Source: a virus | Lineage: Duplodnaviria > Caudoviricetes | Strand: one strand, 5' to 3' | Length of the DNA stretch: 53,907 nt | IMG/VR virus record: IMGVR_UViG_3300046713_000242 | Location: 1-53,907 of that record | Shown: in pieces, positions 1-53,907 of the stretch | Position numbering within the stretch: position 1 is the first letter of the stretch | Layout: the number at the start of each line of letters is the position of its first letter | The notes under the pieces: generated by a model | What the model was told of the DNA's origin: nothing | The model's input: only the letters and a program-made list of their open reading frames with translations | The model's database searches: none | Program-made: the position numbers and the translations under genes

Positions 1-193
1 CCGGCACCGCCACCTGCCTGGCATTCAAGGTCTGCGCGAGCTGGTGCGTGACGTCGTTGTAGTCGATCCACGCGCTCACCTTCCCCGTGATGCCGTCCAC
101 CGCGTAGTAGTCCGCCACGAACACCGGCTGCTGCTGCGCCATCGCGCAGATATTGCCGAAGATCGTGGCAGGCACGCGTGCGGGGATCGTCAT
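1..193 (-). CDS. Partial CDS (runs off the window edge), paralog of 190..948; putative virion lectin-like protein
   Basis: Hand translation MTIPARVPATIFGNICAMAQQQPVFVADYYAVDGITGKVSAWIDYNDVTHQLAQTLNARQVAVP aligns with PLFTASYYSVDGVSGKVASFIDWSDTGHVLSQTVSANQVPVP of the next gene; ATGA overlap. Confidence 0.8.
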   Translation of the reverse strand, partial: MTIPARVPATIFGNICAMAQQQPVFVADYYAVDGITGKVSAWIDYNDVTHQLAQTLNARQVAVP

Positions 194-948
194 GGCGTGA
201 TCCCCGTGACTTGCTGGATCCATGTCGCGACGTTCCCGGCCCGGGTGTCGAGGGGCGGACTCAACATGAAGGAGTGCCAATCACCGATAAAGGCATTTGC
301 GCCACCGGGAAGCTTTCCCAACACGAAGGTACTTGGTGGGTTTGCAATCGATGGGCTCGAAAGCGTGCCTGAAAACTTCAGCGTGCTCTTATGAAAAAAC
401 TTCGTCGTAAGAGTGCCCGCGAGCACCGTGGCTCGAATCCATGTGGGAGTGCCTAGCGCTGCAATCGCTTGGTCCCCCACGCCGATGGCTGAGCCAGACG
501 CGTTGTTGACGTTCATCGAAGCTGTTGCACCGGTTGTCGTGAGAAGCAGCGACTGATAGTTGGTAGTCCCAGTTTGCGTGCCTGCCAAAACCGAAGCGCC
601 ACCCGCGATCCCCGTGGCCCTGAAGCACAAAAATTCATCCATCCCGCTTCCAGAATGGAGATACACCCAATCACGAACCGGCCGGTTGCTCGTGTAGAAC
701 ATCGTGGCCGCGAACGTCGCTACGATCGCGTTGTTGAAGAGCGCGCTCGCCACGGGGACGGGCACCTGATTGGCGCTGACCGTCTGCGACAGCACATGAC
801 CCGTGTCGCTCCAATCGATGAAGCTCGCGACTTTGCCGCTCACTCCGTCGACAGAATAGTAGCTAGCCGTGAATAGCGGCCGACCTTCCGCGAGGCAGCG
901 GATATAGGAGAACAGCGGATCGAGCCGCGCTACCGCTACGCGCGGCAT
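190..948 (-). CDS. Putative virion/attachment protein, beta-rich (LamG/ConA-like by appearance)
   Basis: G/S/T/A-rich beta-strand pattern; visibly lower GC than the flanks. Confidence 0.5.
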   Translation of the reverse strand: MPRVAVARLDPLFSYIRCLAEGRPLFTASYYSVDGVSGKVASFIDWSDTGHVLSQTVSANQVPVPVASALFNNAIVATFAATMFYTSNRPVRDWVYLHSGSGMDEFLCFRATGIAGGASVLAGTQTGTTNYQSLLLTTTGATASMNVNNASGSAIGVGDQAIAALGTPTWIRATVLAGTLTTKFFHKSTLKFSGTLSSPSIANPPSTFVLGKLPGGANAFIGDWHSFMLSPPLDTRAGNVATWIQQVTGITP

Positions 949-949
949 C

Positions 950-2095
950 TTACTTGTACAGCACCGAGTCGAGCTTCAGCGAAGCCTGAGCGCCGATCGT
1001 GAGCGTGAACTCCGTGGTGATGCCGAGCGCGAACACAAGCCCCGACGCGAAATAGACGCCGTTCCTGAAGTCTTTGCTGAAAGGCACGTCTACCTGAACC
1101 GCGGGCATGATGAGCTTTGTGCTCCACACGATCGTCACCGCGCCGTTGGCCGGCAGCGAAGCCGCGTCCATCGCCAACAGCCAGTAGTTGGCCGCGGCCG
1201 CGCTGATGTCCATGCGCCCCGAGACACTGAAGAGCACGCCTGGCGAGGCCTTCACCACAGCGTTCGTGGCCAGCGCCGCGCTCACAAACTTCGACATGGC
1301 GAAGGTCGGGCTGACGACCGGCAACATCTGAACCTGGGTAACGTTCAGGACGTTGTTTTCGGACTGCGCGGCGAACTGTTCGGCGCTCTTGTCGTTGCCG
1401 CTGACGTCGACCTGAGGCAGCAGCAGCTGCGTATCGGTCATGACCGGGGGCGTCACCCGGTACTGGCGCATAGCTAGGACGTTGGCGTTGTCGGCGAACG
1501 TCGCGAGCGCGGCCGCACCTGCCTGGCCGCGCGCGCCCGGCAGCACCACCGGAAGCGAGGCTGCCGGCGTCTGCGGGCCGAGCGGCGCCGTGATCCCCGT
1601 GACCACCACATTGGCCGCTGGGCCGCCGCTTGCCCCGGGCGAGCTCGAGCTGGGCACCGCGTTTGCGAAGAGTCGACGCGCAGCGGTGGCGAGGTTGTTC
1701 GTCACCACGCGTGGGTAGATCAGGCCAGGCGCCGGCAGGTCCACGACCTTGAGCGTGCCGCCGACGATCACGATCCCGCTCGCGATCAGATAGAAGCGCT
1801 CCTTCGGCAGCACCGCGAGCGGGTCCTGGCCTGGGGTTACGTGCTCTTCGCGCACCGCCCAGAGGTCGATCGTGATGTTCTGCGCGGCGGCGGCTTCGAG
1901 CGCGAAGCACACGCGCGAGTTGGTGACGTCGCTCTGCGGGGAGCGCACCCGGGTGCTGATGAGCAGCGTGGTCCCGATGTCGGTGGACACGGGGTCCGGG
2001 TCCACGGTCGCTAGGTCGATTCGTCGGGAGGCTTCAGGCTGCATCAGTGCCCCTTTCCGGGCGGAGTATGGCAGCGGGCCCCCGCGCACCGCCAT
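950..2095 (-). CDS. Putative virion-associated protein
   Basis: 381 aa, A/V/T-rich, abuts the next gene; start uncertain (2095 or about 2045). Confidence 0.5.
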   Translation of the reverse strand: MAVRGGPLPYSARKGALMQPEASRRIDLATVDPDPVSTDIGTTLLISTRVRSPQSDVTNSRVCFALEAAAAQNITIDLWAVREEHVTPGQDPLAVLPKERFYLIASGIVIVGGTLKVVDLPAPGLIYPRVVTNNLATAARRLFANAVPSSSSPGASGGPAANVVVTGITAPLGPQTPAASLPVVLPGARGQAGAAALATFADNANVLAMRQYRVTPPVMTDTQLLLPQVDVSGNDKSAEQFAAQSENNVLNVTQVQMLPVVSPTFAMSKFVSAALATNAVVKASPGVLFSVSGRMDISAAAANYWLLAMDAASLPANGAVTIVWSTKLIMPAVQVDVPFSKDFRNGVYFASGLVFALGITTEFTLTIGAQASLKLDSVLYK

Positions 2096-2104
2096 AGCCG
2101 AGTG

Positions 2105-2350
2105 CTAGGCGTCGTGCTGGCCGGCGAGGTCTCGCAGGTTCTCGATGAACAGCGAGAGCGCGTAAAGGGCGTGCTCGGCGCGCAGGATCTGCACGGGCAG
2201 CGGCGTCATTTCGAGCGGATTGCCCACCAGGATATGGGCTTCCTGCTTCGTTTCGTCGAGCGCGATCAGCACCGTGAGCAGGCTCGAGTCGACGCGGGCG
2301 AGCGAATCACCCAGGGCCTTGTAGATCTCCTGCCGTCGGTCCTGAGGCAT
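2105..2350 (-). CDS. Hypothetical protein
   Basis: Protein-like composition, operon packing. Confidence 0.6.
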   Translation of the reverse strand: MPQDRRQEIYKALGDSLARVDSSLLTVLIALDETKQEAHILVGNPLEMTPLPVQILRAEHALYALSLFIENLRDLAGQHDA

Positions 2351-2726
2351 CTTCCAGCGGTTCTACCACCGGGGGCGCATCGCGCGCGATCGCGTCGGCG
2401 ATCTTCTCGCGGTAGGTGGCAAGCGCGGCGGCGCGCCCGATCTCCACCTGCTTCTTGGTGTCGCAGTGCGGGCAGCGTGGGCAGCGTGGCTCACCGAGCG
2501 CGCGGTGGATCGCGTGGAACTCGGGGAAGGTGAGCCCGATCGGCTCGTGCACGCCGTGTTTCTCGGCCTCGGTGTCGAGCGCGCACCGGTGCTTGGCCTC
2601 GGTCTTGTTGGCAGCGCGCTTCTGGGAGCGCTGAGCGCGGCGCTGAAAGCGGTTTGGACCGTCTTGCGGCGTGGTGGCGCTCGTCACGACGGTTTGGCGG
2701 TGCCGGCGGTTCTGGGTGCTCGTCAT
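2307..2726 (-). CDS. Hypothetical protein with CPRCPHC motif
   Basis: ATGA coupling with the upstream gene; Cys cluster. Confidence 0.55.
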   Translation of the reverse strand: MTSTQNRRHRQTVVTSATTPQDGPNRFQRRAQRSQKRAANKTEAKHRCALDTEAEKHGVHEPIGLTFPEFHAIHRALGEPRCPRCPHCDTKKQVEIGRAAALATYREKIADAIARDAPPVVEPLEDASGPTAGDLQGPG

Positions 2727-3349
2727 GGGCCCACCTTGCGGTCCCAATAACCGCCGCGCGCCTTATCCACTGCATCTCTGATGAGCGACACGTGCGGGAT
2801 GTTGGTCGCGAACGGCACCCCGGCGCCGAACACTTGCAGGTCAAGCCCGCTGTAGTCCACGCCTGGGCGCAGCACGATCGCAGGGAACGGGCCGATTTCA
2901 CCGAATCCCCAGTACAGCACGATCGCGCCGATGCCTGGCCATTGCGGCACCGATTCCGGCGGCAGTGCCACGGCCACTGGACTGAGATTGCGCGCCACAA
3001 GCGCCGTTTCGAGCACCGTCACGCGGTACAGCACGCTCTTGAAGCGCTGCACCTCATCGAGCTCTGACCATGGGCAAAGCGCGGGGTGCTTCTTGGTTTC
3101 CGGGTCGCGCGTCTCGCCCCACGACCAGCCATCGGCAATCCGCTTCCTGAGCCAATGGTGGTGTTGTTCCTCGGCTGACGTGAGATCGCCACTGAGAATC
3201 AGATCCACGCAGAGGCACATCCCCATTTGATAGGCGGGTGAGGTCTCTTCCCAGGGCGGCCGGGGCTCGCCGATCTCGGCGTTGTAGACGCGTTGCACCT
3301 CGTAAGCCGCGCGCGCAATCGAGCGCGCTCGGTCGATGTCGACAGGCAT
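2723..3349 (-). CDS. RyR-domain protein fused to a second small phage domain
   Basis: EEQHHHWLRKRIADGWSWGETRDPETKKHPALCPWSEL matches the RyR repeat signature (H..W......GW.WG..RD...K.HP.L.PW.EL); GAGGA SD. Confidence 0.8.
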   Translation of the reverse strand: MPVDIDRARSIARAAYEVQRVYNAEIGEPRPPWEETSPAYQMGMCLCVDLILSGDLTSAEEQHHHWLRKRIADGWSWGETRDPETKKHPALCPWSELDEVQRFKSVLYRVTVLETALVARNLSPVAVALPPESVPQWPGIGAIVLYWGFGEIGPFPAIVLRPGVDYSGLDLQVFGAGVPFATNIPHVSLIRDAVDKARGGYWDRKVGP

Positions 3350-3428
3350 GGTTCTTCCTCGGGTGGTTGGGGTTGGGTGTGGCGGGTGAGGGCCACTGAG
3401 ACCGCGTAGCGCGCCTCAGCGAGCCGCG

Positions 3429-3680
3429 TCAATCGCCAAGGATCACCTGAATTGCGCGCTGGATCTCGATCGGCTCTTTGAGCAGCGAGGCGGCCACGTA
3501 GATCTTGAAGGTGCTGGTGCGCGCGCACACGTCCACGCGTTCGACCATCACGTGCCGGATCAGCTTCGCAAGGATCTCGCCCTGGCGGTCAGGGGTCTCG
3601 GCCCAGAACGCTTTGGGGTGCAGGCGAAACTCGAGCGTGCCATCGAACGGCTGCATACCGTAGGGCTGGGGGCGGTTCAT
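3429..3680 (-). CDS. Hypothetical protein (probably leaderless)
   Basis: TAGCTT-N7-ATG upstream. Confidence 0.6.
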   Translation of the reverse strand: MNRPQPYGMQPFDGTLEFRLHPKAFWAETPDRQGEILAKLIRHVMVERVDVCARTSTFKIYVAASLLKEPIEIQRAIQVILGD

Positions 3681-3695
3681 GCCCCCAAAGCTAGG

Positions 3696-3881
3696 CTAGT
3701 TCCGCTGGCGACGCATCAGCGCTTCGATCGCCCGGTGGATGCTCTCCTGATAGCTGCTGGCGGCCACCGTCACGCGCATGGCGCGCCCCTCGAAGCGGGC
3801 ATCGGGGATGCTGGCGTGCGCGTGGTAGCGGCGGTCGAAGCCGAGCTCGGCGTCTGCGTGAACTGGGTACAACGTGGACAC
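3696..3881 (-). CDS. Hypothetical protein
   Basis: GAGGTG SD before GTG. Confidence 0.55.
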   Translation of the reverse strand: MSTLYPVHADAELGFDRRYHAHASIPDARFEGRAMRVTVAASSYQESIHRAIEALMRRQRN

Positions 3882-3900
3882 GGGTCACCTCATACGGCGC

Positions 3901-3929
3901 ACCCTGAGCACGAAGCTTGCCAATATCAA
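3901..3929 (-). promoter_or_regulatory. Sigma70-like promoter TTGATA-N17-CAGGGT
   Basis: Spacing counted by hand; same pattern as other promoters in the window. Confidence 0.45.
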
Positions 3930-4093
3930 GAGGTTCTCGCTAGGGTGTGCTCAAGGCGGCGGGGCTTCTGTTGCAGCGATCTTCACCCGACCGCGCCCGC
4001 GCTGTGACGTAGCGCTGGGATGCTGGGCTCCCGTGGCACCCAACGGAAGGCGAAGGTCTCGGGCGATTGCTTGCCGCCCGGGGCTGACGTGCG

Positions 4094-4291
4094 TCAGCTG
4101 TCAGGCCCGTCCACCCAAACCACGTGCCCACAGCGCTCGTTCGAGCACGAGTACTTCTCGTCCTCGTACCCGCCGCACGACGACTCCCAAGTTTTGACGC
4201 TCATGGGGGCGTCGCACTTCGGGCATCGGCGTTGTGCCTCCTTCGCCGGGCCAAAGGAGCCCTCATGCTCTGCCATGGGCTTGGTGTGCAT
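4094..4291 (-). CDS. Zn-ribbon protein
   Basis: CPKC...CSNERC motif. Confidence 0.65.
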   Translation of the reverse strand: MHTKPMAEHEGSFGPAKEAQRRCPKCDAPMSVKTWESSCGGYEDEKYSCSNERCGHVVWVDGPDS

Positions 4292-4296
4292 ACGTT

Positions 4297-4554
4297 CTAC
4301 TCCGCGGGCTCGTAGGTGGCGTCGAACGTCGCCGAGGGGCAGGCGTAGAAGTTCCCGTCAATGCCGCGGATCACCCAGTCGCCAGGTTTCGCGGTCGTGG
4401 TGCCTTCCGGCGCGGGAATCTCAAGGCCGCCCAGAACATCCTCGTTGACCTCGCCCCACTTCGCCCATTCCAAGATCGCCAAGGCGTTTTTGCCGTCGTA
4501 TTGCATCGCCTCGATCACTACGGGCTTCTTTCGGTACTTGTTCGCCATCTTCAT
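4297..4554 (-). CDS. Conserved small phage protein (RKKPVVIEA...PGDWVIRG...FY.C...F..TY family), candidate nucleotide sponge
   Basis: Recognisable widespread phage family; GGAGG SD. Confidence 0.7.
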   Translation of the reverse strand: MKMANKYRKKPVVIEAMQYDGKNALAILEWAKWGEVNEDVLGGLEIPAPEGTTTAKPGDWVIRGIDGNFYACPSATFDATYEPAE

Positions 4555-4871
4555 TCCTCCCAAGGCCTCGGGCGCCTGTACATCGGGCCTGGCACGTAGG
4601 CAGGGCTCGTGTCTACCTCGCGCACCGCGCGGTTCTGGGGGCCGATCGAGCGGTCACGCGCCTCGATCTCACGCTCGAGCCGGGTCACCAGGTCGAAGCA
4701 TCCTCGCACGTCGTCGATCGCCACCACGTGGTAGGCGACGTCGCCGAACTTCACGGGCTTGCGCCTCTGTGCGGCGCGCGCGACCCGCACGCTATGGCCG
4801 GTGGATACAACGATGGCGCCGAGCAGCCAGCCGACAACCAGCAGGGCGGCGTTTAGGAGGGGTTGAGACAC
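4551..4871 (-). CDS. Single-TM membrane protein
   Basis: LLNAALLVVGWLLGAIVV segment; leaderless GTG 7 nt after the -10 box. Confidence 0.6.
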   Translation of the reverse strand: MSQPLLNAALLVVGWLLGAIVVSTGHSVRVARAAQRRKPVKFGDVAYHVVAIDDVRGCFDLVTRLEREIEARDRSIGPQNRAVREVDTSPAYVPGPMYRRPRPWEE

Positions 4872-4878
4872 GCTGCGC

Positions 4879-4907
4879 AATCTGCACGGGCCCGGGTTTT
4901 TGCGCAA
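4879..4907 (-). promoter_or_regulatory. Leaderless promoter TTGCGC-N17-CAGATT-N7-GTG
   Basis: Exact spacing; -35 lies inside a TTTGCGCAAA palindrome. Confidence 0.6.
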
Positions 4908-4920
4908 ATGGTTTTCACGC

Positions 4921-5187
4921 TCAGACGTACCGTTGGATGCCATGGGCAATCCCGTCCACGAGCTTCACGCGCCACTGGTTGCCGTCGTGCGTGCCCCACG
5001 CGTCGACCGTGCCGTCGTTTTCCTCGACCGAATCTTCCAGCCCGAATGCCTGTAACTCTTCTAGGCCCGCGTCAATTCGGTCCGACGCGGCAAGGTCCTC
5101 GTGCAGCGCGAGCACCGCGCATTCGTTGTGGCTGATGCTCCGTCGCACTGCCCGCTCCGCCGTCATGTATCCAATCGCGTATGCCAT
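4921..5187 (-). CDS. Small acidic orphan protein driven by repeat copy 1 (moron)
   Basis: 88 aa, D/E-rich, ATG 8 nt after the conserved leader. Confidence 0.7.
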   Translation of the reverse strand: MAYAIGYMTAERAVRRSISHNECAVLALHEDLAASDRIDAGLEELQAFGLEDSVEENDGTVDAWGTHDGNQWRVKLVDGIAHGIQRYV

Positions 5188-5195
5188 GTTGCCGT

Positions 5196-5269
5196 CCCCA
5201 TCTCTGCCGCGCTTGGCGGCCCCGTAAGAACAATCATCAGCTATCCCAATACCGTTTGCAAACGGAATC
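5196..5269 (-). repeat. Dispersed promoter/operator/leader cassette, copy 1
   Basis: 74 bp identical to 18155..18228; contains the palindrome CCGTTTGCAAACGG and the hairpin GCCGC-CAAGC-GCGGC. Confidence 0.95.
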
Positions 5270-6866
5270 AGCGGAAGCGCTTCCCCAGCGTGCGGCGAAT
5301 GCCCTCGCGGGCGAACCACAGGCCCATTAGCCGGTCACCCGTATGGTTCTTCGGGCCACCGCCAGGGCGGTAGCTCGCCATCTCGACACGCAGCGCAGCG
5401 AGCTCGGGATCCACGTCGTCGCCCTTGTCCCCACTCGGGAAGAGCCACAGGCGCTGGCGCAGCTCGACCGCGATGGACTCGATCCCAAAGTCTTCGTCCC
5501 ACTTGCTTTGGGCTGAGGTGTTGTAGGGCTCGACCGAGATCTTCTTCTTGCTGACCGTGTGCTGGCGCAGAAACTCTTGCGCGCCCACGCTTTCGACGAT
5601 CATGCGGCTGTTGAAGCGCAAGTGCGTCTCGTAGATGCGGTCGATTATTTCGTCTGCCGTCCACTTCCCCGCCTCGATCTTGACCAGCTGCCGGCGCTTG
5701 TCGTCGCGCAGCGCCACCGTGACGAGCGCCGTGACGTCGTGCCCTTCCTTCTGGCCGACGCCAAGGTCCACGCCCGTCCAGCACGGCAGCGCGCGCGGGC
5801 CAGGCCACAAGAGCGGCCGACGCTCGAGCATCTTGAGCCCGCGCCCAGCCGTGAGCGCCACCCTGATCGCCCAGTCCGGGAAGCGGCTACTGATGTCGTT
5901 GACGACGCGGCACAAGTACTTGCGCGCGAACGCCGACGGCTGCATGCCGTTGAGGCGCTTGAGCAGGCGCGACAACGGCCACTGTCCAGCCCATGTCGTG
6001 ATCCAGTTAGCGGGCTTGTCTTCGGGGTTCTGCACGGCGCTGAACACGCGCCCCTCGAAGCTCTTTCGCTTCGGGAGCTCGTGCAGCAGGTCCCAGTCAG
6101 CGAACGGGGTACCAATCACCCAGATCCGCGCCGGGTAGCCGCCCTCGGCCTGATCCTGGGCACGCGTGAGCACCATCGTATCGAACCAAGCAATCGTCTT
6201 CTGCGCGGCTTCCAGCGTGCCCGTGTTCTGCAGGTTGAGCACGTCATCGAGCACGATGATGTCGAGGCGTGCGCCGGCGATCTTCGTGCCCGAGCCGTAG
6301 ACGCGGATCGTGGGGTTACGCAGGTACGGGCTGCGCTCGACCTCGATGGCGTGCATGTTCCAGATCGCGTGCTTGCGCGAGCTGCGCTTCAGGTGCGGGA
6401 AAACCTCGTGAAGACGCTGCGATTCCTCGATGTATCGCTTGATAATCCCGAGCATCACGAAGGCTTGCTCTTCGGAGTCGGAGATGATCGCGCAGCGCAG
6501 GTTAGGGTTGCGGCCGATCTCCCAGAGCAAGCGCGCGATGATCTGGAAGCTCTTGCCGTGCTCGACGGGGGCTACGAGAACGCTCCACTCGTTCTTCGTC
6601 CAATGCTCGTGCCATTCCTTGTGGATCGAAGCGCAGTGGATGGGCTTGCGCGTGGTCTCATCGACCATCACGAAATCAGCGAAGTCGACCGGGTCAACGC
6701 GCGCGCGCCTGATCTGGACGGTGCGCCGAGCTCGAGCACGCTGCTTCAGCTTGTGCCGATACGCGTCCAGGTCGTAGACGTTGGCGCCAGGCCCCTCGAT
6801 GGGGTTGATGGGCATGCCGCCTAGCGCGTCTTGCGCGTGAAGGGCGCCCAGTGATCGCGAGCTCAT
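5268..6866 (-). CDS. terL: Terminase large subunit
   Basis: Walker A APVEHGKS, Walker B IIVLDD, VIGTP, nuclease GVDLG...D...DRLMGLW; TGATG coupling at the start. Confidence 0.92.
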   Translation of the reverse strand: MSSRSLGALHAQDALGGMPINPIEGPGANVYDLDAYRHKLKQRARARRTVQIRRARVDPVDFADFVMVDETTRKPIHCASIHKEWHEHWTKNEWSVLVAPVEHGKSFQIIARLLWEIGRNPNLRCAIISDSEEQAFVMLGIIKRYIEESQRLHEVFPHLKRSSRKHAIWNMHAIEVERSPYLRNPTIRVYGSGTKIAGARLDIIVLDDVLNLQNTGTLEAAQKTIAWFDTMVLTRAQDQAEGGYPARIWVIGTPFADWDLLHELPKRKSFEGRVFSAVQNPEDKPANWITTWAGQWPLSRLLKRLNGMQPSAFARKYLCRVVNDISSRFPDWAIRVALTAGRGLKMLERRPLLWPGPRALPCWTGVDLGVGQKEGHDVTALVTVALRDDKRRQLVKIEAGKWTADEIIDRIYETHLRFNSRMIVESVGAQEFLRQHTVSKKKISVEPYNTSAQSKWDEDFGIESIAVELRQRLWLFPSGDKGDDVDPELAALRVEMASYRPGGGPKNHTGDRLMGLWFAREGIRRTLGKRFR

Positions 6867-7249
6867 CAGTCTGCCTTCTGATCGCGCGCTCGAGTCATCA
6901 TGGTCGCCTGCACGTCGCGCGGCAGCGTGCTCGGCGCCTCGACCACGATCCCATGCTCGCCGAAATCCCAGAACAGCCACATGCGCTTCTGGTGGTGCAG
7001 GCGGTAGAGGCCCTGGCCATCGTGCGTCACGTCAGCCCAGGACACCGAGCGCCATTCGACGGTGCGCACGACGGCTTCGCGGTGCTGGGGCGCGCCCAGG
7101 TCGAGCACGCTCTGCGCTTCGGCGCGCTGCTCGCGGTATTGCAGCGAGGGGTACATGGGCGCGGTCTTCTGCGAGGCGATCTGAGCGGGCACCTTGCCCG
7201 TTGCTTCGACGATGGCGCCGATCACCTGTAACGCCCGAACTTGGTTCAC
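6866..7249 (-). CDS. Hypothetical protein
   Basis: Translationally coupled on both sides. Confidence 0.65.
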   Translation of the reverse strand: MNQVRALQVIGAIVEATGKVPAQIASQKTAPMYPSLQYREQRAEAQSVLDLGAPQHREAVVRTVEWRSVSWADVTHDGQGLYRLHHQKRMWLFWDFGEHGIVVEAPSTLPRDVQATMMTRARDQKAD

Positions 7250-7443
7250 GGGCCGACATCAAGGTCAACGTGGTCGAGCGCCGGCAGCAGCACGACCGCG
7301 GTACTCAACTCATCCCCGTGCCAAACCTGCCGGAAGCGCACGATCACGCCGGTATCGCGCATGTACGCGTGCCCGCGCAGCGCTTCCCAATACGTGCTTT
7401 CGGCGTGCTCGCGCAACCTTTCAAGGGTGATGGCGTCTGGCAT
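7246..7443 (-). CDS. Hypothetical protein (leaderless)
   Basis: TAATAT-N7-ATG. Confidence 0.6.
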   Translation of the reverse strand: MPDAITLERLREHAESTYWEALRGHAYMRDTGVIVRFRQVWHGDELSTAVVLLPALDHVDLDVGP

Positions 7444-7450
7444 GAGGCCG

Positions 7451-7479
7451 ATATTACACAAAACGATTGCGCAAATCAG
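7451..7479 (-). promoter_or_regulatory. Promoter CTGATT-N17-TAATAT for the terL operon
   Basis: AT-rich patch, TG next to the -10 box, TTTGCGCAAT overlapping the -35 and spacer. Confidence 0.6.
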
Positions 7480-8054
7480 CCGGGGCGCGCTGAACGAGCT
7501 AGCGACACGAGCCACTCAGCGAACGCGATGGGTGTGCGGCGACGCTGTTGTGCGCTGCAAACCTTGATGCCTGGCGGGACGATTCCTCCTGAGCCTTTGC
7601 GGTTTTTGTTTCGCCCGCCGCTCACCCAGTGAGTGGGATTCCGCGCTGGCGGGCGCTCGCGCGGGAATGACACGCCGACCAGGTACAGCCACGTGCGCTT
7701 TCGTGCAGGGTGCCCCCAGTCGACCTGGCAAACTTCGATCGTGTACCCGCCGAACGCATCGGACGGAGCTCCCGGCATCGGCATCCCCATCGCCTGCCAA
7801 AGCCGCGAACGGGAAGGGTGCTCCAATACGCCACCGTACGCCCTCACCTGCTCGACTGCGCGCGGACCGCAGTCGGCCGCAGCGCCATTGCTTAGGTGCC
7901 GCAACGATCCCCACGGGCCGCAAGGCGGGTGCGCCACGACCGGGAAGGGCCCGGCGTATGCGCGGGCGTCGCGCTGCTCATCCCAGGGATCGACGCCTTC
8001 GAGCCCGAAGTACGGCCCGCCCTTCTCTACGAACAGCGCGGCGACTGTCACCAC
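7476..8054 (-). CDS. Short C5 cytosine DNA methyltransferase-like protein
   Basis: AHPPC (motif IV), VLEHP (VI), Q..WGHPARKRTWLY (VIII). Confidence 0.75.
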   Translation of the reverse strand: MVTVAALFVEKGGPYFGLEGVDPWDEQRDARAYAGPFPVVAHPPCGPWGSLRHLSNGAAADCGPRAVEQVRAYGGVLEHPSRSRLWQAMGMPMPGAPSDAFGGYTIEVCQVDWGHPARKRTWLYLVGVSFPRERPPARNPTHWVSGGRNKNRKGSGGIVPPGIKVCSAQQRRRTPIAFAEWLVSLARSARPG

Positions 8055-8131
8055 CCGTTGCCGTCGCCGAAAAGCGCATAGAAGGCCACGCCCACGACGA
8101 TCAGCAGCAGGTCCCAGAGCGTGGTGATCAC
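8048..8131 (-). CDS. 27-aa membrane peptide (below the ORF-track cutoff)
   Basis: MITTLWDLLLIVVGVAFYALFGDGNGW; GTGA overlap, fills the gap exactly. Confidence 0.6.
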   Translation of the reverse strand: MITTLWDLLLIVVGVAFYALFGDGNGW

Positions 8132-8469
8132 CGCCCTTCCCCGACCGCGCGCGCCTTGGCCAGGTCGTAGCGCTGTTGGAGATTCATCCAAAACTCAGGC
8201 GTGGTTCCGAGCAGGCGCGCGAGCAGCAGCGCCATCGGCGCGTCAACGTCGCGCCGCTCTTCCATGAGAGCGCGCAGGGGGTTGATGAAATCCTCGCGCA
8301 GCACCTCGCCAGGGTGGACGCTAGGCGTGGCGGCGTCTGCCACGGCGCCGGCGCCAAGCTGAGGGACATACTCGGCACACTGGCAAATCAAGCACTTGAA
8401 CGGATGACCGATTTGCCCGCGGTGCTCGCCCGCAAAGTGTCCGCACCGCTGACAGGGTTTGTTGCTCAC
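8128..8469 (-). CDS. Zn-finger + HigA-like antitoxin with an internal HTH deletion
   Basis: CQRCGH...H...CLICQC, then HPGEVLREDFINPL and MALLLARLLGTTPEFWMNLQQRYDL. Confidence 0.8.
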   Translation of the reverse strand: MSNKPCQRCGHFAGEHRGQIGHPFKCLICQCAEYVPQLGAGAVADAATPSVHPGEVLREDFINPLRALMEERRDVDAPMALLLARLLGTTPEFWMNLQQRYDLAKARAVGEGR

Positions 8470-8798
8470 AGTTCCTCTTTCTCATGCGGATCGAAGCGCC
8501 GCACGCCGTTCACTTTGAAGTGCTCGAGCGCCTCGTGCGCTACGAACCTCACCACCAAGCTGCGCACCCACCAGACGCGCGCGTCCTCATCGCGCAATGA
8601 CCAGTCGAGCCAATCGACGGTCTCGCGCATCGCGACCTGTGTGGGCTTGCCGGTGTCGCGGTCGAGCACTTCCATGTGGGCCGAGATCACGACGCGATCC
8701 GTGCACGCTTGAAAGTCGGTGTCGCGCGGTGTCACGTGCGGCGTTGCGACCGCGACGCGCACGTTTGAAATGCTCAGGCCTGAAAGGTCGATGTCCAC
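8466..8798 (-). CDS. Hypothetical protein
   Basis: Coupled ORF; HEALEHF...FDPH motif seen in phage proteins. Confidence 0.65.
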   Translation of the reverse strand: MDIDLSGLSISNVRVAVATPHVTPRDTDFQACTDRVVISAHMEVLDRDTGKPTQVAMRETVDWLDWSLRDEDARVWWVRSLVVRFVAHEALEHFKVNGVRRFDPHEKEEL

Positions 8799-9028
8799 TA
8801 CACCGCCCCGTAACTGATCGTGTTCTCGGCGGCTTCCTCGACCTCAGACGCGAACCGCGAGAGCGCCACCGCGTCGCACTCCCCATCACGGTAGCGCGCG
8901 TCGAGCAGCTTCTTTGCCGCGTCGCGCAAGTGCCGCTCGAAGCTTACGAGCGCCAGCACCGCGCGCTTGTCGCCGACCATGGCGCGCTTTTCGATCTCGT
9001 GAAGCGCGCTGTCCTGCTCGGCGCTCAC
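8798..9028 (-). CDS. Hypothetical protein
   Basis: GTGA coupling. Confidence 0.55.
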   Translation of the reverse strand: MSAEQDSALHEIEKRAMVGDKRAVLALVSFERHLRDAAKKLLDARYRDGECDAVALSRFASEVEEAAENTISYGAV

Positions 9029-9210
9029 GACTTGCTCAGCCGCAGCTGCTCGAGCATTTCGAGCAGGTCCGCATGCGCGCTCCTGGCGCCGCCTTCCGTG
9101 GCGAACGGGCCCACTTCGCGCTCGGGCTGGCCCTCGACCATGACAACGAGCCACCAGCCATCGCTGCCCGCGACAACTTCCGTTTTGAGCTTTAGGATAA
9201 GCCCCATCAC
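9025..9210 (-). CDS. Hypothetical protein
   Basis: Coupled ORF, VGPFAT motif. Confidence 0.6.
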   Translation of the reverse strand: MMGLILKLKTEVVAGSDGWWLVVMVEGQPEREVGPFATEGGARSAHADLLEMLEQLRLSKS

Positions 9211-9533
9211 GCTGGGCCCCCGAGCTCTGCGATGAGCTTGAACAGCTCGCGGATGTCGTCGCGCGCCTTCACGAGCACGTCAGCGATCTCGGGTGCCGTC
9301 TGCGAGTACTCGCTTGCGTGCACGTGATCGGTGCAAAGCCAGGTTTCGTCGTCGTCTGACACTACATCGTGCCGCCGGCCATCCTCGCCGAAGCTGGCGA
9401 TCGGCCAGTCGTTGCACGCGTCTTTGATGCCGTGTGCGATGCGCATGGGCGGAACGAGCCGCCAGCGCTCGTGGATCTCGCGCATGCGCTCGACCATGGC
9501 GGCGCTGGCTTGCTCATCGGCGGGCTGGCTCAT
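9207..9533 (-). CDS. Hypothetical protein
   Basis: TGATG coupling. Confidence 0.6.
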   Translation of the reverse strand: MSQPADEQASAAMVERMREIHERWRLVPPMRIAHGIKDACNDWPIASFGEDGRRHDVVSDDDETWLCTDHVHASEYSQTAPEIADVLVKARDDIRELFKLIAELGGPA

Positions 9534-9739
9534 CACTCGTACTCCTTGAGTAGCTGTTCGTAGACCGCGGCCGCGGCACCGTGCGCGTCGGCCAGCTTGC
9601 CGCAGTGCTCGCGCAGCGGCCCGTCGCCTCCGGGATAGGCCGCGCGCGTCTGCTTTTCCTGTGCGCGCAGCGTACGCGCGAGCTCGATCGCGCTTCCGAT
9701 CACGATCCGGCTGCCTAGGTCGTTCCTGTCCACGTTCAC
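9533..9739 (-). CDS. Hypothetical protein
   Basis: Coupled ORF. Confidence 0.55.
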   Translation of the reverse strand: MNVDRNDLGSRIVIGSAIELARTLRAQEKQTRAAYPGGDGPLREHCGKLADAHGAAAAVYEQLLKEYE

Positions 9740-10044
9740 CCCCCCGTTCCTGGCTTGTCGAAGCGGCCGTACTTGGCCACGGCAGCGCCAAGCGGAGACG
9801 CCCCGAGCAGCATGGCGTCGGCCTTCATGACGTAGGAGGCGAACCCGAGCGCGCGAAGCTCGTTGGCCGCCTCGGCATCGCCCTTGGACGGGAAACAGGG
9901 GCCTTCATGGAGCAGGCGCCACAGTTCCTCGCGCATGACCTCTGGCAGGTAGCGGAAGGCCTTCTGCGCCGCCTCGATGTAGTGGCCGGTCCCGTAATCG
10001 TGCCGTTCCATCTCGGTGAGCGCTCGCTTGAGTACGTCCATCAT
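9736..10044 (-). CDS. Hypothetical protein
   Basis: Coupled ORF. Confidence 0.6.
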   Translation of the reverse strand: MMDVLKRALTEMERHDYGTGHYIEAAQKAFRYLPEVMREELWRLLHEGPCFPSKGDAEAANELRALGFASYVMKADAMLLGASPLGAAVAKYGRFDKPGTGG

Positions 10045-10250
10045 CGTCGGACACCGGGATCATTGCGGCGAACGAAGAACGCGCACCCGCCTACCATCGT
10101 CGCGATACGCTCTTCTAGGTGGGCAAGCGTGTAATCCGCCAAGTCTTTCGTGGGCACCACGGCCGTGATTCTGAGCGTCGCCGGCTTTCCCGCCGCATTG
10201 ACGCCGCGAAAAAACAGCTGGTGCTCGGGGTGAGCGGGATCGAGTTGCAT
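10041..10250 (-). CDS. Hypothetical protein (leaderless, first gene of the leftward operon)
   Basis: CACCTT-N7-ATG. Confidence 0.6.
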   Translation of the reverse strand: MQLDPAHPEHQLFFRGVNAAGKPATLRITAVVPTKDLADYTLAHLEERIATMVGGCAFFVRRNDPGVRR

Positions 10251-10257
10251 GGCGGCG

Positions 10258-10320
10258 AAGGTGACACCCGCCCCGATTTTGCGCAATACGTTTGCGCAAA
10301 TATCAGGCGGCGCTTAGGCT
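10258..10320. promoter_or_regulatory. Back-to-back divergent leaderless promoters
   Basis: Minus: TTGCGC-N17-CACCTT-N7-ATG(10250); plus: TTGCGC-N17-TAGGCT-N7-ATG(10328). Confidence 0.75.
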
Positions 10321-10327
10321 CCCGCGC

Positions 10328-11377
10328 ATGCCATCAGAACTGTTTCTCACATCGATTCGCGGGATGCACGACACCTCGCGCCGCGCGGACCTCGGCCTGA
10401 CCCCCGCCGGGCTCGAGCAGCTTTGCGCGTGGATCCTGAACGAGTGCGCAGAAGATGCCGCGCGCGCGCCCGAGCCCGCACCGGCTGTGGCCGCGCCCAA
10501 GGCCATCGAAAAGCCCGCCGACCACAAGCAGCTTGAAGAGGCCTACGACCGCGTCACGCACGAGCTCGGGCACACGCGCGACCTACTGATCGCCATGCGC
10601 AAAGCCTGCGTGCCGCTGGACGGCGAGGAAACGCCAGCCTTTGCCATTCGCGTGATGGGGCTCGCTTCGAGCGACATCGGCGAACTCTCCGACGCGCCCG
10701 AACGCGAGACACAGAAACTGCGCGACCTGCTCGGCTCGTGCGAGCGCTCGCGCAACGACTGGAAAGCGCGCTTCGAATCGATCGACCGCCAGGGGGAGGC
10801 CGTGACGCGCGAGCGCGACCGGCTACGCGAGCAGCTCGACGCGCTCAAGGATCTGCGCGGCGTGAGCGCGACCGAAGTGGCGCTGAAAGAGCGCGTCGCC
10901 GAGCTTGAGGGCGAGCTCACGCGCGAGCGCTTGCGCAGCCCCGAGATCATCACGCCGAAGCCGTGCACGCACGAAGGCATCGGCCTGCCTGGTTGCAAGA
11001 TCTGCGACCCGCGCACCGAGAGCCAAGGCGGCCCCCAGCCCGACCTGCCCAGCCGCCATGATGTGCGGATGATCGCGGAAGCATGGATCGGCCCATACAT
11101 CAGACCGGCGTCCGAAGAAAGCGAGCAGCGGCACCTTCTGCCTATGCACACGATCATCGACTTCGGGCTCTCGCTGCTGAAGACGTACGACCCGCGCAAT
11201 CGCCAGATCAAGCCCGGCGACGTGCTGCAGATCGAGCGTGAATCAGGCCTCCCTGCGTTCTTGCTGGTAGAAAATACCGACGACTACGTGCGCGGGCAGC
11301 TCTACACGGCAGAGCCAGGTCGCCACAGGGTGCTGCTCACGAACATCCTGGTGCGTGTCGGCAAGGCCGCTCCATGA
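10328..11377 (+). CDS. Coiled-coil protein with a Cys/His cluster
   Basis: E/R/L heptads; CTHEGIGLPGCKIC. Confidence 0.7.
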   Translation: MPSELFLTSIRGMHDTSRRADLGLTPAGLEQLCAWILNECAEDAARAPEPAPAVAAPKAIEKPADHKQLEEAYDRVTHELGHTRDLLIAMRKACVPLDGEETPAFAIRVMGLASSDIGELSDAPERETQKLRDLLGSCERSRNDWKARFESIDRQGEAVTRERDRLREQLDALKDLRGVSATEVALKERVAELEGELTRERLRSPEIITPKPCTHEGIGLPGCKICDPRTESQGGPQPDLPSRHDVRMIAEAWIGPYIRPASEESEQRHLLPMHTIIDFGLSLLKTYDPRNRQIKPGDVLQIERESGLPAFLLVENTDDYVRGQLYTAEPGRHRVLLTNILVRVGKAAP

Positions 11378-12498
11378 TCCGCCTGGGCACGAAGGACGAC
11401 GACAGCGCGCTGAACCTGCCCAGCGACGTCACCACGCAAGCCATGGCGGTGATCGGGCGCCGCGGCTCGGGCAAGACGTACACCGCGGGCGTGATCATCG
11501 AGGGACTGTTGCGACAGGGCTCGCACGTGGTGGCTATCGACCCGGTGGGCACCATGCACGGGCTCGCGCACCTGGCCGACGGCACGCCTTCCAATCTCGG
11601 CGTGGTCATCTTCGGCGGCGACCATGCGAACGTCGATATCGAAGAAACGCAGGGCGCCGCGGTCGCCATGGTGGTGGTGCGCGAGAACGTCAACGCGGTG
11701 ATCGACGTGTCGCCATGGAGCAACGCCGCGCGACGCCGTTTCATGACCACCTTCAGCGAGACTTTCAACCAGGAGATCAAGCGCAAGCAGCACCCGATCA
11801 CGCTGGTGATCGATGAAGCGCAGCTCTTCCTGCCGCAGAACCCGCCCAAGGGTGACGAACGCATGGTGGGCGCTCTGACGTATTACGTGCGCCTCGGTCG
11901 GAACTTCCGAGGCGGCTGCATCCTGATCACCCAGCGCCCGCAGAGCGTGACCAAGGAAGCGCTGAATCAGTGCGAGGTGCTGATCCTCGGCCAGCTGACA
12001 GGCCCGCACGAGCGTAAGGCCATCGAGGCATGGGTGGTCGAGAACGTCGCCGACGTGGCCGGCGCGCGGCAATGGCTGCGCGAGCTCGTGAGCCTGCCTG
12101 TGGGGACGGCCATGGTGTGGTCACCGCAGTGGCTCAAGGTCTTCGAGAAGGTGAAGATCTCGAAGAAGACCACCCTGGACACGGGCTCGGGCAGCGTGAA
12201 GGTCAGCACGCCATCGGTAGGGAACATCGTGTTGACCGCCAAGCTGACCGAACGCGATATCGCCGAAGTGGTAGGCGAGATCGTAAACCCGGCATCGGAA
12301 GAGCTCGTTAGGTTGCTCGCGCACGAGATCGGCGAGCCGCTGACCGCGCGCTTCCAAAAAGAGAGGCGGATCGCCTATGTGCTGCACCTGTTCGACACGA
12401 ATGGCGGCGGCGCGATCGGAACCATCGCCAACGTCAGCCGCGAGTCGAAGATCGCCATTGTCGAACGCTGGCTTTCCTTCGTGAAGGCGGGGAACTGA
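11374..12498 (+). CDS. HerA/FtsK-superfamily (DUF87-like) ATPase
   Basis: GRRGSGKT, AIDPVG, LVIDEAQ, GRNFRGG..LITQRPQ. Confidence 0.88.
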   Translation: MIRLGTKDDDSALNLPSDVTTQAMAVIGRRGSGKTYTAGVIIEGLLRQGSHVVAIDPVGTMHGLAHLADGTPSNLGVVIFGGDHANVDIEETQGAAVAMVVVRENVNAVIDVSPWSNAARRRFMTTFSETFNQEIKRKQHPITLVIDEAQLFLPQNPPKGDERMVGALTYYVRLGRNFRGGCILITQRPQSVTKEALNQCEVLILGQLTGPHERKAIEAWVVENVADVAGARQWLRELVSLPVGTAMVWSPQWLKVFEKVKISKKTTLDTGSGSVKVSTPSVGNIVLTAKLTERDIAEVVGEIVNPASEELVRLLAHEIGEPLTARFQKERRIAYVLHLFDTNGGGAIGTIANVSRESKIAIVERWLSFVKAGN

Positions 12499-13121
12499 TG
12501 GGCGACTACTACGAGAGCAAGCGCGAGGCCGCGCTCTGGGTGCCCTTCCACGGCGGCAATGGACAAGTGCACATTTGGACGGGCACTGACCTCGGCATGC
12601 CTCAGACCAGCGTGGTCATGGCCCGGCCCATGCAGAGCCCCGCGCATGCTGACCATCCTGTGGCTGATCCTGATCGTGTATCTGGTGGCGGCGTTGCTCA
12701 GCTGGCTGCCGGCGCCGCAGTTCTCGGGGCGCAACCCCGTGTTCTTGATCTTGGTGGTGGTCCTGCTGATCGTGCTGCTGCGCGAGCCGCTACACATTCG
12801 CTGGTAAAGCCACGTCGTTACGACGACTGCGGCCAGTACTCGACCGAGCGGTGCGGTGGCTGCGATGCCTGCCTGGGCATGCAGTTCCCGGACGCTCCGA
12901 CCGAAGAAGAGCACTGCGCAGCGATCGAGCGTCGGCGAATCGAGGATGAGGCAATCAACAAGGCTTACGACGTGCTCACCCACGTGCAGCCCATCCGCGC
13001 GCGCCAGTGCGTGCGGTGTGGCGCGCAGTGGCAGGTGGGGCGCTATGGGCTCGAGCTCGCGCCGCGTGCGATCGTGGGCGCCGCGGCGTTCACCTGCCCA
13101 GACTGCGCGGGGCGGTCATGA
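12498..13121 (+). CDS. Hypothetical Zn-binding protein (CGGCDAC, CVRC...CPDC)
   Basis: TGATG and ATGA coupling at both ends; the middle is overprinted. Confidence 0.55.
   Translation: MGDYYESKREAALWVPFHGGNGQVHIWTGTDLGMPQTSVVMARPMQSPAHADHPVADPDRVSGGGVAQLAAGAAVLGAQPRVLDLGGGPADRAAARAATHSLVKPRRYDDCGQYSTERCGGCDACLGMQFPDAPTEEEHCAAIERRRIEDEAINKAYDVLTHVQPIRARQCVRCGAQWQVGRYGLELAPRAIVGAAAFTCPDCAGRS
12646..12807 (+). CDS. 53-aa two-TM membrane protein nested in another frame
   Basis: MLTILWLILIVYLVAALLSWLPAPQFSGRNPVFLILVVVLLIVLLREPLHIRW with GC3-rich codons. Confidence 0.65.
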   Translation: MLTILWLILIVYLVAALLSWLPAPQFSGRNPVFLILVVVLLIVLLREPLHIRW

Positions 13122-13480
13122 GGCAAGGCCCGCATATCGCGCCCGCGCGCAGCTTCAGACCCACCGCCCTGGGCAGCGAGTACACGCGCCGGCATGTGCC
13201 CATTGATGAGCTTCTGCGCGTCGCCAAGGCGCTCGACGGCAAGGTTTCGTGGTCCGCGAAGGTCGGCCAGTGGGTCATGCGACTCGAAAGCGTGGACGCC
13301 TTTCACTACTGCTTCGGAAACACCCCTGGGCACGTGCTGCACACGCTTGAGTGCGTCCTGTGGGGAACGACGCGCGCCAAAACGCTCTACGCGCTGACCG
13401 ACACGGCGCCTGGCTCGGCGCCGCAAGCAGGGGAGCACGCGCGCCTCGGCCGCGAAGACCGGCGCGGACGACAGCTTTAG
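13118..13480 (+). CDS. Hypothetical protein
   Basis: ATGA coupling. Confidence 0.55.
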   Translation: MRQGPHIAPARSFRPTALGSEYTRRHVPIDELLRVAKALDGKVSWSAKVGQWVMRLESVDAFHYCFGNTPGHVLHTLECVLWGTTRAKTLYALTDTAPGSAPQAGEHARLGREDRRGRQL

Positions 13481-13630
13481 CCAAGCGAGGCTAGGCTTTT
13501 CGGTTCGCGCCGGTATCAGCCCGGGATCTGGCGAGACCAAACAACCTGGAAGGTAGCCTGCGCTGGCTAAATCCGCGCCTCATTCCTGGTCGCAAAACCG
13601 GAAGCGCTTATGCCCGGCGGACGTTTTATA
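13476..13630. ncRNA. Candidate structured RNA between convergent operons
   Basis: Nested complementary arms TTTAGCCA/TGGCTAAA, GCG/CGC, AGGCTA/TAGCCT, CGCCGG/CTGGCG, plus a second hairpin. Confidence 0.4.
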
Positions 13631-13639
13631 TGCGCGCTA

Positions 13640-13879
13640 TCAAGGGTAGCCGTGCAGCACCCGGTGCACCGTTCCCTCGAAAAACGACGGGCTTACGTTG
13701 TGATAGCGCGCGAGCTCGATGGTCAGCGCCATCGACTGAAACACCAGCCCCGGGTCGATCTTCGTTTCGCGGCCGCGCCAGGTCTGCATGCGCCGGTAAA
13801 GGGCGCGCAGGTCGTCCACGCTGGTGGATGTGCGGGCCGCGAGCGCTCGAGCGGCGTCTTCGATCTCGGCGTTCGTCAT
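13640..13879 (-). CDS. Hypothetical protein
   Basis: ATGA coupling. Confidence 0.6.
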   Translation of the reverse strand: MTNAEIEDAARALAARTSTSVDDLRALYRRMQTWRGRETKIDPGLVFQSMALTIELARYHNVSPSFFEGTVHRVLHGYP

Positions 13880-14154
13880 ACGTCGAGAACGTAGCCGCCT
13901 TCGAATGCGTCGGCCGGGCTGTAGCTCGTGTAGCCGTCTGCATAGGCCACGAAGTAGCCGCCCAGCTTGGGCTCATGTCGCTCGAGCCAACGGGTGGTGA
14001 TGGGGTAGGCCGCCTGCTTCCCATTCACGGTGAAGCAGAGCAGCCAGTTATCGCCAAGGCTCTCTATTGATTCGATTTTCGCCGCGCGCACCCGCTTGTG
14101 ACAGACGTACAGCGGCAGCGCAGTCGGTTCTACGTGCTGGGGCTGATCACTCAT
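13876..14154 (-). CDS. Conserved small phage protein (Y.CHK.V.A.KI...GGYFV.Y.DGY.S.SP...FE.GY), candidate nucleotide sponge
   Basis: Recognisable family; strong AGGAGG SD. Confidence 0.75.
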   Translation of the reverse strand: MSDQPQHVEPTALPLYVCHKRVRAAKIESIESLGDNWLLCFTVNGKQAAYPITTRWLERHEPKLGGYFVAYADGYTSYSPADAFEGGYVLDV

Positions 14155-14193
14155 ATGTCCCTCCTAGGTCGAGACCTTACGCAGCCGGGCCGG

Positions 14194-14234
14194 AAAAAGA
14201 GAGAGCCCCGGTCGATTTCTCGGCCGAGGCCCCC
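14194..14234 (-). terminator. Intrinsic terminator
   Basis: GGGGCCTCGGCCGA-GAAA-TCGACCGGGGCTCT then CTCTTTTT. Confidence 0.75.
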
Positions 14235-14320
14235 ACACAGTGCGCCTAAGGAGGCCCGCCGGGTTGGCTCGCATATGCGCCGACGGGTTGCGGATACAGT
14301 CGCGCTGCCCGCTCAGTTTA
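14194..14320 (-). ncRNA. Candidate ~115-nt sRNA or attenuating leader
   Basis: TAAACT -10 box at 14315-14320, internal stems, CCTCCTTAGG anti-SD, terminator. Confidence 0.5.
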
Positions 14321-14325
14321 CCGCG

Positions 14326-15420
14326 TCAGCCGTCCTGAGCGAGCGGGTCAATCCGACGCAGAGGCGGGTAAGCCGGGCGCGCGGGCTTCTCGGGCGCTTC
14401 CATCCTCGGGACCGTGACGACACGCTCACCGTTCTCGATCTGGGGAAGCACGGGGTCTGGTAGCCGCATGGTGGCGCCGTTACCAAGCGCCTGCGCCGTC
14501 TCGGCAGCTTCGAGCGCGGCGTGCGCGTCGTCTTCTTCCTCTTCGGCGTCCCCAAGCTGCTTGGCGAGCTCGGCCACGGTGGCGGCGTCCGGCTCGAGCA
14601 CGGCCACGCCCTCAGCGTCGATCGCCTGCTGCGCGCGGGGCGCTTCCTCAGGCCAGCAGCCGTGGTCGGCGTAGAAATCGAGGTCTTCGTTCGAGCGCTC
14701 GTCCATGTCGCGCTCGAAGGGCACTTCTGGAATGGCGGTTTCGGTCACGGTCGCGGTGGTGCTCGAGCCGTCTGGGAGCTGCTTGGTGACGCTGACCTGG
14801 CGGGTCCGCGCGTCGTACTGGGCGGGTACGTCGAGGGCCGAGAAACGCTCGTGCAGGTCCGGCACGGGCTCGTTTCGCTCGGCTGCCTTGTGCACGTAGT
14901 CGGCGAGCAGCGTGCGATCGGCGCGATGCGCGCGGGTCCGCGCGTAGTCCCGCTCGACGCTGGCGAGCAGCTGCAGGGCCACCTTGGGGTCTTTCTGGGC
15001 GTGCTCAAGCAGGAGCTCACGCAGCTTGACCACGTATTCGCTGGCGGCGCGGTCCCACTCGATGGCCAGGTGTCGGGTGAGCTTTCGCCAGGGCGCGACC
15101 GAATCGCCGCGGCGGTGCTTAGCGTGCGCAGCGAGAGCGCGGCCATCCACGAGCCAGGCCTGAGCTGCGATCGGGTCGAGGCCTGCGAGCTCGGCGGCGT
15201 CAGCGAGCGGCAGCAGCGCGCGCCTTCCGCGTAGGAGTGCATCCACCGCGGGCTTGGTGATCCGCGTGCATAGGAACTCGCGGCTTCCGTGCTCGTACTT
15301 CGGGAGCTTTCGCTTGGTCTTCTTGTACGGGGCGGGCACCGGCTCGAAGTCGGGCTGTGGTTTGGGCACAGGTAGGCTGGGCCTGCCCCGTCGGGCGGAT
15401 GGCGTCGGTTTGCGGCTCAC
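14326..15420 (-). CDS. terS: Putative terminase small subunit with a long acidic C-terminal extension
   Basis: RRGRP N-terminus, HTH (LADAAELAGLDPIAAQAWL), helical KDPKVALQLL segment typical of TerS. Confidence 0.55.
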   Translation of the reverse strand: MSRKPTPSARRGRPSLPVPKPQPDFEPVPAPYKKTKRKLPKYEHGSREFLCTRITKPAVDALLRGRRALLPLADAAELAGLDPIAAQAWLVDGRALAAHAKHRRGDSVAPWRKLTRHLAIEWDRAASEYVVKLRELLLEHAQKDPKVALQLLASVERDYARTRAHRADRTLLADYVHKAAERNEPVPDLHERFSALDVPAQYDARTRQVSVTKQLPDGSSTTATVTETAIPEVPFERDMDERSNEDLDFYADHGCWPEEAPRAQQAIDAEGVAVLEPDAATVAELAKQLGDAEEEEDDAHAALEAAETAQALGNGATMRLPDPVLPQIENGERVVTVPRMEAPEKPARPAYPPLRRIDPLAQDG

Positions 15421-15775
15421 CCTGTGTCCTTTTCAGGTCGTGCCGGGAGGGTTTTTTCAGGGTGGCTTCGCGCGATTGAAACGCCCCTGAAGGCGGATCA
15501 AAGCGCAAATCCCAAAGGAGATCCACCACGTCAACGCCCAGAGCGCGCGCGATACGAGCGATCTGGGGCAAAAACACCTTTTGCCTACCTTGCTCGAAGC
15601 TGCTGATCCGGCTGAGGTGCAGGCCCGTGCGACGTGCGAGCTCGCCGCGTGAGACCTCAGCCTCAATGCGCAGCATGCGTGCGCGTGCGCCTGCGTAGCG
15701 GTGCGCTTCGGAGGGGGGGACGAAGCGCACCGCCGGCTTGAAGTAGTCCTCTACGATTTCTGGAAGTCGGCGCAC
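15200..15775 (-). CDS. XRE-family HTH regulator
   Basis: RMLRIEAEVSRGELARRTGLHLSRISSFEQG...IARALGVDVVDLL. Confidence 0.85.
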   Translation of the reverse strand: MRRLPEIVEDYFKPAVRFVPPSEAHRYAGARARMLRIEAEVSRGELARRTGLHLSRISSFEQGRQKVFLPQIARIARALGVDVVDLLWDLRFDPPSGAFQSREATLKKPSRHDLKRTQGEPQTDAIRPTGQAQPTCAQTTARLRAGARPVQEDQAKAPEVRARKPRVPMHADHQARGGCTPTRKARAAAAR

Positions 15776-15810
15776 ACACGACCTGGTGGGTTTGGGGGGG
15801 GTCGAGCGCG

Positions 15811-16443
15811 TCAGGCGTCGGTGCGGTTTCCGGTGCGCGCGTTCGCCTCGCGCTGGGCGCGCAGCTCGAGCTCGCGCCTGACGGCTTCGAGCGGGCAGTG
15901 CGGGTCGTCGCAGGTGTGCTCGAGAATGAGGTGGGCGTTGTCTGGGTCAGCACCGGCGACCAGGCGCGCGACGGTCACCTGCCGGTCGTAGGGCAGCCCA
16001 TCCAAGCCGCCGGCAGCCAGGGTGCGGCGCTCTTCGTCGGTCAGGGCAGGCTCACCCCCTTTGACGAGGAGGTCGTTCACCTTTCGGAGATCCGCCAGGG
16101 ACTCGAAACGGCGGCGCGCAAAGCCTCCTATCGACTCCATCAGCGCCACGACCTGAGCTGGCTTGGCGTCTGGAACGGACTCAACGACAAGATCGGTCAC
16201 GGCGTCGCCCAGCGCCCGAGCAAAAACGGCCATACCGGCCACGGTGATGCGCTTGGCTTCCGCGGTGCTGGCCGCGCCTTCGACATCAGCGCGCATTTCG
16301 GCCAGAGCCGTCTCGAGCCTCTTGAGGGTGCCTGCGAAGACGCCCGGGATGTGGTCCGGGTAGTAGCGCGCGATATCGTCGTAGATGCTCTCTTTCATTG
16401 AGCTTTTCATTTGTTCGTACAGGCTGGGCGGGGGCGTGCTCAT
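15811..16443 (-). CDS. Hypothetical protein
   Basis: Helical ORF, HTCDDPHC motif. Confidence 0.65.
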   Translation of the reverse strand: MSTPPPSLYEQMKSSMKESIYDDIARYYPDHIPGVFAGTLKRLETALAEMRADVEGAASTAEAKRITVAGMAVFARALGDAVTDLVVESVPDAKPAQVVALMESIGGFARRRFESLADLRKVNDLLVKGGEPALTDEERRTLAAGGLDGLPYDRQVTVARLVAGADPDNAHLILEHTCDDPHCPLEAVRRELELRAQREANARTGNRTDA

Positions 16444-16445
16444 GA

Positions 16446-17102
16446 TTAGCGTTCCTTTTTGACCGGGACGTGGGGCGGGTTGTTGGTGAATCTGAGGGCG
16501 GGTTTGCCTTGGAAGTCGGGCAGGCGCACGACCGGGAGCGCGTGCCCCGCCAGGTTGACCCTGGCCGACTTGACGTCGAGATCGAGCGCTTCGAGCGCGT
16601 CGCGCGCGTAACGGGCGTGGAGGATGCGCTGCTGCCTGCTGGGGGGATGGTCTTCATGCAGCTGGCGCGAGAGCGCGGCCCAGAACGTCAGGTGTTTGAC
16701 GGGCAGGCGCTCATCGGCGCGGAAGCGGTCGACTTCGCGCCGCATCGGCCCATAGAACGCCTCGAACAGCTCGTTTTTCTTTAGCTTTGTATCGCTCCGT
16801 TTGGCGCGACGCGCCTGGGTGACGCGGTCCATTTGCTGGCGGAAGCGGATGCGGCAGCCGAGCGCGCCCCGCATGACCAGCAGGCGGCCGCAGTCGAAGC
16901 ACAGGGTTACCCACTCTTTGCCGAGGGAGCGGAAGGTGGTGTGCTCGGCGTTGGGCTTTTCGCAGAGCGAGCAGACGCCGCGAACGGCGGTGTAATCCTT
17001 CATTGAGACGAAGGTCCAAGGCCCTCGGGCGGCCATGTCGGCGAGCCCAGACGGCGCGGCGGTTTCGGGGGCGGCAGCGGGTCGAGCTTCGTGATCGGTC
17101 AT
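16446..17102 (-). CDS. Hypothetical Zn-finger protein
   Basis: CSLC...CFDC; ATGA coupling. Confidence 0.65.
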   Translation of the reverse strand: MTDHEARPAAAPETAAPSGLADMAARGPWTFVSMKDYTAVRGVCSLCEKPNAEHTTFRSLGKEWVTLCFDCGRLLVMRGALGCRIRFRQQMDRVTQARRAKRSDTKLKKNELFEAFYGPMRREVDRFRADERLPVKHLTFWAALSRQLHEDHPPSRQQRILHARYARDALEALDLDVKSARVNLAGHALPVVRLPDFQGKPALRFTNNPPHVPVKKER

Positions 17103-17308
17103 GGGGTTGTCTCGGGCAGGGCCAGGCGCTGGCGCGCGAGGGCGTTGAGGACGGCTTGCTTGAGGGCGGACGTGTAGAAGCGGCCGCAGTCGAGGCACTC
17201 GCTATCGAGCGCCATCATGGCGACGTAGCGGCGCCCAGAGCCCCCGCAGCAGGGGCAGGACTGCACCCAGCGGGTGGTAGCGACCATGGGGGTATAGAGG
17301 CCGGGCAT
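17099..17308 (-). CDS. Zn-ribbon protein
   Basis: CPCC...CLDC. Confidence 0.6.
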   Translation of the reverse strand: MPGLYTPMVATTRWVQSCPCCGGSGRRYVAMMALDSECLDCGRFYTSALKQAVLNALARQRLALPETTP

Positions 17309-17616
17309 TAGGCAATCTCCCGCAGCCAGGCGGCGACTCGGCGCGCGCGCTCGATGCTCTTCTCGGTATCCCTGACCAGGTCCGATCCGATGCTGAGCTG
17401 CCTACGCCGCACATCGGCGAGCCAGTTCTCTTCGCGGTCCGCGGACGCCTCCAGATCGGTGATGGCCGAGACCAGCGCGGCTGTATCAGGCTTTTTTGGG
17501 CGTTTGCGCTTGGTGGCGATGACGACCGTTAGGGGGGCATTGCGCACGCTGTCGAGCTCGCCGCCCGGCAGGCAGACGCGGTCGTGATCGGCGCCCTTCT
17601 CTGTTTTCTTGGCCAT
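17308..17616 (-). CDS. Hypothetical protein
   Basis: TAATG coupling. Confidence 0.6.
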   Translation of the reverse strand: MAKKTEKGADHDRVCLPGGELDSVRNAPLTVVIATKRKRPKKPDTAALVSAITDLEASADREENWLADVRRRQLSIGSDLVRDTEKSIERARRVAAWLREIA

Positions 17617-17618
17617 GA

Positions 17619-17801
17619 TCAGGCGAACCAGGGGCCGGCGAGGCCGGCGCGCACGAGTGCCTGACGGTCCACGCCTTGCTCGAGCAGCGCGAAGAAGCAG
17701 TCGCGATCCCCGAACACGCCCGCGGTGTGCTTGTAGCGCTGCGCGTCCCAGAGCCTCTGCACGTCTTGCTTGGTGAGCGTCTTTTTGGGTGCGGTGCTCA
17801 T
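17619..17801 (-). CDS. Hypothetical protein
   Basis: ATGA coupling, GGAGG SD. Confidence 0.6.
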   Translation of the reverse strand: MSTAPKKTLTKQDVQRLWDAQRYKHTAGVFGDRDCFFALLEQGVDRQALVRAGLAGPWFA

Positions 17802-17977
17802 GAGCGAACCTCCGTCGAGAGCGCCCAGATCCCCGAGGGCTCTTGGTCGGCCGAGGTGAAGACCTGCGCGAGCAGCGCCGAGACGGCGGCGAAGGTGTCG
17901 AAGCCGTGGGCGTGCGCCTCGACGGTGTGGAAAGGGTCCTGGGCCACCGCGGCGGCCAGCTGCGCGTCAGAGACCAT
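17798..17977 (-). CDS. Hypothetical protein
   Basis: TAATG coupling. Confidence 0.5.
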   Translation of the reverse strand: MVSDAQLAAAVAQDPFHTVEAHAHGFDTFAAVSALLAQVFTSADQEPSGIWALSTEVRS

Positions 17978-18147
17978 TATGCGGCCTCGCTTTCGAGCGA
18001 GAGACCGAGCTCGGCGCACAGGGCGAGGCCGAGGCGCTCGCTGAGCTCGAAGTCGATGGCCGTAGCCGTCTCTTTGTCCGTGTGAAAGGAAAGGCGCCAG
18101 TGATCCTTCAGCGCCTCGGTGCTCAGCTTGCTCAGTAGATTGCCCAT
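17977..18147 (-). CDS. Small acidic orphan protein driven by repeat copy 2 (moron)
   Basis: 56 aa MGNLLSKLSTEALKDHW...; ATG 7 nt after the conserved leader. Confidence 0.7.
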   Translation of the reverse strand: MGNLLSKLSTEALKDHWRLSFHTDKETATAIDFELSERLGLALCAELGLSLESEAA

Positions 18148-18154
18148 GTCCCCG

Positions 18155-18228
18155 CCCCATCTCTGCCGCGCTTGGCGGCCCCGTAAGAACAATCATCAGC
18201 TATCCCAATACCGTTTGCAAACGGAATC
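18155..18228 (-). repeat. Dispersed promoter/operator/leader cassette, copy 2
   Basis: Identical to 5196..5269. Confidence 0.95.
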
Positions 18229-18233
18229 GAACG

Positions 18234-18572
18234 TCAGTCGGTGCCCAGGTGGGATTGGCTGGTGATTTCGAGGTTCGGGACGATCAGCACTTCGACGCCG
18301 CACCGAAGTACGACCGTGTAGCGGCGGCGCGAGTCTGTAATCGAGGTGATGCGCAGCGCCTTACGCTTCACGAGCTCGGTGAGCAGCCCAAAGACCGCTT
18401 CCACGGCTTCGCGCTTCTCGCCCGGGTAGAGGCTGGGCACGGCGTTGACGTAGCAGAGAATGCCCAGCGGGCGGGCGCTTGGCGGAATGGCTCGCGTCAC
18501 GTTGACGACAGCGCTCAGGTCGACGCGCAGCTGTTCGAACTGCCGGCGCTCTTCGGGGTTTTGGCCGATCAT
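18234..18572 (-). CDS. Hypothetical protein
   Basis: ATGA coupling. Confidence 0.6.
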   Translation of the reverse strand: MIGQNPEERRQFEQLRVDLSAVVNVTRAIPPSARPLGILCYVNAVPSLYPGEKREAVEAVFGLLTELVKRKALRITSITDSRRRYTVVLRCGVEVLIVPNLEITSQSHLGTD

Positions 18573-19024
18573 GGGGCGATCCGAAGCGCGAGTGCGCGCG
18601 GGCGTTCCCACACGTTGGCATCGAAGATCAGCACCACGCCGCATTCGCGCGCGCCTGCCGGCGTGCCTACGGTGTGGTGGTGGCGCGTGTCGTCGATCGC
18701 AGCCCAGCCATCGTTGCGCATCACCTTCATTTTCACGAGCGCATCAAGGCTCATCTTTGACGCGACGAACTCTGCGCCGTCTTTGTCGCGGCGCTTGTCC
18801 GGATGGTAGTGGACGAAGGTGATCGCCAGCGCGAGCGGCAGCGGCGCAAAGCCTTGTTGCAGCGCCAGCCAGCCGATCTTGTGCGTCCATTCTTTCTTGG
18901 CGTCGGCGAAGCCATCGATGCGCTTGCCGTTGGCCTTCGTGAAGCCGCGCGCCTTCTGGTCGATCAGGTCGTTGATCGTCGGCATGATGCCGGGCACCCA
19001 GAGCGCCTTGGGTAGCGCACTCAT
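18569..19024 (-). CDS. RusA-like Holliday junction resolvase
   Basis: PTIN...HPDKRRDKDG....KMSLDALV...NDG motif set. Confidence 0.75.
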   Translation of the reverse strand: MSALPKALWVPGIMPTINDLIDQKARGFTKANGKRIDGFADAKKEWTHKIGWLALQQGFAPLPLALAITFVHYHPDKRRDKDGAEFVASKMSLDALVKMKVMRNDGWAAIDDTRHHHTVGTPAGARECGVVLIFDANVWERPRALALRIAP

Positions 19025-19203
19025 GCCTTACGCCTAGGCAGAAAACGAGTGCACAGGCTGTCGGTGAAGTTGGCAAAAAGCAGCGTGCAATAAGCGTATT
19101 TCCACCAATCTTTGTCGAAAAACAAGCACGCCACGCCGATGCCCAGGGCGACGGCGCCGCTGATCAAGCCAATCCAAAAGAGCAATGCCTTACCGATCGT
19201 CAT
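19021..19203 (-). CDS. Small two-TM membrane protein
   Basis: Two hydrophobic segments, lower GC. Confidence 0.6.
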   Translation of the reverse strand: MTIGKALLFWIGLISGAVALGIGVACLFFDKDWWKYAYCTLLFANFTDSLCTRFLPRRKA

Positions 19204-19514
19204 TGTTCCTCAAGCAGCTTCGCGCGACGGCGGAAGCGCTCGGCGGTGGTGTGCTGGCCGTGGGCGTGTGCGAGCTCGGCCGCCTCGTGCAGAAGCGCGC
19301 TGGTCAGCACCTCTTCGCCGATCGACTGCTCAGCGAAGTGCAGATCCATCAGGTTTGCCGAGACCGTGAGCGCCTCGATCTCAGCGCGGTCGAAGTTGCG
19401 CGAGCTCGGCGCATCGTTTCCCACGCGGTGCGTGAGGTTGGCAATGCGCCGCTGCAGCGTCTGCAAGTGCTTGCGGGAGGGTTTGATCAGGTCGTCTTCG
19501 GCTCTGGTGTTCAT
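19200..19514 (-). CDS. Hypothetical protein
   Basis: ATGA coupling. Confidence 0.6.
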   Translation of the reverse strand: MNTRAEDDLIKPSRKHLQTLQRRIANLTHRVGNDAPSSRNFDRAEIEALTVSANLMDLHFAEQSIGEEVLTSALLHEAAELAHAHGQHTTAERFRRRAKLLEEQ

Positions 19515-19741
19515 GAGGGGGAGTCTATCCGTAGCCTTTGGTGCTGGTAGAGCGGATGCGGAAGCATCTTCACGCACCCGGTGCCGCTGTCTACGGCGCA
19601 ATAATCCGCGGTGAAGACCGGGCGGCCGCCGGCGATGGCCACAATGCGACCGAGCAGCTGGCCGGTGTGCGTGCGCGGCGCGCGCGGGTCGCGCTTGAGC
19701 GCGCGCCTGCACATGCGATCTCTTTGTTTGAAGCTCATCAT
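19511..19741 (-). CDS. Hypothetical protein
   Basis: ATGA coupling. Confidence 0.5.
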   Translation of the reverse strand: MMSFKQRDRMCRRALKRDPRAPRTHTGQLLGRIVAIAGGRPVFTADYCAVDSGTGCVKMLPHPLYQHQRLRIDSPS

Positions 19742-20238
19742 TTTGATCGGACCTTTCCAAAGCTGTTTTTGGTCGTGCCGCAGTCCACCAGCTGAAACCA
19801 GCGCGGGCGCGAATCGGCGATGCCGTGCCAGTGCAGCGAGTCCGGGCATGGGTCCATCACGCGGCCGCGGATCCAGTCCTCGACGTAGGCGCGCGCCGCG
19901 GCGACCTGGCGACCGCGCGCGCTCGCATCACCCGGCGTCAGCACGCGGATCGAGCGCGGGCGTGCGGCATCGCTTTTGAGCGTGGCGCTGTAGCTCATGA
20001 TCCGGCTCGGCGTGTCGCCGTAGCGATCGAGCCTGTGCTGCAACGTCCAGAGGATGGCGGCCCAGTCATAGACCGAGCGATCGGCCTCAGCGACCAGCAC
20101 GCGCGACAGTACGTCTTCATGGCCGCGCCAGGCGCCCGACGGGTGCACGAAGGCCTGCGCCTGGGAGACTGCGGCCAGGAAAGCCACCGACATGGCGAGC
20201 ACGAACAGGCTCAGAAAAAACGCGGTTTTGACTCTCAT
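19738..20238 (-). CDS. Secreted SleB/Hydrolase_2-like lytic transglycosylase
   Basis: Signal peptide (AQA-F), LSRVLVAEA catalytic-Glu helix, DPC...LHWH...PRW. Confidence 0.65.
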   Translation of the reverse strand: MRVKTAFFLSLFVLAMSVAFLAAVSQAQAFVHPSGAWRGHEDVLSRVLVAEADRSVYDWAAILWTLQHRLDRYGDTPSRIMSYSATLKSDAARPRSIRVLTPGDASARGRQVAAARAYVEDWIRGRVMDPCPDSLHWHGIADSRPRWFQLVDCGTTKNSFGKVRSK

Positions 20239-20540
20239 GGTGTCTTTCCTTTCTCGAGCGCAAACGTGATCGCTTCATCGAGCATTTCGTGGTCGACGCC
20301 TTCACCTTGCTGCAGCCCGCGGCGCAGGTTGCCCACGCCGCGGCTGTAGCTCTCGAGCATCAGCGTCCAGAGGATCTCGCAATCCGCGTTGAAGGCGTCC
20401 TCGGTCGAGGTAGGAATGCGCGCGTGGATGCCGCGCACGTAGCGCTCGAGCGTCACGCGCAGCGGGGCGAGCCGCTTGAACACGGCGCGCTCTTCGGCGC
20501 TGATCCCGGTGTGCGGGGTTTGCTGCTGGCGAAAACTCAT
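20235..20540 (-). CDS. Hypothetical protein
   Basis: ATGA coupling. Confidence 0.6.
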   Translation of the reverse strand: MSFRQQQTPHTGISAEERAVFKRLAPLRVTLERYVRGIHARIPTSTEDAFNADCEILWTLMLESYSRGVGNLRRGLQQGEGVDHEMLDEAITFALEKGKTP

Positions 20541-20815
20541 GATTCGATCCCTTCCCCTGTGCGGCAGTCGCTCGCCTTCTTGCGCGCGGCCGCGGCGCGT
20601 GAGCGACAGATCGCGGCGTCTTCTGTCCTGCCCCAAGCTTCCCAGCGCCGCGCCTGATCTTCCCAGCCACGCGCCGTGGCGTCGTAGCGCGGTGCGAGCT
20701 TTTGCATGTGCTCGCGGTCGAGCTTGCGGATCCAGCGGCCGCAGAACACGGCGAAGATGGACACGGCGCACATCCCCGCACCGATGCAGGTCAGCACCGT
20801 TTGAACCCGGCTCAA
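20537..20815 (-). CDS. Single-TM protein
   Basis: TTGA coupling, hydrophobic N-terminus. Confidence 0.5.
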   Translation of the reverse strand: MSRVQTVLTCIGAGMCAVSIFAVFCGRWIRKLDREHMQKLAPRYDATARGWEDQARRWEAWGRTEDAAICRSRAAAARKKASDCRTGEGIES

Positions 20816-21129
20816 TTTGCCCACACTTTCACGGCGTAGCCCTTGATCTCGGTATCGAGCGCGCTCGACACCCTCCACCACGCCCAGAAGTGCACGAGCC
20901 CGACGCCGAGCCACGCGATGCGGCGCAGCCCCACCAGCACCACGATCGTCGGCTTCTGCCCTTCGTCGTGGATCGCAACGGTGGCGCTGGTGAACGCGCG
21001 CCAAGGCACCTTCACGGTCGAAGCCTTGCTCGCCACGTAGAGCTCGAACGCGCGCGTATTGGCGGCCTGTACGAGGCGCTCTTCAGGCCGTAGACGGCCA
21101 TGGATCACTTTTGTCGACTTTCGATCCAT
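20812..21129 (-). CDS. Hypothetical protein
   Basis: Operon packing. Confidence 0.5.
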   Translation of the reverse strand: MDRKSTKVIHGRLRPEERLVQAANTRAFELYVASKASTVKVPWRAFTSATVAIHDEGQKPTIVVLVGLRRIAWLGVGLVHFWAWWRVSSALDTEIKGYAVKVWAN

Positions 21130-21575
21130 GCCTGCGCGCTCTTCGCTGTGATCCATTCACGGTGCTTTCCGGTGGGGTCTTCGCAGACCAAGCTACCCGC
21201 CTCGATGTGGTTACGCAGCGTGCGCTGCGACGAACTCGTCAGAGCCGCGAGAAAGCTCTGGTGCACACGCAGCCCGAGCGCGATGCGCACGCGGGCACAC
21301 GCAGCCTGCAAGAGCAGCCCGAGGGGGCTGTCGGGGAAGTCGGACGGGTCGAACGCCCCCCACTGGCGCGGCGTGGCTGCCGGCGCGCGCAGCCAGTACT
21401 CGAGCGCGCGCTTCACGTCGTTCTCGGCGCCGCTCGCCGTGTAGGTCGCATAATCGTACACGACGCCGATCGCACGCACGTGCAGGGGGAGCCCACAGAG
21501 AACGCGCGCTTGCGTGATGTAATCGGCGCGCGAGTAGTCGCCGATCCGTGGCTCGATTCGAGGAATTCCGCCCAT
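21105..21575 (-). CDS. Protein with a C-terminal HTH (Xis/MerR-like); candidate regulator of the repeat cassettes
   Basis: LAALTSSSQRTLRNHIEAGSL...WITAKSAQAWIE. Confidence 0.65.
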   Translation of the reverse strand: MGGIPRIEPRIGDYSRADYITQARVLCGLPLHVRAIGVVYDYATYTASGAENDVKRALEYWLRAPAATPRQWGAFDPSDFPDSPLGLLLQAACARVRIALGLRVHQSFLAALTSSSQRTLRNHIEAGSLVCEDPTGKHREWITAKSAQAWIESRQK

Positions 21576-21577
21576 TT

Positions 21578-21841
21578 TTACTGCTCTCGTTCTTGATCCG
21601 GGTCGTAACCCGGAACCTGCGCGCGCTTCATGAGCTCGCTGTTTACTGCCCACATGCAAAAGTCGCTGTCGATGTTCGGCCGCCGGCGTCCTTTGAGCCC
21701 GTACGCCTGAAGCGTGCCGCCAACGTAAATCGCGTAACCGTCGTTGCCGTGCACGCGGTGCGTCACTCTTACGGTGACGTAGGGGTATTTGACGTGCGGC
21801 GCGTGCTCGACGTCGAGCACCTGCCAGTCATCGTCGGTCAT
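21578..21841 (-). CDS. Small orphan protein (cassette 3, gene 2)
   Basis: ATGA coupling, lower GC. Confidence 0.65.
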   Translation of the reverse strand: MTDDDWQVLDVEHAPHVKYPYVTVRVTHRVHGNDGYAIYVGGTLQAYGLKGRRRPNIDSDFCMWAVNSELMKRAQVPGYDPDQEREQ

Positions 21842-22113
21842 GGAGCGGGCTTAGGAAGCCGCGGGCCGAGGATCAGCAAGCTGTGATCCCCGAGCACCTT
21901 CGGACTCATGCCCATGTATGCGTACTGCGGAGCGTCCGAAGCAATCAGCGCGATCGTGAGCTCGTTCTGTGACCATTCCTGGCGCAGCACGTCGTACCCG
22001 ATCTCGATCGCCTCATAAGAATCGCCGTAGCGATCTACGTAGGTCGTCGCTGTCCACGTCACGACTCGGGTCTGTCTCTTCAGGCCCGGGTAGGCACTCG
22101 CCAGAATCCCCAT
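21838..22113 (-). CDS. Small orphan protein driven by repeat copy 3
   Basis: ATG 6 nt after the conserved leader. Confidence 0.7.
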   Translation of the reverse strand: MGILASAYPGLKRQTRVVTWTATTYVDRYGDSYEAIEIGYDVLRQEWSQNELTIALIASDAPQYAYMGMSPKVLGDHSLLILGPRLPKPAP

Positions 22114-22291
22114 GCTGTCCCCCATCTCTGCCGCGCTTGGCGGCCCCGTCTTCTATCGATCCTGAGGTCTGGCAATACCGTTTGCAAGCGGAATCATCGA
22201 ATCGGCGAAAGTGATCCGCCTGCTCACCCTCAAGACGGCTCACGCGCCGCTCGAGCTGCTCAAGGCGTATTCGGTCGGCTTTGCCCAGCAC
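22013..22291 (-). CDS. Short coiled-coil ORF reading through repeat copy 3 (possibly interrupted by the cassette)
   Basis: N-terminal RLEQLERRVSRLE looks genuine; the C-terminus is repeat-derived. Confidence 0.35.
   Translation of the reverse strand: MLGKADRIRLEQLERRVSRLEGEQADHFRRFDDSACKRYCQTSGSIEDGAAKRGRDGGQHGDSGECLPGPEETDPSRDVDSDDLRRSLRRFL
22120..22195 (-). repeat. Dispersed promoter/operator/leader cassette, copy 3 (diverged middle)
   Basis: 30-nt leader identical and GATTCCGyTTGCAAACGGTATTG conserved; distal spacer and -10 region differ. Confidence 0.9.
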
Positions 22292-22300
22292 CGCCCCACG

Positions 22301-22813
22301 TTAGGCGGTGAGCCACGCCGGCGGCAAGAGCGTCTGCTTCACGCGGCTCTCGGCCCACCCGCGCACGGCGCTGAGGCCCGCAAGCAGCCAGTGCTCGAAC
22401 GAGAAGCGCTCGACCTGCAAGAGCAGCTGTTCGATCTCGACGCGGTCATATTTCGGGTCTGGCTTGTCGGCGAGCCGCTTGCTGAGCTTGTCGAGCGTGT
22501 CCCACGTCCACGCCAGCGCGCCCAAGCGCTTTGCGTTCTGCGATTCGATGTAAGTGATCTTGTCGCGATAGGCCGAGAAGATGCGGCGCTGATCTGCGTT
22601 TGAGAGCGTCGTCTGCATCACCTCGCGCGCGGCATCCCGATTGCCGAGCTTGCCCAGGTCGCGCGCCTTGTCGATGGCCGTGGCCAGCCACTCCGGCGGC
22701 GCATCGAAGCGCAGCGGCAAGAAGCGATCGAGATGGCGCGCGCCTTCGAGCGCAATGCCGATCGGGTCGTTCAGGTTCAGGATCGACTCTTTATCGGCGG
22801 TTTCTGGCTGCAT
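22301..22813 (-). CDS. Hypothetical protein downstream of the replication initiator
   Basis: Helical ORF overlapping the initiator end. Confidence 0.65.
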   Translation of the reverse strand: MQPETADKESILNLNDPIGIALEGARHLDRFLPLRFDAPPEWLATAIDKARDLGKLGNRDAAREVMQTTLSNADQRRIFSAYRDKITYIESQNAKRLGALAWTWDTLDKLSKRLADKPDPKYDRVEIEQLLLQVERFSFEHWLLAGLSAVRGWAESRVKQTLLPPAWLTA

Positions 22814-23942
22814 TGCGTTCTTCCTGGGCGTCTATCTCGGCCTGTAGGCTGTTCATTTGCTTGGTGAGGTCAGCAAGCTCGGCGCCGAAGTCACCCGCGG
22901 TCATGAGCTCCACACGACGCACGTTGATAGCCTCGATCTGGCTCTTGGGCGTGCGCGCCTGCACCACGCGCAGGTTGGGTGCGAAGTACTTCGAGGGGTG
23001 ATCCGCGAGATGGCGGATCGAGTAATTGCACTTCCGAGACGCGACCCACTCGTCAGCGAAGAACGCGTCGAGCGTCTTCGCCAGGTTCGCCACATGGTCG
23101 CCGGGCACCGATACGAGCCAGTCCACGAGCCGATCCACGTCAGGGCTGCCGTATTGCGTCCAGAGCCCAGGCTGCGTGGTCTGCTCCCAGCGCGCGGCGA
23201 ACTCGCGGATCACCAGCTTGCGGGTGCGGTCGAGTAGCGCTTGGCGGTCCGTAGGCGTGCCGCTGACGCCCGAGAGCGCCGACGCCACGACGCCGGCAAG
23301 GGGCCGCGCTCCGGGCGGCTTCTCGGGGCGCTCAGGGCGCTCGAACCTGCTGAACCCTTCCGGGGGCGCTGCTGCCGCTGCTTCTTCCACGCGCGCAGGC
23401 GCGTCTGAGGGAGATCCAGCGGCGGCTATGGGGGGTAGAGATCCGGGGGCAGAGGGAGATCTCTCTCTCTCTCTGTCTTCCTCTGCTTCTCGTGCGGATG
23501 TCCTGGACGCGTCCGACTTGTCCGCGGATGTCCTGGACGCGTCCGGTGATGGCGATGCCTTTTTTGCGGCGCGCTCATCTCTTTTGCGCTCAGCGTCAAG
23601 AACCTGACGCTTTGTGCGCAGGTCGCGATAGCGCCGGTGGTTGACGACCAGCCAGTAACCGCGCTCCCGAAGCACCCGCCTGCCTTCGTGATCGGGGGTC
23701 GTGCTCTCTGGATCTGGCGCTTCGAGAATCGCGAGCGCCTCAGTGGTTTCCTCAATGGTGAGATTTGCGATCCGAGCGAGATTGCCGACCGTCGCCGCGC
23801 GCACGCGTCCATTGGGGCCAGCAGCAGCCAGCATCGCCACGAAGAGAACGCGCACCGTGCATGGCAGCTGCCAAAGGCTCGAGCCCAATATCGACCCGTA
23901 GATCTTCACGAAGCCGTCGTCGGTGGTGTCGTCCATTCGCAT
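22791..23942 (-). CDS. Phage replication initiator (lambda O-like organisation)
   Basis: N-terminal FVKIYGSILGSSLW...LEAPDPES..PDHEGRRV...YWLVVNHRRYR family motif; internal iterons. Confidence 0.8.
   Translation of the reverse strand: MRMDDTTDDGFVKIYGSILGSSLWQLPCTVRVLFVAMLAAAGPNGRVRAATVGNLARIANLTIEETTEALAILEAPDPESTTPDHEGRRVLRERGYWLVVNHRRYRDLRTKRQVLDAERKRDERAAKKASPSPDASRTSADKSDASRTSAREAEEDRERERSPSAPGSLPPIAAAGSPSDAPARVEEAAAAAPPEGFSRFERPERPEKPPGARPLAGVVASALSGVSGTPTDRQALLDRTRKLVIREFAARWEQTTQPGLWTQYGSPDVDRLVDWLVSVPGDHVANLAKTLDAFFADEWVASRKCNYSIRHLADHPSKYFAPNLRVVQARTPKSQIEAINVRRVELMTAGDFGAELADLTKQMNSLQAEIDAQEERNAARNRR
23454..23545. repeat. Putative replication origin: two 22-bp iterons plus a strand-asymmetric purine/pyrimidine tract
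   Basis: GCGGATGTCCTGGACGCGTCCG at 23494-23515 and 23524-23545; CT-rich tract at 23460-23490. Confidence 0.7.
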
Positions 23943-23947
23943 CCCCC

Positions 23948-24057
23948 TTGCATTTTTCGAAAAACAGTTTCACATTCTCGTTCGCGCAGGTGCGGAAGAC
24001 AGCCGTAGCTGACCCAAAGGGCTCCCTGTTTACGAGACAGGTGAGCCCTTTTATTTT
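23948..24057 (+). ncRNA. Candidate ~75-nt antisense RNA (OOP/ctRNA-like) with its own promoter and terminator
   Basis: TTGCAT-N17-CACATT (23948-23976); hairpin AAAGGGCTC-CCTGTTT/AGACAGG-T-GAGCCCTTT followed by TATTTT (24016-24057). Confidence 0.6.
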
Positions 24058-24167
24058 CCCCCTGGAAGTGAGGCGGATCTACGCCGATCGGGGCGCTGTC
24101 GTCCAGCGCCAGATCATCGAATCAGGCGCGATCCCATGGGTTGCGTATGGTCACGCCGTGACCGCCA

Positions 24168-24368
24168 CTACCCCTCGGTAGGGCTCTTCAGCGCGGGCCC
24201 CGTGACGATGGCCAGCGACAGCATTTCGATCCGCTGCGCGCAGAAAATGCAGAGCTCACAAAGCCGGGGCTTCCCTTCCGGGTTGCGCACCGTCAGCGTG
24301 TTGTAGGGCTTCTCGCCGTCGCGCAGGTGAGCGCAGCGCGGGGGCCATTTGAGCGCCTGTGCGTTCAC
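24168..24368 (-). CDS. Small Cys-rich protein
   Basis: GTGA coupling; CAH...CELCIFC. Confidence 0.55.
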   Translation of the reverse strand: MNAQALKWPPRCAHLRDGEKPYNTLTVRNPEGKPRLCELCIFCAQRIEMLSLAIVTGPALKSPTEG

Positions 24369-24922
24369 GAGACGACGTTGCCAGTGCCGTCGGTCAGGAA
24401 CGTTTTCCCCTTCGAGCGCGGGTCGTCCATGTGCGGCAGGAAGGGGTTGACCGGGTCCTGACTTACCAGCGTATTGCCCTCGCCGATAAAGAACGCGGTG
24501 TTTCCGCCCTTGCGGCGCGGCAATTTGGCCTCGCTGCGATAGCCCACCACGGCTTGGCCTTCGTGGTCGGCCTCCACCGAGATCGTGAGGGTGAGCACGC
24601 CTGACGACTCGCCCTTGATGAGCTTCGCGCGCTTCTTCAGCTCGCCCACCATGTTTTGAAACTGCGCGCTGACCACGTCCATCGCGCCGCCGCGATCGAG
24701 CTTGGACAGCATCGTTAGGAAGGCGCGCCAGTCGCCTCCCTCAATGACCGGCGCCGGAAGCGCGTTGCCCGCCACGCTCAGCGTCTCATCTTCGCCGTCG
24801 TCGTCGTCACCTGGGCCGTCGTCGGTGATCACGCCATCGGCGTCAGCCTCAGGCGGCACCGCCCGCATGTGGCCTTTGCCGTTGCTGGTCTTCCCGTTCG
24901 TTGCCTTTTTCTTTGCGGCCAT
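24365..24922 (-). CDS. Hypothetical phage protein
   Basis: GAGGT SD; G.LTLTI.V....KLP....FF.....L...DP motif common in phages. Confidence 0.7.
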   Translation of the reverse strand: MAAKKKATNGKTSNGKGHMRAVPPEADADGVITDDGPGDDDDGEDETLSVAGNALPAPVIEGGDWRAFLTMLSKLDRGGAMDVVSAQFQNMVGELKKRAKLIKGESSGVLTLTISVEADHEGQAVVGYRSEAKLPRRKGGNTAFFIGEGNTLVSQDPVNPFLPHMDDPRSKGKTFLTDGTGNVVS

Positions 24923-24926
24923 GGTG

Positions 24927-25709
24927 TTACCTCGCGTTTGACAGTGGGGTGATGGTGTCGAGGCGCGCGCGCGCCCTTTGGTACGTCTCGGGGTCTCTCT
25001 CGGCACCGACCGCAACGCGGCCGGTGAGCATCGCTGCGACAAGGGTGGTGCCCCAGCCTGCGCATGGGTCGCACACTACATCGCCGCGGCGGCTGTAGTC
25101 GCGCACCAGCGTCCGCATGATCCAGGCCTCTTTGCCCCCGATCATCTTCTCGCGTGGCTGGCCCTCAGGCAGCACGTAGCCGCCAGAGAGCGCGCCCCAT
25201 TTGAAGAACTCCGCGCCGGTCGGCCTCGATGCCATCACGAAGCCGGCCACCATGTGCGTACCCCACTGGGCCGGTCCGTCGCCCGTCATGCGCACGCGGC
25301 CGCCTGGCACCATGTACGAGAGTGGGGAGAAGCCGTAGCGGCCCACAGCCGCATAGGCCGCCTCGTAGGCTGGGATCAGCTCGTGGTCGCAGAAGCACAC
25401 CATCCAACCCCGAGTGCGCGGGTGCCAAAACTTGACGAACTTGTGCACGTCCTTGGGCGTCCAGGACGTGTAATCGATTGTCTGCCGGCGGTTCTTGCCC
25501 ACGGGGCGCATGTTGCCCGTCGTCTTGTCGAGGCGCAGGCGCTTATCGATCGTCGATTCGGTCGCGTAGCTGAGCTTGCTGCCGTTGTCGTGGCCGTCGT
25601 GGGTGCGCGCGCTGTAGGGCGGGTCGGCCAGGAGCAAATCACACGTCACGTCTTTGAGAACGTCGGCATAGTCGCCCTGGCGGAGGTCGAGGAAGCGCTC
25701 AGACTGCAT
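24927..25709 (-). CDS. Beta-class amino (N6A/N4C) DNA methyltransferase
   Basis: DPPY near the N-terminus; VVCDPCAGWGTT SAM-binding motif near the C-terminus. Confidence 0.9.
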   Translation of the reverse strand: MQSERFLDLRQGDYADVLKDVTCDLLLADPPYSARTHDGHDNGSKLSYATESTIDKRLRLDKTTGNMRPVGKNRRQTIDYTSWTPKDVHKFVKFWHPRTRGWMVCFCDHELIPAYEAAYAAVGRYGFSPLSYMVPGGRVRMTGDGPAQWGTHMVAGFVMASRPTGAEFFKWGALSGGYVLPEGQPREKMIGGKEAWIMRTLVRDYSRRGDVVCDPCAGWGTTLVAAMLTGRVAVGAERDPETYQRARARLDTITPLSNAR

Positions 25710-25980
25710 TTGCGTCGGCCGCCCCGCTCGGGTCCATCATGAGATCCATCAGGCGCCGTTCCTCGCGCTTGCTGCCCCCTGCGAGCGCGCGCGCCACGAT
25801 GACCGCCACGTCGCCACGCACAGGCAGGCTACGGTAGATCTTGCGCAGCGTGGGCGCGCTGACGTCGGTCTTCGCGGCAAGCCGCTTCAGCGCCTTGTCA
25901 CCGTGCTTGTCGAACCACGGTTTCAGAAACTCAGGGGGGTCTCCCTGAAGCTCCCGCCCCCGTCCGCGTGATATTGGCAT
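25699..25980 (-). CDS. Cro-like HTH regulator
   Basis: LKRLAAKTDVSAPTLRKIY; first gene of the leftward early operon; TGG-TAAACC-N7-ATG. Confidence 0.65.
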   Translation of the reverse strand: MPISRGRGRELQGDPPEFLKPWFDKHGDKALKRLAAKTDVSAPTLRKIYRSLPVRGDVAVIVARALAGGSKREERRLMDLMMDPSGAADANAV

Positions 25981-25987
25981 GGCGGCC

Positions 25988-26042
25988 GGTTTACCACGGA
26001 TTTGCGAAAAGCTATTGCGCAAAATCGCGAGCCCTGTACCTT
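25988..26042. promoter_or_regulatory. Divergent early promoter/operator region
   Basis: Plus: TTGCGC-N16-TACCTT-N8-ATG; the reverse complement closely matches 10274-10301. Confidence 0.65.
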
Positions 26043-26050
26043 GCGGGTCC

Positions 26051-27004
26051 ATGCCCGACGCTCCCGCTTACCCCGCCGATCAGCCACAACCCACGCCCGC
26101 GCCACGCCAACCAGGCCCCGAACGCGAGTCGTTCCCGGAATGGCTCAAGGAAGAGATCGCCCAGGGCAGTGACCCGAAGATGCGCCTCGCGCTGCGCCAG
26201 GCGTTGATCCGCGCCATCAAGGCCAGCGTCGGCGTGCAAAAGCAAGGCAGCCGCAACGAAGACCAAAACTACTCGTACCTGGGCCACGCGCAGGCGCTCG
26301 ACGCCGTGCGCGCTGCGATGGCGAACGAGGGCCTCAACATCGAGCAAGTTCTGCTCGAGCCGACCGGAACCGTGATGGTCAACAAGGGCGCTTACGCGCG
26401 CTTTACGTGGCGCGCGATCTACCTGGTGACCCACACCGACGGCGGCATTCTTCCGCGCATCATTCGCGCGTGGACGGGCGACAACGACAAGTCCCCTTAC
26501 GTCGCGAGCACCATGGCCGATCGCGTGATGCTGCTGCGTTTGATGCGTATGGGCGGCAGCAAAGAAGACGACGACAACAACCCCCAAGAAGCGCAGCAGC
26601 AGCAGGCGCGCCCCGCGCAACGTCAGCAGCGGACACCCGCGCCGCGCGCCGCGCCGCAGATCTCGCCCGAGCAAATGAAGGCCGCCCAGGACATGCTCAC
26701 CGAGCTGCTCGAGAATCTGAAGCTGTGCAAAACCAGTGACGCCTTCGTCACCTGGGCACGCATCTATCAGCACGATTACGGGCTTCCCCAGAACATCCAA
26801 AAGCAAGGGTGGACCGAATGGGGGAAGGCCGTGCAGGCGCTCAACTACGCACCCGCCGAGCTCGCCGAACAGGCGCGGCGCGCCGGCAAGGTCAACGACG
26901 GCCCTGCCGATGGGGAGGTGACGTCAGATAGCGAGCCCCCTTTAGCCCCGGCGGGTACGCCCGCGAGCTCACCGCCCAAGGAACCCAGCGAGCAAGCCCG
27001 CTAG
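26051..27004 (+). CDS. ERF-superfamily ssDNA-annealing protein
   Basis: VQKQGSRNEDQNYSY...GDNDKSPYVASTMADR..L motif. Confidence 0.75.
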   Translation: MPDAPAYPADQPQPTPAPRQPGPERESFPEWLKEEIAQGSDPKMRLALRQALIRAIKASVGVQKQGSRNEDQNYSYLGHAQALDAVRAAMANEGLNIEQVLLEPTGTVMVNKGAYARFTWRAIYLVTHTDGGILPRIIRAWTGDNDKSPYVASTMADRVMLLRLMRMGGSKEDDDNNPQEAQQQQARPAQRQQRTPAPRAAPQISPEQMKAAQDMLTELLENLKLCKTSDAFVTWARIYQHDYGLPQNIQKQGWTEWGKAVQALNYAPAELAEQARRAGKVNDGPADGEVTSDSEPPLAPAGTPASSPPKEPSEQAR

Positions 27005-27058
27005 CATTCGCAGCCAGTCTTCTACGACCCATCGACCAGCACTAGGAGCCAACAGAAC

Positions 27059-27415
27059 ATGAGCACACTTCGCCGCGGATTCACCCTTGCGCACGACACC
27101 CTGACGCTTGCCTTCGTGCCTCGGGACGGCGCGCTCTGCGTGCAAGCGACTTTCGAAGACCCGAGCGATCCGAAACGGATCATTCGCGCGGTGCTCGACA
27201 TGAGCACCGACGATCTCGCGAGCTTCTTGACCGACCTGCGCCGCGCGCAGAAAGAGATCAGCAGCGACGTGGAAGAGGTAGACGCCGAGCCGCTCGCTCC
27301 CACGTTGCCGGGCCTCGGGGAAGAGGACAGCGGCACGCCTGAGCAGGTGGCGCAGGCCGTCGGTGACGTGAAGGTCGCCGCGGAGCGCGCGAAGACACGC
27401 GGAGCGCGCGCGTGA
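27059..27415 (+). CDS. Hypothetical protein
   Basis: AGGAG SD; GTGA coupling. Confidence 0.6.
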   Translation: MSTLRRGFTLAHDTLTLAFVPRDGALCVQATFEDPSDPKRIIRAVLDMSTDDLASFLTDLRRAQKEISSDVEEVDAEPLAPTLPGLGEEDSGTPEQVAQAVGDVKVAAERAKTRGARA

Positions 27416-28311
27416 TCATCCCCGAAGCAAAGCTCGATATCGACACCTACCAGGCCGCCGAATGGCTCAACCACAGCAAGCTGCAGACGTTTGCGCGTGG
27501 CGGGCCGAGGCTCTTCTACCTGGCACACCAGCAGCGCAGCTTCCCTTCGCGCCCCGATACGGCGGCGCTCATCTTCGGCAAACAGTTCGAGGATCTCGCC
27601 TTTCGCCCTGACGTGTTCGGTCGCCGTTGCGTCGTGAAGCCCGAGGGGAAGCAGGCGGACGGGCGCACCGTCGAGGGCAAGGCCTGGAACGCCGCGCACG
27701 CGCACATGCGGGAGGAAGACATCCTGCACCCGAAGACACTCTCGCATATGCAGGAGATGGCCGCGGCGCTGAAGGAGAACACGACCGCGATGGACCTGAT
27801 CGCCGCGTGCGAGGCGCAGACCACCTACTCCGCGCCCTGGTCGACGCATGGGCTCGGGGACCTCGAGGTCGCATCACGGCTCGACTTCTCTTGCCGTGCT
27901 GGCTGCGCGGAAAGCGGCTTTGTTCCGTTCCAACTCGACCTGAAGACCACAGACAAGCTCGAAAAGTTCCGCTCGGGCCAGGCGGTGCTCGACTACGGCT
28001 ACCACTCGCAAGGCGGCCTCGGGCAGTACTGCATGCAGCAGAACCTTTCGCAGGCGGCTGTACCGCGGCACTTCCTGGTGGTGGTGGAGAAGCCGCTGCC
28101 ACACCGCTGCGAGATCTTCGAGGTCAGCGGCATTGCGCTCGATATCGGCTTTCGCTGGTGCGCCGAGCAGATCGAGCGGATCGCGTTTCACAAGCGCTCA
28201 GGCGAATGGCCGCGCGTCAGTCTCGAGATCCAGGAGATCGGCATCCCAGGCTGGGCAGAGCACGACGCCATGGCTCGAGCGCGCGCGGAAGAAGACGACG
28301 ACGAGGAGTAG
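27412..28311 (+). CDS. RecE/exonuclease VIII-like PD-(D/E)XK nuclease (DUF3799-like)
   Basis: LNHSKL, ALIFG, SRLD...DLKTT, YGYHSQ..L, VVVEK..PH. Confidence 0.85.
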   Translation: MIIPEAKLDIDTYQAAEWLNHSKLQTFARGGPRLFYLAHQQRSFPSRPDTAALIFGKQFEDLAFRPDVFGRRCVVKPEGKQADGRTVEGKAWNAAHAHMREEDILHPKTLSHMQEMAAALKENTTAMDLIAACEAQTTYSAPWSTHGLGDLEVASRLDFSCRAGCAESGFVPFQLDLKTTDKLEKFRSGQAVLDYGYHSQGGLGQYCMQQNLSQAAVPRHFLVVVEKPLPHRCEIFEVSGIALDIGFRWCAEQIERIAFHKRSGEWPRVSLEIQEIGIPGWAEHDAMARARAEEDDDEE

Positions 28312-28316
28312 CCGCT

Positions 28317-28607
28317 ATGCCCGTGATCAATCACACCCTGGTCTACACATTCACGTGCAGCCTTTGCCCTGCGACCGGCAGCAGAAGCGGCACGATGGGC
28401 GACATAGGCCAGAGCCCGCGCCTGCCAGAAGGGTGGACATGGGCCGTAAGGCCACGGCCATTCCTTCCAGACTCGCACAAGTCTGCTGTGCAGCTGGGCA
28501 GCGGATCGGGCGAATCAAGCGAGCCGCTGATCTACCTTTGCCGCACGTGCACCAAGCGCGTCGAAGACGCGACGACACCGCATCCCGACAAGCGCAAGGG
28601 CCTCTGA
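28317..28607 (+). CDS. Zn-binding protein
   Basis: CSLC...LPEGWTW...CRTC. Confidence 0.65.
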   Translation: MPVINHTLVYTFTCSLCPATGSRSGTMGDIGQSPRLPEGWTWAVRPRPFLPDSHKSAVQLGSGSGESSEPLIYLCRTCTKRVEDATTPHPDKRKGL

Positions 28608-28608
28608 A

Positions 28609-28968
28609 ATGGGCGCGCCAGCCGGTGCCGTGGACGTCGCTATCAATCAGCTGCTCGCGTGGTGGCGGCTAGACGACAAGAGAGAGACCTTCGCAGAGCA
28701 CCTACGCCGCATCGTGACGCGCGATCTTGAAGCAGAGGGGCGCGTCTATCTCTATATCGACTATGACCCGAACGCACCGCTTTTAGAGGCGCTGGGCGCC
28801 GCCGGCGTCGAGCCGCAACGGTGCATGTACTCAGCAGATCCGCCATTCAGCTGCCACAAATCCGGTGTGTGGATCTTGTGCCGCGGAGCGATCAACGGTG
28901 TGCGCGTCAAGCACGGCTACGGCGATGACTGGTCGCTGGTCTGGGGCGTCTGGCCAGTCGAGCCATGA
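28609..28968 (+). CDS. Hypothetical protein
   Basis: Coupled ORF, IDYDP motif. Confidence 0.65.
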   Translation: MGAPAGAVDVAINQLLAWWRLDDKRETFAEHLRRIVTRDLEAEGRVYLYIDYDPNAPLLEALGAAGVEPQRCMYSADPPFSCHKSGVWILCRGAINGVRVKHGYGDDWSLVWGVWPVEP

Positions 28969-29210
28969 GCGGGCGCGCGCCAGCCGGTGCCGTGGTCGGT
29001 ATTTACGTCGACCTGATCGCGCACGTGGCGGTCGGCGACGTGATCCGCACGGGCTCAGGGCGGCGCTACGGCATCGTCAGCGTGCGCGTGCAAGAGCGCG
29101 GCATGCACGCGGGGCGACAGCACCTGCGCTGCCTCGTACTCGGCCCTGACGACGATACCGGCGCGAGCCAGGTCCATCAGATCTACTGGTACCCGCGGGG
29201 GAAGCGCTAA
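28965..29210 (+). CDS. Hypothetical protein
   Basis: ATGA coupling; converges on the holin. Confidence 0.6.
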   Translation: MSGRAPAGAVVGIYVDLIAHVAVGDVIRTGSGRRYGIVSVRVQERGMHAGRQHLRCLVLGPDDDTGASQVHQIYWYPRGKR

Positions 29211-29590
29211 CCTGCCGGCGGGCGCAAGCTGGCGCGGTTCACTCGCTCTACTTCGGCGTCGAGCTTCGTACGCACAACGTCGTCGCTCCACTGCGCCATG
29301 CCGTTCGGCGCGTTGCGGCGCGCGAGCTCGAGTGCGCGCTGCTGCTTGTCTTCGCTCTTCACCCGGGCGCCCTCGGCAATCAGCCGGCGCGAGTCGGCAT
29401 CGATGGCGGCCACCGCATCGCGAATCGCTTGCTCGCCGGCCGCCACGTGCTGGTCATCGATCTTCAGTCCCAGGTTTTCGCGCAGGTATTTGACGCCTGC
29501 TCGGTAGGCGAGGATCAGCACGCTCACGACGATCAACCCGATCAACGTGACTAGCTGCTGTTGCACTGCGGGCGTCAGGATCTCGGCCAT
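29207..29590 (-). CDS. Holin-like protein (LL-H-type architecture)
   Basis: One N-terminal TM followed by AVAAID...KSEDKQQRALE...LDAEV. Confidence 0.65.
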   Translation of the reverse strand: MAEILTPAVQQQLVTLIGLIVVSVLILAYRAGVKYLRENLGLKIDDQHVAAGEQAIRDAVAAIDADSRRLIAEGARVKSEDKQQRALELARRNAPNGMAQWSDDVVRTKLDAEVERVNRASLRPPAG

Positions 29591-30053
29591 GTGTCCCCCG
29601 TTGGCTACTGTTTGTAGCCTCGATCTGCCCCCGCAGTTCCATGTTTTCGTCGCGCGCCGCCCCAAGCAGCGCCCTCAGAGATTCGACCTCGCGCGTCAGC
29701 TTCCGCAACGCATCTTGCGCCTCGGCCGTTTCCTCGAAGCGCTCTTCGGCCAGCCAGGTTGCCTTGTGCCGCTCGAGCTCGGCCGCCACCAGCTTCGCCC
29801 CGAGCTCATCACGCTGCGCCTCAAGCTGGGCGATGCGCTGCGCCATTTGCCCCGAGTAGTCCAGGGGCGTGAGCGCTGGTCGCGGAAGGCGCGCGCCGGC
29901 AGGCGGCATGCTCGAACTGGGCGGCGTGTCCTTGTAGATCTTCGCCAGCCGCTTTGCGTTCCACGAGACCAGCAGCTTGACCGCAAGCCCGAGCCCGGCC
30001 GAGATCGCGCCCACGAAGAGCCCGCCCGCGGTTTCGGGGCTGACGTCGGGCAC
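29454..30053 (-). CDS. TM + coiled-coil protein in the lysis cassette
   Basis: GLFVGAISAGLGLAVKLLVSW, then a long heptad region. Confidence 0.6.
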   Translation of the reverse strand: MPDVSPETAGGLFVGAISAGLGLAVKLLVSWNAKRLAKIYKDTPPSSSMPPAGARLPRPALTPLDYSGQMAQRIAQLEAQRDELGAKLVAAELERHKATWLAEERFEETAEAQDALRKLTREVESLRALLGAARDENMELRGQIEATNSSQRGTHGRDPDARSATAASHVDRVDRRERADPRLPSRRQIPARKPGTEDR

Positions 30054-30761
30054 CTATGCGAACGCTTGAAGCTCGGCCTGGATCTCTGCCGGCGACATGA
30101 ACGGGAAGCGATAGCGCAGGGTGCCCTTGGGATCGCGCAGCGCGCGCGACCAGCGCCTGAAGAAGGGGCTCTTTCCTGGATCCGGGTCGACGTACCACTC
30201 ACCGCCTTTCCCGCCCAGGCCGGGCAGGAAGCGGCGCACGTTGGGGTTCTCGGTGCAGTGCCCGCGCGTCGTGTGCCCCATGACCGAGACTCGCAAGCCG
30301 TGCTGCTCGCATGCGTCGCGCAGCGCGTCAGCGAAGCCGCCATCCCCGCCAGGCCCTGGCAAGCGCTCGTCCTTGGTGTCTTCGTCTTCGTCGCGCCCCG
30401 TGTCGCAGGCGTAGAGCAGCACCCAGCCGTCAGGCTTCATGTGCAGGGCCAAGAGCTCGGCCAGCTCGCCGACGTTGCCGAGCAGGTATCCCGCCTGCAC
30501 TCCGCGCCGAAATCCGTGGCAGAACATCGCTAGCGTGTCGATCGGCATGCGCAGCGCGCGCAGCGCAGCGTTGCACGTTGCCCGCCGCCCTGCGTAGTCG
30601 AGCCGCGGATCGAAGTACTTCACGACCGCCGCGGGGTCGTAGCCGTAGAAGCTCGCGAACGCGCGCGCCTCGGGGATGAAGGCGCCCGTCGCGTCAGACG
30701 TGCCAGGCGTGTTCGCACCCGGTGCCAGGCATAGGATCCCGTGCTGTAGCGCTCCGACCAT
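30054..30761 (-). CDS. Clan CD (caspase/C80/DUF4347-like) cysteine peptidase in the endolysin position
   Basis: TLAMFCHG and VLLYACDTG His-Cys dyad motifs; GFADAL...V.V.G; TAGGCT-N7-ATG. Confidence 0.7.
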   Translation of the reverse strand: MVGALQHGILCLAPGANTPGTSDATGAFIPEARAFASFYGYDPAAVVKYFDPRLDYAGRRATCNAALRALRMPIDTLAMFCHGFRRGVQAGYLLGNVGELAELLALHMKPDGWVLLYACDTGRDEDEDTKDERLPGPGGDGGFADALRDACEQHGLRVSVMGHTTRGHCTENPNVRRFLPGLGGKGGEWYVDPDPGKSPFFRRWSRALRDPKGTLRYRFPFMSPAEIQAELQAFA

Positions 30762-30774
30762 GGGAGCGAGCCTA

Positions 30775-32586
30775 CTACATGGCGTAGGAGATCGTCTTGA
30801 AGGCCAGCTGGGGCGTGTTGACGATGGCCAGGGCGTTCCAAGACAGCGCGCCGCCTGATTGCTGCGCTGCGATATCCACCACGTTCGCTTGGCTGAACGT
30901 CACGCCGGTTGGAAACTCGACCGTCGCTAGCGATTGCCCTGCGCCGATGATCTCGTAAGCCGCGATCCCCACGTCGGGCGTCTCGAGCCGCACCGCGACC
31001 TGCGACAGCGGCGCGTCGGCGCCCTCGTTCGAAACCGACGACTTGATCGCGATGTGCTGCCCGGCGGTCATGCGCTTGATCAGGCTGAGGCTCAGGTGCA
31101 CACCCTCGGTCGTCGCCGCCGTAAAGCGCGTGCCGGCGGCCGTCGATTCCTTCACACCGTTGACCCACGCTTCGAAGCCCACGAGCGACGGGTTAGTAAC
31201 GTCTGTCACGGTGAAAAAGCCATAGGCGTCGATCCGATAGACGCCGTCATTCGGGACCACGATCTCCTTGGTGGAGAGCGTGTAGCCCCCTTCTTGCTCG
31301 ACCAGCGTCAGGTCGAAGTCAGCGCCCGCGGCAACTGCCGCCCCGCCGATCGTGTAGCGCCCATAGACGTCGGCCGGATTGTCGACGTCCTGCATTTGCG
31401 CGTGGATGGTCAGTAGCCGCGCATTGACCGGCGCCTGGTCGTAGATCGTCGTGCCGCCCAAGGTCATCAGCGGCGCCGTCGGCGCGGGCGTGATGAAGCG
31501 ATCGCTCCCAAACACGGTCACGCGATCGTGCGTGCACATCGCGCCCTGAAAGGCCGTGTTCACGTTGTTGCGCTTGATGGCGCCGAAGCACACCGCGCCG
31601 CCTGCTGCGATCGTGTAGTTGTTGAAGGGCGCCGGCAGGTTGAGCGTGTTGCTGTTCAAGCGCCCCGTCGGGACGACCTTCGACACCACCACCAAGCCCT
31701 GCTGGTTGAGCTGCTGCGCGACGCGCGGCGCAATGCGCGCGCTGCCCGCGAAAGGCCACGCGCAGAGGTAGAGGTAATACCAGCCGTTCGCAGCGGCGGC
31801 GCTCGCGGTCGGGTCGAGGAAGCGCGCGTTGAGCGGGTCGACCGTGCCCTGCGCCCACAGCGTGTTGCCGTTGGGGCCCACCACCTTCGTATCGACGTTC
31901 ACCGTGGTCGCCGCGGTGCTGAAAACGTCCGTGCTCCACAGGTTTCGCAGGAACGTCCCGCGCGCATCGTCGTTGCGGAAAGCTGACGCGAACGGACGCA
32001 GGTCCACGATCTGCGAGGCAGATACCGCGCCGCCGCCGGCAGGGCGGAACACGGCACAGATCACCAAGCGGCTCGCATTGATCGGGATGTTCGTTGCCGA
32101 GCCTGCCAACACCGCGAAGGTCATCCCCTGCCGAATGCGCTTCACGACGTTCGTGGGGTCCCACTGCGTGTTGGGCGGATCCCAGATATCGCGCGAAACG
32201 GGTGCGTCGCTTGCCTCGACCACCGTGGCCACCACCACGTACCAGGTATCAGACACGGGCGCCGGCATGGTGACGGTCTGCGCGGTCGCCAGGCGCGCGA
32301 GCATGCGCTGGGTGGTCGGGCGGTCGGTCTGCGCGCCCGAGTCCGGGATCACGCAGATCCCAGGTGCGATCGAGATGTTCGACGCGTTCGGCGTCGCCTG
32401 AAGCCCCGTCAGCACCACCGGGTCGAGCACGTCAGCTGGGATGGAAGACGTGGCGCTCGTGCGCGTGGCGACCGCCGCGGCCGCGGCATCGTCAGCCCAT
32501 GCGCCTGCAATGTCTTGCAGCACATTCAGATCGTCTGATCTGTACCGTTCGTTGAGATAGAAAGGGACCTTGTCCAACGTCGTCAT
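30775..32586 (-). CDS. Tail fibre/baseplate-distal protein
   Basis: Position after the baseplate genes; beta-rich; paralog of 32590..34002. Confidence 0.65.
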   Translation of the reverse strand: MTTLDKVPFYLNERYRSDDLNVLQDIAGAWADDAAAAAVATRTSATSSIPADVLDPVVLTGLQATPNASNISIAPGICVIPDSGAQTDRPTTQRMLARLATAQTVTMPAPVSDTWYVVVATVVEASDAPVSRDIWDPPNTQWDPTNVVKRIRQGMTFAVLAGSATNIPINASRLVICAVFRPAGGGAVSASQIVDLRPFASAFRNDDARGTFLRNLWSTDVFSTAATTVNVDTKVVGPNGNTLWAQGTVDPLNARFLDPTASAAAANGWYYLYLCAWPFAGSARIAPRVAQQLNQQGLVVVSKVVPTGRLNSNTLNLPAPFNNYTIAAGGAVCFGAIKRNNVNTAFQGAMCTHDRVTVFGSDRFITPAPTAPLMTLGGTTIYDQAPVNARLLTIHAQMQDVDNPADVYGRYTIGGAAVAAGADFDLTLVEQEGGYTLSTKEIVVPNDGVYRIDAYGFFTVTDVTNPSLVGFEAWVNGVKESTAAGTRFTAATTEGVHLSLSLIKRMTAGQHIAIKSSVSNEGADAPLSQVAVRLETPDVGIAAYEIIGAGQSLATVEFPTGVTFSQANVVDIAAQQSGGALSWNALAIVNTPQLAFKTISYAM

Positions 32587-32589
32587 GGC

Positions 32590-34002
32590 TTAGATCTCCA
32601 TCTCGTAGATATCGCAGTAGGTGAAACCCGGATCCGATGCGCACCAGATCTGCGTGACGGGCACGCCGCGGCAATCGAAGTAGGTGGTGATCTGGTTGAG
32701 CGTCGCGTTCTCGCGCGAAAGCGTCCAATGCATTTGCCGCGTGGGGGACACGTTCGGCCACTGCACCTTCAGCACCACGCCGCCGGGCGAGACGCCGTCG
32801 CACTTCGCGCGCGGCACAAAACCACGCGCGTTCTTGGGCAGGATCGCCGCCGTCAAAAACGCAGCCGGGCCAAAGAGCGACGCCACCGAGAAGGGAAGCT
32901 CGAGCGAGCGCACGCGGCCGTTGCTCACGGACATGCCGCGGAAGCCGAGCCCCGCGGCGTTCGAAGGATCCGAAGCCAGCGCGCCGATGCATACCGCTTC
33001 GCCAATCGGCACGGGCACCGTAGCCCACGGGCTCGGGAGCGTGATCGGCGCGCTGTTGTCGCGTCGACCTTGCACGCTGGGCGCCACATCCGAGACCACC
33101 AGGATCCCCTGACTGGTCACGCCTGCGTAGGCGCCGCGCGGCGTGTACTTGCTGCCCCAGCGGCACAGGTAGAGGTAAAACCAGGTCGAGTTGGTAAGCG
33201 AAAGGCCCGGCGAAAAGAGCGCCGTCAGGTCCATCTCGCTCGTGTCCGACGTCGCGCGCGCGAACATGCGTCGGCCGCCGCGGTCGTACAGGTCCACATC
33301 CACGCTCATCAGGAACGAGCTCGGCACGTCGGTTGGGAAACCGAACCGGCTTCGCAGGTTGTGCGTGAGCATGATCTCTTCGCCGTCGCTCGAAGCCGCC
33401 TGATCGCCAGCGAGCGGGCGCATGTCGCAGACGTCGGCCGGATCGGTCGCGCCGTTCGAGCGCGAGAAGACCGCCGCGATCGGAACCCAGCCCACGTCAG
33501 GAAGCGGCACGTCCACGCCCCCCGCCAGGGCCTGAAACTCGATCACGTTCTCGCGCACCGTCATGATCGACACGTCGAACGAGCTCGTGGTGGGGTTCCA
33601 GAAGAGCCGGTTGACGGCGGTGTCGACCTCACCGCAACGCGCCTCGATCAGGTACCAGGTGTCGCCACCGAGCACGGGCACCGCCACGCTTTCGACATGC
33701 GCCAGGCGCGCGAGCAGTGACTGGCTATCGTCGATGCCTGGCTGCGTTCCGGCGCCGCTGATCCACACCGCTTGCAGAAGCGCGCCGGGCTGCACATCCA
33801 CGCCCGCCGCCGTGCGCGCCATGGTGAGCCCGCCGATCACGACGTCGCGCAGCGCTTCCGCGCCCGTGCCCGAGAGATCGCGATTGAGCGAGTAGCGCAT
33901 GGCATCGAGCACCGTGCGCGCGCCGAGCCCGGGAACGTTATTGAGGTCGGTGCTCGTGAGCTGCTCAAGCAGTCCGAATAGGGGGCGATCGAGTCCTGAC
34001 AT
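32590..34002 (-). CDS. Tail fibre/baseplate-distal protein
   Basis: Position; paralog of 30775..32586. Confidence 0.65.
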   Translation of the reverse strand: MSGLDRPLFGLLEQLTSTDLNNVPGLGARTVLDAMRYSLNRDLSGTGAEALRDVVIGGLTMARTAAGVDVQPGALLQAVWISGAGTQPGIDDSQSLLARLAHVESVAVPVLGGDTWYLIEARCGEVDTAVNRLFWNPTTSSFDVSIMTVRENVIEFQALAGGVDVPLPDVGWVPIAAVFSRSNGATDPADVCDMRPLAGDQAASSDGEEIMLTHNLRSRFGFPTDVPSSFLMSVDVDLYDRGGRRMFARATSDTSEMDLTALFSPGLSLTNSTWFYLYLCRWGSKYTPRGAYAGVTSQGILVVSDVAPSVQGRRDNSAPITLPSPWATVPVPIGEAVCIGALASDPSNAAGLGFRGMSVSNGRVRSLELPFSVASLFGPAAFLTAAILPKNARGFVPRAKCDGVSPGGVVLKVQWPNVSPTRQMHWTLSRENATLNQITTYFDCRGVPVTQIWCASDPGFTYCDIYEMEI

Positions 34003-34014
34003 GGTGGGGAGCTC

Positions 34015-35313
34015 CTACAAACAGGGGTCTTGCATCAGTTTCCAGGCCACGCCGAAGCCCTTTTTCGATTGGATCTCGTCATACAGCGTCTGCATCAGCC
34101 GGTTGTAGATGACCGGGCCACCGTCGCCGGGCTGGCTCGCGCTGTCGTAGGCGTTGATCCCAGCGTTCATGGCGTCGAGTGGAAGCCCGTATGCGCCGAG
34201 ATTCCGATTCACGCCGACCAGCACCACAAAAAACCGCTTCGAGGCGTTCTCGGTGAGTAGCAGGCTGCCAAACCAAGGATCGAGCGGATCGCACAGGCTG
34301 CCAACGTCGAGCGGCGAGTGATCGAGGATGAAGCCCGGGATCCCCTCGCGTGTCTCAAGGATCCTGTACGGAATGCCGTAGGGCGTCAGGATGCGCGCCA
34401 CCGTGCGCTCGATGGCTGCCGGCGAGATGGTGTCCGGGAGATCGCTCAGCCGGTAGCGATAGTCTGGGTCGCCCTCGCCGAAGGCGCGTCCCATTTGCCG
34501 CTCGCGCCCGATCGCGTCGAGCGTGCCGTGACGCCCGGTCGTGAAGGCCTCGGGTTGCTCGATGCTGAGCCCGAAGTCCGACCACTCGAGCACATCCACC
34601 CGGATCACCCCGGGCGTGAGCGCTGCGCCTTCGACGACGATCGAGCCGAGCAGCGCGCTACCGCTTTGCACCTGCCCGTAAGACAGCACCCGGCGCACCT
34701 CGCCCAGGTCCGTGCCCGTCGTCACGCGCACGTAGCGCCCCACCAGGCCCTCCCAGAACACGTCAGGGTCGCCTGTGTCGGTGAGCTTGTTTCCGGCGCT
34801 GACGGTGCACGCAACGTCGGCGCGGCCCTCATCGGCCATGCGGACGAACGTCCCCGCCGGCAGGTTCCCTTGGTCGCCAGGGCGCGTCGCGATCGCCGTG
34901 GCATCGATGGGGCCGAGCTCGCCGGCAGCAAAGGTCACGTCGGCCGCGAGCACGAAGTCTTGCAGGGTTGCCGGCTGACCCGTGCTGTCGAGCGTCGAGT
35001 GCGCCAGCTTCTTTCCAGCGCCCACCACGAGCTCAAGGGCGGCCGAGGCGGTGCGCCGTAGCCGCACCAAGCCGGATGCCTTCACGGGGCCGCTGGCCGG
35101 GTCATCGGATTGCGTCGAGCTCGGCAGCAGCATGTAGCCCTGCGTGTTGCGCCGCACCGCCGAGCTCGCGCGCGCCTGGATCTCGGCCGCGCCGGCCACC
35201 GTATCCCAGCCTACCCCGTCGCTGTTGTTCTCGAGCTCATCGGCGTAGTTCGGGTCGGATGCGTGCCGAAAGGTCGCTTCCAGGTCGGCCTTCGTGCGGA
35301 TCCTGTCCGTCAC
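34015..35313 (-). CDS. Baseplate wedge protein (gpJ-like N-terminus, gpI-like C-terminus)
   Basis: TLDAIGRERQMGRAFGEGDPDYRYRL motif. Confidence 0.7.
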   Translation of the reverse strand: MTDRIRTKADLEATFRHASDPNYADELENNSDGVGWDTVAGAAEIQARASSAVRRNTQGYMLLPSSTQSDDPASGPVKASGLVRLRRTASAALELVVGAGKKLAHSTLDSTGQPATLQDFVLAADVTFAAGELGPIDATAIATRPGDQGNLPAGTFVRMADEGRADVACTVSAGNKLTDTGDPDVFWEGLVGRYVRVTTGTDLGEVRRVLSYGQVQSGSALLGSIVVEGAALTPGVIRVDVLEWSDFGLSIEQPEAFTTGRHGTLDAIGRERQMGRAFGEGDPDYRYRLSDLPDTISPAAIERTVARILTPYGIPYRILETREGIPGFILDHSPLDVGSLCDPLDPWFGSLLLTENASKRFFVVLVGVNRNLGAYGLPLDAMNAGINAYDSASQPGDGGPVIYNRLMQTLYDEIQSKKGFGVAWKLMQDPCL

Positions 35314-36440
35314 ACCGTCACCTGTGTTACGCGCTCGAGCGTCGTGCGCAGCGCGCGGCTTTTGCCGCTTGGGTAGATGTCGCCCAATGGGTTCGCCACG
35401 AAGTCGTCAAGCACGATCAGCCCCGGCACGCGGCGCCCGATCGAAAAGAGCAGCGAGCGCTCGAGCGGTCGACCAGGCGGCGTCTGAGCCACCAGCGCCA
35501 CCGTTCCGAAGCGCAGCTGATCGAAGGCGAGCTGCTGATCGGTGCCCGCGACAAAGCGCAATCGGTATTGGATCGAGACGTATTCGGGCACCGCGCCGAT
35601 CACGAACGGCGGGATCCCGCAGCAGCGATATTCGAGCAAGGCATCCTTGACCTTGCGCACGAGCGCGGCGTTTGCCTGGCCGTTCACGTCGGCGATGTAG
35701 ATGAAAATGAAGCCCGTGGGGTCGCCCAGGTCGTCAAGTTGCTCTTCGACGGTGGCGAGCACGATCCCATCGACGCTCACGGTGCCGAACAGGATCGCAG
35801 GCCCCGTGCCGCGTCGTGCAGCCAGGAAGAACGCGCGGCCGCGCTCGCGATAGCTCGATGCCGTCTCGTCGTCGATGCCGCCTGTGGCGGGACCGTCGTT
35901 CGTGATCCGCATGTTCTGGTCGACCGGATCTTCAAACTGCGTGATCTGACCGGCAGCCACGTTTCCGGCCGTGCCGGCGAGCACTGCGCGCACGGTCGCG
36001 GTCGCCGGTCCCACCGCGTTCTGCGCAAATGTCAGATCCGACATAAACTCGAACTCGATGCCGGTGGCCGTGCGCACCTTGTCGCCGGCGGAATAGACCA
36101 CGGGCGGGAGCGTGCCGACAGCGCGGTAGATCGTCACGATCGCCAGCGCGGGCGACGCGCGCTTGCGCGTGAGCTCGCGCGAGTAGCGGTCCGGTAGCAG
36201 CCGCTCGAGCCCACCCAAGCTCGCTGAATCCAGGTAGAGATCCTTCACGTCGAGCGTGTGCTGGCGCATGACCTCTTCGGCCATGGCCGAGCCGCCTGCG
36301 AGCAGCAGATTCACGTCCGTGCCGGGCGTGTAGATCGCCTGGGGAGATACGCGCTTTCCAGGCGCGCGCGCCTCGCTGCGCGCGACGACTTCGCGCGCGG
36401 CTGCGTCAAAAAAGTCTGTGCGAGTGGGCAGGTCCGCCAT
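35310..36440 (-). CDS. Baseplate J-like protein
   Basis: AVLAGTAGNVAAGQIT...ATGGIDDETASSYRER. Confidence 0.9.
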   Translation of the reverse strand: MADLPTRTDFFDAAAREVVARSEARAPGKRVSPQAIYTPGTDVNLLLAGGSAMAEEVMRQHTLDVKDLYLDSASLGGLERLLPDRYSRELTRKRASPALAIVTIYRAVGTLPPVVYSAGDKVRTATGIEFEFMSDLTFAQNAVGPATATVRAVLAGTAGNVAAGQITQFEDPVDQNMRITNDGPATGGIDDETASSYRERGRAFFLAARRGTGPAILFGTVSVDGIVLATVEEQLDDLGDPTGFIFIYIADVNGQANAALVRKVKDALLEYRCCGIPPFVIGAVPEYVSIQYRLRFVAGTDQQLAFDQLRFGTVALVAQTPPGRPLERSLLFSIGRRVPGLIVLDDFVANPLGDIYPSGKSRALRTTLERVTQVTV

Positions 36441-36460
36441 AGGGCCAGAGCCTACAGCAC

Positions 36461-37354
36461 CTAACCGCCCTTGCCGACCGTGACATTGACGCCGAAGGCG
36501 CCGCTCGAGCACGTGCCGGTGACGCTGAGCAGGAAGACTCCGGGCGCAGGCGAACTGACCGAGACGTCGGCCGTGAGGGTGCCCGGCTCTTGGAAGATCT
36601 GTCCCAGCGCCTGGGCCTGGACGCTGCGAAACGTGCCTGGGCGCATGGGCCCCTTCTCGGGCAGGTTGAGCCCGTAGAGCGGCTTTCCAACGAAGGTGCC
36701 CTGTTTGGTCGTGAGCCGCCGAATGATCCGCTTCTTGTAGTTGGCTAGGCCCGCGTCGTTTTGGTAGTCGCCGTCGGCATCGTATTGGAACGTGCCCAGA
36801 GCCGGCTCGACACCCGGGCCACCGTCGCCAGCGGGCAGGTTTGCGATATCGAAGCTGCGCCGCGTCTCGGGCGTGACGGTGTTCCGCGCCTCGCCGAAGG
36901 TGCGAAACAGCCAGGACCGGTCGGCGAAGCTGCTCGCCTGCGCGATCTGGTCGCTCACGGTCACGATGTAGACCTTACCCGGGCCGTCAAGCGGCGCGTC
37001 GAGTTGCAGGATCACCGTGTTCGCACTCTCGCGCTCGACCCAATACACGAGCGGAATGTGCACTTCGGGGTCGTTGTAGCGAGAGAGCGACCAGCCTCGA
37101 TCGTAGAGCGCGTCGAAGATGGCGCCGCGGTTCTTGACGCTCACGGGGCCCGTGAGCGTGACGCGGATCGTGTTGAGCGTGACTTGCTCGGCGCCGACGA
37201 CAGCTACGCCGCCGCCGGAGCCGCACGTCATGGAGCCGCACGGCCCCGAGCCGCATGCGCCCGAGCCGCTGCCCGTGCCCTCAAGAGTAGGCGTGCCGCC
37301 CGGCACGACGGGCGGTGTGGGAGGCGTGTCGAACTGAAACTGGAAGTCAGTCAT
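36461..37354 (-). CDS. Baseplate gp25/gpW-like protein with an N-terminal Ig-like domain
   Basis: GLANYKKRIIRRLTTKQG.....P.YG C-terminal motif. Confidence 0.75.
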   Translation of the reverse strand: MTDFQFQFDTPPTPPVVPGGTPTLEGTGSGSGACGSGPCGSMTCGSGGGVAVVGAEQVTLNTIRVTLTGPVSVKNRGAIFDALYDRGWSLSRYNDPEVHIPLVYWVERESANTVILQLDAPLDGPGKVYIVTVSDQIAQASSFADRSWLFRTFGEARNTVTPETRRSFDIANLPAGDGGPGVEPALGTFQYDADGDYQNDAGLANYKKRIIRRLTTKQGTFVGKPLYGLNLPEKGPMRPGTFRSVQAQALGQIFQEPGTLTADVSVSSPAPGVFLLSVTGTCSSGAFGVNVTVGKGG

Positions 37355-38433
37355 GCGACGTTCCCGGCTGCGTCCACAGCCTTGACGCGAAGGAAGGGCC
37401 CAGGGTTGGTTAGCGGCCAGCCGCCATCGCGCTGCACCACGAACGTCCACCGCCCATCCATGCCGACCACGGGGCCCGTGCTGCTGCCATAGAAGGCGCG
37501 GAACTGTTGGCCGTCGTAAACAGGCTCTTCGAGCCCTGGCAGGTAGCAATTGATCATGGCGAACTTCACGGCGCTCGCCGCATCGCCTACCACCACTTGG
37601 ATCGCGGTGCCCTGGTTGATCGGGGTCATCACCACGGGCAGCGTCGAGACCGTCGGCGGGGTCGTGTCTGGTGGCGGCAGCGGCGGCGCGCCGATACGCA
37701 CGAACTGCACGCCTACGAGATAGGTCAAGGTCGTGTTCGATAGGCCGTCGTTGATCCCGAAGAAAAGCCCCGGGTTCGATCGAGCGCCGACCGCGGCCGC
37801 GTTGCCCACCGTCAGCACGCCCGGCTTGGCGGTGAGGTCGCTCGCCGGCATCCCGCTCGAAGTGCGCTGCTCGCTGGTGGCGATGTCGTAGCCGGCGCAA
37901 AAGCCGTTGTAGACGCCCGCAACCCACTGCACGTTGGTGATCAGCCCCGCTGCGCTCGCCCCGACCGCCAAGGACGCCGCGCCCAGCTTGAAGCTCATGG
38001 AGCTTGAGGCGGACCCTGATCCCGACGGGCCCGTCATATAGTCCTTTGCCCGCTGCGCAGCGCGCAGCCCTACGCCGTCGTTTGTCGTGTCGACGATCCC
38101 AACCAGCGGATCAACGACGTTGCCTGGCATGTTGAAGCGCGCGCGCACGAGCATCGGGATCGCCGCGTCGTAGCCAGGCACTTGCGAGAAAGGCAGAAAC
38201 CAGTGCGGAAAGTTGAGGTCGCCGTTACTGCCGATGATCGCGCTACCAGGCCCAGACGTGCGGCGGATCGAGAGCCCGGACCCGTTCACGAGGTTGCGTG
38301 TGTAGACCTGGCTGCTCACCGAAAGGCTGCCTTTGGCGTACCACGTGAGCCCATCGATCGTGTACGCGCCGCTCGCCGTGCAGGTCTGGTTAGCCTGCGC
38401 CGACAGATCGACCGTGTAGAGGACCGTGCTCAC
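37351..38433 (-). CDS. Virion structural protein with a C-terminal Ig-like domain
   Basis: PDTTPPTV...VKAVDAAGN signature. Confidence 0.65.
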   Translation of the reverse strand: MSTVLYTVDLSAQANQTCTASGAYTIDGLTWYAKGSLSVSSQVYTRNLVNGSGLSIRRTSGPGSAIIGSNGDLNFPHWFLPFSQVPGYDAAIPMLVRARFNMPGNVVDPLVGIVDTTNDGVGLRAAQRAKDYMTGPSGSGSASSSMSFKLGAASLAVGASAAGLITNVQWVAGVYNGFCAGYDIATSEQRTSSGMPASDLTAKPGVLTVGNAAAVGARSNPGLFFGINDGLSNTTLTYLVGVQFVRIGAPPLPPPDTTPPTVSTLPVVMTPINQGTAIQVVVGDAASAVKFAMINCYLPGLEEPVYDGQQFRAFYGSSTGPVVGMDGRWTFVVQRDGGWPLTNPGPFLRVKAVDAAGNVA

Positions 38434-38439
38434 GGTGTG

Positions 38440-39249
38440 TTACGCGCCTCCGCCCGCGTAGGCCGCCACGATGTGCCACGTGTCGACGCCATCGCTTTGG
38501 AAGATCGTGGACTGGCCGACCGCCGAAAACACGTAGGTCGCTGAGCCTGCGATGGTGTCGCCGCCCGTTGCGGCCACGATCGGCGTGCCGCTTGTGGAGA
38601 GCGCCGCCACCTGGCCGTTGGCGGAAGCCGCGGCAGAGGGCAGCGAGATCGTGTGCCCGCCGTTCATCAGCACGTGTTGGCCGTACGAGGCTACGTAGTT
38701 GGCGCTCTTCTCATCGGTGAATGCGAGCCCGCCACCACCGCCATTGAACCGGAAGATCAACGTAGCGAACTCGAGCCACCAAGAGACGGTGCGGCCGTCC
38801 ACCCAAGGCCCCGACGCCTCGGCCTGGTTGAAGTCGGTGCGCGCGACCTCGGTGGGCCCGTTCTTGAACAGGGCTGCATCCGGCACGCCCTTTTCGTTCG
38901 GCGCGGGAATGCGGATCGCTGTCGGGCTCTGCTTCACCGCCCAGACCTTGATCGAACGATCTTCGCCCGGCGTGCCCTCATCGGTGATGAGCTCGATCAG
39001 CCAAGAGCCATACACGCCCGGGTCAGGCGAGAAGCTGTACGCGCCGATCCCGTCGGGCTGCAAGCTCGCGACGCTGGTGGTGTCGGGAGTTGGCAAGAGC
39101 CCCACCCAGACGAAGCGAAAGCGGAATGTATCGACGTGATCGAGGCTGGTGAGCGTCACCAGCGAACCGTCAGCGAGCCCGTCGTCTCGTGCCATTCCGG
39201 CCACGCCCGCCGGCGTGCCCACCTGGTCGATCTGCATGATCGCGCTCAT
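38440..39249 (-). CDS. Virion structural protein
   Basis: PKD-like N-terminus; fibre-like C-terminus (TISLPSAA...SDG..W). Confidence 0.6.
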   Translation of the reverse strand: MSAIMQIDQVGTPAGVAGMARDDGLADGSLVTLTSLDHVDTFRFRFVWVGLLPTPDTTSVASLQPDGIGAYSFSPDPGVYGSWLIELITDEGTPGEDRSIKVWAVKQSPTAIRIPAPNEKGVPDAALFKNGPTEVARTDFNQAEASGPWVDGRTVSWWLEFATLIFRFNGGGGGLAFTDEKSANYVASYGQHVLMNGGHTISLPSAAASANGQVAALSTSGTPIVAATGGDTIAGSATYVFSAVGQSTIFQSDGVDTWHIVAAYAGGGA

Positions 39250-39258
39250 CCGGTCCCC

Positions 39259-39996
39259 CTACTCACCTTTGATCTTAGTCGACAGGGCTTGGCCCTCGAC
39301 CAAGGTAGCCTTGAACGTCGAGATCGCCGATCGCCAAGTCGCGAGCGACGGCGTCAGCGCATCGAAGAACGCTTTGAGCGGCGCGAGCGGCCCGATGCAG
39401 GCAGAGCTCGCCGCCGTGCTCGCAATCTGCACCGTGTTCGCCATGGTGTCGGTGCTGTCGAGGAAGGTCTTCAGCGCGGTCGTGAAGTCGTTCCCACGCA
39501 CGAAAGCCTGCGTCGGCTCGGCCTCGACCAGCTTGATCACGGGCGCCACCAGGCGCACGGCCTTGAGCTCGATATTTGCCTCATGATCGGGTGCGCCCAG
39601 CAGGAAACTCGAGCCGAACACGTTCGCGACAGACTGCCCGGCCACTGTCGTCGCCGGCTTCGTTTCTGGGCCGATCGCCACCGCCACAATCTGCGGGTCG
39701 ACGTTTAGATCGCCCTCGGGGATGGTCACCACCACCACCGCGCCCACCTTCAGGGGCGCGCTCTGGATCATGCCGGCCCATCCAAAGCTTGGGCACACCG
39801 AGCACGGCACGTCGGTTTCGCCGGCCAACGGGCCGCCCACGATGTCGACCGCGGCTAGCATGCCGCTCTCGGCATCGAAGGCAACATCGGTCACCTTCGC
39901 AAAGCAAACCCACACACGTGGATCAGAGCCGGGCCCGCTCGCTGTCTGCTTGAGCCGGTTCGGGTCGATGCCTTTGAGGGGGCGTTGCCGTCGCAC
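39259..39996 (-). CDS. Baseplate spike (gpV-like OB-fold)
   Basis: PLKVGAVVVVTIPEGD motif; follows the hub gene. Confidence 0.75.
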   Translation of the reverse strand: MRRQRPLKGIDPNRLKQTASGPGSDPRVWVCFAKVTDVAFDAESGMLAAVDIVGGPLAGETDVPCSVCPSFGWAGMIQSAPLKVGAVVVVTIPEGDLNVDPQIVAVAIGPETKPATTVAGQSVANVFGSSFLLGAPDHEANIELKAVRLVAPVIKLVEAEPTQAFVRGNDFTTALKTFLDSTDTMANTVQIASTAASSACIGPLAPLKAFFDALTPSLATWRSAISTFKATLVEGQALSTKIKGE

Positions 39997-40005
39997 GGGG
40001 CGAGG

Positions 40006-41967
40006 TTACTGCGAAAAGGGCGCGCCCGGATCTGATTGCAGCTGCTCTTGGGTCTGGGCCGAGAAGCGTTCGTCGGCCGCCTGGGAGGCGCTGGCCGGCT
40101 GCTGGCTCATGTTTGCGGCCGCCTGGGCGTCTGCAGTGCGCCGGGCCGCTGACTTGGCCGCCAGGCGCTTCGAGGCGGGCCCGCTCTGCCCCTGGGTGCG
40201 CGCGTTCGCCTCGGGACTCGGCCCCGCCTTGATGTCGTCCGCACGCGTCGCGTCGTCGCGCACCACCACGTAATTTTGGAAGTCCACGTCGATGCTCAGC
40301 CCCTCTTCGTGGTCGAAGGCGAGCCGCACTCCCTGCACGCGGAACACGGTCTGCTGGTTGGTGGTGTCGAGCAACGCGGCATACGTCACCGCGACGTTCC
40401 GCTTGAAGCCCGCCGCGATCAGGCGCTGGACGCGATCCGAAGCGCTCATGCCCTGAAGCTCGGTCACACGGTCCGCCAACACGCCCTGTTTGCGCGCGTC
40501 GATCAGGATGCGGATCGGCTTGCCCGCCTTCAGATCGAGTAGGTCGGCATTGAGGAAGTCCACGCCGAACGAGCTCGGATCGGCGGTTGTAAACGACCCT
40601 TCGAGCTCCTGACGTGCCGTTTCTTCGTAGATGCCGCGCGCGATCGAGCGCAGGCGCTCGAAGTCGGCCACGTTCGAGACCACCATCACGTGAATGGGGT
40701 TGTCGGGGTTCGAGCCGCTCGGGGTCACGCGCGCGGCGCGATCAGGGGTCTTCGGGAAGTCGTTCAGGCCAATGATCGCGGTCTCATAGCCAGGGCTCGC
40801 AGGGTAGCGCGCGGCGTAGGTCAGTTGCTTGTCTTGCTGGTAGCAGCGCACCTCGACGGTGGGATTCTTGAAGCCCGTCAGGTTTCGCGAGAACTTCAGC
40901 CGCTCGATGTTGCGCCCCCACACCATGGCGGGCGCGGACGGGTCTTTCCCGTAGAGCGTGCGCGCGTAGGTGATGTGGAGCCCGTAAGCCTCGACCACCG
41001 GGATCACGCCGCACGCAATGCAGACGTCGGTGATGTAGTCCCAGACGTTCCCCTTCTCGCCCACCCGCTGGAAGCGCTTGTGGCCTTTCTTCCCCACGAG
41101 CTTTTTCTTGCGCGCCGCGGCGTTCGACGGGATAGGGCCGTCCTCGCCATCGCCGAAGCGCACGGGGATCCCGCGCAGCGCCGGAAAGCTGTTGAGTAGC
41201 CCCTGGATCCCCATCTCGATCGGGGCGCCCATGTCGAGCTCGGCTTCCTTGGGCAGCGGCGTGTCGCGGATCAACGACATGGCATCCTCGGCCCGCCCCT
41301 GGACAAAGGCGCCATCGTCACCGAACTCGATATTCCATTCGGTGATGAAGCCAAAGAACCGTGTCTGCGCCTGGAAGCCGTCCGGGTCTTCGACAACGCT
41401 CAGGCGCGAGCCGTCGTCGCGCGTGATCCCGTGCATGCCCGCGTCGAAGTCGAGCGGCTCGACCACGCCCATGGTGAGCTCGATCGCCGCCGAGCGCATG
41501 AAGTTCGGGTGAAAGGGCGCCTCGTAGTAGTTGAGCGTGAAGCTCGCCTTATCGAGCGTGCGGAAGCCCGCGCGCTGCACCTCTGCGCGCAGCACCGGGA
41601 TCCCACCGATCGTGGTGAGCGATAGCTGGTCGGGCGCGGGTCCGTGCACCGCCTCGGGCGTTTTCTCGAGCCCAGCTGAGAGCCGCTGCGCCGACTTGAG
41701 CGACGCGCGCGCCTTGCCGATCTCGGTATCGAGCTCGGTTGAGCTCTGGGCGGCCTGCTGCTGCATCTTGACCAGCGTGGCGAGCTCGCGCCGACGCTTG
41801 TTCACCACCGCGCTGGCGTTCGACTCCTTCGTGTTCGAAGAGAGCATCACGCCGCTTTTGCGTGCCGTCGAGAGCGGCTGAAGCTCACGAAGCAGCGCGG
41901 CTGTGGAGCCGCCTTCGTCAAGGCGGATAGCGAGGCGTAGCGAGGCGCTTGGGCGGTAGCTGGGCAT
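40006..41967 (-). CDS. Baseplate hub (gpD/gp27-like)
   Basis: FFGFITEW, WGRNIERLKFSR motifs; position. Confidence 0.75.
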   Translation of the reverse strand: MPSYRPSASLRLAIRLDEGGSTAALLRELQPLSTARKSGVMLSSNTKESNASAVVNKRRRELATLVKMQQQAAQSSTELDTEIGKARASLKSAQRLSAGLEKTPEAVHGPAPDQLSLTTIGGIPVLRAEVQRAGFRTLDKASFTLNYYEAPFHPNFMRSAAIELTMGVVEPLDFDAGMHGITRDDGSRLSVVEDPDGFQAQTRFFGFITEWNIEFGDDGAFVQGRAEDAMSLIRDTPLPKEAELDMGAPIEMGIQGLLNSFPALRGIPVRFGDGEDGPIPSNAAARKKKLVGKKGHKRFQRVGEKGNVWDYITDVCIACGVIPVVEAYGLHITYARTLYGKDPSAPAMVWGRNIERLKFSRNLTGFKNPTVEVRCYQQDKQLTYAARYPASPGYETAIIGLNDFPKTPDRAARVTPSGSNPDNPIHVMVVSNVADFERLRSIARGIYEETARQELEGSFTTADPSSFGVDFLNADLLDLKAGKPIRILIDARKQGVLADRVTELQGMSASDRVQRLIAAGFKRNVAVTYAALLDTTNQQTVFRVQGVRLAFDHEEGLSIDVDFQNYVVVRDDATRADDIKAGPSPEANARTQGQSGPASKRLAAKSAARRTADAQAAANMSQQPASASQAADERFSAQTQEQLQSDPGAPFSQ

Positions 41968-42221
41968 CAGTCCTCAACCAGGCTGGGCAAGAGCTCTTTG
42001 CGGCGGATCCGTTCCGAGATGATGCGGCAGATCATGCGCGTGCTCACGTCCTGTGCGGCCAGCGCGCGGTGTGCTTGCTCGAGCTCGCGCACCTCACGAC
42101 TGCCCTTCTGGAAGTGCGGATCGCAGAACGACCAGCCGAGAAACACAGCGTTCCATGTGATCAGCGTGACGTAGGCTGCCCTGGCGCCGCACACGTCGCA
42201 GGTGTCGCTGACCTTGAGCAT
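41967..42221 (-). CDS. Small Zn-finger protein inserted in the baseplate operon
   Basis: CDVC...FCDPH; TGATG coupling. Confidence 0.6.
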   Translation of the reverse strand: MLKVSDTCDVCGARAAYVTLITWNAVFLGWSFCDPHFQKGSREVRELEQAHRALAAQDVSTRMICRIISERIRRKELLPSLVED

Positions 42222-42223
42222 GC

Positions 42224-43360
42224 TCAGGTCACGCCGGTAAGACCGGGCGCAGGGGGGATGATCACCTGCGTGCCAGGCGGTATCGATGAGCTGTCGAACC
42301 CGTTCGCGTCGGCGATCAATTGCCATGCGTCCGCGTTGCCATATTCCTGTTGGGCCAGCACGCGCAGGCTGCCGCTGCCGTCCATCGTGACGATACGCAA
42401 CGCGTCTGGCTCGGCGCGCGACTCAAGGCTTTGCGCCGCCTGGTTGACGCTGTCGCGCAAGATGCCGGCGAACGTGCCCACGTCACGCTTGAAGGCTTCC
42501 ATCGTGAAGATCCCGGCGACGCCATCGTCGGTCATCGCCACCGTGTAGCCGTTCTCGAGCACCTCGGTCAGCAGCTGGCCCACCAGGAATGCGACGCTTG
42601 TGGCCGCCCCGCGGATGCCCTGCACCACGCGTGTCGGGAGCGTGATCGCATTGGCCAGCACGCGGCACTTCGTGAGCACGTCGTCGACCTGCGTCTGGAT
42701 CTGGTCGATCAGCGAGAAGATGCGCGCCTCGTAGCTCAGGATCGTATCGATCGGGTCGAACGCCACCAGGTCGGAAAGCTGGCTCATGGCGCTCTCGATC
42801 TTGTTCGGGTCGAGCGTCTGCAGCGTGGTCTGCTCGGGGGGCTGCGTGCCGTCGCTGTGCCACTCGAACTCGAGCGACCAAGGCTGGTCTTCAGTGCGAT
42901 CGGGGCTGGGCGTGAACCTCTTCACGATCCCGAAGCGCCGGAACATCGACCACTGCACTTCGAGATCTGAGCCGGAAAGGATCAGCTCGTTGATGATCCC
43001 CACCATCGCCTCGGCCGTCGTGGGCTGAGGAAAGCCGCGCACGGTCACGGCGGCCTGCCCGGTAGACGGGTCGGGCTGCAAGTACTTGTCCCGCCATATG
43101 CCGGTGAACGTGGTGGGATCGAACGTCGGGCCAAAGAGCTGCTGCGTGCCGATCGGATTGCCCGTGTAGTAGGTGACGCGCGAGCGTTGCGAGATCCCAA
43201 ACTCAGGCCCACGGAAGGGCAGCGCGCGGCCGCGCAGCACCACCTGCCGCTTTTGCCCGGTGAGCTCGGTGATGATCACGGGCGCGCCTTCGTTGGGCAC
43301 GTATGGACTCAGGCCGCCCGGTGGGCTGATGACTTCTCGGAATGCGCTCGCGATCGTCAA
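42224..43360 (-). CDS. Tail tube initiator with a C-terminal LysM-like domain
   Basis: SLRVLAQQEYGNADAWQLIADAN....IPPGTQVIIP. Confidence 0.85.
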   Translation of the reverse strand: MTIASAFREVISPPGGLSPYVPNEGAPVIITELTGQKRQVVLRGRALPFRGPEFGISQRSRVTYYTGNPIGTQQLFGPTFDPTTFTGIWRDKYLQPDPSTGQAAVTVRGFPQPTTAEAMVGIINELILSGSDLEVQWSMFRRFGIVKRFTPSPDRTEDQPWSLEFEWHSDGTQPPEQTTLQTLDPNKIESAMSQLSDLVAFDPIDTILSYEARIFSLIDQIQTQVDDVLTKCRVLANAITLPTRVVQGIRGAATSVAFLVGQLLTEVLENGYTVAMTDDGVAGIFTMEAFKRDVGTFAGILRDSVNQAAQSLESRAEPDALRIVTMDGSGSLRVLAQQEYGNADAWQLIADANGFDSSSIPPGTQVIIPPAPGLTGVT

Positions 43361-43368
43361 GGGACCTC

Positions 43369-45303
43369 CTACCGCGTGAAGTCAGGCACGAGCGCCGAAG
43401 CGATTCGCTTGCTCGCGCCCTCGTTGATGGCCTCGACCGTCTGATCCCATACCCGGTCCGGGTCGGCATCGCGGAAGTCTTGCTTGACCTCGATCTTCGA
43501 GCCGCGGAAGTCGTTGATCGTGGTCTTCTTGGCCTTACCCTTGTTGCTCTCTTCGGCCATGTTGAGGATGCTTTCATCCTCGCCCTTCTGCTTCGAGAAC
43601 TTGGCGAAGTTGGCGCCGAACGCGTCCATGAAGCCATCAAAGAAGCCCGCGCTGGATTCCTCGCCCTTCTCTTTGGGCTTGTTCACGCCGTAGCCGATGT
43701 CGAGCACGCCGCCGAAGAACTTGGCGATCCCGGCGAACGTCTTGCCGATCACATCGGACAGCCACTCGAGCCCCTTGCCGAGGTACTCGAAGATCAGCAC
43801 CCAGCCGCCGATGATGAACCGGAACGCCGGCCACAGAAGCCGCGCGAAGGACAGCACGATCCCGAGCACGCTCGTAAAGGCGATCAGCAGGATGCCGCCC
43901 ACCACCTTCGCCAGCGGCCAGATCACGCTCAGGATCGACTTGAGCAGCGTCCAGAGCGTGCCGAAAATGTCTTGGATGAACATCCCCACGGGCGCCGCGA
44001 AGATCAGCACCGCGTCCCACTGATCCACGATCACGCCGATCGCACCGGCCAGGATGGTGAGCGGCAGGATCACCGCCTGGAAGCCCGCGCCGATCGCGAA
44101 CAGGTCTTTGACGACCTCGGCAATGGGCGCCAGGGCGGCGCCCAGCTTCGCATTGATCGCGCCCATGCCCGCGCCCGCGAGCGAGCCGCCCACGGCGGCA
44201 GAGCCCACCTTGTTGACCAGGTATGCCGCGCCGACCGCCTTGGCCGTGGGCGCGAACTTTTGCGCCTTGCCCAGCGCGAAGCCGCCCCACGATTTCATTT
44301 CGTTCCAGGTGCGCTGCATGCGCTCAGCGATCTCTTCCCAGTGCGTGAGGAAGTACTCCGTCGCGTTGCCGATCGCCTGGTACATCGGCTCGAGCCACGC
44401 GCCCACCATGTCGCCGGCGGTCGTGAGCAGCGCGAGGATCCGCTCTTGGTTCTTCTGGAAGATGCCCACCATGCGCACGAGCATCTTGCGGAAGCCTTCG
44501 AGCGGACCCGCCATGAAGTTCGAGCGGAAGCGCTGCATGAAGTCGACGAACGAGCTCGTGATACCGGGTAGCGTCTTCTCAAAGGCGGCCGCGGCAGGCG
44601 CAAAGCCCTGCAGCGCCTCCTTCATCCGCTCGATCCGCTTCTCGGGTAGAAGCGCGTTCCAGGCCTTGGCGTCCTCTTTGATGCGCCCGGTGGCGCGCAG
44701 CATGCGGAAGAGCAGCACGTCTGTGCCGGCGGCCCCCGTCGTCATTTGGTTGATGTCGCGCGCGGCTTGCTTGAAGTCGACGCCGAGCACCGAGGCCGCC
44801 GCCACCGTGTCGTTGGTCACCTGGCGGATGCCGCTCAGCTTCTCGCCCGCGCCCGCGAGCGGGCCCACGATGCTCGAGTAAATGCCGAACATCTCTTGCG
44901 ACGTCGCCACACTCTTGAGGGCGTCGTCTTGCAGCTGGCGGAAGATGGCGCCGCCCAGGATGCCGGCTTTGTTCATGCGCTCGGCGCCGTCAGAGATCCC
45001 CTGATACATGGGCTGCGTCGCCGCGAGCACGGCGGCGAGACTGGTCTTCTGCGTGTCGAGCGCGGTGGCGTATTCGAACGACGCGCCGACCAGCCCACGG
45101 ATCCCACTCGTCAGCGTGCGCACGCCCAGGTAGGCGCCAGCAAAGCCGAGCGTACCCTTCAGGAGAGCGCTGATTCCGCTTCCTGCGACGTGCGCCTGCT
45201 TCTGGACGCCGAGCAGGCCCCGTACAAGGCCCCCCACGCCCTGGGAGGCGGTGAGGGCCTTGACGTCGATCTTGGCCTCTACGTCGTATGTTTCGTCGGC
45301 CAC
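43369..45303 (-). CDS. Tape measure protein
   Basis: Ala/Gly-rich helical protein with hydrophobic stretches, after the chaperones. Confidence 0.85.
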   Translation of the reverse strand: MADETYDVEAKIDVKALTASQGVGGLVRGLLGVQKQAHVAGSGISALLKGTLGFAGAYLGVRTLTSGIRGLVGASFEYATALDTQKTSLAAVLAATQPMYQGISDGAERMNKAGILGGAIFRQLQDDALKSVATSQEMFGIYSSIVGPLAGAGEKLSGIRQVTNDTVAAASVLGVDFKQAARDINQMTTGAAGTDVLLFRMLRATGRIKEDAKAWNALLPEKRIERMKEALQGFAPAAAAFEKTLPGITSSFVDFMQRFRSNFMAGPLEGFRKMLVRMVGIFQKNQERILALLTTAGDMVGAWLEPMYQAIGNATEYFLTHWEEIAERMQRTWNEMKSWGGFALGKAQKFAPTAKAVGAAYLVNKVGSAAVGGSLAGAGMGAINAKLGAALAPIAEVVKDLFAIGAGFQAVILPLTILAGAIGVIVDQWDAVLIFAAPVGMFIQDIFGTLWTLLKSILSVIWPLAKVVGGILLIAFTSVLGIVLSFARLLWPAFRFIIGGWVLIFEYLGKGLEWLSDVIGKTFAGIAKFFGGVLDIGYGVNKPKEKGEESSAGFFDGFMDAFGANFAKFSKQKGEDESILNMAEESNKGKAKKTTINDFRGSKIEVKQDFRDADPDRVWDQTVEAINEGASKRIASALVPDFTR

Positions 45304-45315
45304 AGAGAGGTCACC

Positions 45316-45576
45316 TCACGTCGGGGTCTTGTTCTCTTCGGCCACGATATCACTGAGCGCTCGGTGAAACCGCCGCATGAAGCGCATATCCCAGTCCATC
45401 GACTCTTCCGGCGAGGTGTTGCCGTAGCGCGCTACATACGCCACGCGAGCAAAGAGCGCGTCCTCCCAGCGGCTACAGATCCACTTGTCCTTGGCCATCT
45501 GGCAGAAGAAGCCGAAGTAAATCCCGAGCCGGTCCGCCTGCGTCAGATTAGGACGGCGGACTCTTCGAATTTTTTT
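45316..45576 (-). CDS. Tail assembly chaperone, frameshifted C-terminal part (gpT-like)
   Basis: -1 frame entered at the A AAA AAA site (45570-45576). Confidence 0.75.
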   Translation of the reverse strand, partial: KKIRRVRRPNLTQADRLGIYFGFFCQMAKDKWICSRWEDALFARVAYVARYGNTSPEESMDWDMRFMRRFHRALSDIVAEENKTPT

Positions 45577-46007
45577 GTCGCTTCCTCGCCGGGATTGTTC
45601 ATCTCTTTCCACTTGAGCATGACCAGGTTTCGCCCGGTGAACCCGAGCGCGTCCCAGAGCGCATCACGCGACAGATCCATGTCGCTGAGCGGCTCGCCGT
45701 TCAGGCTCACCAGGCAGGCCTTTACGAGCTCGAACCCGAGCCGGATGCCATCACCCTCGGCACGCGAGATCGCCGCGTACTCGTCGGAACTCGAAGGTGA
45801 CGTGAGGATCAGCGTGAAAGGCTCGTCGAAAATGCCATTCTCGCAAATCTCGGGGGCGATCGTGAGCTTGAAGCGGCGCCGGCGGATCTTGCCGCCCTGG
45901 CCTCCCTGATCCGTGGTCGTGCGCGCGAGCAGGCGCGCGATGGCGCCCCCAGTCGGTTTGGCAGGCGCTTCCTTGAGCATGTCCTGAATGGGCTCGATGG
46001 GTTCCAT
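45543..46007 (-). CDS. Tail assembly chaperone (gpG-like)
   Basis: Between tube and TMP; slippery site near its end. Confidence 0.8.
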   Translation of the reverse strand: MEPIEPIQDMLKEAPAKPTGGAIARLLARTTTDQGGQGGKIRRRRFKLTIAPEICENGIFDEPFTLILTSPSSSDEYAAISRAEGDGIRLGFELVKACLVSLNGEPLSDMDLSRDALWDALGFTGRNLVMLKWKEMNNPGEEATKKFEESAVLI

Positions 46008-46036
46008 GTGATTTGTCCTTCGTGTGGGCGAGACGT

Positions 46037-46081
46037 GAAAACGCCTCGGCCCGGTGGTTATACCGGAGCCGAGGCGTTTTC
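46037..46081 (-). terminator. Stem-loop/terminator after the tail tube gene
   Basis: GAAAACGCCTCGGC...GCCGAGGCGTTTTC inverted repeat. Confidence 0.65.
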
Positions 46082-46109
46082 GTGTCGCGCGCGGAAGACC
46101 CTTAGGGGG

Positions 46110-46541
46110 TCAGAGCTTTCGGAAGGTCGAGCCGTTGGCGGTGAACTTCATATCGCCGTACTGGTCTCGCTTGCCGAAGTTGGCGCCCATCTCGCCAAAC
46201 TTCAGGCCCGGGAAGGCCATGCGGCGGCGCTCACCGTTGGGAAACTGAAGCGCGGACACAGCGTTGATGGACGCCGAAGCCGCGGTGCGGCGCTGCGCGC
46301 GGTCGACTACCGCTGTCACGAAATCGAACGTCTTGGCGCTCGACATGTCGATCGTGAACTCGAGCTTCACGCCGCGGAAAATCTCATCGAACTGGTCAGC
46401 GACCTGGCCGAGGTAGCCTTCCTGGATGATGTCCAGCATGAAAGTGAACGTGTGATCCTTGATGTGGTCGAAGTACGTCACGAGCCCGCTCGGAAGCGTG
46501 AGGCTCAGCCGCACTTCTTGACCTTTGATCGGCAAATCCAT
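46110..46541 (-). CDS. Tail tube protein
   Basis: 143 aa directly after the sheath; AAGGAG SD. Confidence 0.8.
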   Translation of the reverse strand: MDLPIKGQEVRLSLTLPSGLVTYFDHIKDHTFTFMLDIIQEGYLGQVADQFDEIFRGVKLEFTIDMSSAKTFDFVTAVVDRAQRRTAASASINAVSALQFPNGERRRMAFPGLKFGEMGANFGKRDQYGDMKFTANGSTFRKL

Positions 46542-46553
46542 GGTGCTGGCTCC

Positions 46554-48752
46554 TTAGGCGGCTTCTGACTCGGTGACAGTGATCACGCCCTCACCGATCT
46601 CGGTGCGAACTTCGATAGCGTCCATGCTCGACAAGGTGCGCACCTTGAAGACCATCACGAAGATCCCGAGCGCTTCGAGCGCGTCAGAGTTGGCGTCGAG
46701 GCTTCCCGTGTAGCTCGCGATCCGCTGGCGCTCGGGGTCGTCGGTGCTCAGGAGCCCGGACAAAAAGCCGTCGGAGCTCACGTAGCAGGCGTCGCGCCGA
46801 GAATCGGTCATGAGCTTTTTCACGAACGGCACGAGCCCGCGCGCCAAGCTGTCTTGGATGAAGTCGGCCATCTTGCGGCGCGCCTGCGTCTTGCGGCCGT
46901 TGATCGAGCTGGTCGTGACGCCGCTCTGGAAGACCATGCCCGCCGTGCGGTCGAGCCGCGGCGCGCAGATCCCCGAGGCCTTCAGGTCGGCGTAGTCGGT
47001 CGCCGTAAGCACGGTGCCGCCGGCCAAGGTTTCGATGGCGAAAAAGTTCGTCAGCAGCTGGGTTGCCTGACCCGCGTTCTCTTCGGGCGGCAAGAGCGCC
47101 GAGACCTTCGCCAGGCCCGCATGGGCGCGCAGCGTCACGATCCCGGAGTCGTTGAAGCCGAGGCCGCCAGAGACGCCGCGTGCCTGGATCTCGGGGATCA
47201 CCACCTGCCAGCCGGGCCAGGTGTACCAGACACGATCAGAGCGCAGCAGCGCGGCGTCGACCTTGGCCTGCGCCTTGGTCAGCCCGAGCGCGCCAGAGCG
47301 CAAGAACTTGCGCCCCGCCGAGCCCGTATTGCTCGCGTCCTCTGCGTTGTCGGAGGCGTAGGTGTCGATCGCGATCGAGCGGCGTGCGCTGTACAGGTAG
47401 TTGATGTCGATCGCTTCGTTCGTGGTGTCCTTGGTCTTGTCGAGCGCCGCCGTGTAGCGCGCGTCGAGCTGACCTTCGGTGAGTGCAGCCGTGAGCGCCG
47501 CCGGGTTCGTGGCGCTCATCGTCGCAAAGCTCGGCTGATCGATCAGCACGTTGACGGCGTTCGCGCTCTGACCGACCGCGGTCCCGTCGTCGTACGCAGG
47601 GCGCACCTTGATCGAAAAGGGGCCGATGTTCGGCGCCGCGTTCGTGCCGGCCGCCACCGTGGTGGTGACCATCGTCACGAACTCGACCGCGCCAGACGTG
47701 CGGATGCGCGTGCCGGCCTTGATCGTGCCGCCGGCGTTCTCGCCCGCCTTGACGGTGGTCGCCGTGATCGTGATCCCGAGCGCCGTGGCCATCGCGCTCG
47801 CTGCGATCAGGATGGTGCCGGCGCCCGCGGTGCTGTCGTAGATGGACAGAAGCCCAGACGCGTCCACCAGCGCCTTGCCGTTGATCGAGGCGAGGCCCGC
47901 GGTGCCGTTGATGATCGTGGCCACCTCGGCCGCGGTCACCACCTGAAGATTGGCGACGTTGCCAGTGCCCGCCGTCGTGCCACCCGTCAGCTGCAAAACC
48001 GCCAGGACACCCGCGGTGCCATCGGCAAGCGTCAGGCTTCCGCCCGTGCCCTTCTGCAGACCCTTGATGGTGATCACGTTGGCAGCCTGCGTGGCGACGA
48101 CGGCGCCGACCGCCGCATTGATGCGCGACACGACTGCGGCCGCCGTCTGATCGGAAGCTGCGAAGGTGACGACGATCATGGGCAGCGCGTCGATCGTGAC
48201 GTTGAGCTTCTCGCCCCCGAGGAAGCCGGTACTGACGACCGCGCCGCCGCCCACCCGCTGCGCCTCGGCCGCGGCAATCGCCGTCGAAGCCGTCGGGCCG
48301 CCCGTGCTGGTGGTCAGCGTGATTTGCTGGCCGACGATCAGGTTGTAGGGGCCCTTGGTTCCCTTGATGACCGCGAGCGGCGAGAAAGCGACCTCGCCGA
48401 CGCTCGAGTCCACGCGTACGACCAGGAAGCGCGGCGCGCGAATGAACTTCGTGTAGAGGAAGCCGTTCCCGTTCCACACCTCGCCGTTGCGCTGGCGCGC
48501 GCACGGGTTGTTGCCGGTGATCCCGGCGTAGGTGTAACCGAGGGTTCCGAACTGGCGCGTGATGTCGCCGCCCTCGACCTCGGTGAGCACGCCGATCGGT
48601 CCGTCATCGAGCTCGCCCACCATGCAGACGACCCCGGTACCGATGCCCGTAATACTGGCGCTCGGATCGAGATCTTCGACATACACGCCCTCAAGGGCGG
48701 TCATCTCTTCGATGGTGAAAACACGACGCGCGCGGAAAATGTAACCAGCCAT
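46554..48752 (-). CDS. Contractile tail sheath protein
   Basis: GVYVED...SITGIGTG...VGE...GP N-terminus; FQSGVTT...RRKMADFIQDSL C-terminus. Confidence 0.9.
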   Translation of the reverse strand: MAGYIFRARRVFTIEEMTALEGVYVEDLDPSASITGIGTGVVCMVGELDDGPIGVLTEVEGGDITRQFGTLGYTYAGITGNNPCARQRNGEVWNGNGFLYTKFIRAPRFLVVRVDSSVGEVAFSPLAVIKGTKGPYNLIVGQQITLTTSTGGPTASTAIAAAEAQRVGGGAVVSTGFLGGEKLNVTIDALPMIVVTFAASDQTAAAVVSRINAAVGAVVATQAANVITIKGLQKGTGGSLTLADGTAGVLAVLQLTGGTTAGTGNVANLQVVTAAEVATIINGTAGLASINGKALVDASGLLSIYDSTAGAGTILIAASAMATALGITITATTVKAGENAGGTIKAGTRIRTSGAVEFVTMVTTTVAAGTNAAPNIGPFSIKVRPAYDDGTAVGQSANAVNVLIDQPSFATMSATNPAALTAALTEGQLDARYTAALDKTKDTTNEAIDINYLYSARRSIAIDTYASDNAEDASNTGSAGRKFLRSGALGLTKAQAKVDAALLRSDRVWYTWPGWQVVIPEIQARGVSGGLGFNDSGIVTLRAHAGLAKVSALLPPEENAGQATQLLTNFFAIETLAGGTVLTATDYADLKASGICAPRLDRTAGMVFQSGVTTSSINGRKTQARRKMADFIQDSLARGLVPFVKKLMTDSRRDACYVSSDGFLSGLLSTDDPERQRIASYTGSLDANSDALEALGIFVMVFKVRTLSSMDAIEVRTEIGEGVITVTESEAA

Positions 48753-48826
48753 GCTCAACCCCCAACGGGTTCCACGGCTTCGCGCGATTCGGACAGTAGC
48801 ACGGGGCGCGCCGCCCCTGTCTAGGC

Positions 48827-49507
48827 CTAGCCCTGCGAGCTCGTGAGGGTGTGGACTGCGCGCGGCCAGAAGTGCCGCCCCGCCCTCATCTCGAGCATGG
48901 GCGCGTCCCACGTCACGAGCGCGCGCAGCTCCCATTCATTCGTATAGGCCTTGGCCGGGATGTTGACGCGCTGCGCTGGCTGCTTGAGCGTGAAGCGCCC
49001 TGTCGCGCAGGCATAGATCTCGGGCAGGCGCAGCAGCACCCCGCGCACCTCACGCGGATTGAAGATCCACGAGAGCGCCGTCGCCATGGCGTCGCGCAGG
49101 GGCTTCGAGTCGGCCCAGAAGCTGACCTGAAACACACCCTGGGCGTCCCCGAGATTCCAAATTACCGTGCCGCGCGCTTCGTCCCACGTATCTTCGAGCG
49201 CGTGCGGCAGAGCCTCGCTGAGGGCCGCGTCCGAACGCGGGAAGATGGACGCCGACGGGTAGAGCAGCTTCTGTTGGGCGGTGGGGTAGTCGTCGAGCAC
49301 GTCCAGCAGGGTGACTTCCCGATTTCGCGGCCGATCCTGTGCCGGGTCAGCCGGCTCGCCGCCCCAGACCGAGAACGTCTGACAGCGCAGATAGGCTTCG
49401 AGCGCCATCGCGCACGCTTTCTCGGCGTCGATCTGCACGCTGAGGCTATCGATGTGCGGCGCGGCCGCGTCCCCTTCCTTGCCGATCACGACGTCACCAG
49501 TAGCCAT
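48827..49507 (-). CDS. Tail completion/terminator protein
   Basis: Position before the sheath; YPSASI motif. Confidence 0.6.
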   Translation of the reverse strand: MATGDVVIGKEGDAAAPHIDSLSVQIDAEKACAMALEAYLRCQTFSVWGGEPADPAQDRPRNREVTLLDVLDDYPTAQQKLLYPSASIFPRSDAALSEALPHALEDTWDEARGTVIWNLGDAQGVFQVSFWADSKPLRDAMATALSWIFNPREVRGVLLRLPEIYACATGRFTLKQPAQRVNIPAKAYTNEWELRALVTWDAPMLEMRAGRHFWPRAVHTLTSSQG

Positions 49508-49512
49508 GCGAG

Positions 49513-50013
49513 CTAGCGTGACCCGCGCGCGCGCTCGGCCGCCATCTTTTTGAGCGACTTACGGATCTCACTATCGAGCACGCGGTTTTTCTTCCAGCGG
49601 CGCAGCGCGCGCGAAAAGTAGCGCTTGGGCGCGATCCCATGCTGCTGGATGCTGCGCCGCACCGCCCACGCCATCGCTACGGGGTCGGTGGCGCCCTTGC
49701 GCGTGGCCCAGGCGATCAAGGGCTCGATCGGGGGCGTAAACGGCCGCGTGCCGCCTTCCATCATGGCCGCGTAGGGCGCGCCCATCGTCACGAAGGCGCC
49801 CGTCTTCAGATAGATCACGCCGACGCTGTTGCGCATGATTCCGCGGTCAACGACGGGGTAAGGCTCGTTTTCCGAGATCTCTTCGACCACGTAACCCTTG
49901 AGGCGCTCGGCGGCGCGCCGGCTCGCAATGACCGCGGCGTGCTGAAGGTCGGCCGGCAGGCGCTGCACGAGCCCCACGAACTGCGAGATCGTGACCTTGC
50001 GCCGCTGCCCCAT
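49513..50013 (-). CDS. HK97 gp10-like neck/tail-completion protein
   Basis: VDRGIMRNS...APYAAMMEGGTRP..PPIEPLIAWA...GIAPKRYF. Confidence 0.8.
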   Translation of the reverse strand: MGQRRKVTISQFVGLVQRLPADLQHAAVIASRRAAERLKGYVVEEISENEPYPVVDRGIMRNSVGVIYLKTGAFVTMGAPYAAMMEGGTRPFTPPIEPLIAWATRKGATDPVAMAWAVRRSIQQHGIAPKRYFSRALRRWKKNRVLDSEIRKSLKKMAAERARGSR

Positions 50014-50015
50014 AG

Positions 50016-50423
50016 CTAGACGGTATGCGTGCCTTCGACGCCTCGTGCCTCGCGCGCGCGCGTACGGTCGTGCAGCCGGCGCAGCGCGGCCTCGGTGCAC
50101 TCAAGCGCCTCGGCATTCTCCTGGCACGCGTAGGGGCTGCTCTGGAAGCCGCGCAGGCGGTCCGCCACGATGGCGAGCAGCACTTCATTCGTGATGCCGT
50201 TGACGCCCACTTCCTTGATTGGCCCGTTCTGGAAGCAGATCAGCGTGCAGACCAGCGACGGGGTGCCTTCGGGGGCATCGGGGGGCGCGATCGAACCCGG
50301 TGGGCCTTGATACAGGATCGTGTAGACGTGGCTCGCGTTCCCGTTCTTGGGGTTGCGCTCGTCAGCCTCGATCGTGATCTCATGGTTCGCTGCGTTGATT
50401 TGGTGCTCGGTGATCTCTGGCAT
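50016..50423 (-). CDS. tad1: Tad1-like (Acb2/Tad1 family) cyclic-nucleotide sponge
   Basis: ASHVY...FQNGPIKEVGVNGITNEVLLAIVADRLRGFQSSPYACQENAEAL...RREARGVEGT matches my recollection of Tad1 (FQ.G...DRL..FQ.GPF.SRENA.AL...R..R.V.GT). Confidence 0.8.
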   Translation of the reverse strand: MPEITEHQINAANHEITIEADERNPKNGNASHVYTILYQGPPGSIAPPDAPEGTPSLVCTLICFQNGPIKEVGVNGITNEVLLAIVADRLRGFQSSPYACQENAEALECTEAALRRLHDRTRAREARGVEGTHTV

Positions 50424-50449
50424 GGCGTGTCCTTCGCTTCGCTGGGGAT

Positions 50450-51007
50450 TCAGCGTTGGCCAGGGTACATCACCGCACCCGATCGATCCCGCCCCTGCGC
50501 GAGCTCGGTCAGCGTCACCTTCCAGTCGAACTGTTCGGGGCGCCGCACGGGCATGTCCTCGACCACGAACGGGCGCCGATCAGTCTTGCCGTCGCGCGCG
50601 TCGACAAACACTTCGATGAAGCCCTCTTCATTGGGAGGCAGCGGACGCCGGTGGAAGAGGTCGAGGATCTCATCCTCCGTCAGCTGAGGGTTGAGCTCGG
50701 TCAGCACCACCACGCCGCGCTCGACGTAGCCGCCGTCGCGCAGCTGGCGCTGCACCTTGGGCTCGACCTTCGGCCGTGGCAGAAACTCGCGCTCCCAGAC
50801 GCGCGTCACGTCGCCGCGCCCCGCCTGGTTGCCGTTCCAGCGCAGGCGCACCGAGAGCACGCGATAGGGACGCATTCCCAACGTCGTGTTGAGCTCGCGC
50901 GCGCTGTTCACCGTGCTCGCAAGCTGCTCGGCCAGCGAGCACGGGCCCGGGTCGACTACGACCGGCACAGCGGGAAGCAAGAGCCGCGGATTTCCGCTGT
51001 TATCCAC
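50450..51007 (-). CDS. Head closure/head-tail connector protein
   Basis: Position in the neck module. Confidence 0.6.
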   Translation of the reverse strand: MDNSGNPRLLLPAVPVVVDPGPCSLAEQLASTVNSARELNTTLGMRPYRVLSVRLRWNGNQAGRGDVTRVWEREFLPRPKVEPKVQRQLRDGGYVERGVVVLTELNPQLTEDEILDLFHRRPLPPNEEGFIEVFVDARDGKTDRRPFVVEDMPVRRPEQFDWKVTLTELAQGRDRSGAVMYPGQR

Positions 51008-51017
51008 AGCATGCCCC

Positions 51018-51470
51018 CTAGGTGTTGGTAACGCGCATGCCGCCGTTGAAGGTCTGGCTATTCGGGTTCGGGAACACGCCCAGATCATCGGCGAGGATGC
51101 TGATCAAACGCCGACGCTCGGCCAGCAGCTTCGTGCGCCCGAGGCGCGCGTCGAAGGTAATGCCGCCCGTGCTGGTGACGCCGCCCCGCTTGTTGTCGGA
51201 GCGGATCAGGCACTCGACCTCATCCAAGTCGCACAGGTCTCGGCGCACCTGGTTACGCCCATCGGGGCTCAGACGCTTGAAGGCATCCTCGGTCACGTAG
51301 AGCGGCTGAATGGCCGCCGGGTAGCCGAAGGCAATCGCGGGCGCGAGCGCAAACCAGCGCGGGTAGCCTAGGAAGTGCAAGATCTTGGTCTTTTCCTCTT
51401 CGGAAAAGCCTCCGACGCTCAGCGCTTTCGCGAGTGCGGTCTCTTCTTGCTCGAGCGATGCATCCGCCAC
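51018..51470 (-). CDS. Head-tail adaptor protein
   Basis: EEKTKILHFLGYP motif; position; TAGGCT-N7-GTG. Confidence 0.6.
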   Translation of the reverse strand: MADASLEQEETALAKALSVGGFSEEEKTKILHFLGYPRWFALAPAIAFGYPAAIQPLYVTEDAFKRLSPDGRNQVRRDLCDLDEVECLIRSDNKRGGVTSTGGITFDARLGRTKLLAERRRLISILADDLGVFPNPNSQTFNGGMRVTNT

Positions 51471-51483
51471 GTCAGGCAGCCTA

Positions 51484-52197
51484 TCACGGCAGGATGAGCT
51501 CGGGAGCCTCGCAAGGTTCCAACTGCACCCCCTGCTTCTGCAAGTGCTCGGGGTCGTAGCTGCGATTCGTGAGGATCTGCCCCGCCTTGAGCGTGGTCAA
51601 AAATCCGTCGCTCATGAAGCGCACCTCGCGCACCACGCGGTAATGACGCAGGTCGGGTTCATCGCGCTTGATGGGCTCGAGCGGGCGATTCTGCTCGTTC
51701 ACCACCGACACAGGGGCGGACACCGGGAGCACTTCGGGCTGTTTGATGTCGAAGTCTTCGGGGTTCACGGGCTCGGCCGGGGGTTGCTCGGCGCGTGCGT
51801 TCGGGTCCACGGCGGGCTCGTCGGCGCGCGCGCGCAGCTTGGCCAGCACATCGAGGGCCTCGGCCTCGCTCTGTGGGTTCGCTTCCTTGAGCGCAAGCGC
51901 CTCTTCCGTGGTCAACACGGGGGCGGCATCGGGCGCGAACTGGCCGCCCGATGGATCCGTCTGGGATCCCTCGGCTCCGAAAGGGATCCGATCGGGATCC
52001 GTTTCGAGGGCGGTCACGAGCGGATCGGGAGCGCTCGCCGCGGGCTCTGCCGGCGCTTGCTCAGGTTCGGGCTCGGGCGCCTCGGCTTCCTCGGCGTCTG
52101 AGCCCTCTTCGGACTCGCCCTCGGCTTCCTCGGCGTGCGGTTCGGTGGGGTCGCCAACGGCGACCGTGCTCGACTGCTTTGGCTTCTTTTTGCTCAT
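51484..52197 (-). CDS. Acidic low-complexity protein after the MCP
   Basis: E/P/A-rich; TATGGT-N7-ATG. Confidence 0.65.
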   Translation of the reverse strand: MSKKKPKQSSTVAVGDPTEPHAEEAEGESEEGSDAEEAEAPEPEPEQAPAEPAASAPDPLVTALETDPDRIPFGAEGSQTDPSGGQFAPDAAPVLTTEEALALKEANPQSEAEALDVLAKLRARADEPAVDPNARAEQPPAEPVNPEDFDIKQPEVLPVSAPVSVVNEQNRPLEPIKRDEPDLRHYRVVREVRFMSDGFLTTLKAGQILTNRSYDPEHLQKQGVQLEPCEAPELILP

Positions 52198-52225
52198 GCC
52201 GCGCACCATACCGCTGGGCCGCATG

Positions 52226-52291
52226 AAAAAAAACCGGCCAGGGTCCCCCCCGGTCTTCCGCGCGAAGCCATTACGGGTAAGACCCTGGCCG
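52226..52291 (-). terminator. Terminator after the MCP
   Basis: CGGCCAGGGTC...GACCCTGGCCG followed by T8. Confidence 0.75.
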
Positions 52292-52368
52292 TGCCAGCGG
52301 TGACGGGCGCGTCACGAGAGCGAAGGACATCCCCCCCGCTTCGCGCACGCCACCGCGTGCGCCTTGGG

Positions 52369-53748
52369 TTAGCCCGCGTGCTCGATAACCAGCGCGCGCT
52401 TGAACATCGCGCCGTTGCCGGAAAGCAAGTCCGTGGGCACCGCGAATCCGCCCGACCACGACCACGCGTGATCGACGATCTGCTGCAGCACATCGAGCGG
52501 CGCGCGGATGGTGTACCGAATGCGATCGGTCAGCACCGTCACGCCGTTGTTCGTCACCTGGAAGTTGCCCACCTTGCCCATGATCCCTGCCTCGGTGATG
52601 TAGTCGGACTCGGGGATGTAGTGCTCGTAGATCGAGCCACCACCCGTGATGATCGTGCGGCCGATCGGCGTGCCGCCGTCGTTGATGACTTCCGCGCCGA
52701 TGTACGGGGCCGCGCGCGCGCTGCCCGAGGGCTCAGCGAACAGGGTCCCGACGTTGAACTGATTCGGGCACTCCGTGTTGCTGTAGAAGTAGCAAGCGAA
52801 GTTGGCGCCGATGGCCATCGACCGGTAGGGCATCGCGTCCGGGATCGATTGGTAGATGCGCTGCCATGCGTTGTCCTGCATGAGCTGCGCCTCACCCGCT
52901 TGCGGGATATGCACGTGATACATGCCGTCCGCGTGCGGGGGCACGTTCTGCGAGCGCAGCAGCGCCACCGCCTGGGTGATGTCGTTGAGCGTGAGCAGCG
53001 AAGTGCCCGAGAGCGCGTCCACCGTCGCCACGTTGCCGGCGCGCAGGATGCGCGCGCGCTGAAGTGCGCGCACGCGCGAGCGCGCCGCCAAGTTGGCGCC
53101 CAGGTTCGCAGACAGGGTCAGCGTGCCGGGGCCGTTCGGGAAGTCGGTGTTGTCGGGAGTCGCCGCCACCACGTTGGCCGCGATATTGGTGTTTCCGAGC
53201 TCGACCGCGATGGGGGCCGCGGGCGAGACGGGCACCAGCTGGCCGAGCAGCACGCGCTGCCGGAAGCCGTTGATGCTCGCGACCCGGATCGCTGCCGTGC
53301 CGCTGCTGGCCAGCACCATCGACATGGTGTCGCCAGACAGATAGGCGGTGAAGAGCTCGTTCCGCGTGACGCGGTTCATGGTGTCGCCCGCGAGCTCGCC
53401 CAGCTTCTGGGTGTCCTGCGAGAACTTGCTGGCGATCTGCACGCGGCTCTGCGGCATGTAGGTCTGCATGCCGTCGCCGCGCTGCACGGCCTCGACGCGC
53501 CATTGCTCCGTGCCGTAGGTGCGTACCGTCGGGTCCTGGCCGGGCGTGAGCGGCGTCATGTTGGGTTCCATGCGGCCCGTACGCGTGAAGATCTGCGCTT
53601 CGCCGATGTTGGCCGCCCAGCGGAAGGACTCGACGTCGGCGCGGAAGAGCAGCCGCGGGTAGAGCGCTTCGTAAAACGTACGCACCAGGGCGTTCTGCTG
53701 GATGATATTCGCGAGCTCGGGTCGAAACCCTACGAGTGAAACAGTCAT
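52369..53748 (-). CDS. Major capsid protein (N4-gp56-like by appearance)
   Basis: 459 aa; LRSQNVPP...YHVHIP, PLDVLQQIV..AW motifs; flanked by terminators at the head of the structural block. Confidence 0.85.
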   Translation of the reverse strand: MTVSLVGFRPELANIIQQNALVRTFYEALYPRLLFRADVESFRWAANIGEAQIFTRTGRMEPNMTPLTPGQDPTVRTYGTEQWRVEAVQRGDGMQTYMPQSRVQIASKFSQDTQKLGELAGDTMNRVTRNELFTAYLSGDTMSMVLASSGTAAIRVASINGFRQRVLLGQLVPVSPAAPIAVELGNTNIAANVVAATPDNTDFPNGPGTLTLSANLGANLAARSRVRALQRARILRAGNVATVDALSGTSLLTLNDITQAVALLRSQNVPPHADGMYHVHIPQAGEAQLMQDNAWQRIYQSIPDAMPYRSMAIGANFACYFYSNTECPNQFNVGTLFAEPSGSARAAPYIGAEVINDGGTPIGRTIITGGGSIYEHYIPESDYITEAGIMGKVGNFQVTNNGVTVLTDRIRYTIRAPLDVLQQIVDHAWSWSGGFAVPTDLLSGNGAMFKRALVIEHAG

Positions 53749-53869
53749 GGGAAAAGGCCTCCGAAAAATCGGTGGGGTTCTTCCCGCCTGTTCGCCCGTT
53801 GACCGCTCGGCGTCGCGTGGTGGCGGTGCCGCGAAGTGGTGCGGCTATGTTTGTGTCGCAAGTATGATC

Positions 53870-53907
53870 AAAAAAAACGGGCCGCGTGAAGGTTTTTCAC
53901 GCGGCCC
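53870..53907 (-). terminator. Intrinsic terminator upstream of the MCP
   Basis: GGGCCGCGTGAA-N4-TTCACGCGGCCC then G and T8 on the minus strand. Confidence 0.8.

Follow-up and report, generated by a model that had tools for sequence, protein, structure and literature searches.

The window, which is the whole 53,907-nt record IMGVR_UViG_3300046713_000242 of an uncultivated soil phage (G000), contains exactly three copies of a repeated cassette. All three are intergenic, lie on the minus strand and share the orientation of the flanking genes (3/3). Copy 1 (5196-5269) and copy 2 (18155-18228) showed 100% identity across 74 nt, and copy 3 (22120-22195) keeps a 23-nt palindrome block (1 mismatch) and a 30-nt block (0 mismatches). 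The 23-mer, GATTCCGYTTGCAAACGGTATTG, was found three times, at 5247-5269, 18206-18228 and 22173-22195 (0.00 expected by chance), and the 30-mer, ACGGGGCCGCCAAGCGCGGCAGAGATGGGG, three times without mismatches, at 5196-5225, 18155-18184 and 22120-22149 (0.00 expected, 100 shuffles). Sequence reads and pattern searches confirmed the three-copy repeat of the initial annotation, which had described the 74-bp identity of copies 1 and 2 and the two blocks of copy 3. No joint between copies was seen, an uninformative result given that the assembled contigs break at the repeats.

In copy 1, read on the minus strand, the upstream block (5247..5269) carries a 14-bp palindrome (5252-5265) around a -35-like TTGCAA (5256-5261). 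The variable middle (5226..5246) carries a -10-like GATGAT (5233-5238), followed by 7 nt, and the invariant 30-nt leader block (5196..5225) carries the hairpin GCCGC-CAAGC-GCGGC (5206-5220), followed by AGAGATGGGG, a G-rich Shine-Dalgarno (SD) sequence. Copy 2, also on the minus strand, has the same middle; its upstream block (18206..18228) holds the palindrome at 18211-18224 and TTGCAA at 18215-18220, and its middle and leader (18155..18205) hold GATGAT at 18192-18197, then 7 nt, and the 30-nt block at 18155-18184 with the hairpin at 18165-18179. In copy 3, on the same strand, the upstream block (22173..22195) includes the palindrome at 22178-22191, which has 1 mismatch here and none in the other two copies, and TTGCAA at 22182-22187. 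Its middle, unlike that of copy 1, has diverged, and within 22120..22172 CAGGAT (22159-22164) is followed by 9 nt, the 30-nt block (22120-22149) and its hairpin (22130-22144). The spacing from TTGCAA to GATGAT or CAGGAT is N17 throughout. No further site of the palindrome was found in the record at <=2 mismatches. The 30-nt block lies 8, 7 and 6 nt before the ATG codons at 5185-5187, 18145-18147 and 22111-22113 in copies 1, 2 and 3, respectively. On the other side, copy 1 shares 2 nt with the terL stop codon TGA (5268-5270), copy 2 begins 5 nt past the stop (18234-18236) of gene 18234-18572, and 105 nt of non-coding DNA separates copy 3 from the stop of the upstream gene 22301-22813. The palindrome and hexamers, the placement of the 30-nt block 6-8 nt before the ATGs of different 56-91 aa ORFs, and the stop codons at copies 1 and 2 were all reproduced as initially annotated.

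The ORFs after copies 1, 2 and 3 encode 88, 56 and 91 aa, respectively. The products, called cargo proteins here, are all small and acidic and show no obvious N-terminal likeness to one another, and the three first genes had zero matches in PHROGs and Pfam. Cargo 1 (4921..5187, minus strand) is an acidic alpha/beta protein with seven homologues of 61-80% identity, all starting at the same residue, which confirms the start at 5187; its structure model gave no fold match at E <= 1e-3. Cargo 2 (17977..18147, minus strand), which has no family, heads a gene string to ~13640. A Cro/CI-type HTH_31 gene (15203-15775) is included in this string, ~2.4 kb downstream of copy 2. Cargo 3 (21838..22113, minus strand) heads a string to 18234; its homologue search returned only itself, and its start at 22113 agrees with the stored 91-aa protein. 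A RusA-like gene (18569-19024) lies in the same string. It had been claimed that each copy drives a small orphan gene. The first ORFs are indeed small, but each copy heads a string of ~7-11 co-oriented genes, and cargo 1, with its homologues, is not an orphan. No terminator-like sites above chance were found in the cassette-headed strings. Since copies 1 and 2 come right after upstream genes without a terminator, read-through alone could express their cargo. Cargo 1 also comes first in a 3.2-kb insertion (2106-5267) that separates terL from the 950-2005 gene. This insertion is missing in two relatives, where the 950-2005-type gene directly follows terL. That copy 1 heads it indirectly supports the suggested portability of the cassette.

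The hexamers of the cassette match the E. coli consensus at 8/12 positions, so a scan with this consensus passes over them; in 4000-23999 it made zero promoter calls of any kind. Positions A2 and T6 of the -10-like hexamer are kept at exactly 17 nt from TTGCAA, while the rest of the two spacer versions differs; conservation in the -10 region (4/6 positions) was no higher than in the rest of the spacer (4/8). A population variant in copy 2 (18195 A>T) changes GATGAT to GAAGAT.

The genome also carries a second operator class (class I), in which TTTGCGCAAA palindromes lie on TTGCGC -35 boxes. Seven TTTGCGCAAA-type palindromes were found against 1.21 expected, a number reached in 0/100 shuffles, and 6/7 are intergenic. 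Two pairs, with no strand assigned, have their palindromes 13 bp apart. Each palindrome of the pair at 10278..10300 contains the TTGCGC -35 box of one of two divergent promoters, with the start codon 7 nt past the -10 both ways (ATG 10328 on the plus strand, ATG 10250 on the minus strand). The pair at 26001..26023, in the second divergent control region, shows TTGCGC-N16-TACCTT, 8 nt and ATG 26051 of the Erf operon. An HTH-like 93-aa gene (25699-25980) adjoins this pair. Single operators, likewise unstranded, lie at 4899..4908, directly past cargo 1 (TTGCGC-N17-CAGATT, 7 nt, GTG 4871), and, with 1 mismatch, at 7466..7475, upstream of TAATAT, 7 nt and ATG 7443. The latter codon starts a 65-aa gene ahead of terS/terL. 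Thus, ATG or GTG lies 7, 8, 7 and 7 nt past the -10 at the TTGCGC-N16/17-nAnnnT sites facing a gene (4/4), and 7 nt past it at the fifth, TAATAT site, the start codons being our picks among in-frame starts. Palindrome-embedded -35 boxes would therefore be a habit of this phage, judging from the counts and the start spacing, and the other promoters of G000 appear to make leaderless mRNAs. The same spacing would place the +1 of the cassette at the edge of the 30-nt block. This calibration indirectly supports the earlier proposal of a promoter with a dyad site on its -35 box and a conserved block from about +1. No regulator was tied to the predicted dyad site. None of the RNA runs contained the phage, and the immediate-early timing suggested for the gene set is not supported.

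The leader hairpin was unconvincing from folding alone (-9.3 kcal/mol, z -0.33, with 77/200 shuffles at least as stable), and it was absent from the minimum-energy fold in 2/3 longer contexts. Because the three G000 copies are identical, there is no covariation among them. However, a hairpin-AG-SD-ATG leader also occurs in the relatives G001, G003 and G005 with different, compensating stems. Copy numbers of the hairpin-AG-SD motif are 3 (G000), at least 5 (G001) and at least 7 (G005). Between G001 and G005, three pairs of orthologous genes (54, 35 and 49% identity) share the motif, and in each pair the stems differ. On a MAFFT alignment of 11 leaders, the hairpin was 90.9% paired compared with 81.8% after shuffling (1/500 shuffles). 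A covariance model run over 1.48 Mb matched 20 sites (E <= 0.05), namely, the 11 seeds and 9 new ones. These matches were 93.8% paired against 74.3% shuffled (0/500), with both-side changes in 12 cells against 2.3 (0/500) and a covariation score of 0.386 against 0.074 (0/500; slid controls <= 0.056). The alignment behind these figures was fitted to the model, and the copies in it are not mutually independent. The hairpin claimed initially thus gains indirect support from its relatives' copies. G-runs also act as SD sequences ahead of other G000 genes, as seen in upstream 20-mers. Moreover, the relatives share the cassette design with other sequences. G005 has three copies of its own cassette, T(A/G)GAC(G/A)-ACGCTnnnnAGCGT-nn-TA(G/A)(A/G)(G/A)T followed by the hairpin leader, and its clear -10 boxes (TAGAGT, TAGGAT and TAAGAT) at 16-nt spacing show a predicted promoter-operator-leader layout.

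Based on these comparisons, each copy is probably, at roughly 55%, a complete gene-start unit that reads as a whole, with a promoter-operator followed by a hairpin leader and SD. Host sigma-70-family RNA polymerase would start at TTGCAA-N17-(G/C)A(T/G)GAT. A dimeric DNA-binding protein of the phage, in all likelihood a repressor, would bind the 14-bp dyad CCGTTTGCAAACGG, whose centre falls on the -35 box (~-33.5). This site would put the three units under common control, apart from the TTTGCGCAAA class, which would govern the two divergent control regions. Transcription is predicted to start 7-8 nt past the -10, which is 0-3 nt away from where the 30-nt block begins; together with the next 6-8 nt, the block would therefore form a shared 36-38 nt 5'UTR composed of the 5-bp hairpin, "AG", the G-rich SD and the ATG. 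The 5'-proximal hairpin may shield the RNA end and/or leave the adjacent SD free, so that translation would start at a defined site. Recent copying or gene conversion may explain why copies 1 and 2 are identical over all 74 nt, unconstrained middle included.

It is possible, though unlikely, that the cassette contains no promoter and serves, like SAS/ESAS, as an RNA and DNA signal between cistrons that are expressed from read-through transcripts. The hairpin-SD block would then set translation or processing of the next cistron, and the upstream inverted repeat would either bind a protein independently of it or form a weak hairpin in the RNA. In the available part of Pope et al. (2011; PMC3203893), the conserved SAS/ESAS block likewise stands 3-7 bp before the ATG, and a variable spacer and inverted repeats lie upstream of it. 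The stop codons adjoining copies 1 and 2 without a terminator and the hexamers' weakness against the E. coli consensus agree with this, as do several relatives' hairpin-SD sites without a promoter-like upstream block (G005 12994, 6811, 5557 and 987). However, two unrelated spacers both keep an A2/T6 hexamer exactly 17 nt away, the class I promoters put +1 where the conserved block begins, the G005 cassettes have clear -10 boxes, and non-coding DNA precedes copy 3, all of which favor a promoter. The same promoter and leader could also be served by an activator on the dyad, the three units being a delayed (middle/late) class turned on by a phage protein. Lambda CII acts at three scattered promoters, and Mu Mor and C are phage activators of delayed classes. 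Class II activators sit near -41.5, whereas the dyad lies on the -35 box itself, the usual place of a repressor, and TTGCAA is as good a box as the class I TTGCGC. Therefore, an activator is rather improbable, despite the weak core hexamers, the large part of the minus strand that falls within the three units, and the position of copy 1 inside the structural gene string, where, as no terminator was seen, its transcription would continue into the 950-2005 gene and beyond.

Least probable, with a slight chance, is that the repeats are mainly PeSL-like recombination substrates, exchange shuffling or excising cargo and regulation being secondary. The 74 nt of perfect identity in direct orientation, the Erf and exonuclease encoded by the phage, and the insertion edge marked by copy 1 would suit such exchange, and recombination between repeats and mini-circles are described for PeSLs in the available part of Arbiol et al. 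(2010; PMC2839356). Nevertheless, exchange between copies 1 and 2 would remove terS and terL, and the two blocks kept while the middle of copy 3 diverged would be left unexplained. In the same part of that report (PMC2839356), the PeSLs of T4-type phages are likewise short repeated intergenic cassettes running from an upstream stop codon through a promoter and stem-loop to an SD and start. They precede small, functionally uncharacterised genes and occur in variable regions and at insertion edges. With ~50 copies in a genome, they follow the sigma-70 consensus of E. coli and have a stem-loop in or beside the promoter that acts as a terminator. By comparison, G000 has three copies, weak consensus hexamers, a perfect dyad on the -35 box (copies 1 and 2) and a hairpin without a T-run in the predicted transcribed leader next to the SD; the cassette had no sequence homology to the PeSLs given there.

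The SAS/ESAS elements of Cluster K mycobacteriophages, as far as the available part of PMC3203893 describes them, also place an SD-bearing block a few nucleotides before the ATG in one orientation, ahead of unrelated non-structural genes; a subset has upstream inverted repeats across a variable spacer, and their function is unproven. The lineage-wide hairpin-AG-SD motif of G000, G001 and G005 behaves in this way. However, SAS is described there as a fixed 13-mer, GGGATAGGAGCCC, without a supported RNA hairpin, whereas what stays constant here is the combination of a hairpin, whose stems covary, with "AG" and a purine-rich SD, and the upstream repeat, compared with ESAS, forms one uninterrupted 14-bp palindrome over a -35-like box.

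An Aca-type anti-defence regulon, in which the cargo counters host defences and a single HTH protein binds the dyad in the promoter as well as the hairpin in the 5'UTR, is doubtful, at about one chance in ten. In the available part of PMC13551039, Aca systems combine a promoter inverted repeat with an RNA motif directly downstream of the transcription start; these DNA and RNA motifs form up to three pairs ahead of adjacent operons, and RNA motifs also occur between genes. The layout of G000 agrees in its promoter inverted repeat, its RNA structure at the 5'UTR start and its several pairs per element, and the cargo proteins are small, acidic and without a known family. The study PMC6765145 reportedly deals with Aca2 autoregulation and belongs to the same comparison. 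Although an HTH_31 gene lies within unit 2, it is not beside the cargo, no known acr or aca family was detected, and cargo 1 lacked a fold match. The DNA dyad and RNA stem share no sequence, so that the suggested Aca2-like dual control by one protein is not supported. In G001 and G005, the hairpin leader, also found without an operator, precedes conserved MoxR-like ATPase genes and their partners, with varying loops and stems, which argues for a structural role and not one protein-specific site. The genes behind the RNA motif in relatives are conserved and of replication type. Nothing found ties the cassette to anti-defence, and PHROGs, Pfam and the cargo-1 fold search do not support the proposed anti-defence cargo.

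The preferred gene-start unit also resembles two other phage elements. Lambda nut boxB has a 5-bp stem and pentaloop near the 5' end of early transcripts and is repeated in the genome, but here no boxA-like element or N-like protein was identified, and the loops vary and are not GNRA-like. The stoperators of mycobacteriophage L5 are many dispersed, asymmetric repressor sites inside operons, in contrast to the symmetric dyad found here on a -35 box.

Because the window is the entire virus record (G000; 53,907 bp, linear), the three copies of the cassette found in it are the full count. Copies 1 and 2 (5196-5269 and 18155-18228, minus strand) were identical at 74 of 74 nt, and copy 3 (22120-22195) retained two blocks, so the dispersed repeat described in the initial annotation was reproduced. 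The first block, GATTCCGCTTGCAAACGGTATTG, was kept in copy 3 with 1 mismatch relative to copies 1 and 2, and the second, the 30-mer ACGGGGCCGCCAAGCGCGGCAGAGATGGGG, with 0 mismatches; in the 21-23 nt between them, copy 3 was unrelated to the other two. Each block occurred three times in the window, against 0.00 expected from 100 shuffles. All three copies lie on the minus strand, and their 30-nt blocks end 8, 7, and 6 nt before the ATGs at 5187, 18147, and 22113, which open ORFs of 88, 56, and 91 aa, respectively. Start 5187 was confirmed by its homologues, 7/7 of which begin MA(F/Y)..GY or MVF..GY, and start 22113 was consistent with the stored 91-aa protein. The ATG within the 30-nt block was rejected as a start, being in frame with the cargo only in copy 3 and lacking SD spacing. 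Copy 1 overlaps the terL stop, copy 2 lies 5 nt past a stop, and copy 3 is 105 nt from the upstream gene. A single contiguous 14-bp palindrome stands 30-32 nt upstream of the 30-nt block, centred in 3/3 copies on the -35-like TTGCAA of a putative promoter. Two further sites, a palindrome-like one at 20797 (3 mismatches) and the stretch GCAGAG..GGGGG at 9217, were attributed to chance. The identity of copies 1 and 2 extends through their unconstrained middle, which suggests a recent copying or gene conversion event, and such an event is plausible in a phage with Erf and exonuclease genes (26-28 kb, plus strand). At position 18195, one contig of run X12 (depth 6) carried T for A, so that the -10-like hexamer of copy 2 reads GAAGAT instead of GATGAT.

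A second set of operators in G000, termed class I, consists of TTTGCGCAAA-type palindromes on TTGCGC -35 boxes. Seven matches (≤1 mismatch) were found against 1.21 expected, a number reached by 0/100 shuffles; six of the seven were intergenic, and every palindrome includes TTGCGC. Pairs of operators 13 bp apart occupy both divergent control regions (10278-10300 and 26001-26023), and single operators were located at 4899-4908 and 7466-7475. When the genome was scanned for TTGC[AG][AC]-N16-18-nAnnnT, 13 sites were obtained compared with 7.3 ± 2.7 in 50 shuffles, and the seven that were intergenic and faced a gene comprised four TTGCGC sites and the three cassettes. At the TTGCGC sites, the start codon, which was our choice among the in-frame starts, lay 7, 8, 7, and 7 nt past the -10-like hexamer (ATG 10328, ATG 26051, ATG 10250, and GTG 4871), and one start spacing at 4/4 sites is unlikely to be due to chance. 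At site 7466, a TAATAT stands 7 nt before ATG 7443. With start codons 7-8 nt past the -10, the class I mRNAs appear to be leaderless; the class I sites are read as promoters of leaderless mRNAs with their -35 boxes inside operators. Three small genes on the minus strand (25699-25980, 10041-10250, and 7246-7443), missed or mis-started in the initial gene call, begin at apparent leaderless promoters. The 93-aa product of 25699-25980 contains an HTH-like stretch, LAAKTDVSAPTLRKIY, and had no Pfam match.

The cassette shares the class I geometry, with TTGCAA in the palindrome, N17, and GATGAT or CAGGAT; A2 and T6 are present in both hexamers, and the spacers differ. In copies 1 and 2, the predicted +1 would coincide with the opening base of the 30-nt block, and in copy 3 it would fall 2-3 nt upstream of the block. 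Conservation resumes exactly at the 30-nt block, as would be explained if the block is the 5'UTR. On inspection, a sigma-54 reading was discarded, as the cassette has no GG element at -24, and an ECF-type reading of GGAATC was discarded because the motif is on the wrong strand. The most likely reading, with a probability of roughly 0.55, is that the cassette is a co-regulated start unit of promoter, dyad, and 5'UTR, contrasting with the leaderless class of G000. Co-regulation would come from a promoter whose -35 box carries a repressor-type dyad, joined to a fixed 5'UTR; the hairpin near the 5' end of this 5'UTR, together with its G-rich SD, would provide stability and/or a defined translation start. 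All of these mechanistic steps are ones that we infer. The reading offers a testable picture of the expression layout in an uncultivated high-GC soil phage, with two operator classes, one for apparently leaderless mRNAs and one for mRNAs with a fixed hairpin-SD leader. This two-class promoter picture is new here, as is the lineage-wide hairpin-SD leader with covariation.

The hairpin begins 5 nt into the 30-nt block, which itself starts at the predicted +1. The leader hairpin of the initial annotation was not borne out by folding alone (-9.3 kcal/mol, z -0.33, with 77/200 shuffles folding as well or better) and was supported by covariation across relatives. In two of three longer contexts, it was missing from the minimum-energy fold. 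Five related phage records (G001-G005) were compared whole with G000. The repeated leaders of G001 and G005 consist of a 5-bp GC-rich stem with a 4-7 nt loop followed by AG-(C)(C)AAGGAGAG-N4-6-ATG, and their stems differ (GCCGC/GCGGC, GCGCC/GGCGC, GTCGG/CTGAC, and GGTCG/CGACC). In a MAFFT alignment of 11 leaders, 90.9% of the stem cells were paired compared with 81.8% after shuffling, and 1/500 shuffles was as high. With a covariance model built from these leaders, 1.48 Mb of sequence (G000 and relatives) yielded 20 matches (E ≤ 0.05), namely, the 11 seeds and 9 new ones. Judged by eye, seven of the nine had a clean 5-6 bp stem (GCCCG/CGGGC, GCCGG/CCGGC, GCGCC/GGCGC, GCCGG/TCGGC, GACGC/GCGTC, GGCGC/GCGCC, and CAGCGC/GCGCTG), and the remaining two were doubtful. 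Over the 20 matches, 93.8% of cells were paired (shuffled, 74.3%), both-side changes occurred in 12 cells (2.3), and the covariation score was 0.386 (0.074), each exceeding all 500 shuffles, and sliding the partners by 1-3 columns gave ≤0.056; these values come from a model-fitted alignment of interrelated copies in which the three G000 hairpins are identical. A finding that does not depend on the fit is that G001 and G005 have three pairs of orthologous genes (54, 35, and 49% protein identity) in which the motif is kept and the stems differ. The G-U pairs and the several stem sequences per genome are more in line with RNA pairing than with a DNA site of one protein. In those relatives that were read as whole records, all covariance-model matches fell in the non-structural part.

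Rfam gave 0 matches at the gathering score over the whole window and chance-level rows only (E ≥ 5.3) for 18100-18260. As its stem changes are compensated in relatives and it is absent from Rfam, the leader motif may be a natural counterpart of the start-associated sequences of mycobacteriophages, which are themselves still unexplained. With filters off, the covariance-model matches in G000 were limited to the three strong ones plus a weak one before 29590. This possible fourth leader (29588-29622, minus strand, E = 0.06), before gene 29207-29590, reads GCUAC-AAACA-GUAGC, then CAACGGGGGACAC-ATG. The leader hairpin was rejected as an intrinsic terminator; it is followed by AGAGATGGGG, has no T-run, and was not in the terminator scan list. 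A terminator-like hairpin with a T-run was observed at 13476-13495 (plus strand), at the end of a plus-strand operon; the occurrence of GCCAAGCG in its loop region and in the cassette hairpin is probably a coincidence.

From its sequence, G005 also appears to have three promoter-operator-leader cassettes (7407-7506, 11775-11868, and 13337-13432, minus strand), each with a TAGACG-type -35, ACGCTnnnnAGCGT, a TAGAGT-type -10, and a hairpin-SD leader. The sites before ATGs 13337, 11775, and 7407 have AAAGAC-T(A/G)GAC(G/A)-ACGCTnnnnAGCGT-nn-TA(G/A)(A/G)(G/A)T in common; about 7 nt past the -10-like box follows the leader, with its hairpin 0-8 nt from the predicted start. Unlike the G000 operator, which lies on the -35 box, that of G005 has another sequence and lies in the spacer. 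The remaining hairpin-SD sites of G005 and G001 lack this promoter-operator block. Among the motif genes of these two relatives are those for a MoxR-like ATPase and its partner, so the genes there are not orphan cargo. In G001, two genes (2100-2236 and 4430-4568) have a 51-nt identical leader and N-terminus (MTQTQTALAQ) and share the upstream 15-mer GCCGGTAGCAGAAAC, which a TTGC box follows after 3 nt; the pair may represent a third lineage-specific cassette.

The closest known kinds were PeSL (PMC2839356), SAS/ESAS (PMC3203893), and Aca DNA and RNA motif pairs (PMC13551039). The cassette fits the layout of SAS/ESAS and of Aca pairs and departs from their sequence or gene content, and from most features of PeSL. 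PeSL are described there with a promoter at or near the E. coli sigma-70 consensus, a stem-loop, within or next to the promoter, at which transcription from upstream is terminated, and dozens of copies in hyperplastic regions before ORFans (PMC2839356). In contrast, the cassette has hexamers matching at 7-8/12, a palindrome that allows just a 5-bp/4-nt hairpin, no T-run at either hairpin, and 3 copies in 53.9 kb; like PeSL, it precedes small family-less genes. Recombination between PeSL copies is described as yielding repeat-bounded indels and mini-circles (PMC2839356). The idea that the repeats of G000 are important mainly for recombination is the least probable considered here. Copy 1 bounds a 3.2-kb insertion relative to G001 and G005. 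No joint between copies was listed in contigs of 4 runs, a result that is uninformative because these contigs end inside the repeats. In SAS, a conserved SD-containing block lies 3-7 bp before the start, in one orientation, at non-structural genes; in ESAS, the SAS is directly preceded by a pair of imperfect inverted repeats of 17 bp with a spacer of 4-13 bp (PMC3203893). The cassette block has the SAS layout, 6-8 nt before the ATG with 3/3 copies on the minus strand; however, the SAS 13-mer GGGATAGGAGCCC does not occur in it, so the likeness is functional rather than homologous, and one contiguous 14-bp palindrome replaces the two repeats of ESAS. That the cassette is a promoter-less, SAS/ESAS-like intercistronic signal is unlikely, with this layout on its side and the class I geometry of its hexamers against it.

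The scan for E. coli sigma-70 consensus promoters called 0 sites in 4000-23999, cassettes included, and TTGCAA with GATGAT or CAGGAT matches that consensus at 8 or 7 of 12 positions. Such hexamers would suit activator-dependent delayed promoters, an explanation rated somewhat below the promoter-less signal; the dyad sits on the -35 box, as a repressor site would. An Aca-type operon has a promoter-overlapping inverted repeat, which has its like in 3/3 copies at the putative cassette promoter, and a structured RNA motif at the 5'UTR start, which has its like in the hairpin, with covariation support from relatives. It also has an aca (HTH/RHH) gene beside the cargo, which the cassettes lack, and one protein binding both DNA and RNA; in the cassette, CCGTTTGCAAACGG and GCCGC/GCGGC were found on inspection to have no common sequence. 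An Aca-type anti-defence regulon acting on DNA and RNA is regarded as improbable. Slightly less improbable, and still doubtful, is an undescribed lineage-wide RNA element through which a phage-encoded factor would time the translation of certain early genes; a private operator would have been added in G000, placing three scattered accessory sets, possibly for counter-defence, under Aca2-like DNA and RNA control. On present evidence, the cassette belongs among the ordinary regulatory repeats of phages and is not a demonstrated anti-defence system.

G000 is a novel tailed phage of high GC (~65%) with a contractile-tail gene set, including terL (5268-6866), baseplate J (35310-36512), and capsid (52369-53748) genes, and its record is estimated to be 84% complete; a DNA methylase gene was also recognised. 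The claim that each copy drives a single small orphan gene did not hold, as each copy is followed by a whole string of genes in its own orientation. The string of copy 3 runs from 22113 to 18234 and includes the RusA-like gene (18569-19024), that of copy 2 from 18147 to ~13640 with a Cro/CI-type HTH_31 gene (15203-15775), and that of copy 1 from 5187 to 2105, followed by structural genes. Terminator-like sites were no commoner than in shuffles, and none closed the three strings. Structural genes alone were in common between G000 and G001-G005. In G001 and G005, a homologue of ORF 950-2005 follows terL within ~120-140 nt; in G000, the two are separated by 3.2 kb that contains 7 small genes and has copy 1 as its upstream edge. 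This extra 3.2 kb indicates that copy 1 and its cargo are an insertion in the late gene string, and the proposed moron-like nature is borne out for this copy. If the units are portable, the cassettes would mark entry points of accessory genes, such as this insertion behind terL. In this part of G000 (950-2095 and 190-948, minus strand), the terL-following gene of the relatives matches ORF 950-2005 over only ~120 aa, and the next ORF is 190-843. No recognisable portal was found; it is either diverged or split, or within the missing ~16% of the genome.

No Pfam or PHROG family was found for the first gene behind each copy or for its small neighbours, and the small genes directly behind the copies had no HTH family match, even at E ≤ 1; the sole HTH in any unit is that of 15203-15775, ~2.4 kb downstream of copy 2. 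A further HTH protein of the phage is encoded at 8131-8343. Farther down, unit 1 contains a gene for a MazG-like protein of 85 aa (4297-4554) and another with a RyR domain (2723-3349). Cargo 1 has 7 homologues (61-80% identity), one of them on a 58.6-kb contig, and its predicted structure (pLDDT 75.3) is that of a small alpha/beta domain. The suggested structural search, carried out with Foldseek, gave no PDB match for this model at E ≤ 1e-3, and Protein Atlas returned nothing for cargo 1. Cargo 3 had no homologue except itself. An anti-defence role of the cargo is neither supported nor excluded.

The nearest isolated phages, at 25-31% identity in terL and capsid, were Streptomyces phages, and a 20-kb Megablast query had no match among isolated phages. 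Uncultivated relatives are many (capsid ≤54% identity in IMG/VR and 68-69% in other assemblies), and G000's own protein also occurs on a 66.7-kb contig. Queries with TerL, the RusA-like protein, and cargo 1 found no relatives among viral contigs. Exact cassette 30-, 20-, 19-, and 17-mers had 0, 0, 0, and 1 match in viral contigs, and the single match (L153) was attributed to chance because it lies in an AT-rich coding stretch. In metagenome contigs, the cassette 20-mer occurred at 10 loci (~7 distinct), mostly within coding sequence, which is the chance expectation for a GC-rich 20-mer. A 28-mer with ≤3 mismatches was absent from 401 genomes of the phylum of the MAG with a related capsid gene. 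Host pointers conflict; contigs as large as phage genomes were binned as Deltaproteobacteria or Polyangiaceae, versus the Streptomyces-phage nearest isolates. G000 was contained nearly unchanged in 24 soil or rhizosphere runs, all DNA, and in no RNA run.

A phage-like 2.5-kb metagenome fragment (L007), with excisionase-like and Cas4-like nuclease genes, carries at 230-320 (minus strand) two tandem GC hairpins with AAGC and CAAGC loops; the second is identical to the G000 hairpin and is followed by AGAG, a strong SD, and ATG. The fragment has no real similarity to G000 beyond 21 nt. Within G000, a CT/AG-rich simple repeat (AGAGGGAGATCTCTCTCTCTCTCTGTC...) was observed at 23449-23490 in the long minus-strand ORF 22791-23942 and was excluded as a repeat from read placement. 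An exact 21-nt direct repeat (28613-28633 and 28975-28995, 362 nt apart) was observed at the starts of the adjacent plus-strand ORFs 28609-28968 and 28965-29210.

Follow-up and report, generated by a model that had tools for sequence, protein, structure and literature searches.

A predicted winged-helix protein of a small uncharacterised family and a three-copy repeat unit in the genome of an uncultivated soil phage

Results

A co-directional gene array interrupted by three repeat units

We analyse the genome of a metagenomic phage, the linear IMG/VR virus record IMGVR_UViG_3300046713_000242, whose complete 53,907 bp we refer to as the window. The record has an estimated completeness of 84% (16% of the genome is missing), a GC content of 65.6%, and nearly all of its genes on the minus strand. 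The features discussed here are collected in Table 1, together with the genes that could be named using PHROGs and Pfam; most other ORFs of the window have no family assignment in either collection. The same DNA is present in 24 metagenome runs from soil, rhizosphere and root, with no RNA run on record among them. Contigs from four of the 24 runs (X12, X16, X21 and X24) carry the same genotype, and the repeats in these contigs show no informative variation. A megablast search of positions 17000-26000 against phages found no match. The TerL search returned a single locus, 22% identical, which we left unused.

From repeat copy 3 to repeat copy 2, the minus strand carries 12 co-directional genes, including the RusA-like resolvase, which are separated by gaps of at most 14 nt and in most cases joined by 4-nt overlaps. 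Over the longer interval between positions 23942 and 15811, only two gaps are 80 nt or longer (187 and 86 nt) and both of them hold repeat units, while all others are 14 nt or shorter; the third unit occupies a gap of 80 nt that follows the large terminase gene. With the units placed in the sole large gaps, the pattern is what one would expect if they headed operons or served as promoters within a long array. Furthermore, the genes behind the three units are mutually unrelated, which fits what a regulatory unit predicts; the product encoded directly behind each unit is small and at least mildly acidic (pI 5.7, 4.7 and 4.6).

The operon behind copy 3 opens with two ORFs, ORF91 and ORF87, whose 4-nt ATGA overlap points to translational coupling, and a 2-nt gap then separates ORF87 from ORF156. 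The original prediction had described two orphan ORFs at this position, and the description is confirmed: each of the two matches only itself among 5.8 billion clustered proteins, and neither has a match in Pfam, PHROGs, NCBIfam or PADLOC. The GC content at third codon positions (GC3) is 0.76 for ORF91, 0.77 for ORF87 and 0.80 for ORF156; in a 65.6%-GC genome, these values show the bias of real genes.

Table 1. Positions of the genes, protein domains and repeat units discussed in the text.
Feature	Position	Strand	Remarks
Repeat unit copy 1	5196..5269	-	Perfect palindrome at 5252-5265
Repeat unit copy 2	18155..18228	-	Perfect palindrome at 18211-18224
Repeat unit copy 3	22120..22199	-	Palindrome at 22178-22191 with 1 mismatch; 30-nt block at 22120-22149
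ORF91	21838..22113	-	91 aa, pI 5.7, ATG at 22113; first gene behind copy 3
ORF87	21578..21841	-	87 aa, pI 5.7, ATG at 21841
ORF156	21105..21575	-	156 aa, ATG at 21575, 2 nt past the upstream stop
N-terminal helical domain of ORF156, residues 1-101	21273..21575	-	Predicted (AF2) helices 16-26, 30-44, 51-63 and 84-99
C-terminal winged helix of ORF156, residues 102-156	21108..21272	-	Predicted; AF2, VIA-align, Foldseek
56-aa acidic ORF			First gene of the operon behind copy 2
88-aa acidic ORF			First gene of the operon behind copy 1
ORF65	4094..4291	-	65-aa zinc-ribbon ORF, copy-1 operon; Ogr_Delta E 0.01, 16.2 bits against a cut-off of 26.3; Zn_ribbon_recom E 0.005
Cro/XRE-like small ORF	25699..25980	-	Divergent early region; likeness by eye only
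Large terminase	5268-6980		PHROGs and Pfam
RusA-like resolvase	18569-19024		PHROGs and Pfam
DNA methyltransferase	24927-25709		PHROGs and Pfam
Major head protein	52369-53748		PHROGs and Pfam
Baseplate and tape-measure genes			PHROGs and Pfam
Erf-like annealing protein and exonuclease		+	PHROGs and Pfam

Each repeat unit is about 75 nt long and all three lie on the minus strand. The parts follow one another in a fixed order: a 14-bp palindrome, 26-28 variable nt, an invariant block of 30 nt, and a further 6-8 nt leading to the ATG (in copy 3 the variable spacer is 28 nt and the distance from block to ATG is 6 nt). The block is identical at 30 of 30 positions across all three copies, and contains a G-rich Shine-Dalgarno sequence as well as a hairpin of 5 bp in the stem and 5 nt in the loop. 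The palindrome, CCGTTTGCAAACGG, has a -35-like TTGCAA at its centre, and when up to two mismatches are allowed the window contains three matches to it, against 0.22 expected and with none of 100 shuffles reaching three. In copy 3, the singly mismatched palindrome lies 65 nt upstream of the first ATG in ORF156's operon, as an inverted repeat in the putative promoter. Relaxed searches of the window revealed no additional copy of the palindrome or of the block, so that the two always occur together (n=3) and never apart. A fourth palindrome-like site at 20797-20810, with three mismatches and 1 nt past the stop of the gene after ORF156, is at chance level, with six such matches found, 2.86 expected and six reached in 7 of 100 shuffles.

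Reading the sequence onward from TTGCAA, 17 nt lead to a hexamer, which is CAGGAT in copy 3 and GATGAT in the other two, and another 7-9 nt lead to the invariant block. A scan with a sigma-70-type consensus, which may not be that of the host, finds no promoter at any copy (best 8 of 12 positions, with a threshold of 9). On the RNA side, the predicted folds of the three units are no more stable than those of shuffled sequences (z 0.46, -1.03 and 1.56), Rfam has no match within the window, and the small hairpin of the invariant block is the only structure predicted in all three copies. Scans of viral contigs and genome contigs for the exact DNA pattern of the repeat found no match. We rejected a nut/put-like antitermination RNA because a stable or covarying structure is lacking, and we likewise rejected a MerR-type activator acting on the spacer, since the palindrome lies over the -35-like hexamer, with no conservation upstream of it.

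ORF156 belongs to a small family and is predicted to end in a winged helix

Sequence comparison places ORF156 outside the described families: it has no match in Pfam (E<=1), PHROGs, NCBIfam or PADLOC. An exhaustive HMMER search of 1.84 billion representatives found nine proteins at E<=0.001. Two of these were left out before alignment (P0001, a 103-aa fragment identical to the window, and P0007, a 452-aa protein with six short matching stretches only) and P0002 was added from a separate search, giving a final alignment of nine rows with 27-48% identity to ORF156. ORF156 thus has eight relatives, with P0002-P0006 being 35-48% identical over the full length and P0008-P0010 27-36% identical, whereas ORF91 and ORF87 have none. 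We sought the loci of these relatives in viral, metagenome and genome contigs and retrieved none, and tblastn against phage and plasmid records gave no match.

The AF2 model calculated from the nine-row alignment has a pLDDT of 84.6 and a pTM of 0.82, and its last 55 residues are predicted to form a winged helix, with a helix at 106-113, the recognition helix at 117-126, a beta wing spanning about 131-142 (strands near 131 and at 141-142) and a helix at 144-155. The HTH-like end that the original prediction had seen in the 156-aa protein is thereby upheld. In VIA-align, where a Z below 8 is middling, the best match is Pukovnik Xis (4j2n; Z 7.9, rmsd 2.2 A, 54 of 54 residues), with others to BldC (6amk; Z 7.0), TipAL, SoxR and other MerR DNA-binding domains (Z 5-6.5), the N-domains of small-terminase and Rpp proteins (Z 6.3) and P2 Cox (4lhf; Z 4.9). 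The Xis, BldC and MerR matches all fall on model residues ~97-156, and 19 of the top 25 rows are DNA-binding domains of MerR, Xis, GlnR/TnrA, small-terminase/Rpp, Par or RacA type. Foldseek ranks the same folds first (4j2n with probability 0.99 and E 0.16), with no match at E<=0.001.

Sequence profiles give weak matches of the same kind. HTH_17 appears below threshold in five of the nine family members (best E 0.015) and MerR in one (P0002; E 0.0036, 17.5 bits against a cut-off of 28.2); neither reaches the Pfam gathering score, and ORF156 itself has no match. When the family profile is compared with the PDB, it finds P2 Cox (E 0.17) and Xis gp37 (E 0.5). We accept the winged-helix fold because the structural matches span whole domains and agree both with one another and with these weak sequence matches. 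On this model, ORF156 ends in a true winged helix of the DNA-binding type, in the excisionase/MerR class, and the protein very probably binds DNA. P2 Cox, one of the matched proteins, is also a phage transcriptional repressor.

The rest of the protein is less familiar. Residues 1-100 find only matches of TM <0.5 in the Atlas and have no recognisable fold or family, while with the whole protein as query, unnamed and TniQ-like clusters are matched at TM 0.5-0.6. In addition, the overall architecture differs from that of the MerR family, in which an N-terminal winged helix-turn-helix is followed by a dimerising coiled coil and an effector domain; here the winged helix comes last. As modelled, ORF156 would be a DNA-binding phage regulator from a small and so far uncharacterised family, built from a novel N-terminal domain and a winged helix.

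A model in which ORF156 reads the palindrome

Starting from what is observed, namely the gene, its predicted fold and the geometry of the repeats, we infer promoter activity, a start site, dimerisation and every binding step of the following scheme, in which an anti-CRISPR role of the neighbouring genes has no part. Each ~75-nt unit would be an internal promoter plus leader. The palindrome would be centred on the -35 element, with a weak -10 element 17 nt downstream, and transcription would start near the first base of the invariant block. The block, in turn, would supply the leader with its 5-bp hairpin and with the G-rich Shine-Dalgarno sequence 6-8 nt before the ATG. ORF156, made from the copy-3 operon, would bind the palindrome, probably as a dimer, and occlude RNA polymerase, and the outcome would be negative feedback on its own operon together with trans-repression of the other two.

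Among the visible candidates for reading the palindrome, ORF156 is the strongest, because none of the 40 other ORFs of the window that were scanned (Pfam, E<=1) matched an HTH family. We also count in its favour that the protein is basic (pI 9.1), has relatives where ORF91 and ORF87 have none, has a predicted winged-helix fold and is encoded in an operon headed by a copy of the repeat. Against it we count that the copy in front of its own operon has the imperfect palindrome, that the C-terminal coiled coil which dimerises MerR regulators is absent from the model, and that winged helices of the excisionase class, as monomers or filaments, often recognise direct repeats rather than palindromes. 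The sub-threshold sigma-70 scan, the shuffle-level RNA folding and the missing 16% of the genome count against it as well, as do the zinc-ribbon ORFs in the other two operons, which are alternative binders. Weighing these points, we put the probability that ORF156 binds the palindrome at roughly 0.3, that is, the proposal is more likely wrong than right.

Alternative readings of the repeat unit

A different way to look at the units is as composite intergenic modules, comparable to the T4-type PeSL or the SAS/ESAS elements of Cluster K mycobacteriophages, that require no phage-specific DNA binder, with ORF156 being an unrelated DNA-binding protein. The palindrome follows a stop codon by 2 nt in copy 1, where the stop is that of the large terminase, and by 9 nt in copy 2, a placement like that of a terminator; a U-tract is absent after the palindrome, however, and the palindrome forms a hairpin in the minimum-energy fold of only one of the three copies. 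The invariant block with its Shine-Dalgarno sequence ends 6-8 nt before the ATG; SAS, in the available excerpts of PMC3203893, include the core of the Shine-Dalgarno sequence and lie 3-7 bp from the starts. Behind the units the genes share no relationship and for the most part are orphans, like the PeSL-flanked ORFans in the excerpted text of PMC4122927. On the other hand, a perfect, AT-centred 14-bp palindrome in a genome of 65.6% GC resembles a protein site, the authors of the SAS/ESAS study themselves favour DNA-binding proteins for their inverted repeats, and there are three copies here while SAS number 11-19 per genome (both from excerpts of PMC3203893). Modules that require no such binder seem to us conceivable, if doubtful.

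The palindrome could also be an operator that is read by another factor. ORF65 or other zinc-ribbon ORFs, encoded in the copy-2 operon, could play this role, and so could the Cro-like ORF, a host regulator or a gene lying in the 16% that the record lacks. In that case ORF156 would have its function at other sites, for instance as an architectural protein or a recombination directionality factor. The Ogr/Delta proteins of P2 and P4 activate several late promoters via dyad-symmetry elements, and ORF65 has a sub-threshold match to this family (Table 1). Copy 1 lies in the late region just after the large terminase, which suits a late-gene activator better than an early autorepressor, and the structures that ORF156 matches best come from excisionases and from domains of the small-terminase or Cox type. 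Yet every one of these candidates stands on sub-threshold or by-eye evidence: the ORF at 25699-25980, for one, has no Pfam match at E<=10, and its single-sequence AF2 model (pLDDT 54.5) is too poor for a fold search. An excisionase would call for a partner, and no integrase family is significant among the scanned ORFs of the 84%-complete record. Finally, the palindrome would be centred at about -33.5 relative to the inferred start site, which suits repression and not class-I activation. Overall, we consider another reader of the palindrome unlikely.

The anti-CRISPR association

The original prediction went further and took the genes behind copy 3 for an acr-acr-aca operon, with ORF156 as an Aca-like regulator that acts in trans at all three copies. 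In its strong form, ORF91 and ORF87 would be anti-CRISPR proteins and ORF156 their Aca, founding a new Aca family. Part of this description stands: there is a real HTH gene in a repeat-headed operon, it is more conserved than the orphans, and these are small, acidic-to-neutral ORFs that lie upstream of it. The inverted repeat in the putative promoter, followed by a conserved 5'-UTR hairpin, also resembles the operons of Aca1, Aca2, Aca10 and Aca12 as the excerpts of PMC13551039 present them. The three-gene layout was not borne out, as the operon continues through the 12-gene array, RusA included.

The homology searches gave the anti-CRISPR label no support. Neither ORF91 nor ORF87 shows homology to an Acr in the clustered-protein search, Pfam, PHROGs, NCBIfam or PADLOC. 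No link between the locus and CRISPR emerged, and no Aca chain occurs among the eight PDB sequences that the family profile finds at E<=10 or among the top 50 fold matches. In the accessible part of PMC9765179, AcaFinder looks for proteins of <150 aa with a Pfam HTH-clan match at E<1e-3, and Aca1-12 are all shorter than 150 aa and of the HTH clan, whereas ORF156 has 156 aa and matches no Pfam family at E<=1. The Pfam matches named there as examples for Aca1-12 are HTH_24, HTH_3, HTH_29, KORA, DUF1870 and YdaS_antitoxin, with no MerR or excisionase family among these examples. The majority of small phage orphans, moreover, are not Acrs. Elsewhere in the window, an ORF at 29207-29665 has a Pfam AcrF2 match (E 0.18, 12.5 bits, cut-off 27) that we treat as chance.

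We conclude that ORF91 and ORF87 are very improbable anti-CRISPR proteins, and that ORF156 is hardly likely to be a true Aca. The fullest version of the idea is just as remote: in it, ORF156 would found an Aca-like family whose DNA-binding part is a winged helix of the excisionase class and not an XRE-type HTH, and would control three anti-defence operons over 17 kb through the DNA of the -35 palindrome and the 30-nt leader mRNA, as Aca2 and Aca1 do.

Discussion

Taken on its layout alone, the idea of one regulator acting on several operons has a precise precedent in the published Aca2 system. In the excerpts of Feussner et al. [quoted passage not shown] The multi-operon Aca systems described in these excerpts (Aca1, Aca2, Aca4, Aca12 and Aca14) share with our locus the inverted repeat, the 5'-UTR hairpin, the conserved start-codon position and the occurrence of up to three motif pairs before three operons, one of which holds the regulator downstream of small genes. 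The differences concern the protein, the spacing and the cargo. ORF156 shows no sequence or fold relation to the Aca proteins in the PDB and fold searches above (Aca14 is a ribbon-helix-helix protein), is longer at 156 aa, and has its HTH at the C-terminus. The motifs here are spread over 17 kb instead of belonging to neighbouring operons, the predicted start site lies 26-28 nt past the DNA motif and not 10-15 nt, and no acr gene was found at the ORF156 locus.

By its predicted fold, ORF156 is closest to the excisionase, HTH_17 and MerR winged helices (4j2n, 6amk, 4lhf, small-terminase and Rpp), to which the model of residues 102-156 corresponds. It differs from this class in staying below the Pfam thresholds, in carrying the domain C-terminal to a novel helical domain of 100 residues, and in having neither an integrase neighbour nor a coiled coil after the HTH.

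The repeat unit itself has relatives of another kind. Like the SAS/ESAS elements of Cluster K mycobacteriophages (Pope et al. 2011; excerpts of PMC3203893), it places an asymmetric, Shine-Dalgarno-bearing block a few nt before the ATG of unrelated non-structural genes, has inverted repeats and a variable spacer in front of that block, and keeps one orientation for all copies. It differs in having 3 copies and not 11-19, a block of 30 nt and not 13 bp, a single 14-bp palindrome in place of two 17-bp imperfect inverted repeats, and one copy in the late region. The T4-type PeSL are composite terminator/promoter modules built of a stem-loop and a promoter, and are also hot spots for modular gene exchange (excerpts of PMC4122927; see also PMC2839356). 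Our units resemble them as short, repeated intergenic stem-loop/promoter modules that flank orphan genes (PMC4122927, in the same excerpts). By contrast with PeSL, the stem-loop here is weak, lacks a U-tract and has no match to the sigma-70 consensus beside it, and we found no evidence of recombination between the copies.

Of the two objects at this locus, the three-copy unit is more intriguing than ORF156. If ORF156 does not bind the palindrome, it is one more uncharacterised phage winged-helix protein, and interest shifts to the promoter-like unit and its three copies. If ORF156 does bind the palindrome, guilt-by-association searches for anti-defence genes would gain a new class of regulator to work from, and about ten orphan genes behind the three units would be flagged as a co-regulated, possibly counter-defence, cargo of an uncultivated soil phage.

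Layout of the record and assembly of the repeat copies

The genome in this record is circularly permuted: its low end cuts through the run formed by the large terminase gene and the genes downstream of it, and the major head protein and the tail genes enter at the high end (positions are collected in the table). The window yielded neither an integrase nor a portal family; CheckV estimates the record to be 84% complete. The same phage DNA occurs in other soil runs, and there its assembled contigs, as the pieces from run X12 show, end within or next to copies 2 and 3 of the repeat (18084-18199 and 22130-22137), which is expected if identical repeats of 30-74 nt break short-read assemblies.

Candidate DNA-binding proteins and operators

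P0007, a 452-aa match from the HMMER search with ORF156 (the winged-helix protein of 156 aa) that was dropped before the family alignment, contains six separate stretches that match ORF156 residues 36-71, which suggests that a portion of the ORF156 N-terminal domain is found elsewhere as a tandem repeat. In the operon headed by repeat copy 2, two ORFs show Cys motifs in pairs, as zinc ribbons typically do, and the 250-aa ORF is very basic (pI 10.7); both are possible nucleic-acid binders. Upstream of a small early ORF, located at the divergent region, lies the 8-bp palindrome TTGCGCAA, with a near-copy 14 nt later. The two are possible operators for an early repressor, and the half-site spacing of TTGCGCAA is unlike that of the 14-bp palindrome in the repeat copies.

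A chance-level AcrF2 match and a possible defence module

The Pfam match of a 152-aa ORF to AcrF2 is at chance level (E 0.18, 12.5 bits vs a cut-off of 27) and is mentioned solely for its bearing on the anti-CRISPR question. Within the minus-strand array there is an island of plus-strand genes. From the matches of its ORFs, the island could be a phage-borne defence module.

Coordinates of the features discussed
Feature	Position	Strand	Match
Large terminase gene	5268-6980
Plus-strand island	10292-12807	+
ORF with weak LmuB-like match	10292-11377	+	E 4e-4
HerA/mad8-like ATPase ORF	11374-12498	+	PADLOC mad8 E 1.6e-16, HerA 1e-15; Pfam DUF87 1.4e-7
Zinc-ribbon-like ORF	16446-17198	-
Zinc-ribbon-like ORF	17099-17308	-
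Palindrome region	25980-26060	-
ORF compared with AcrF2	29207-29665	-
Major head protein	52369-53748
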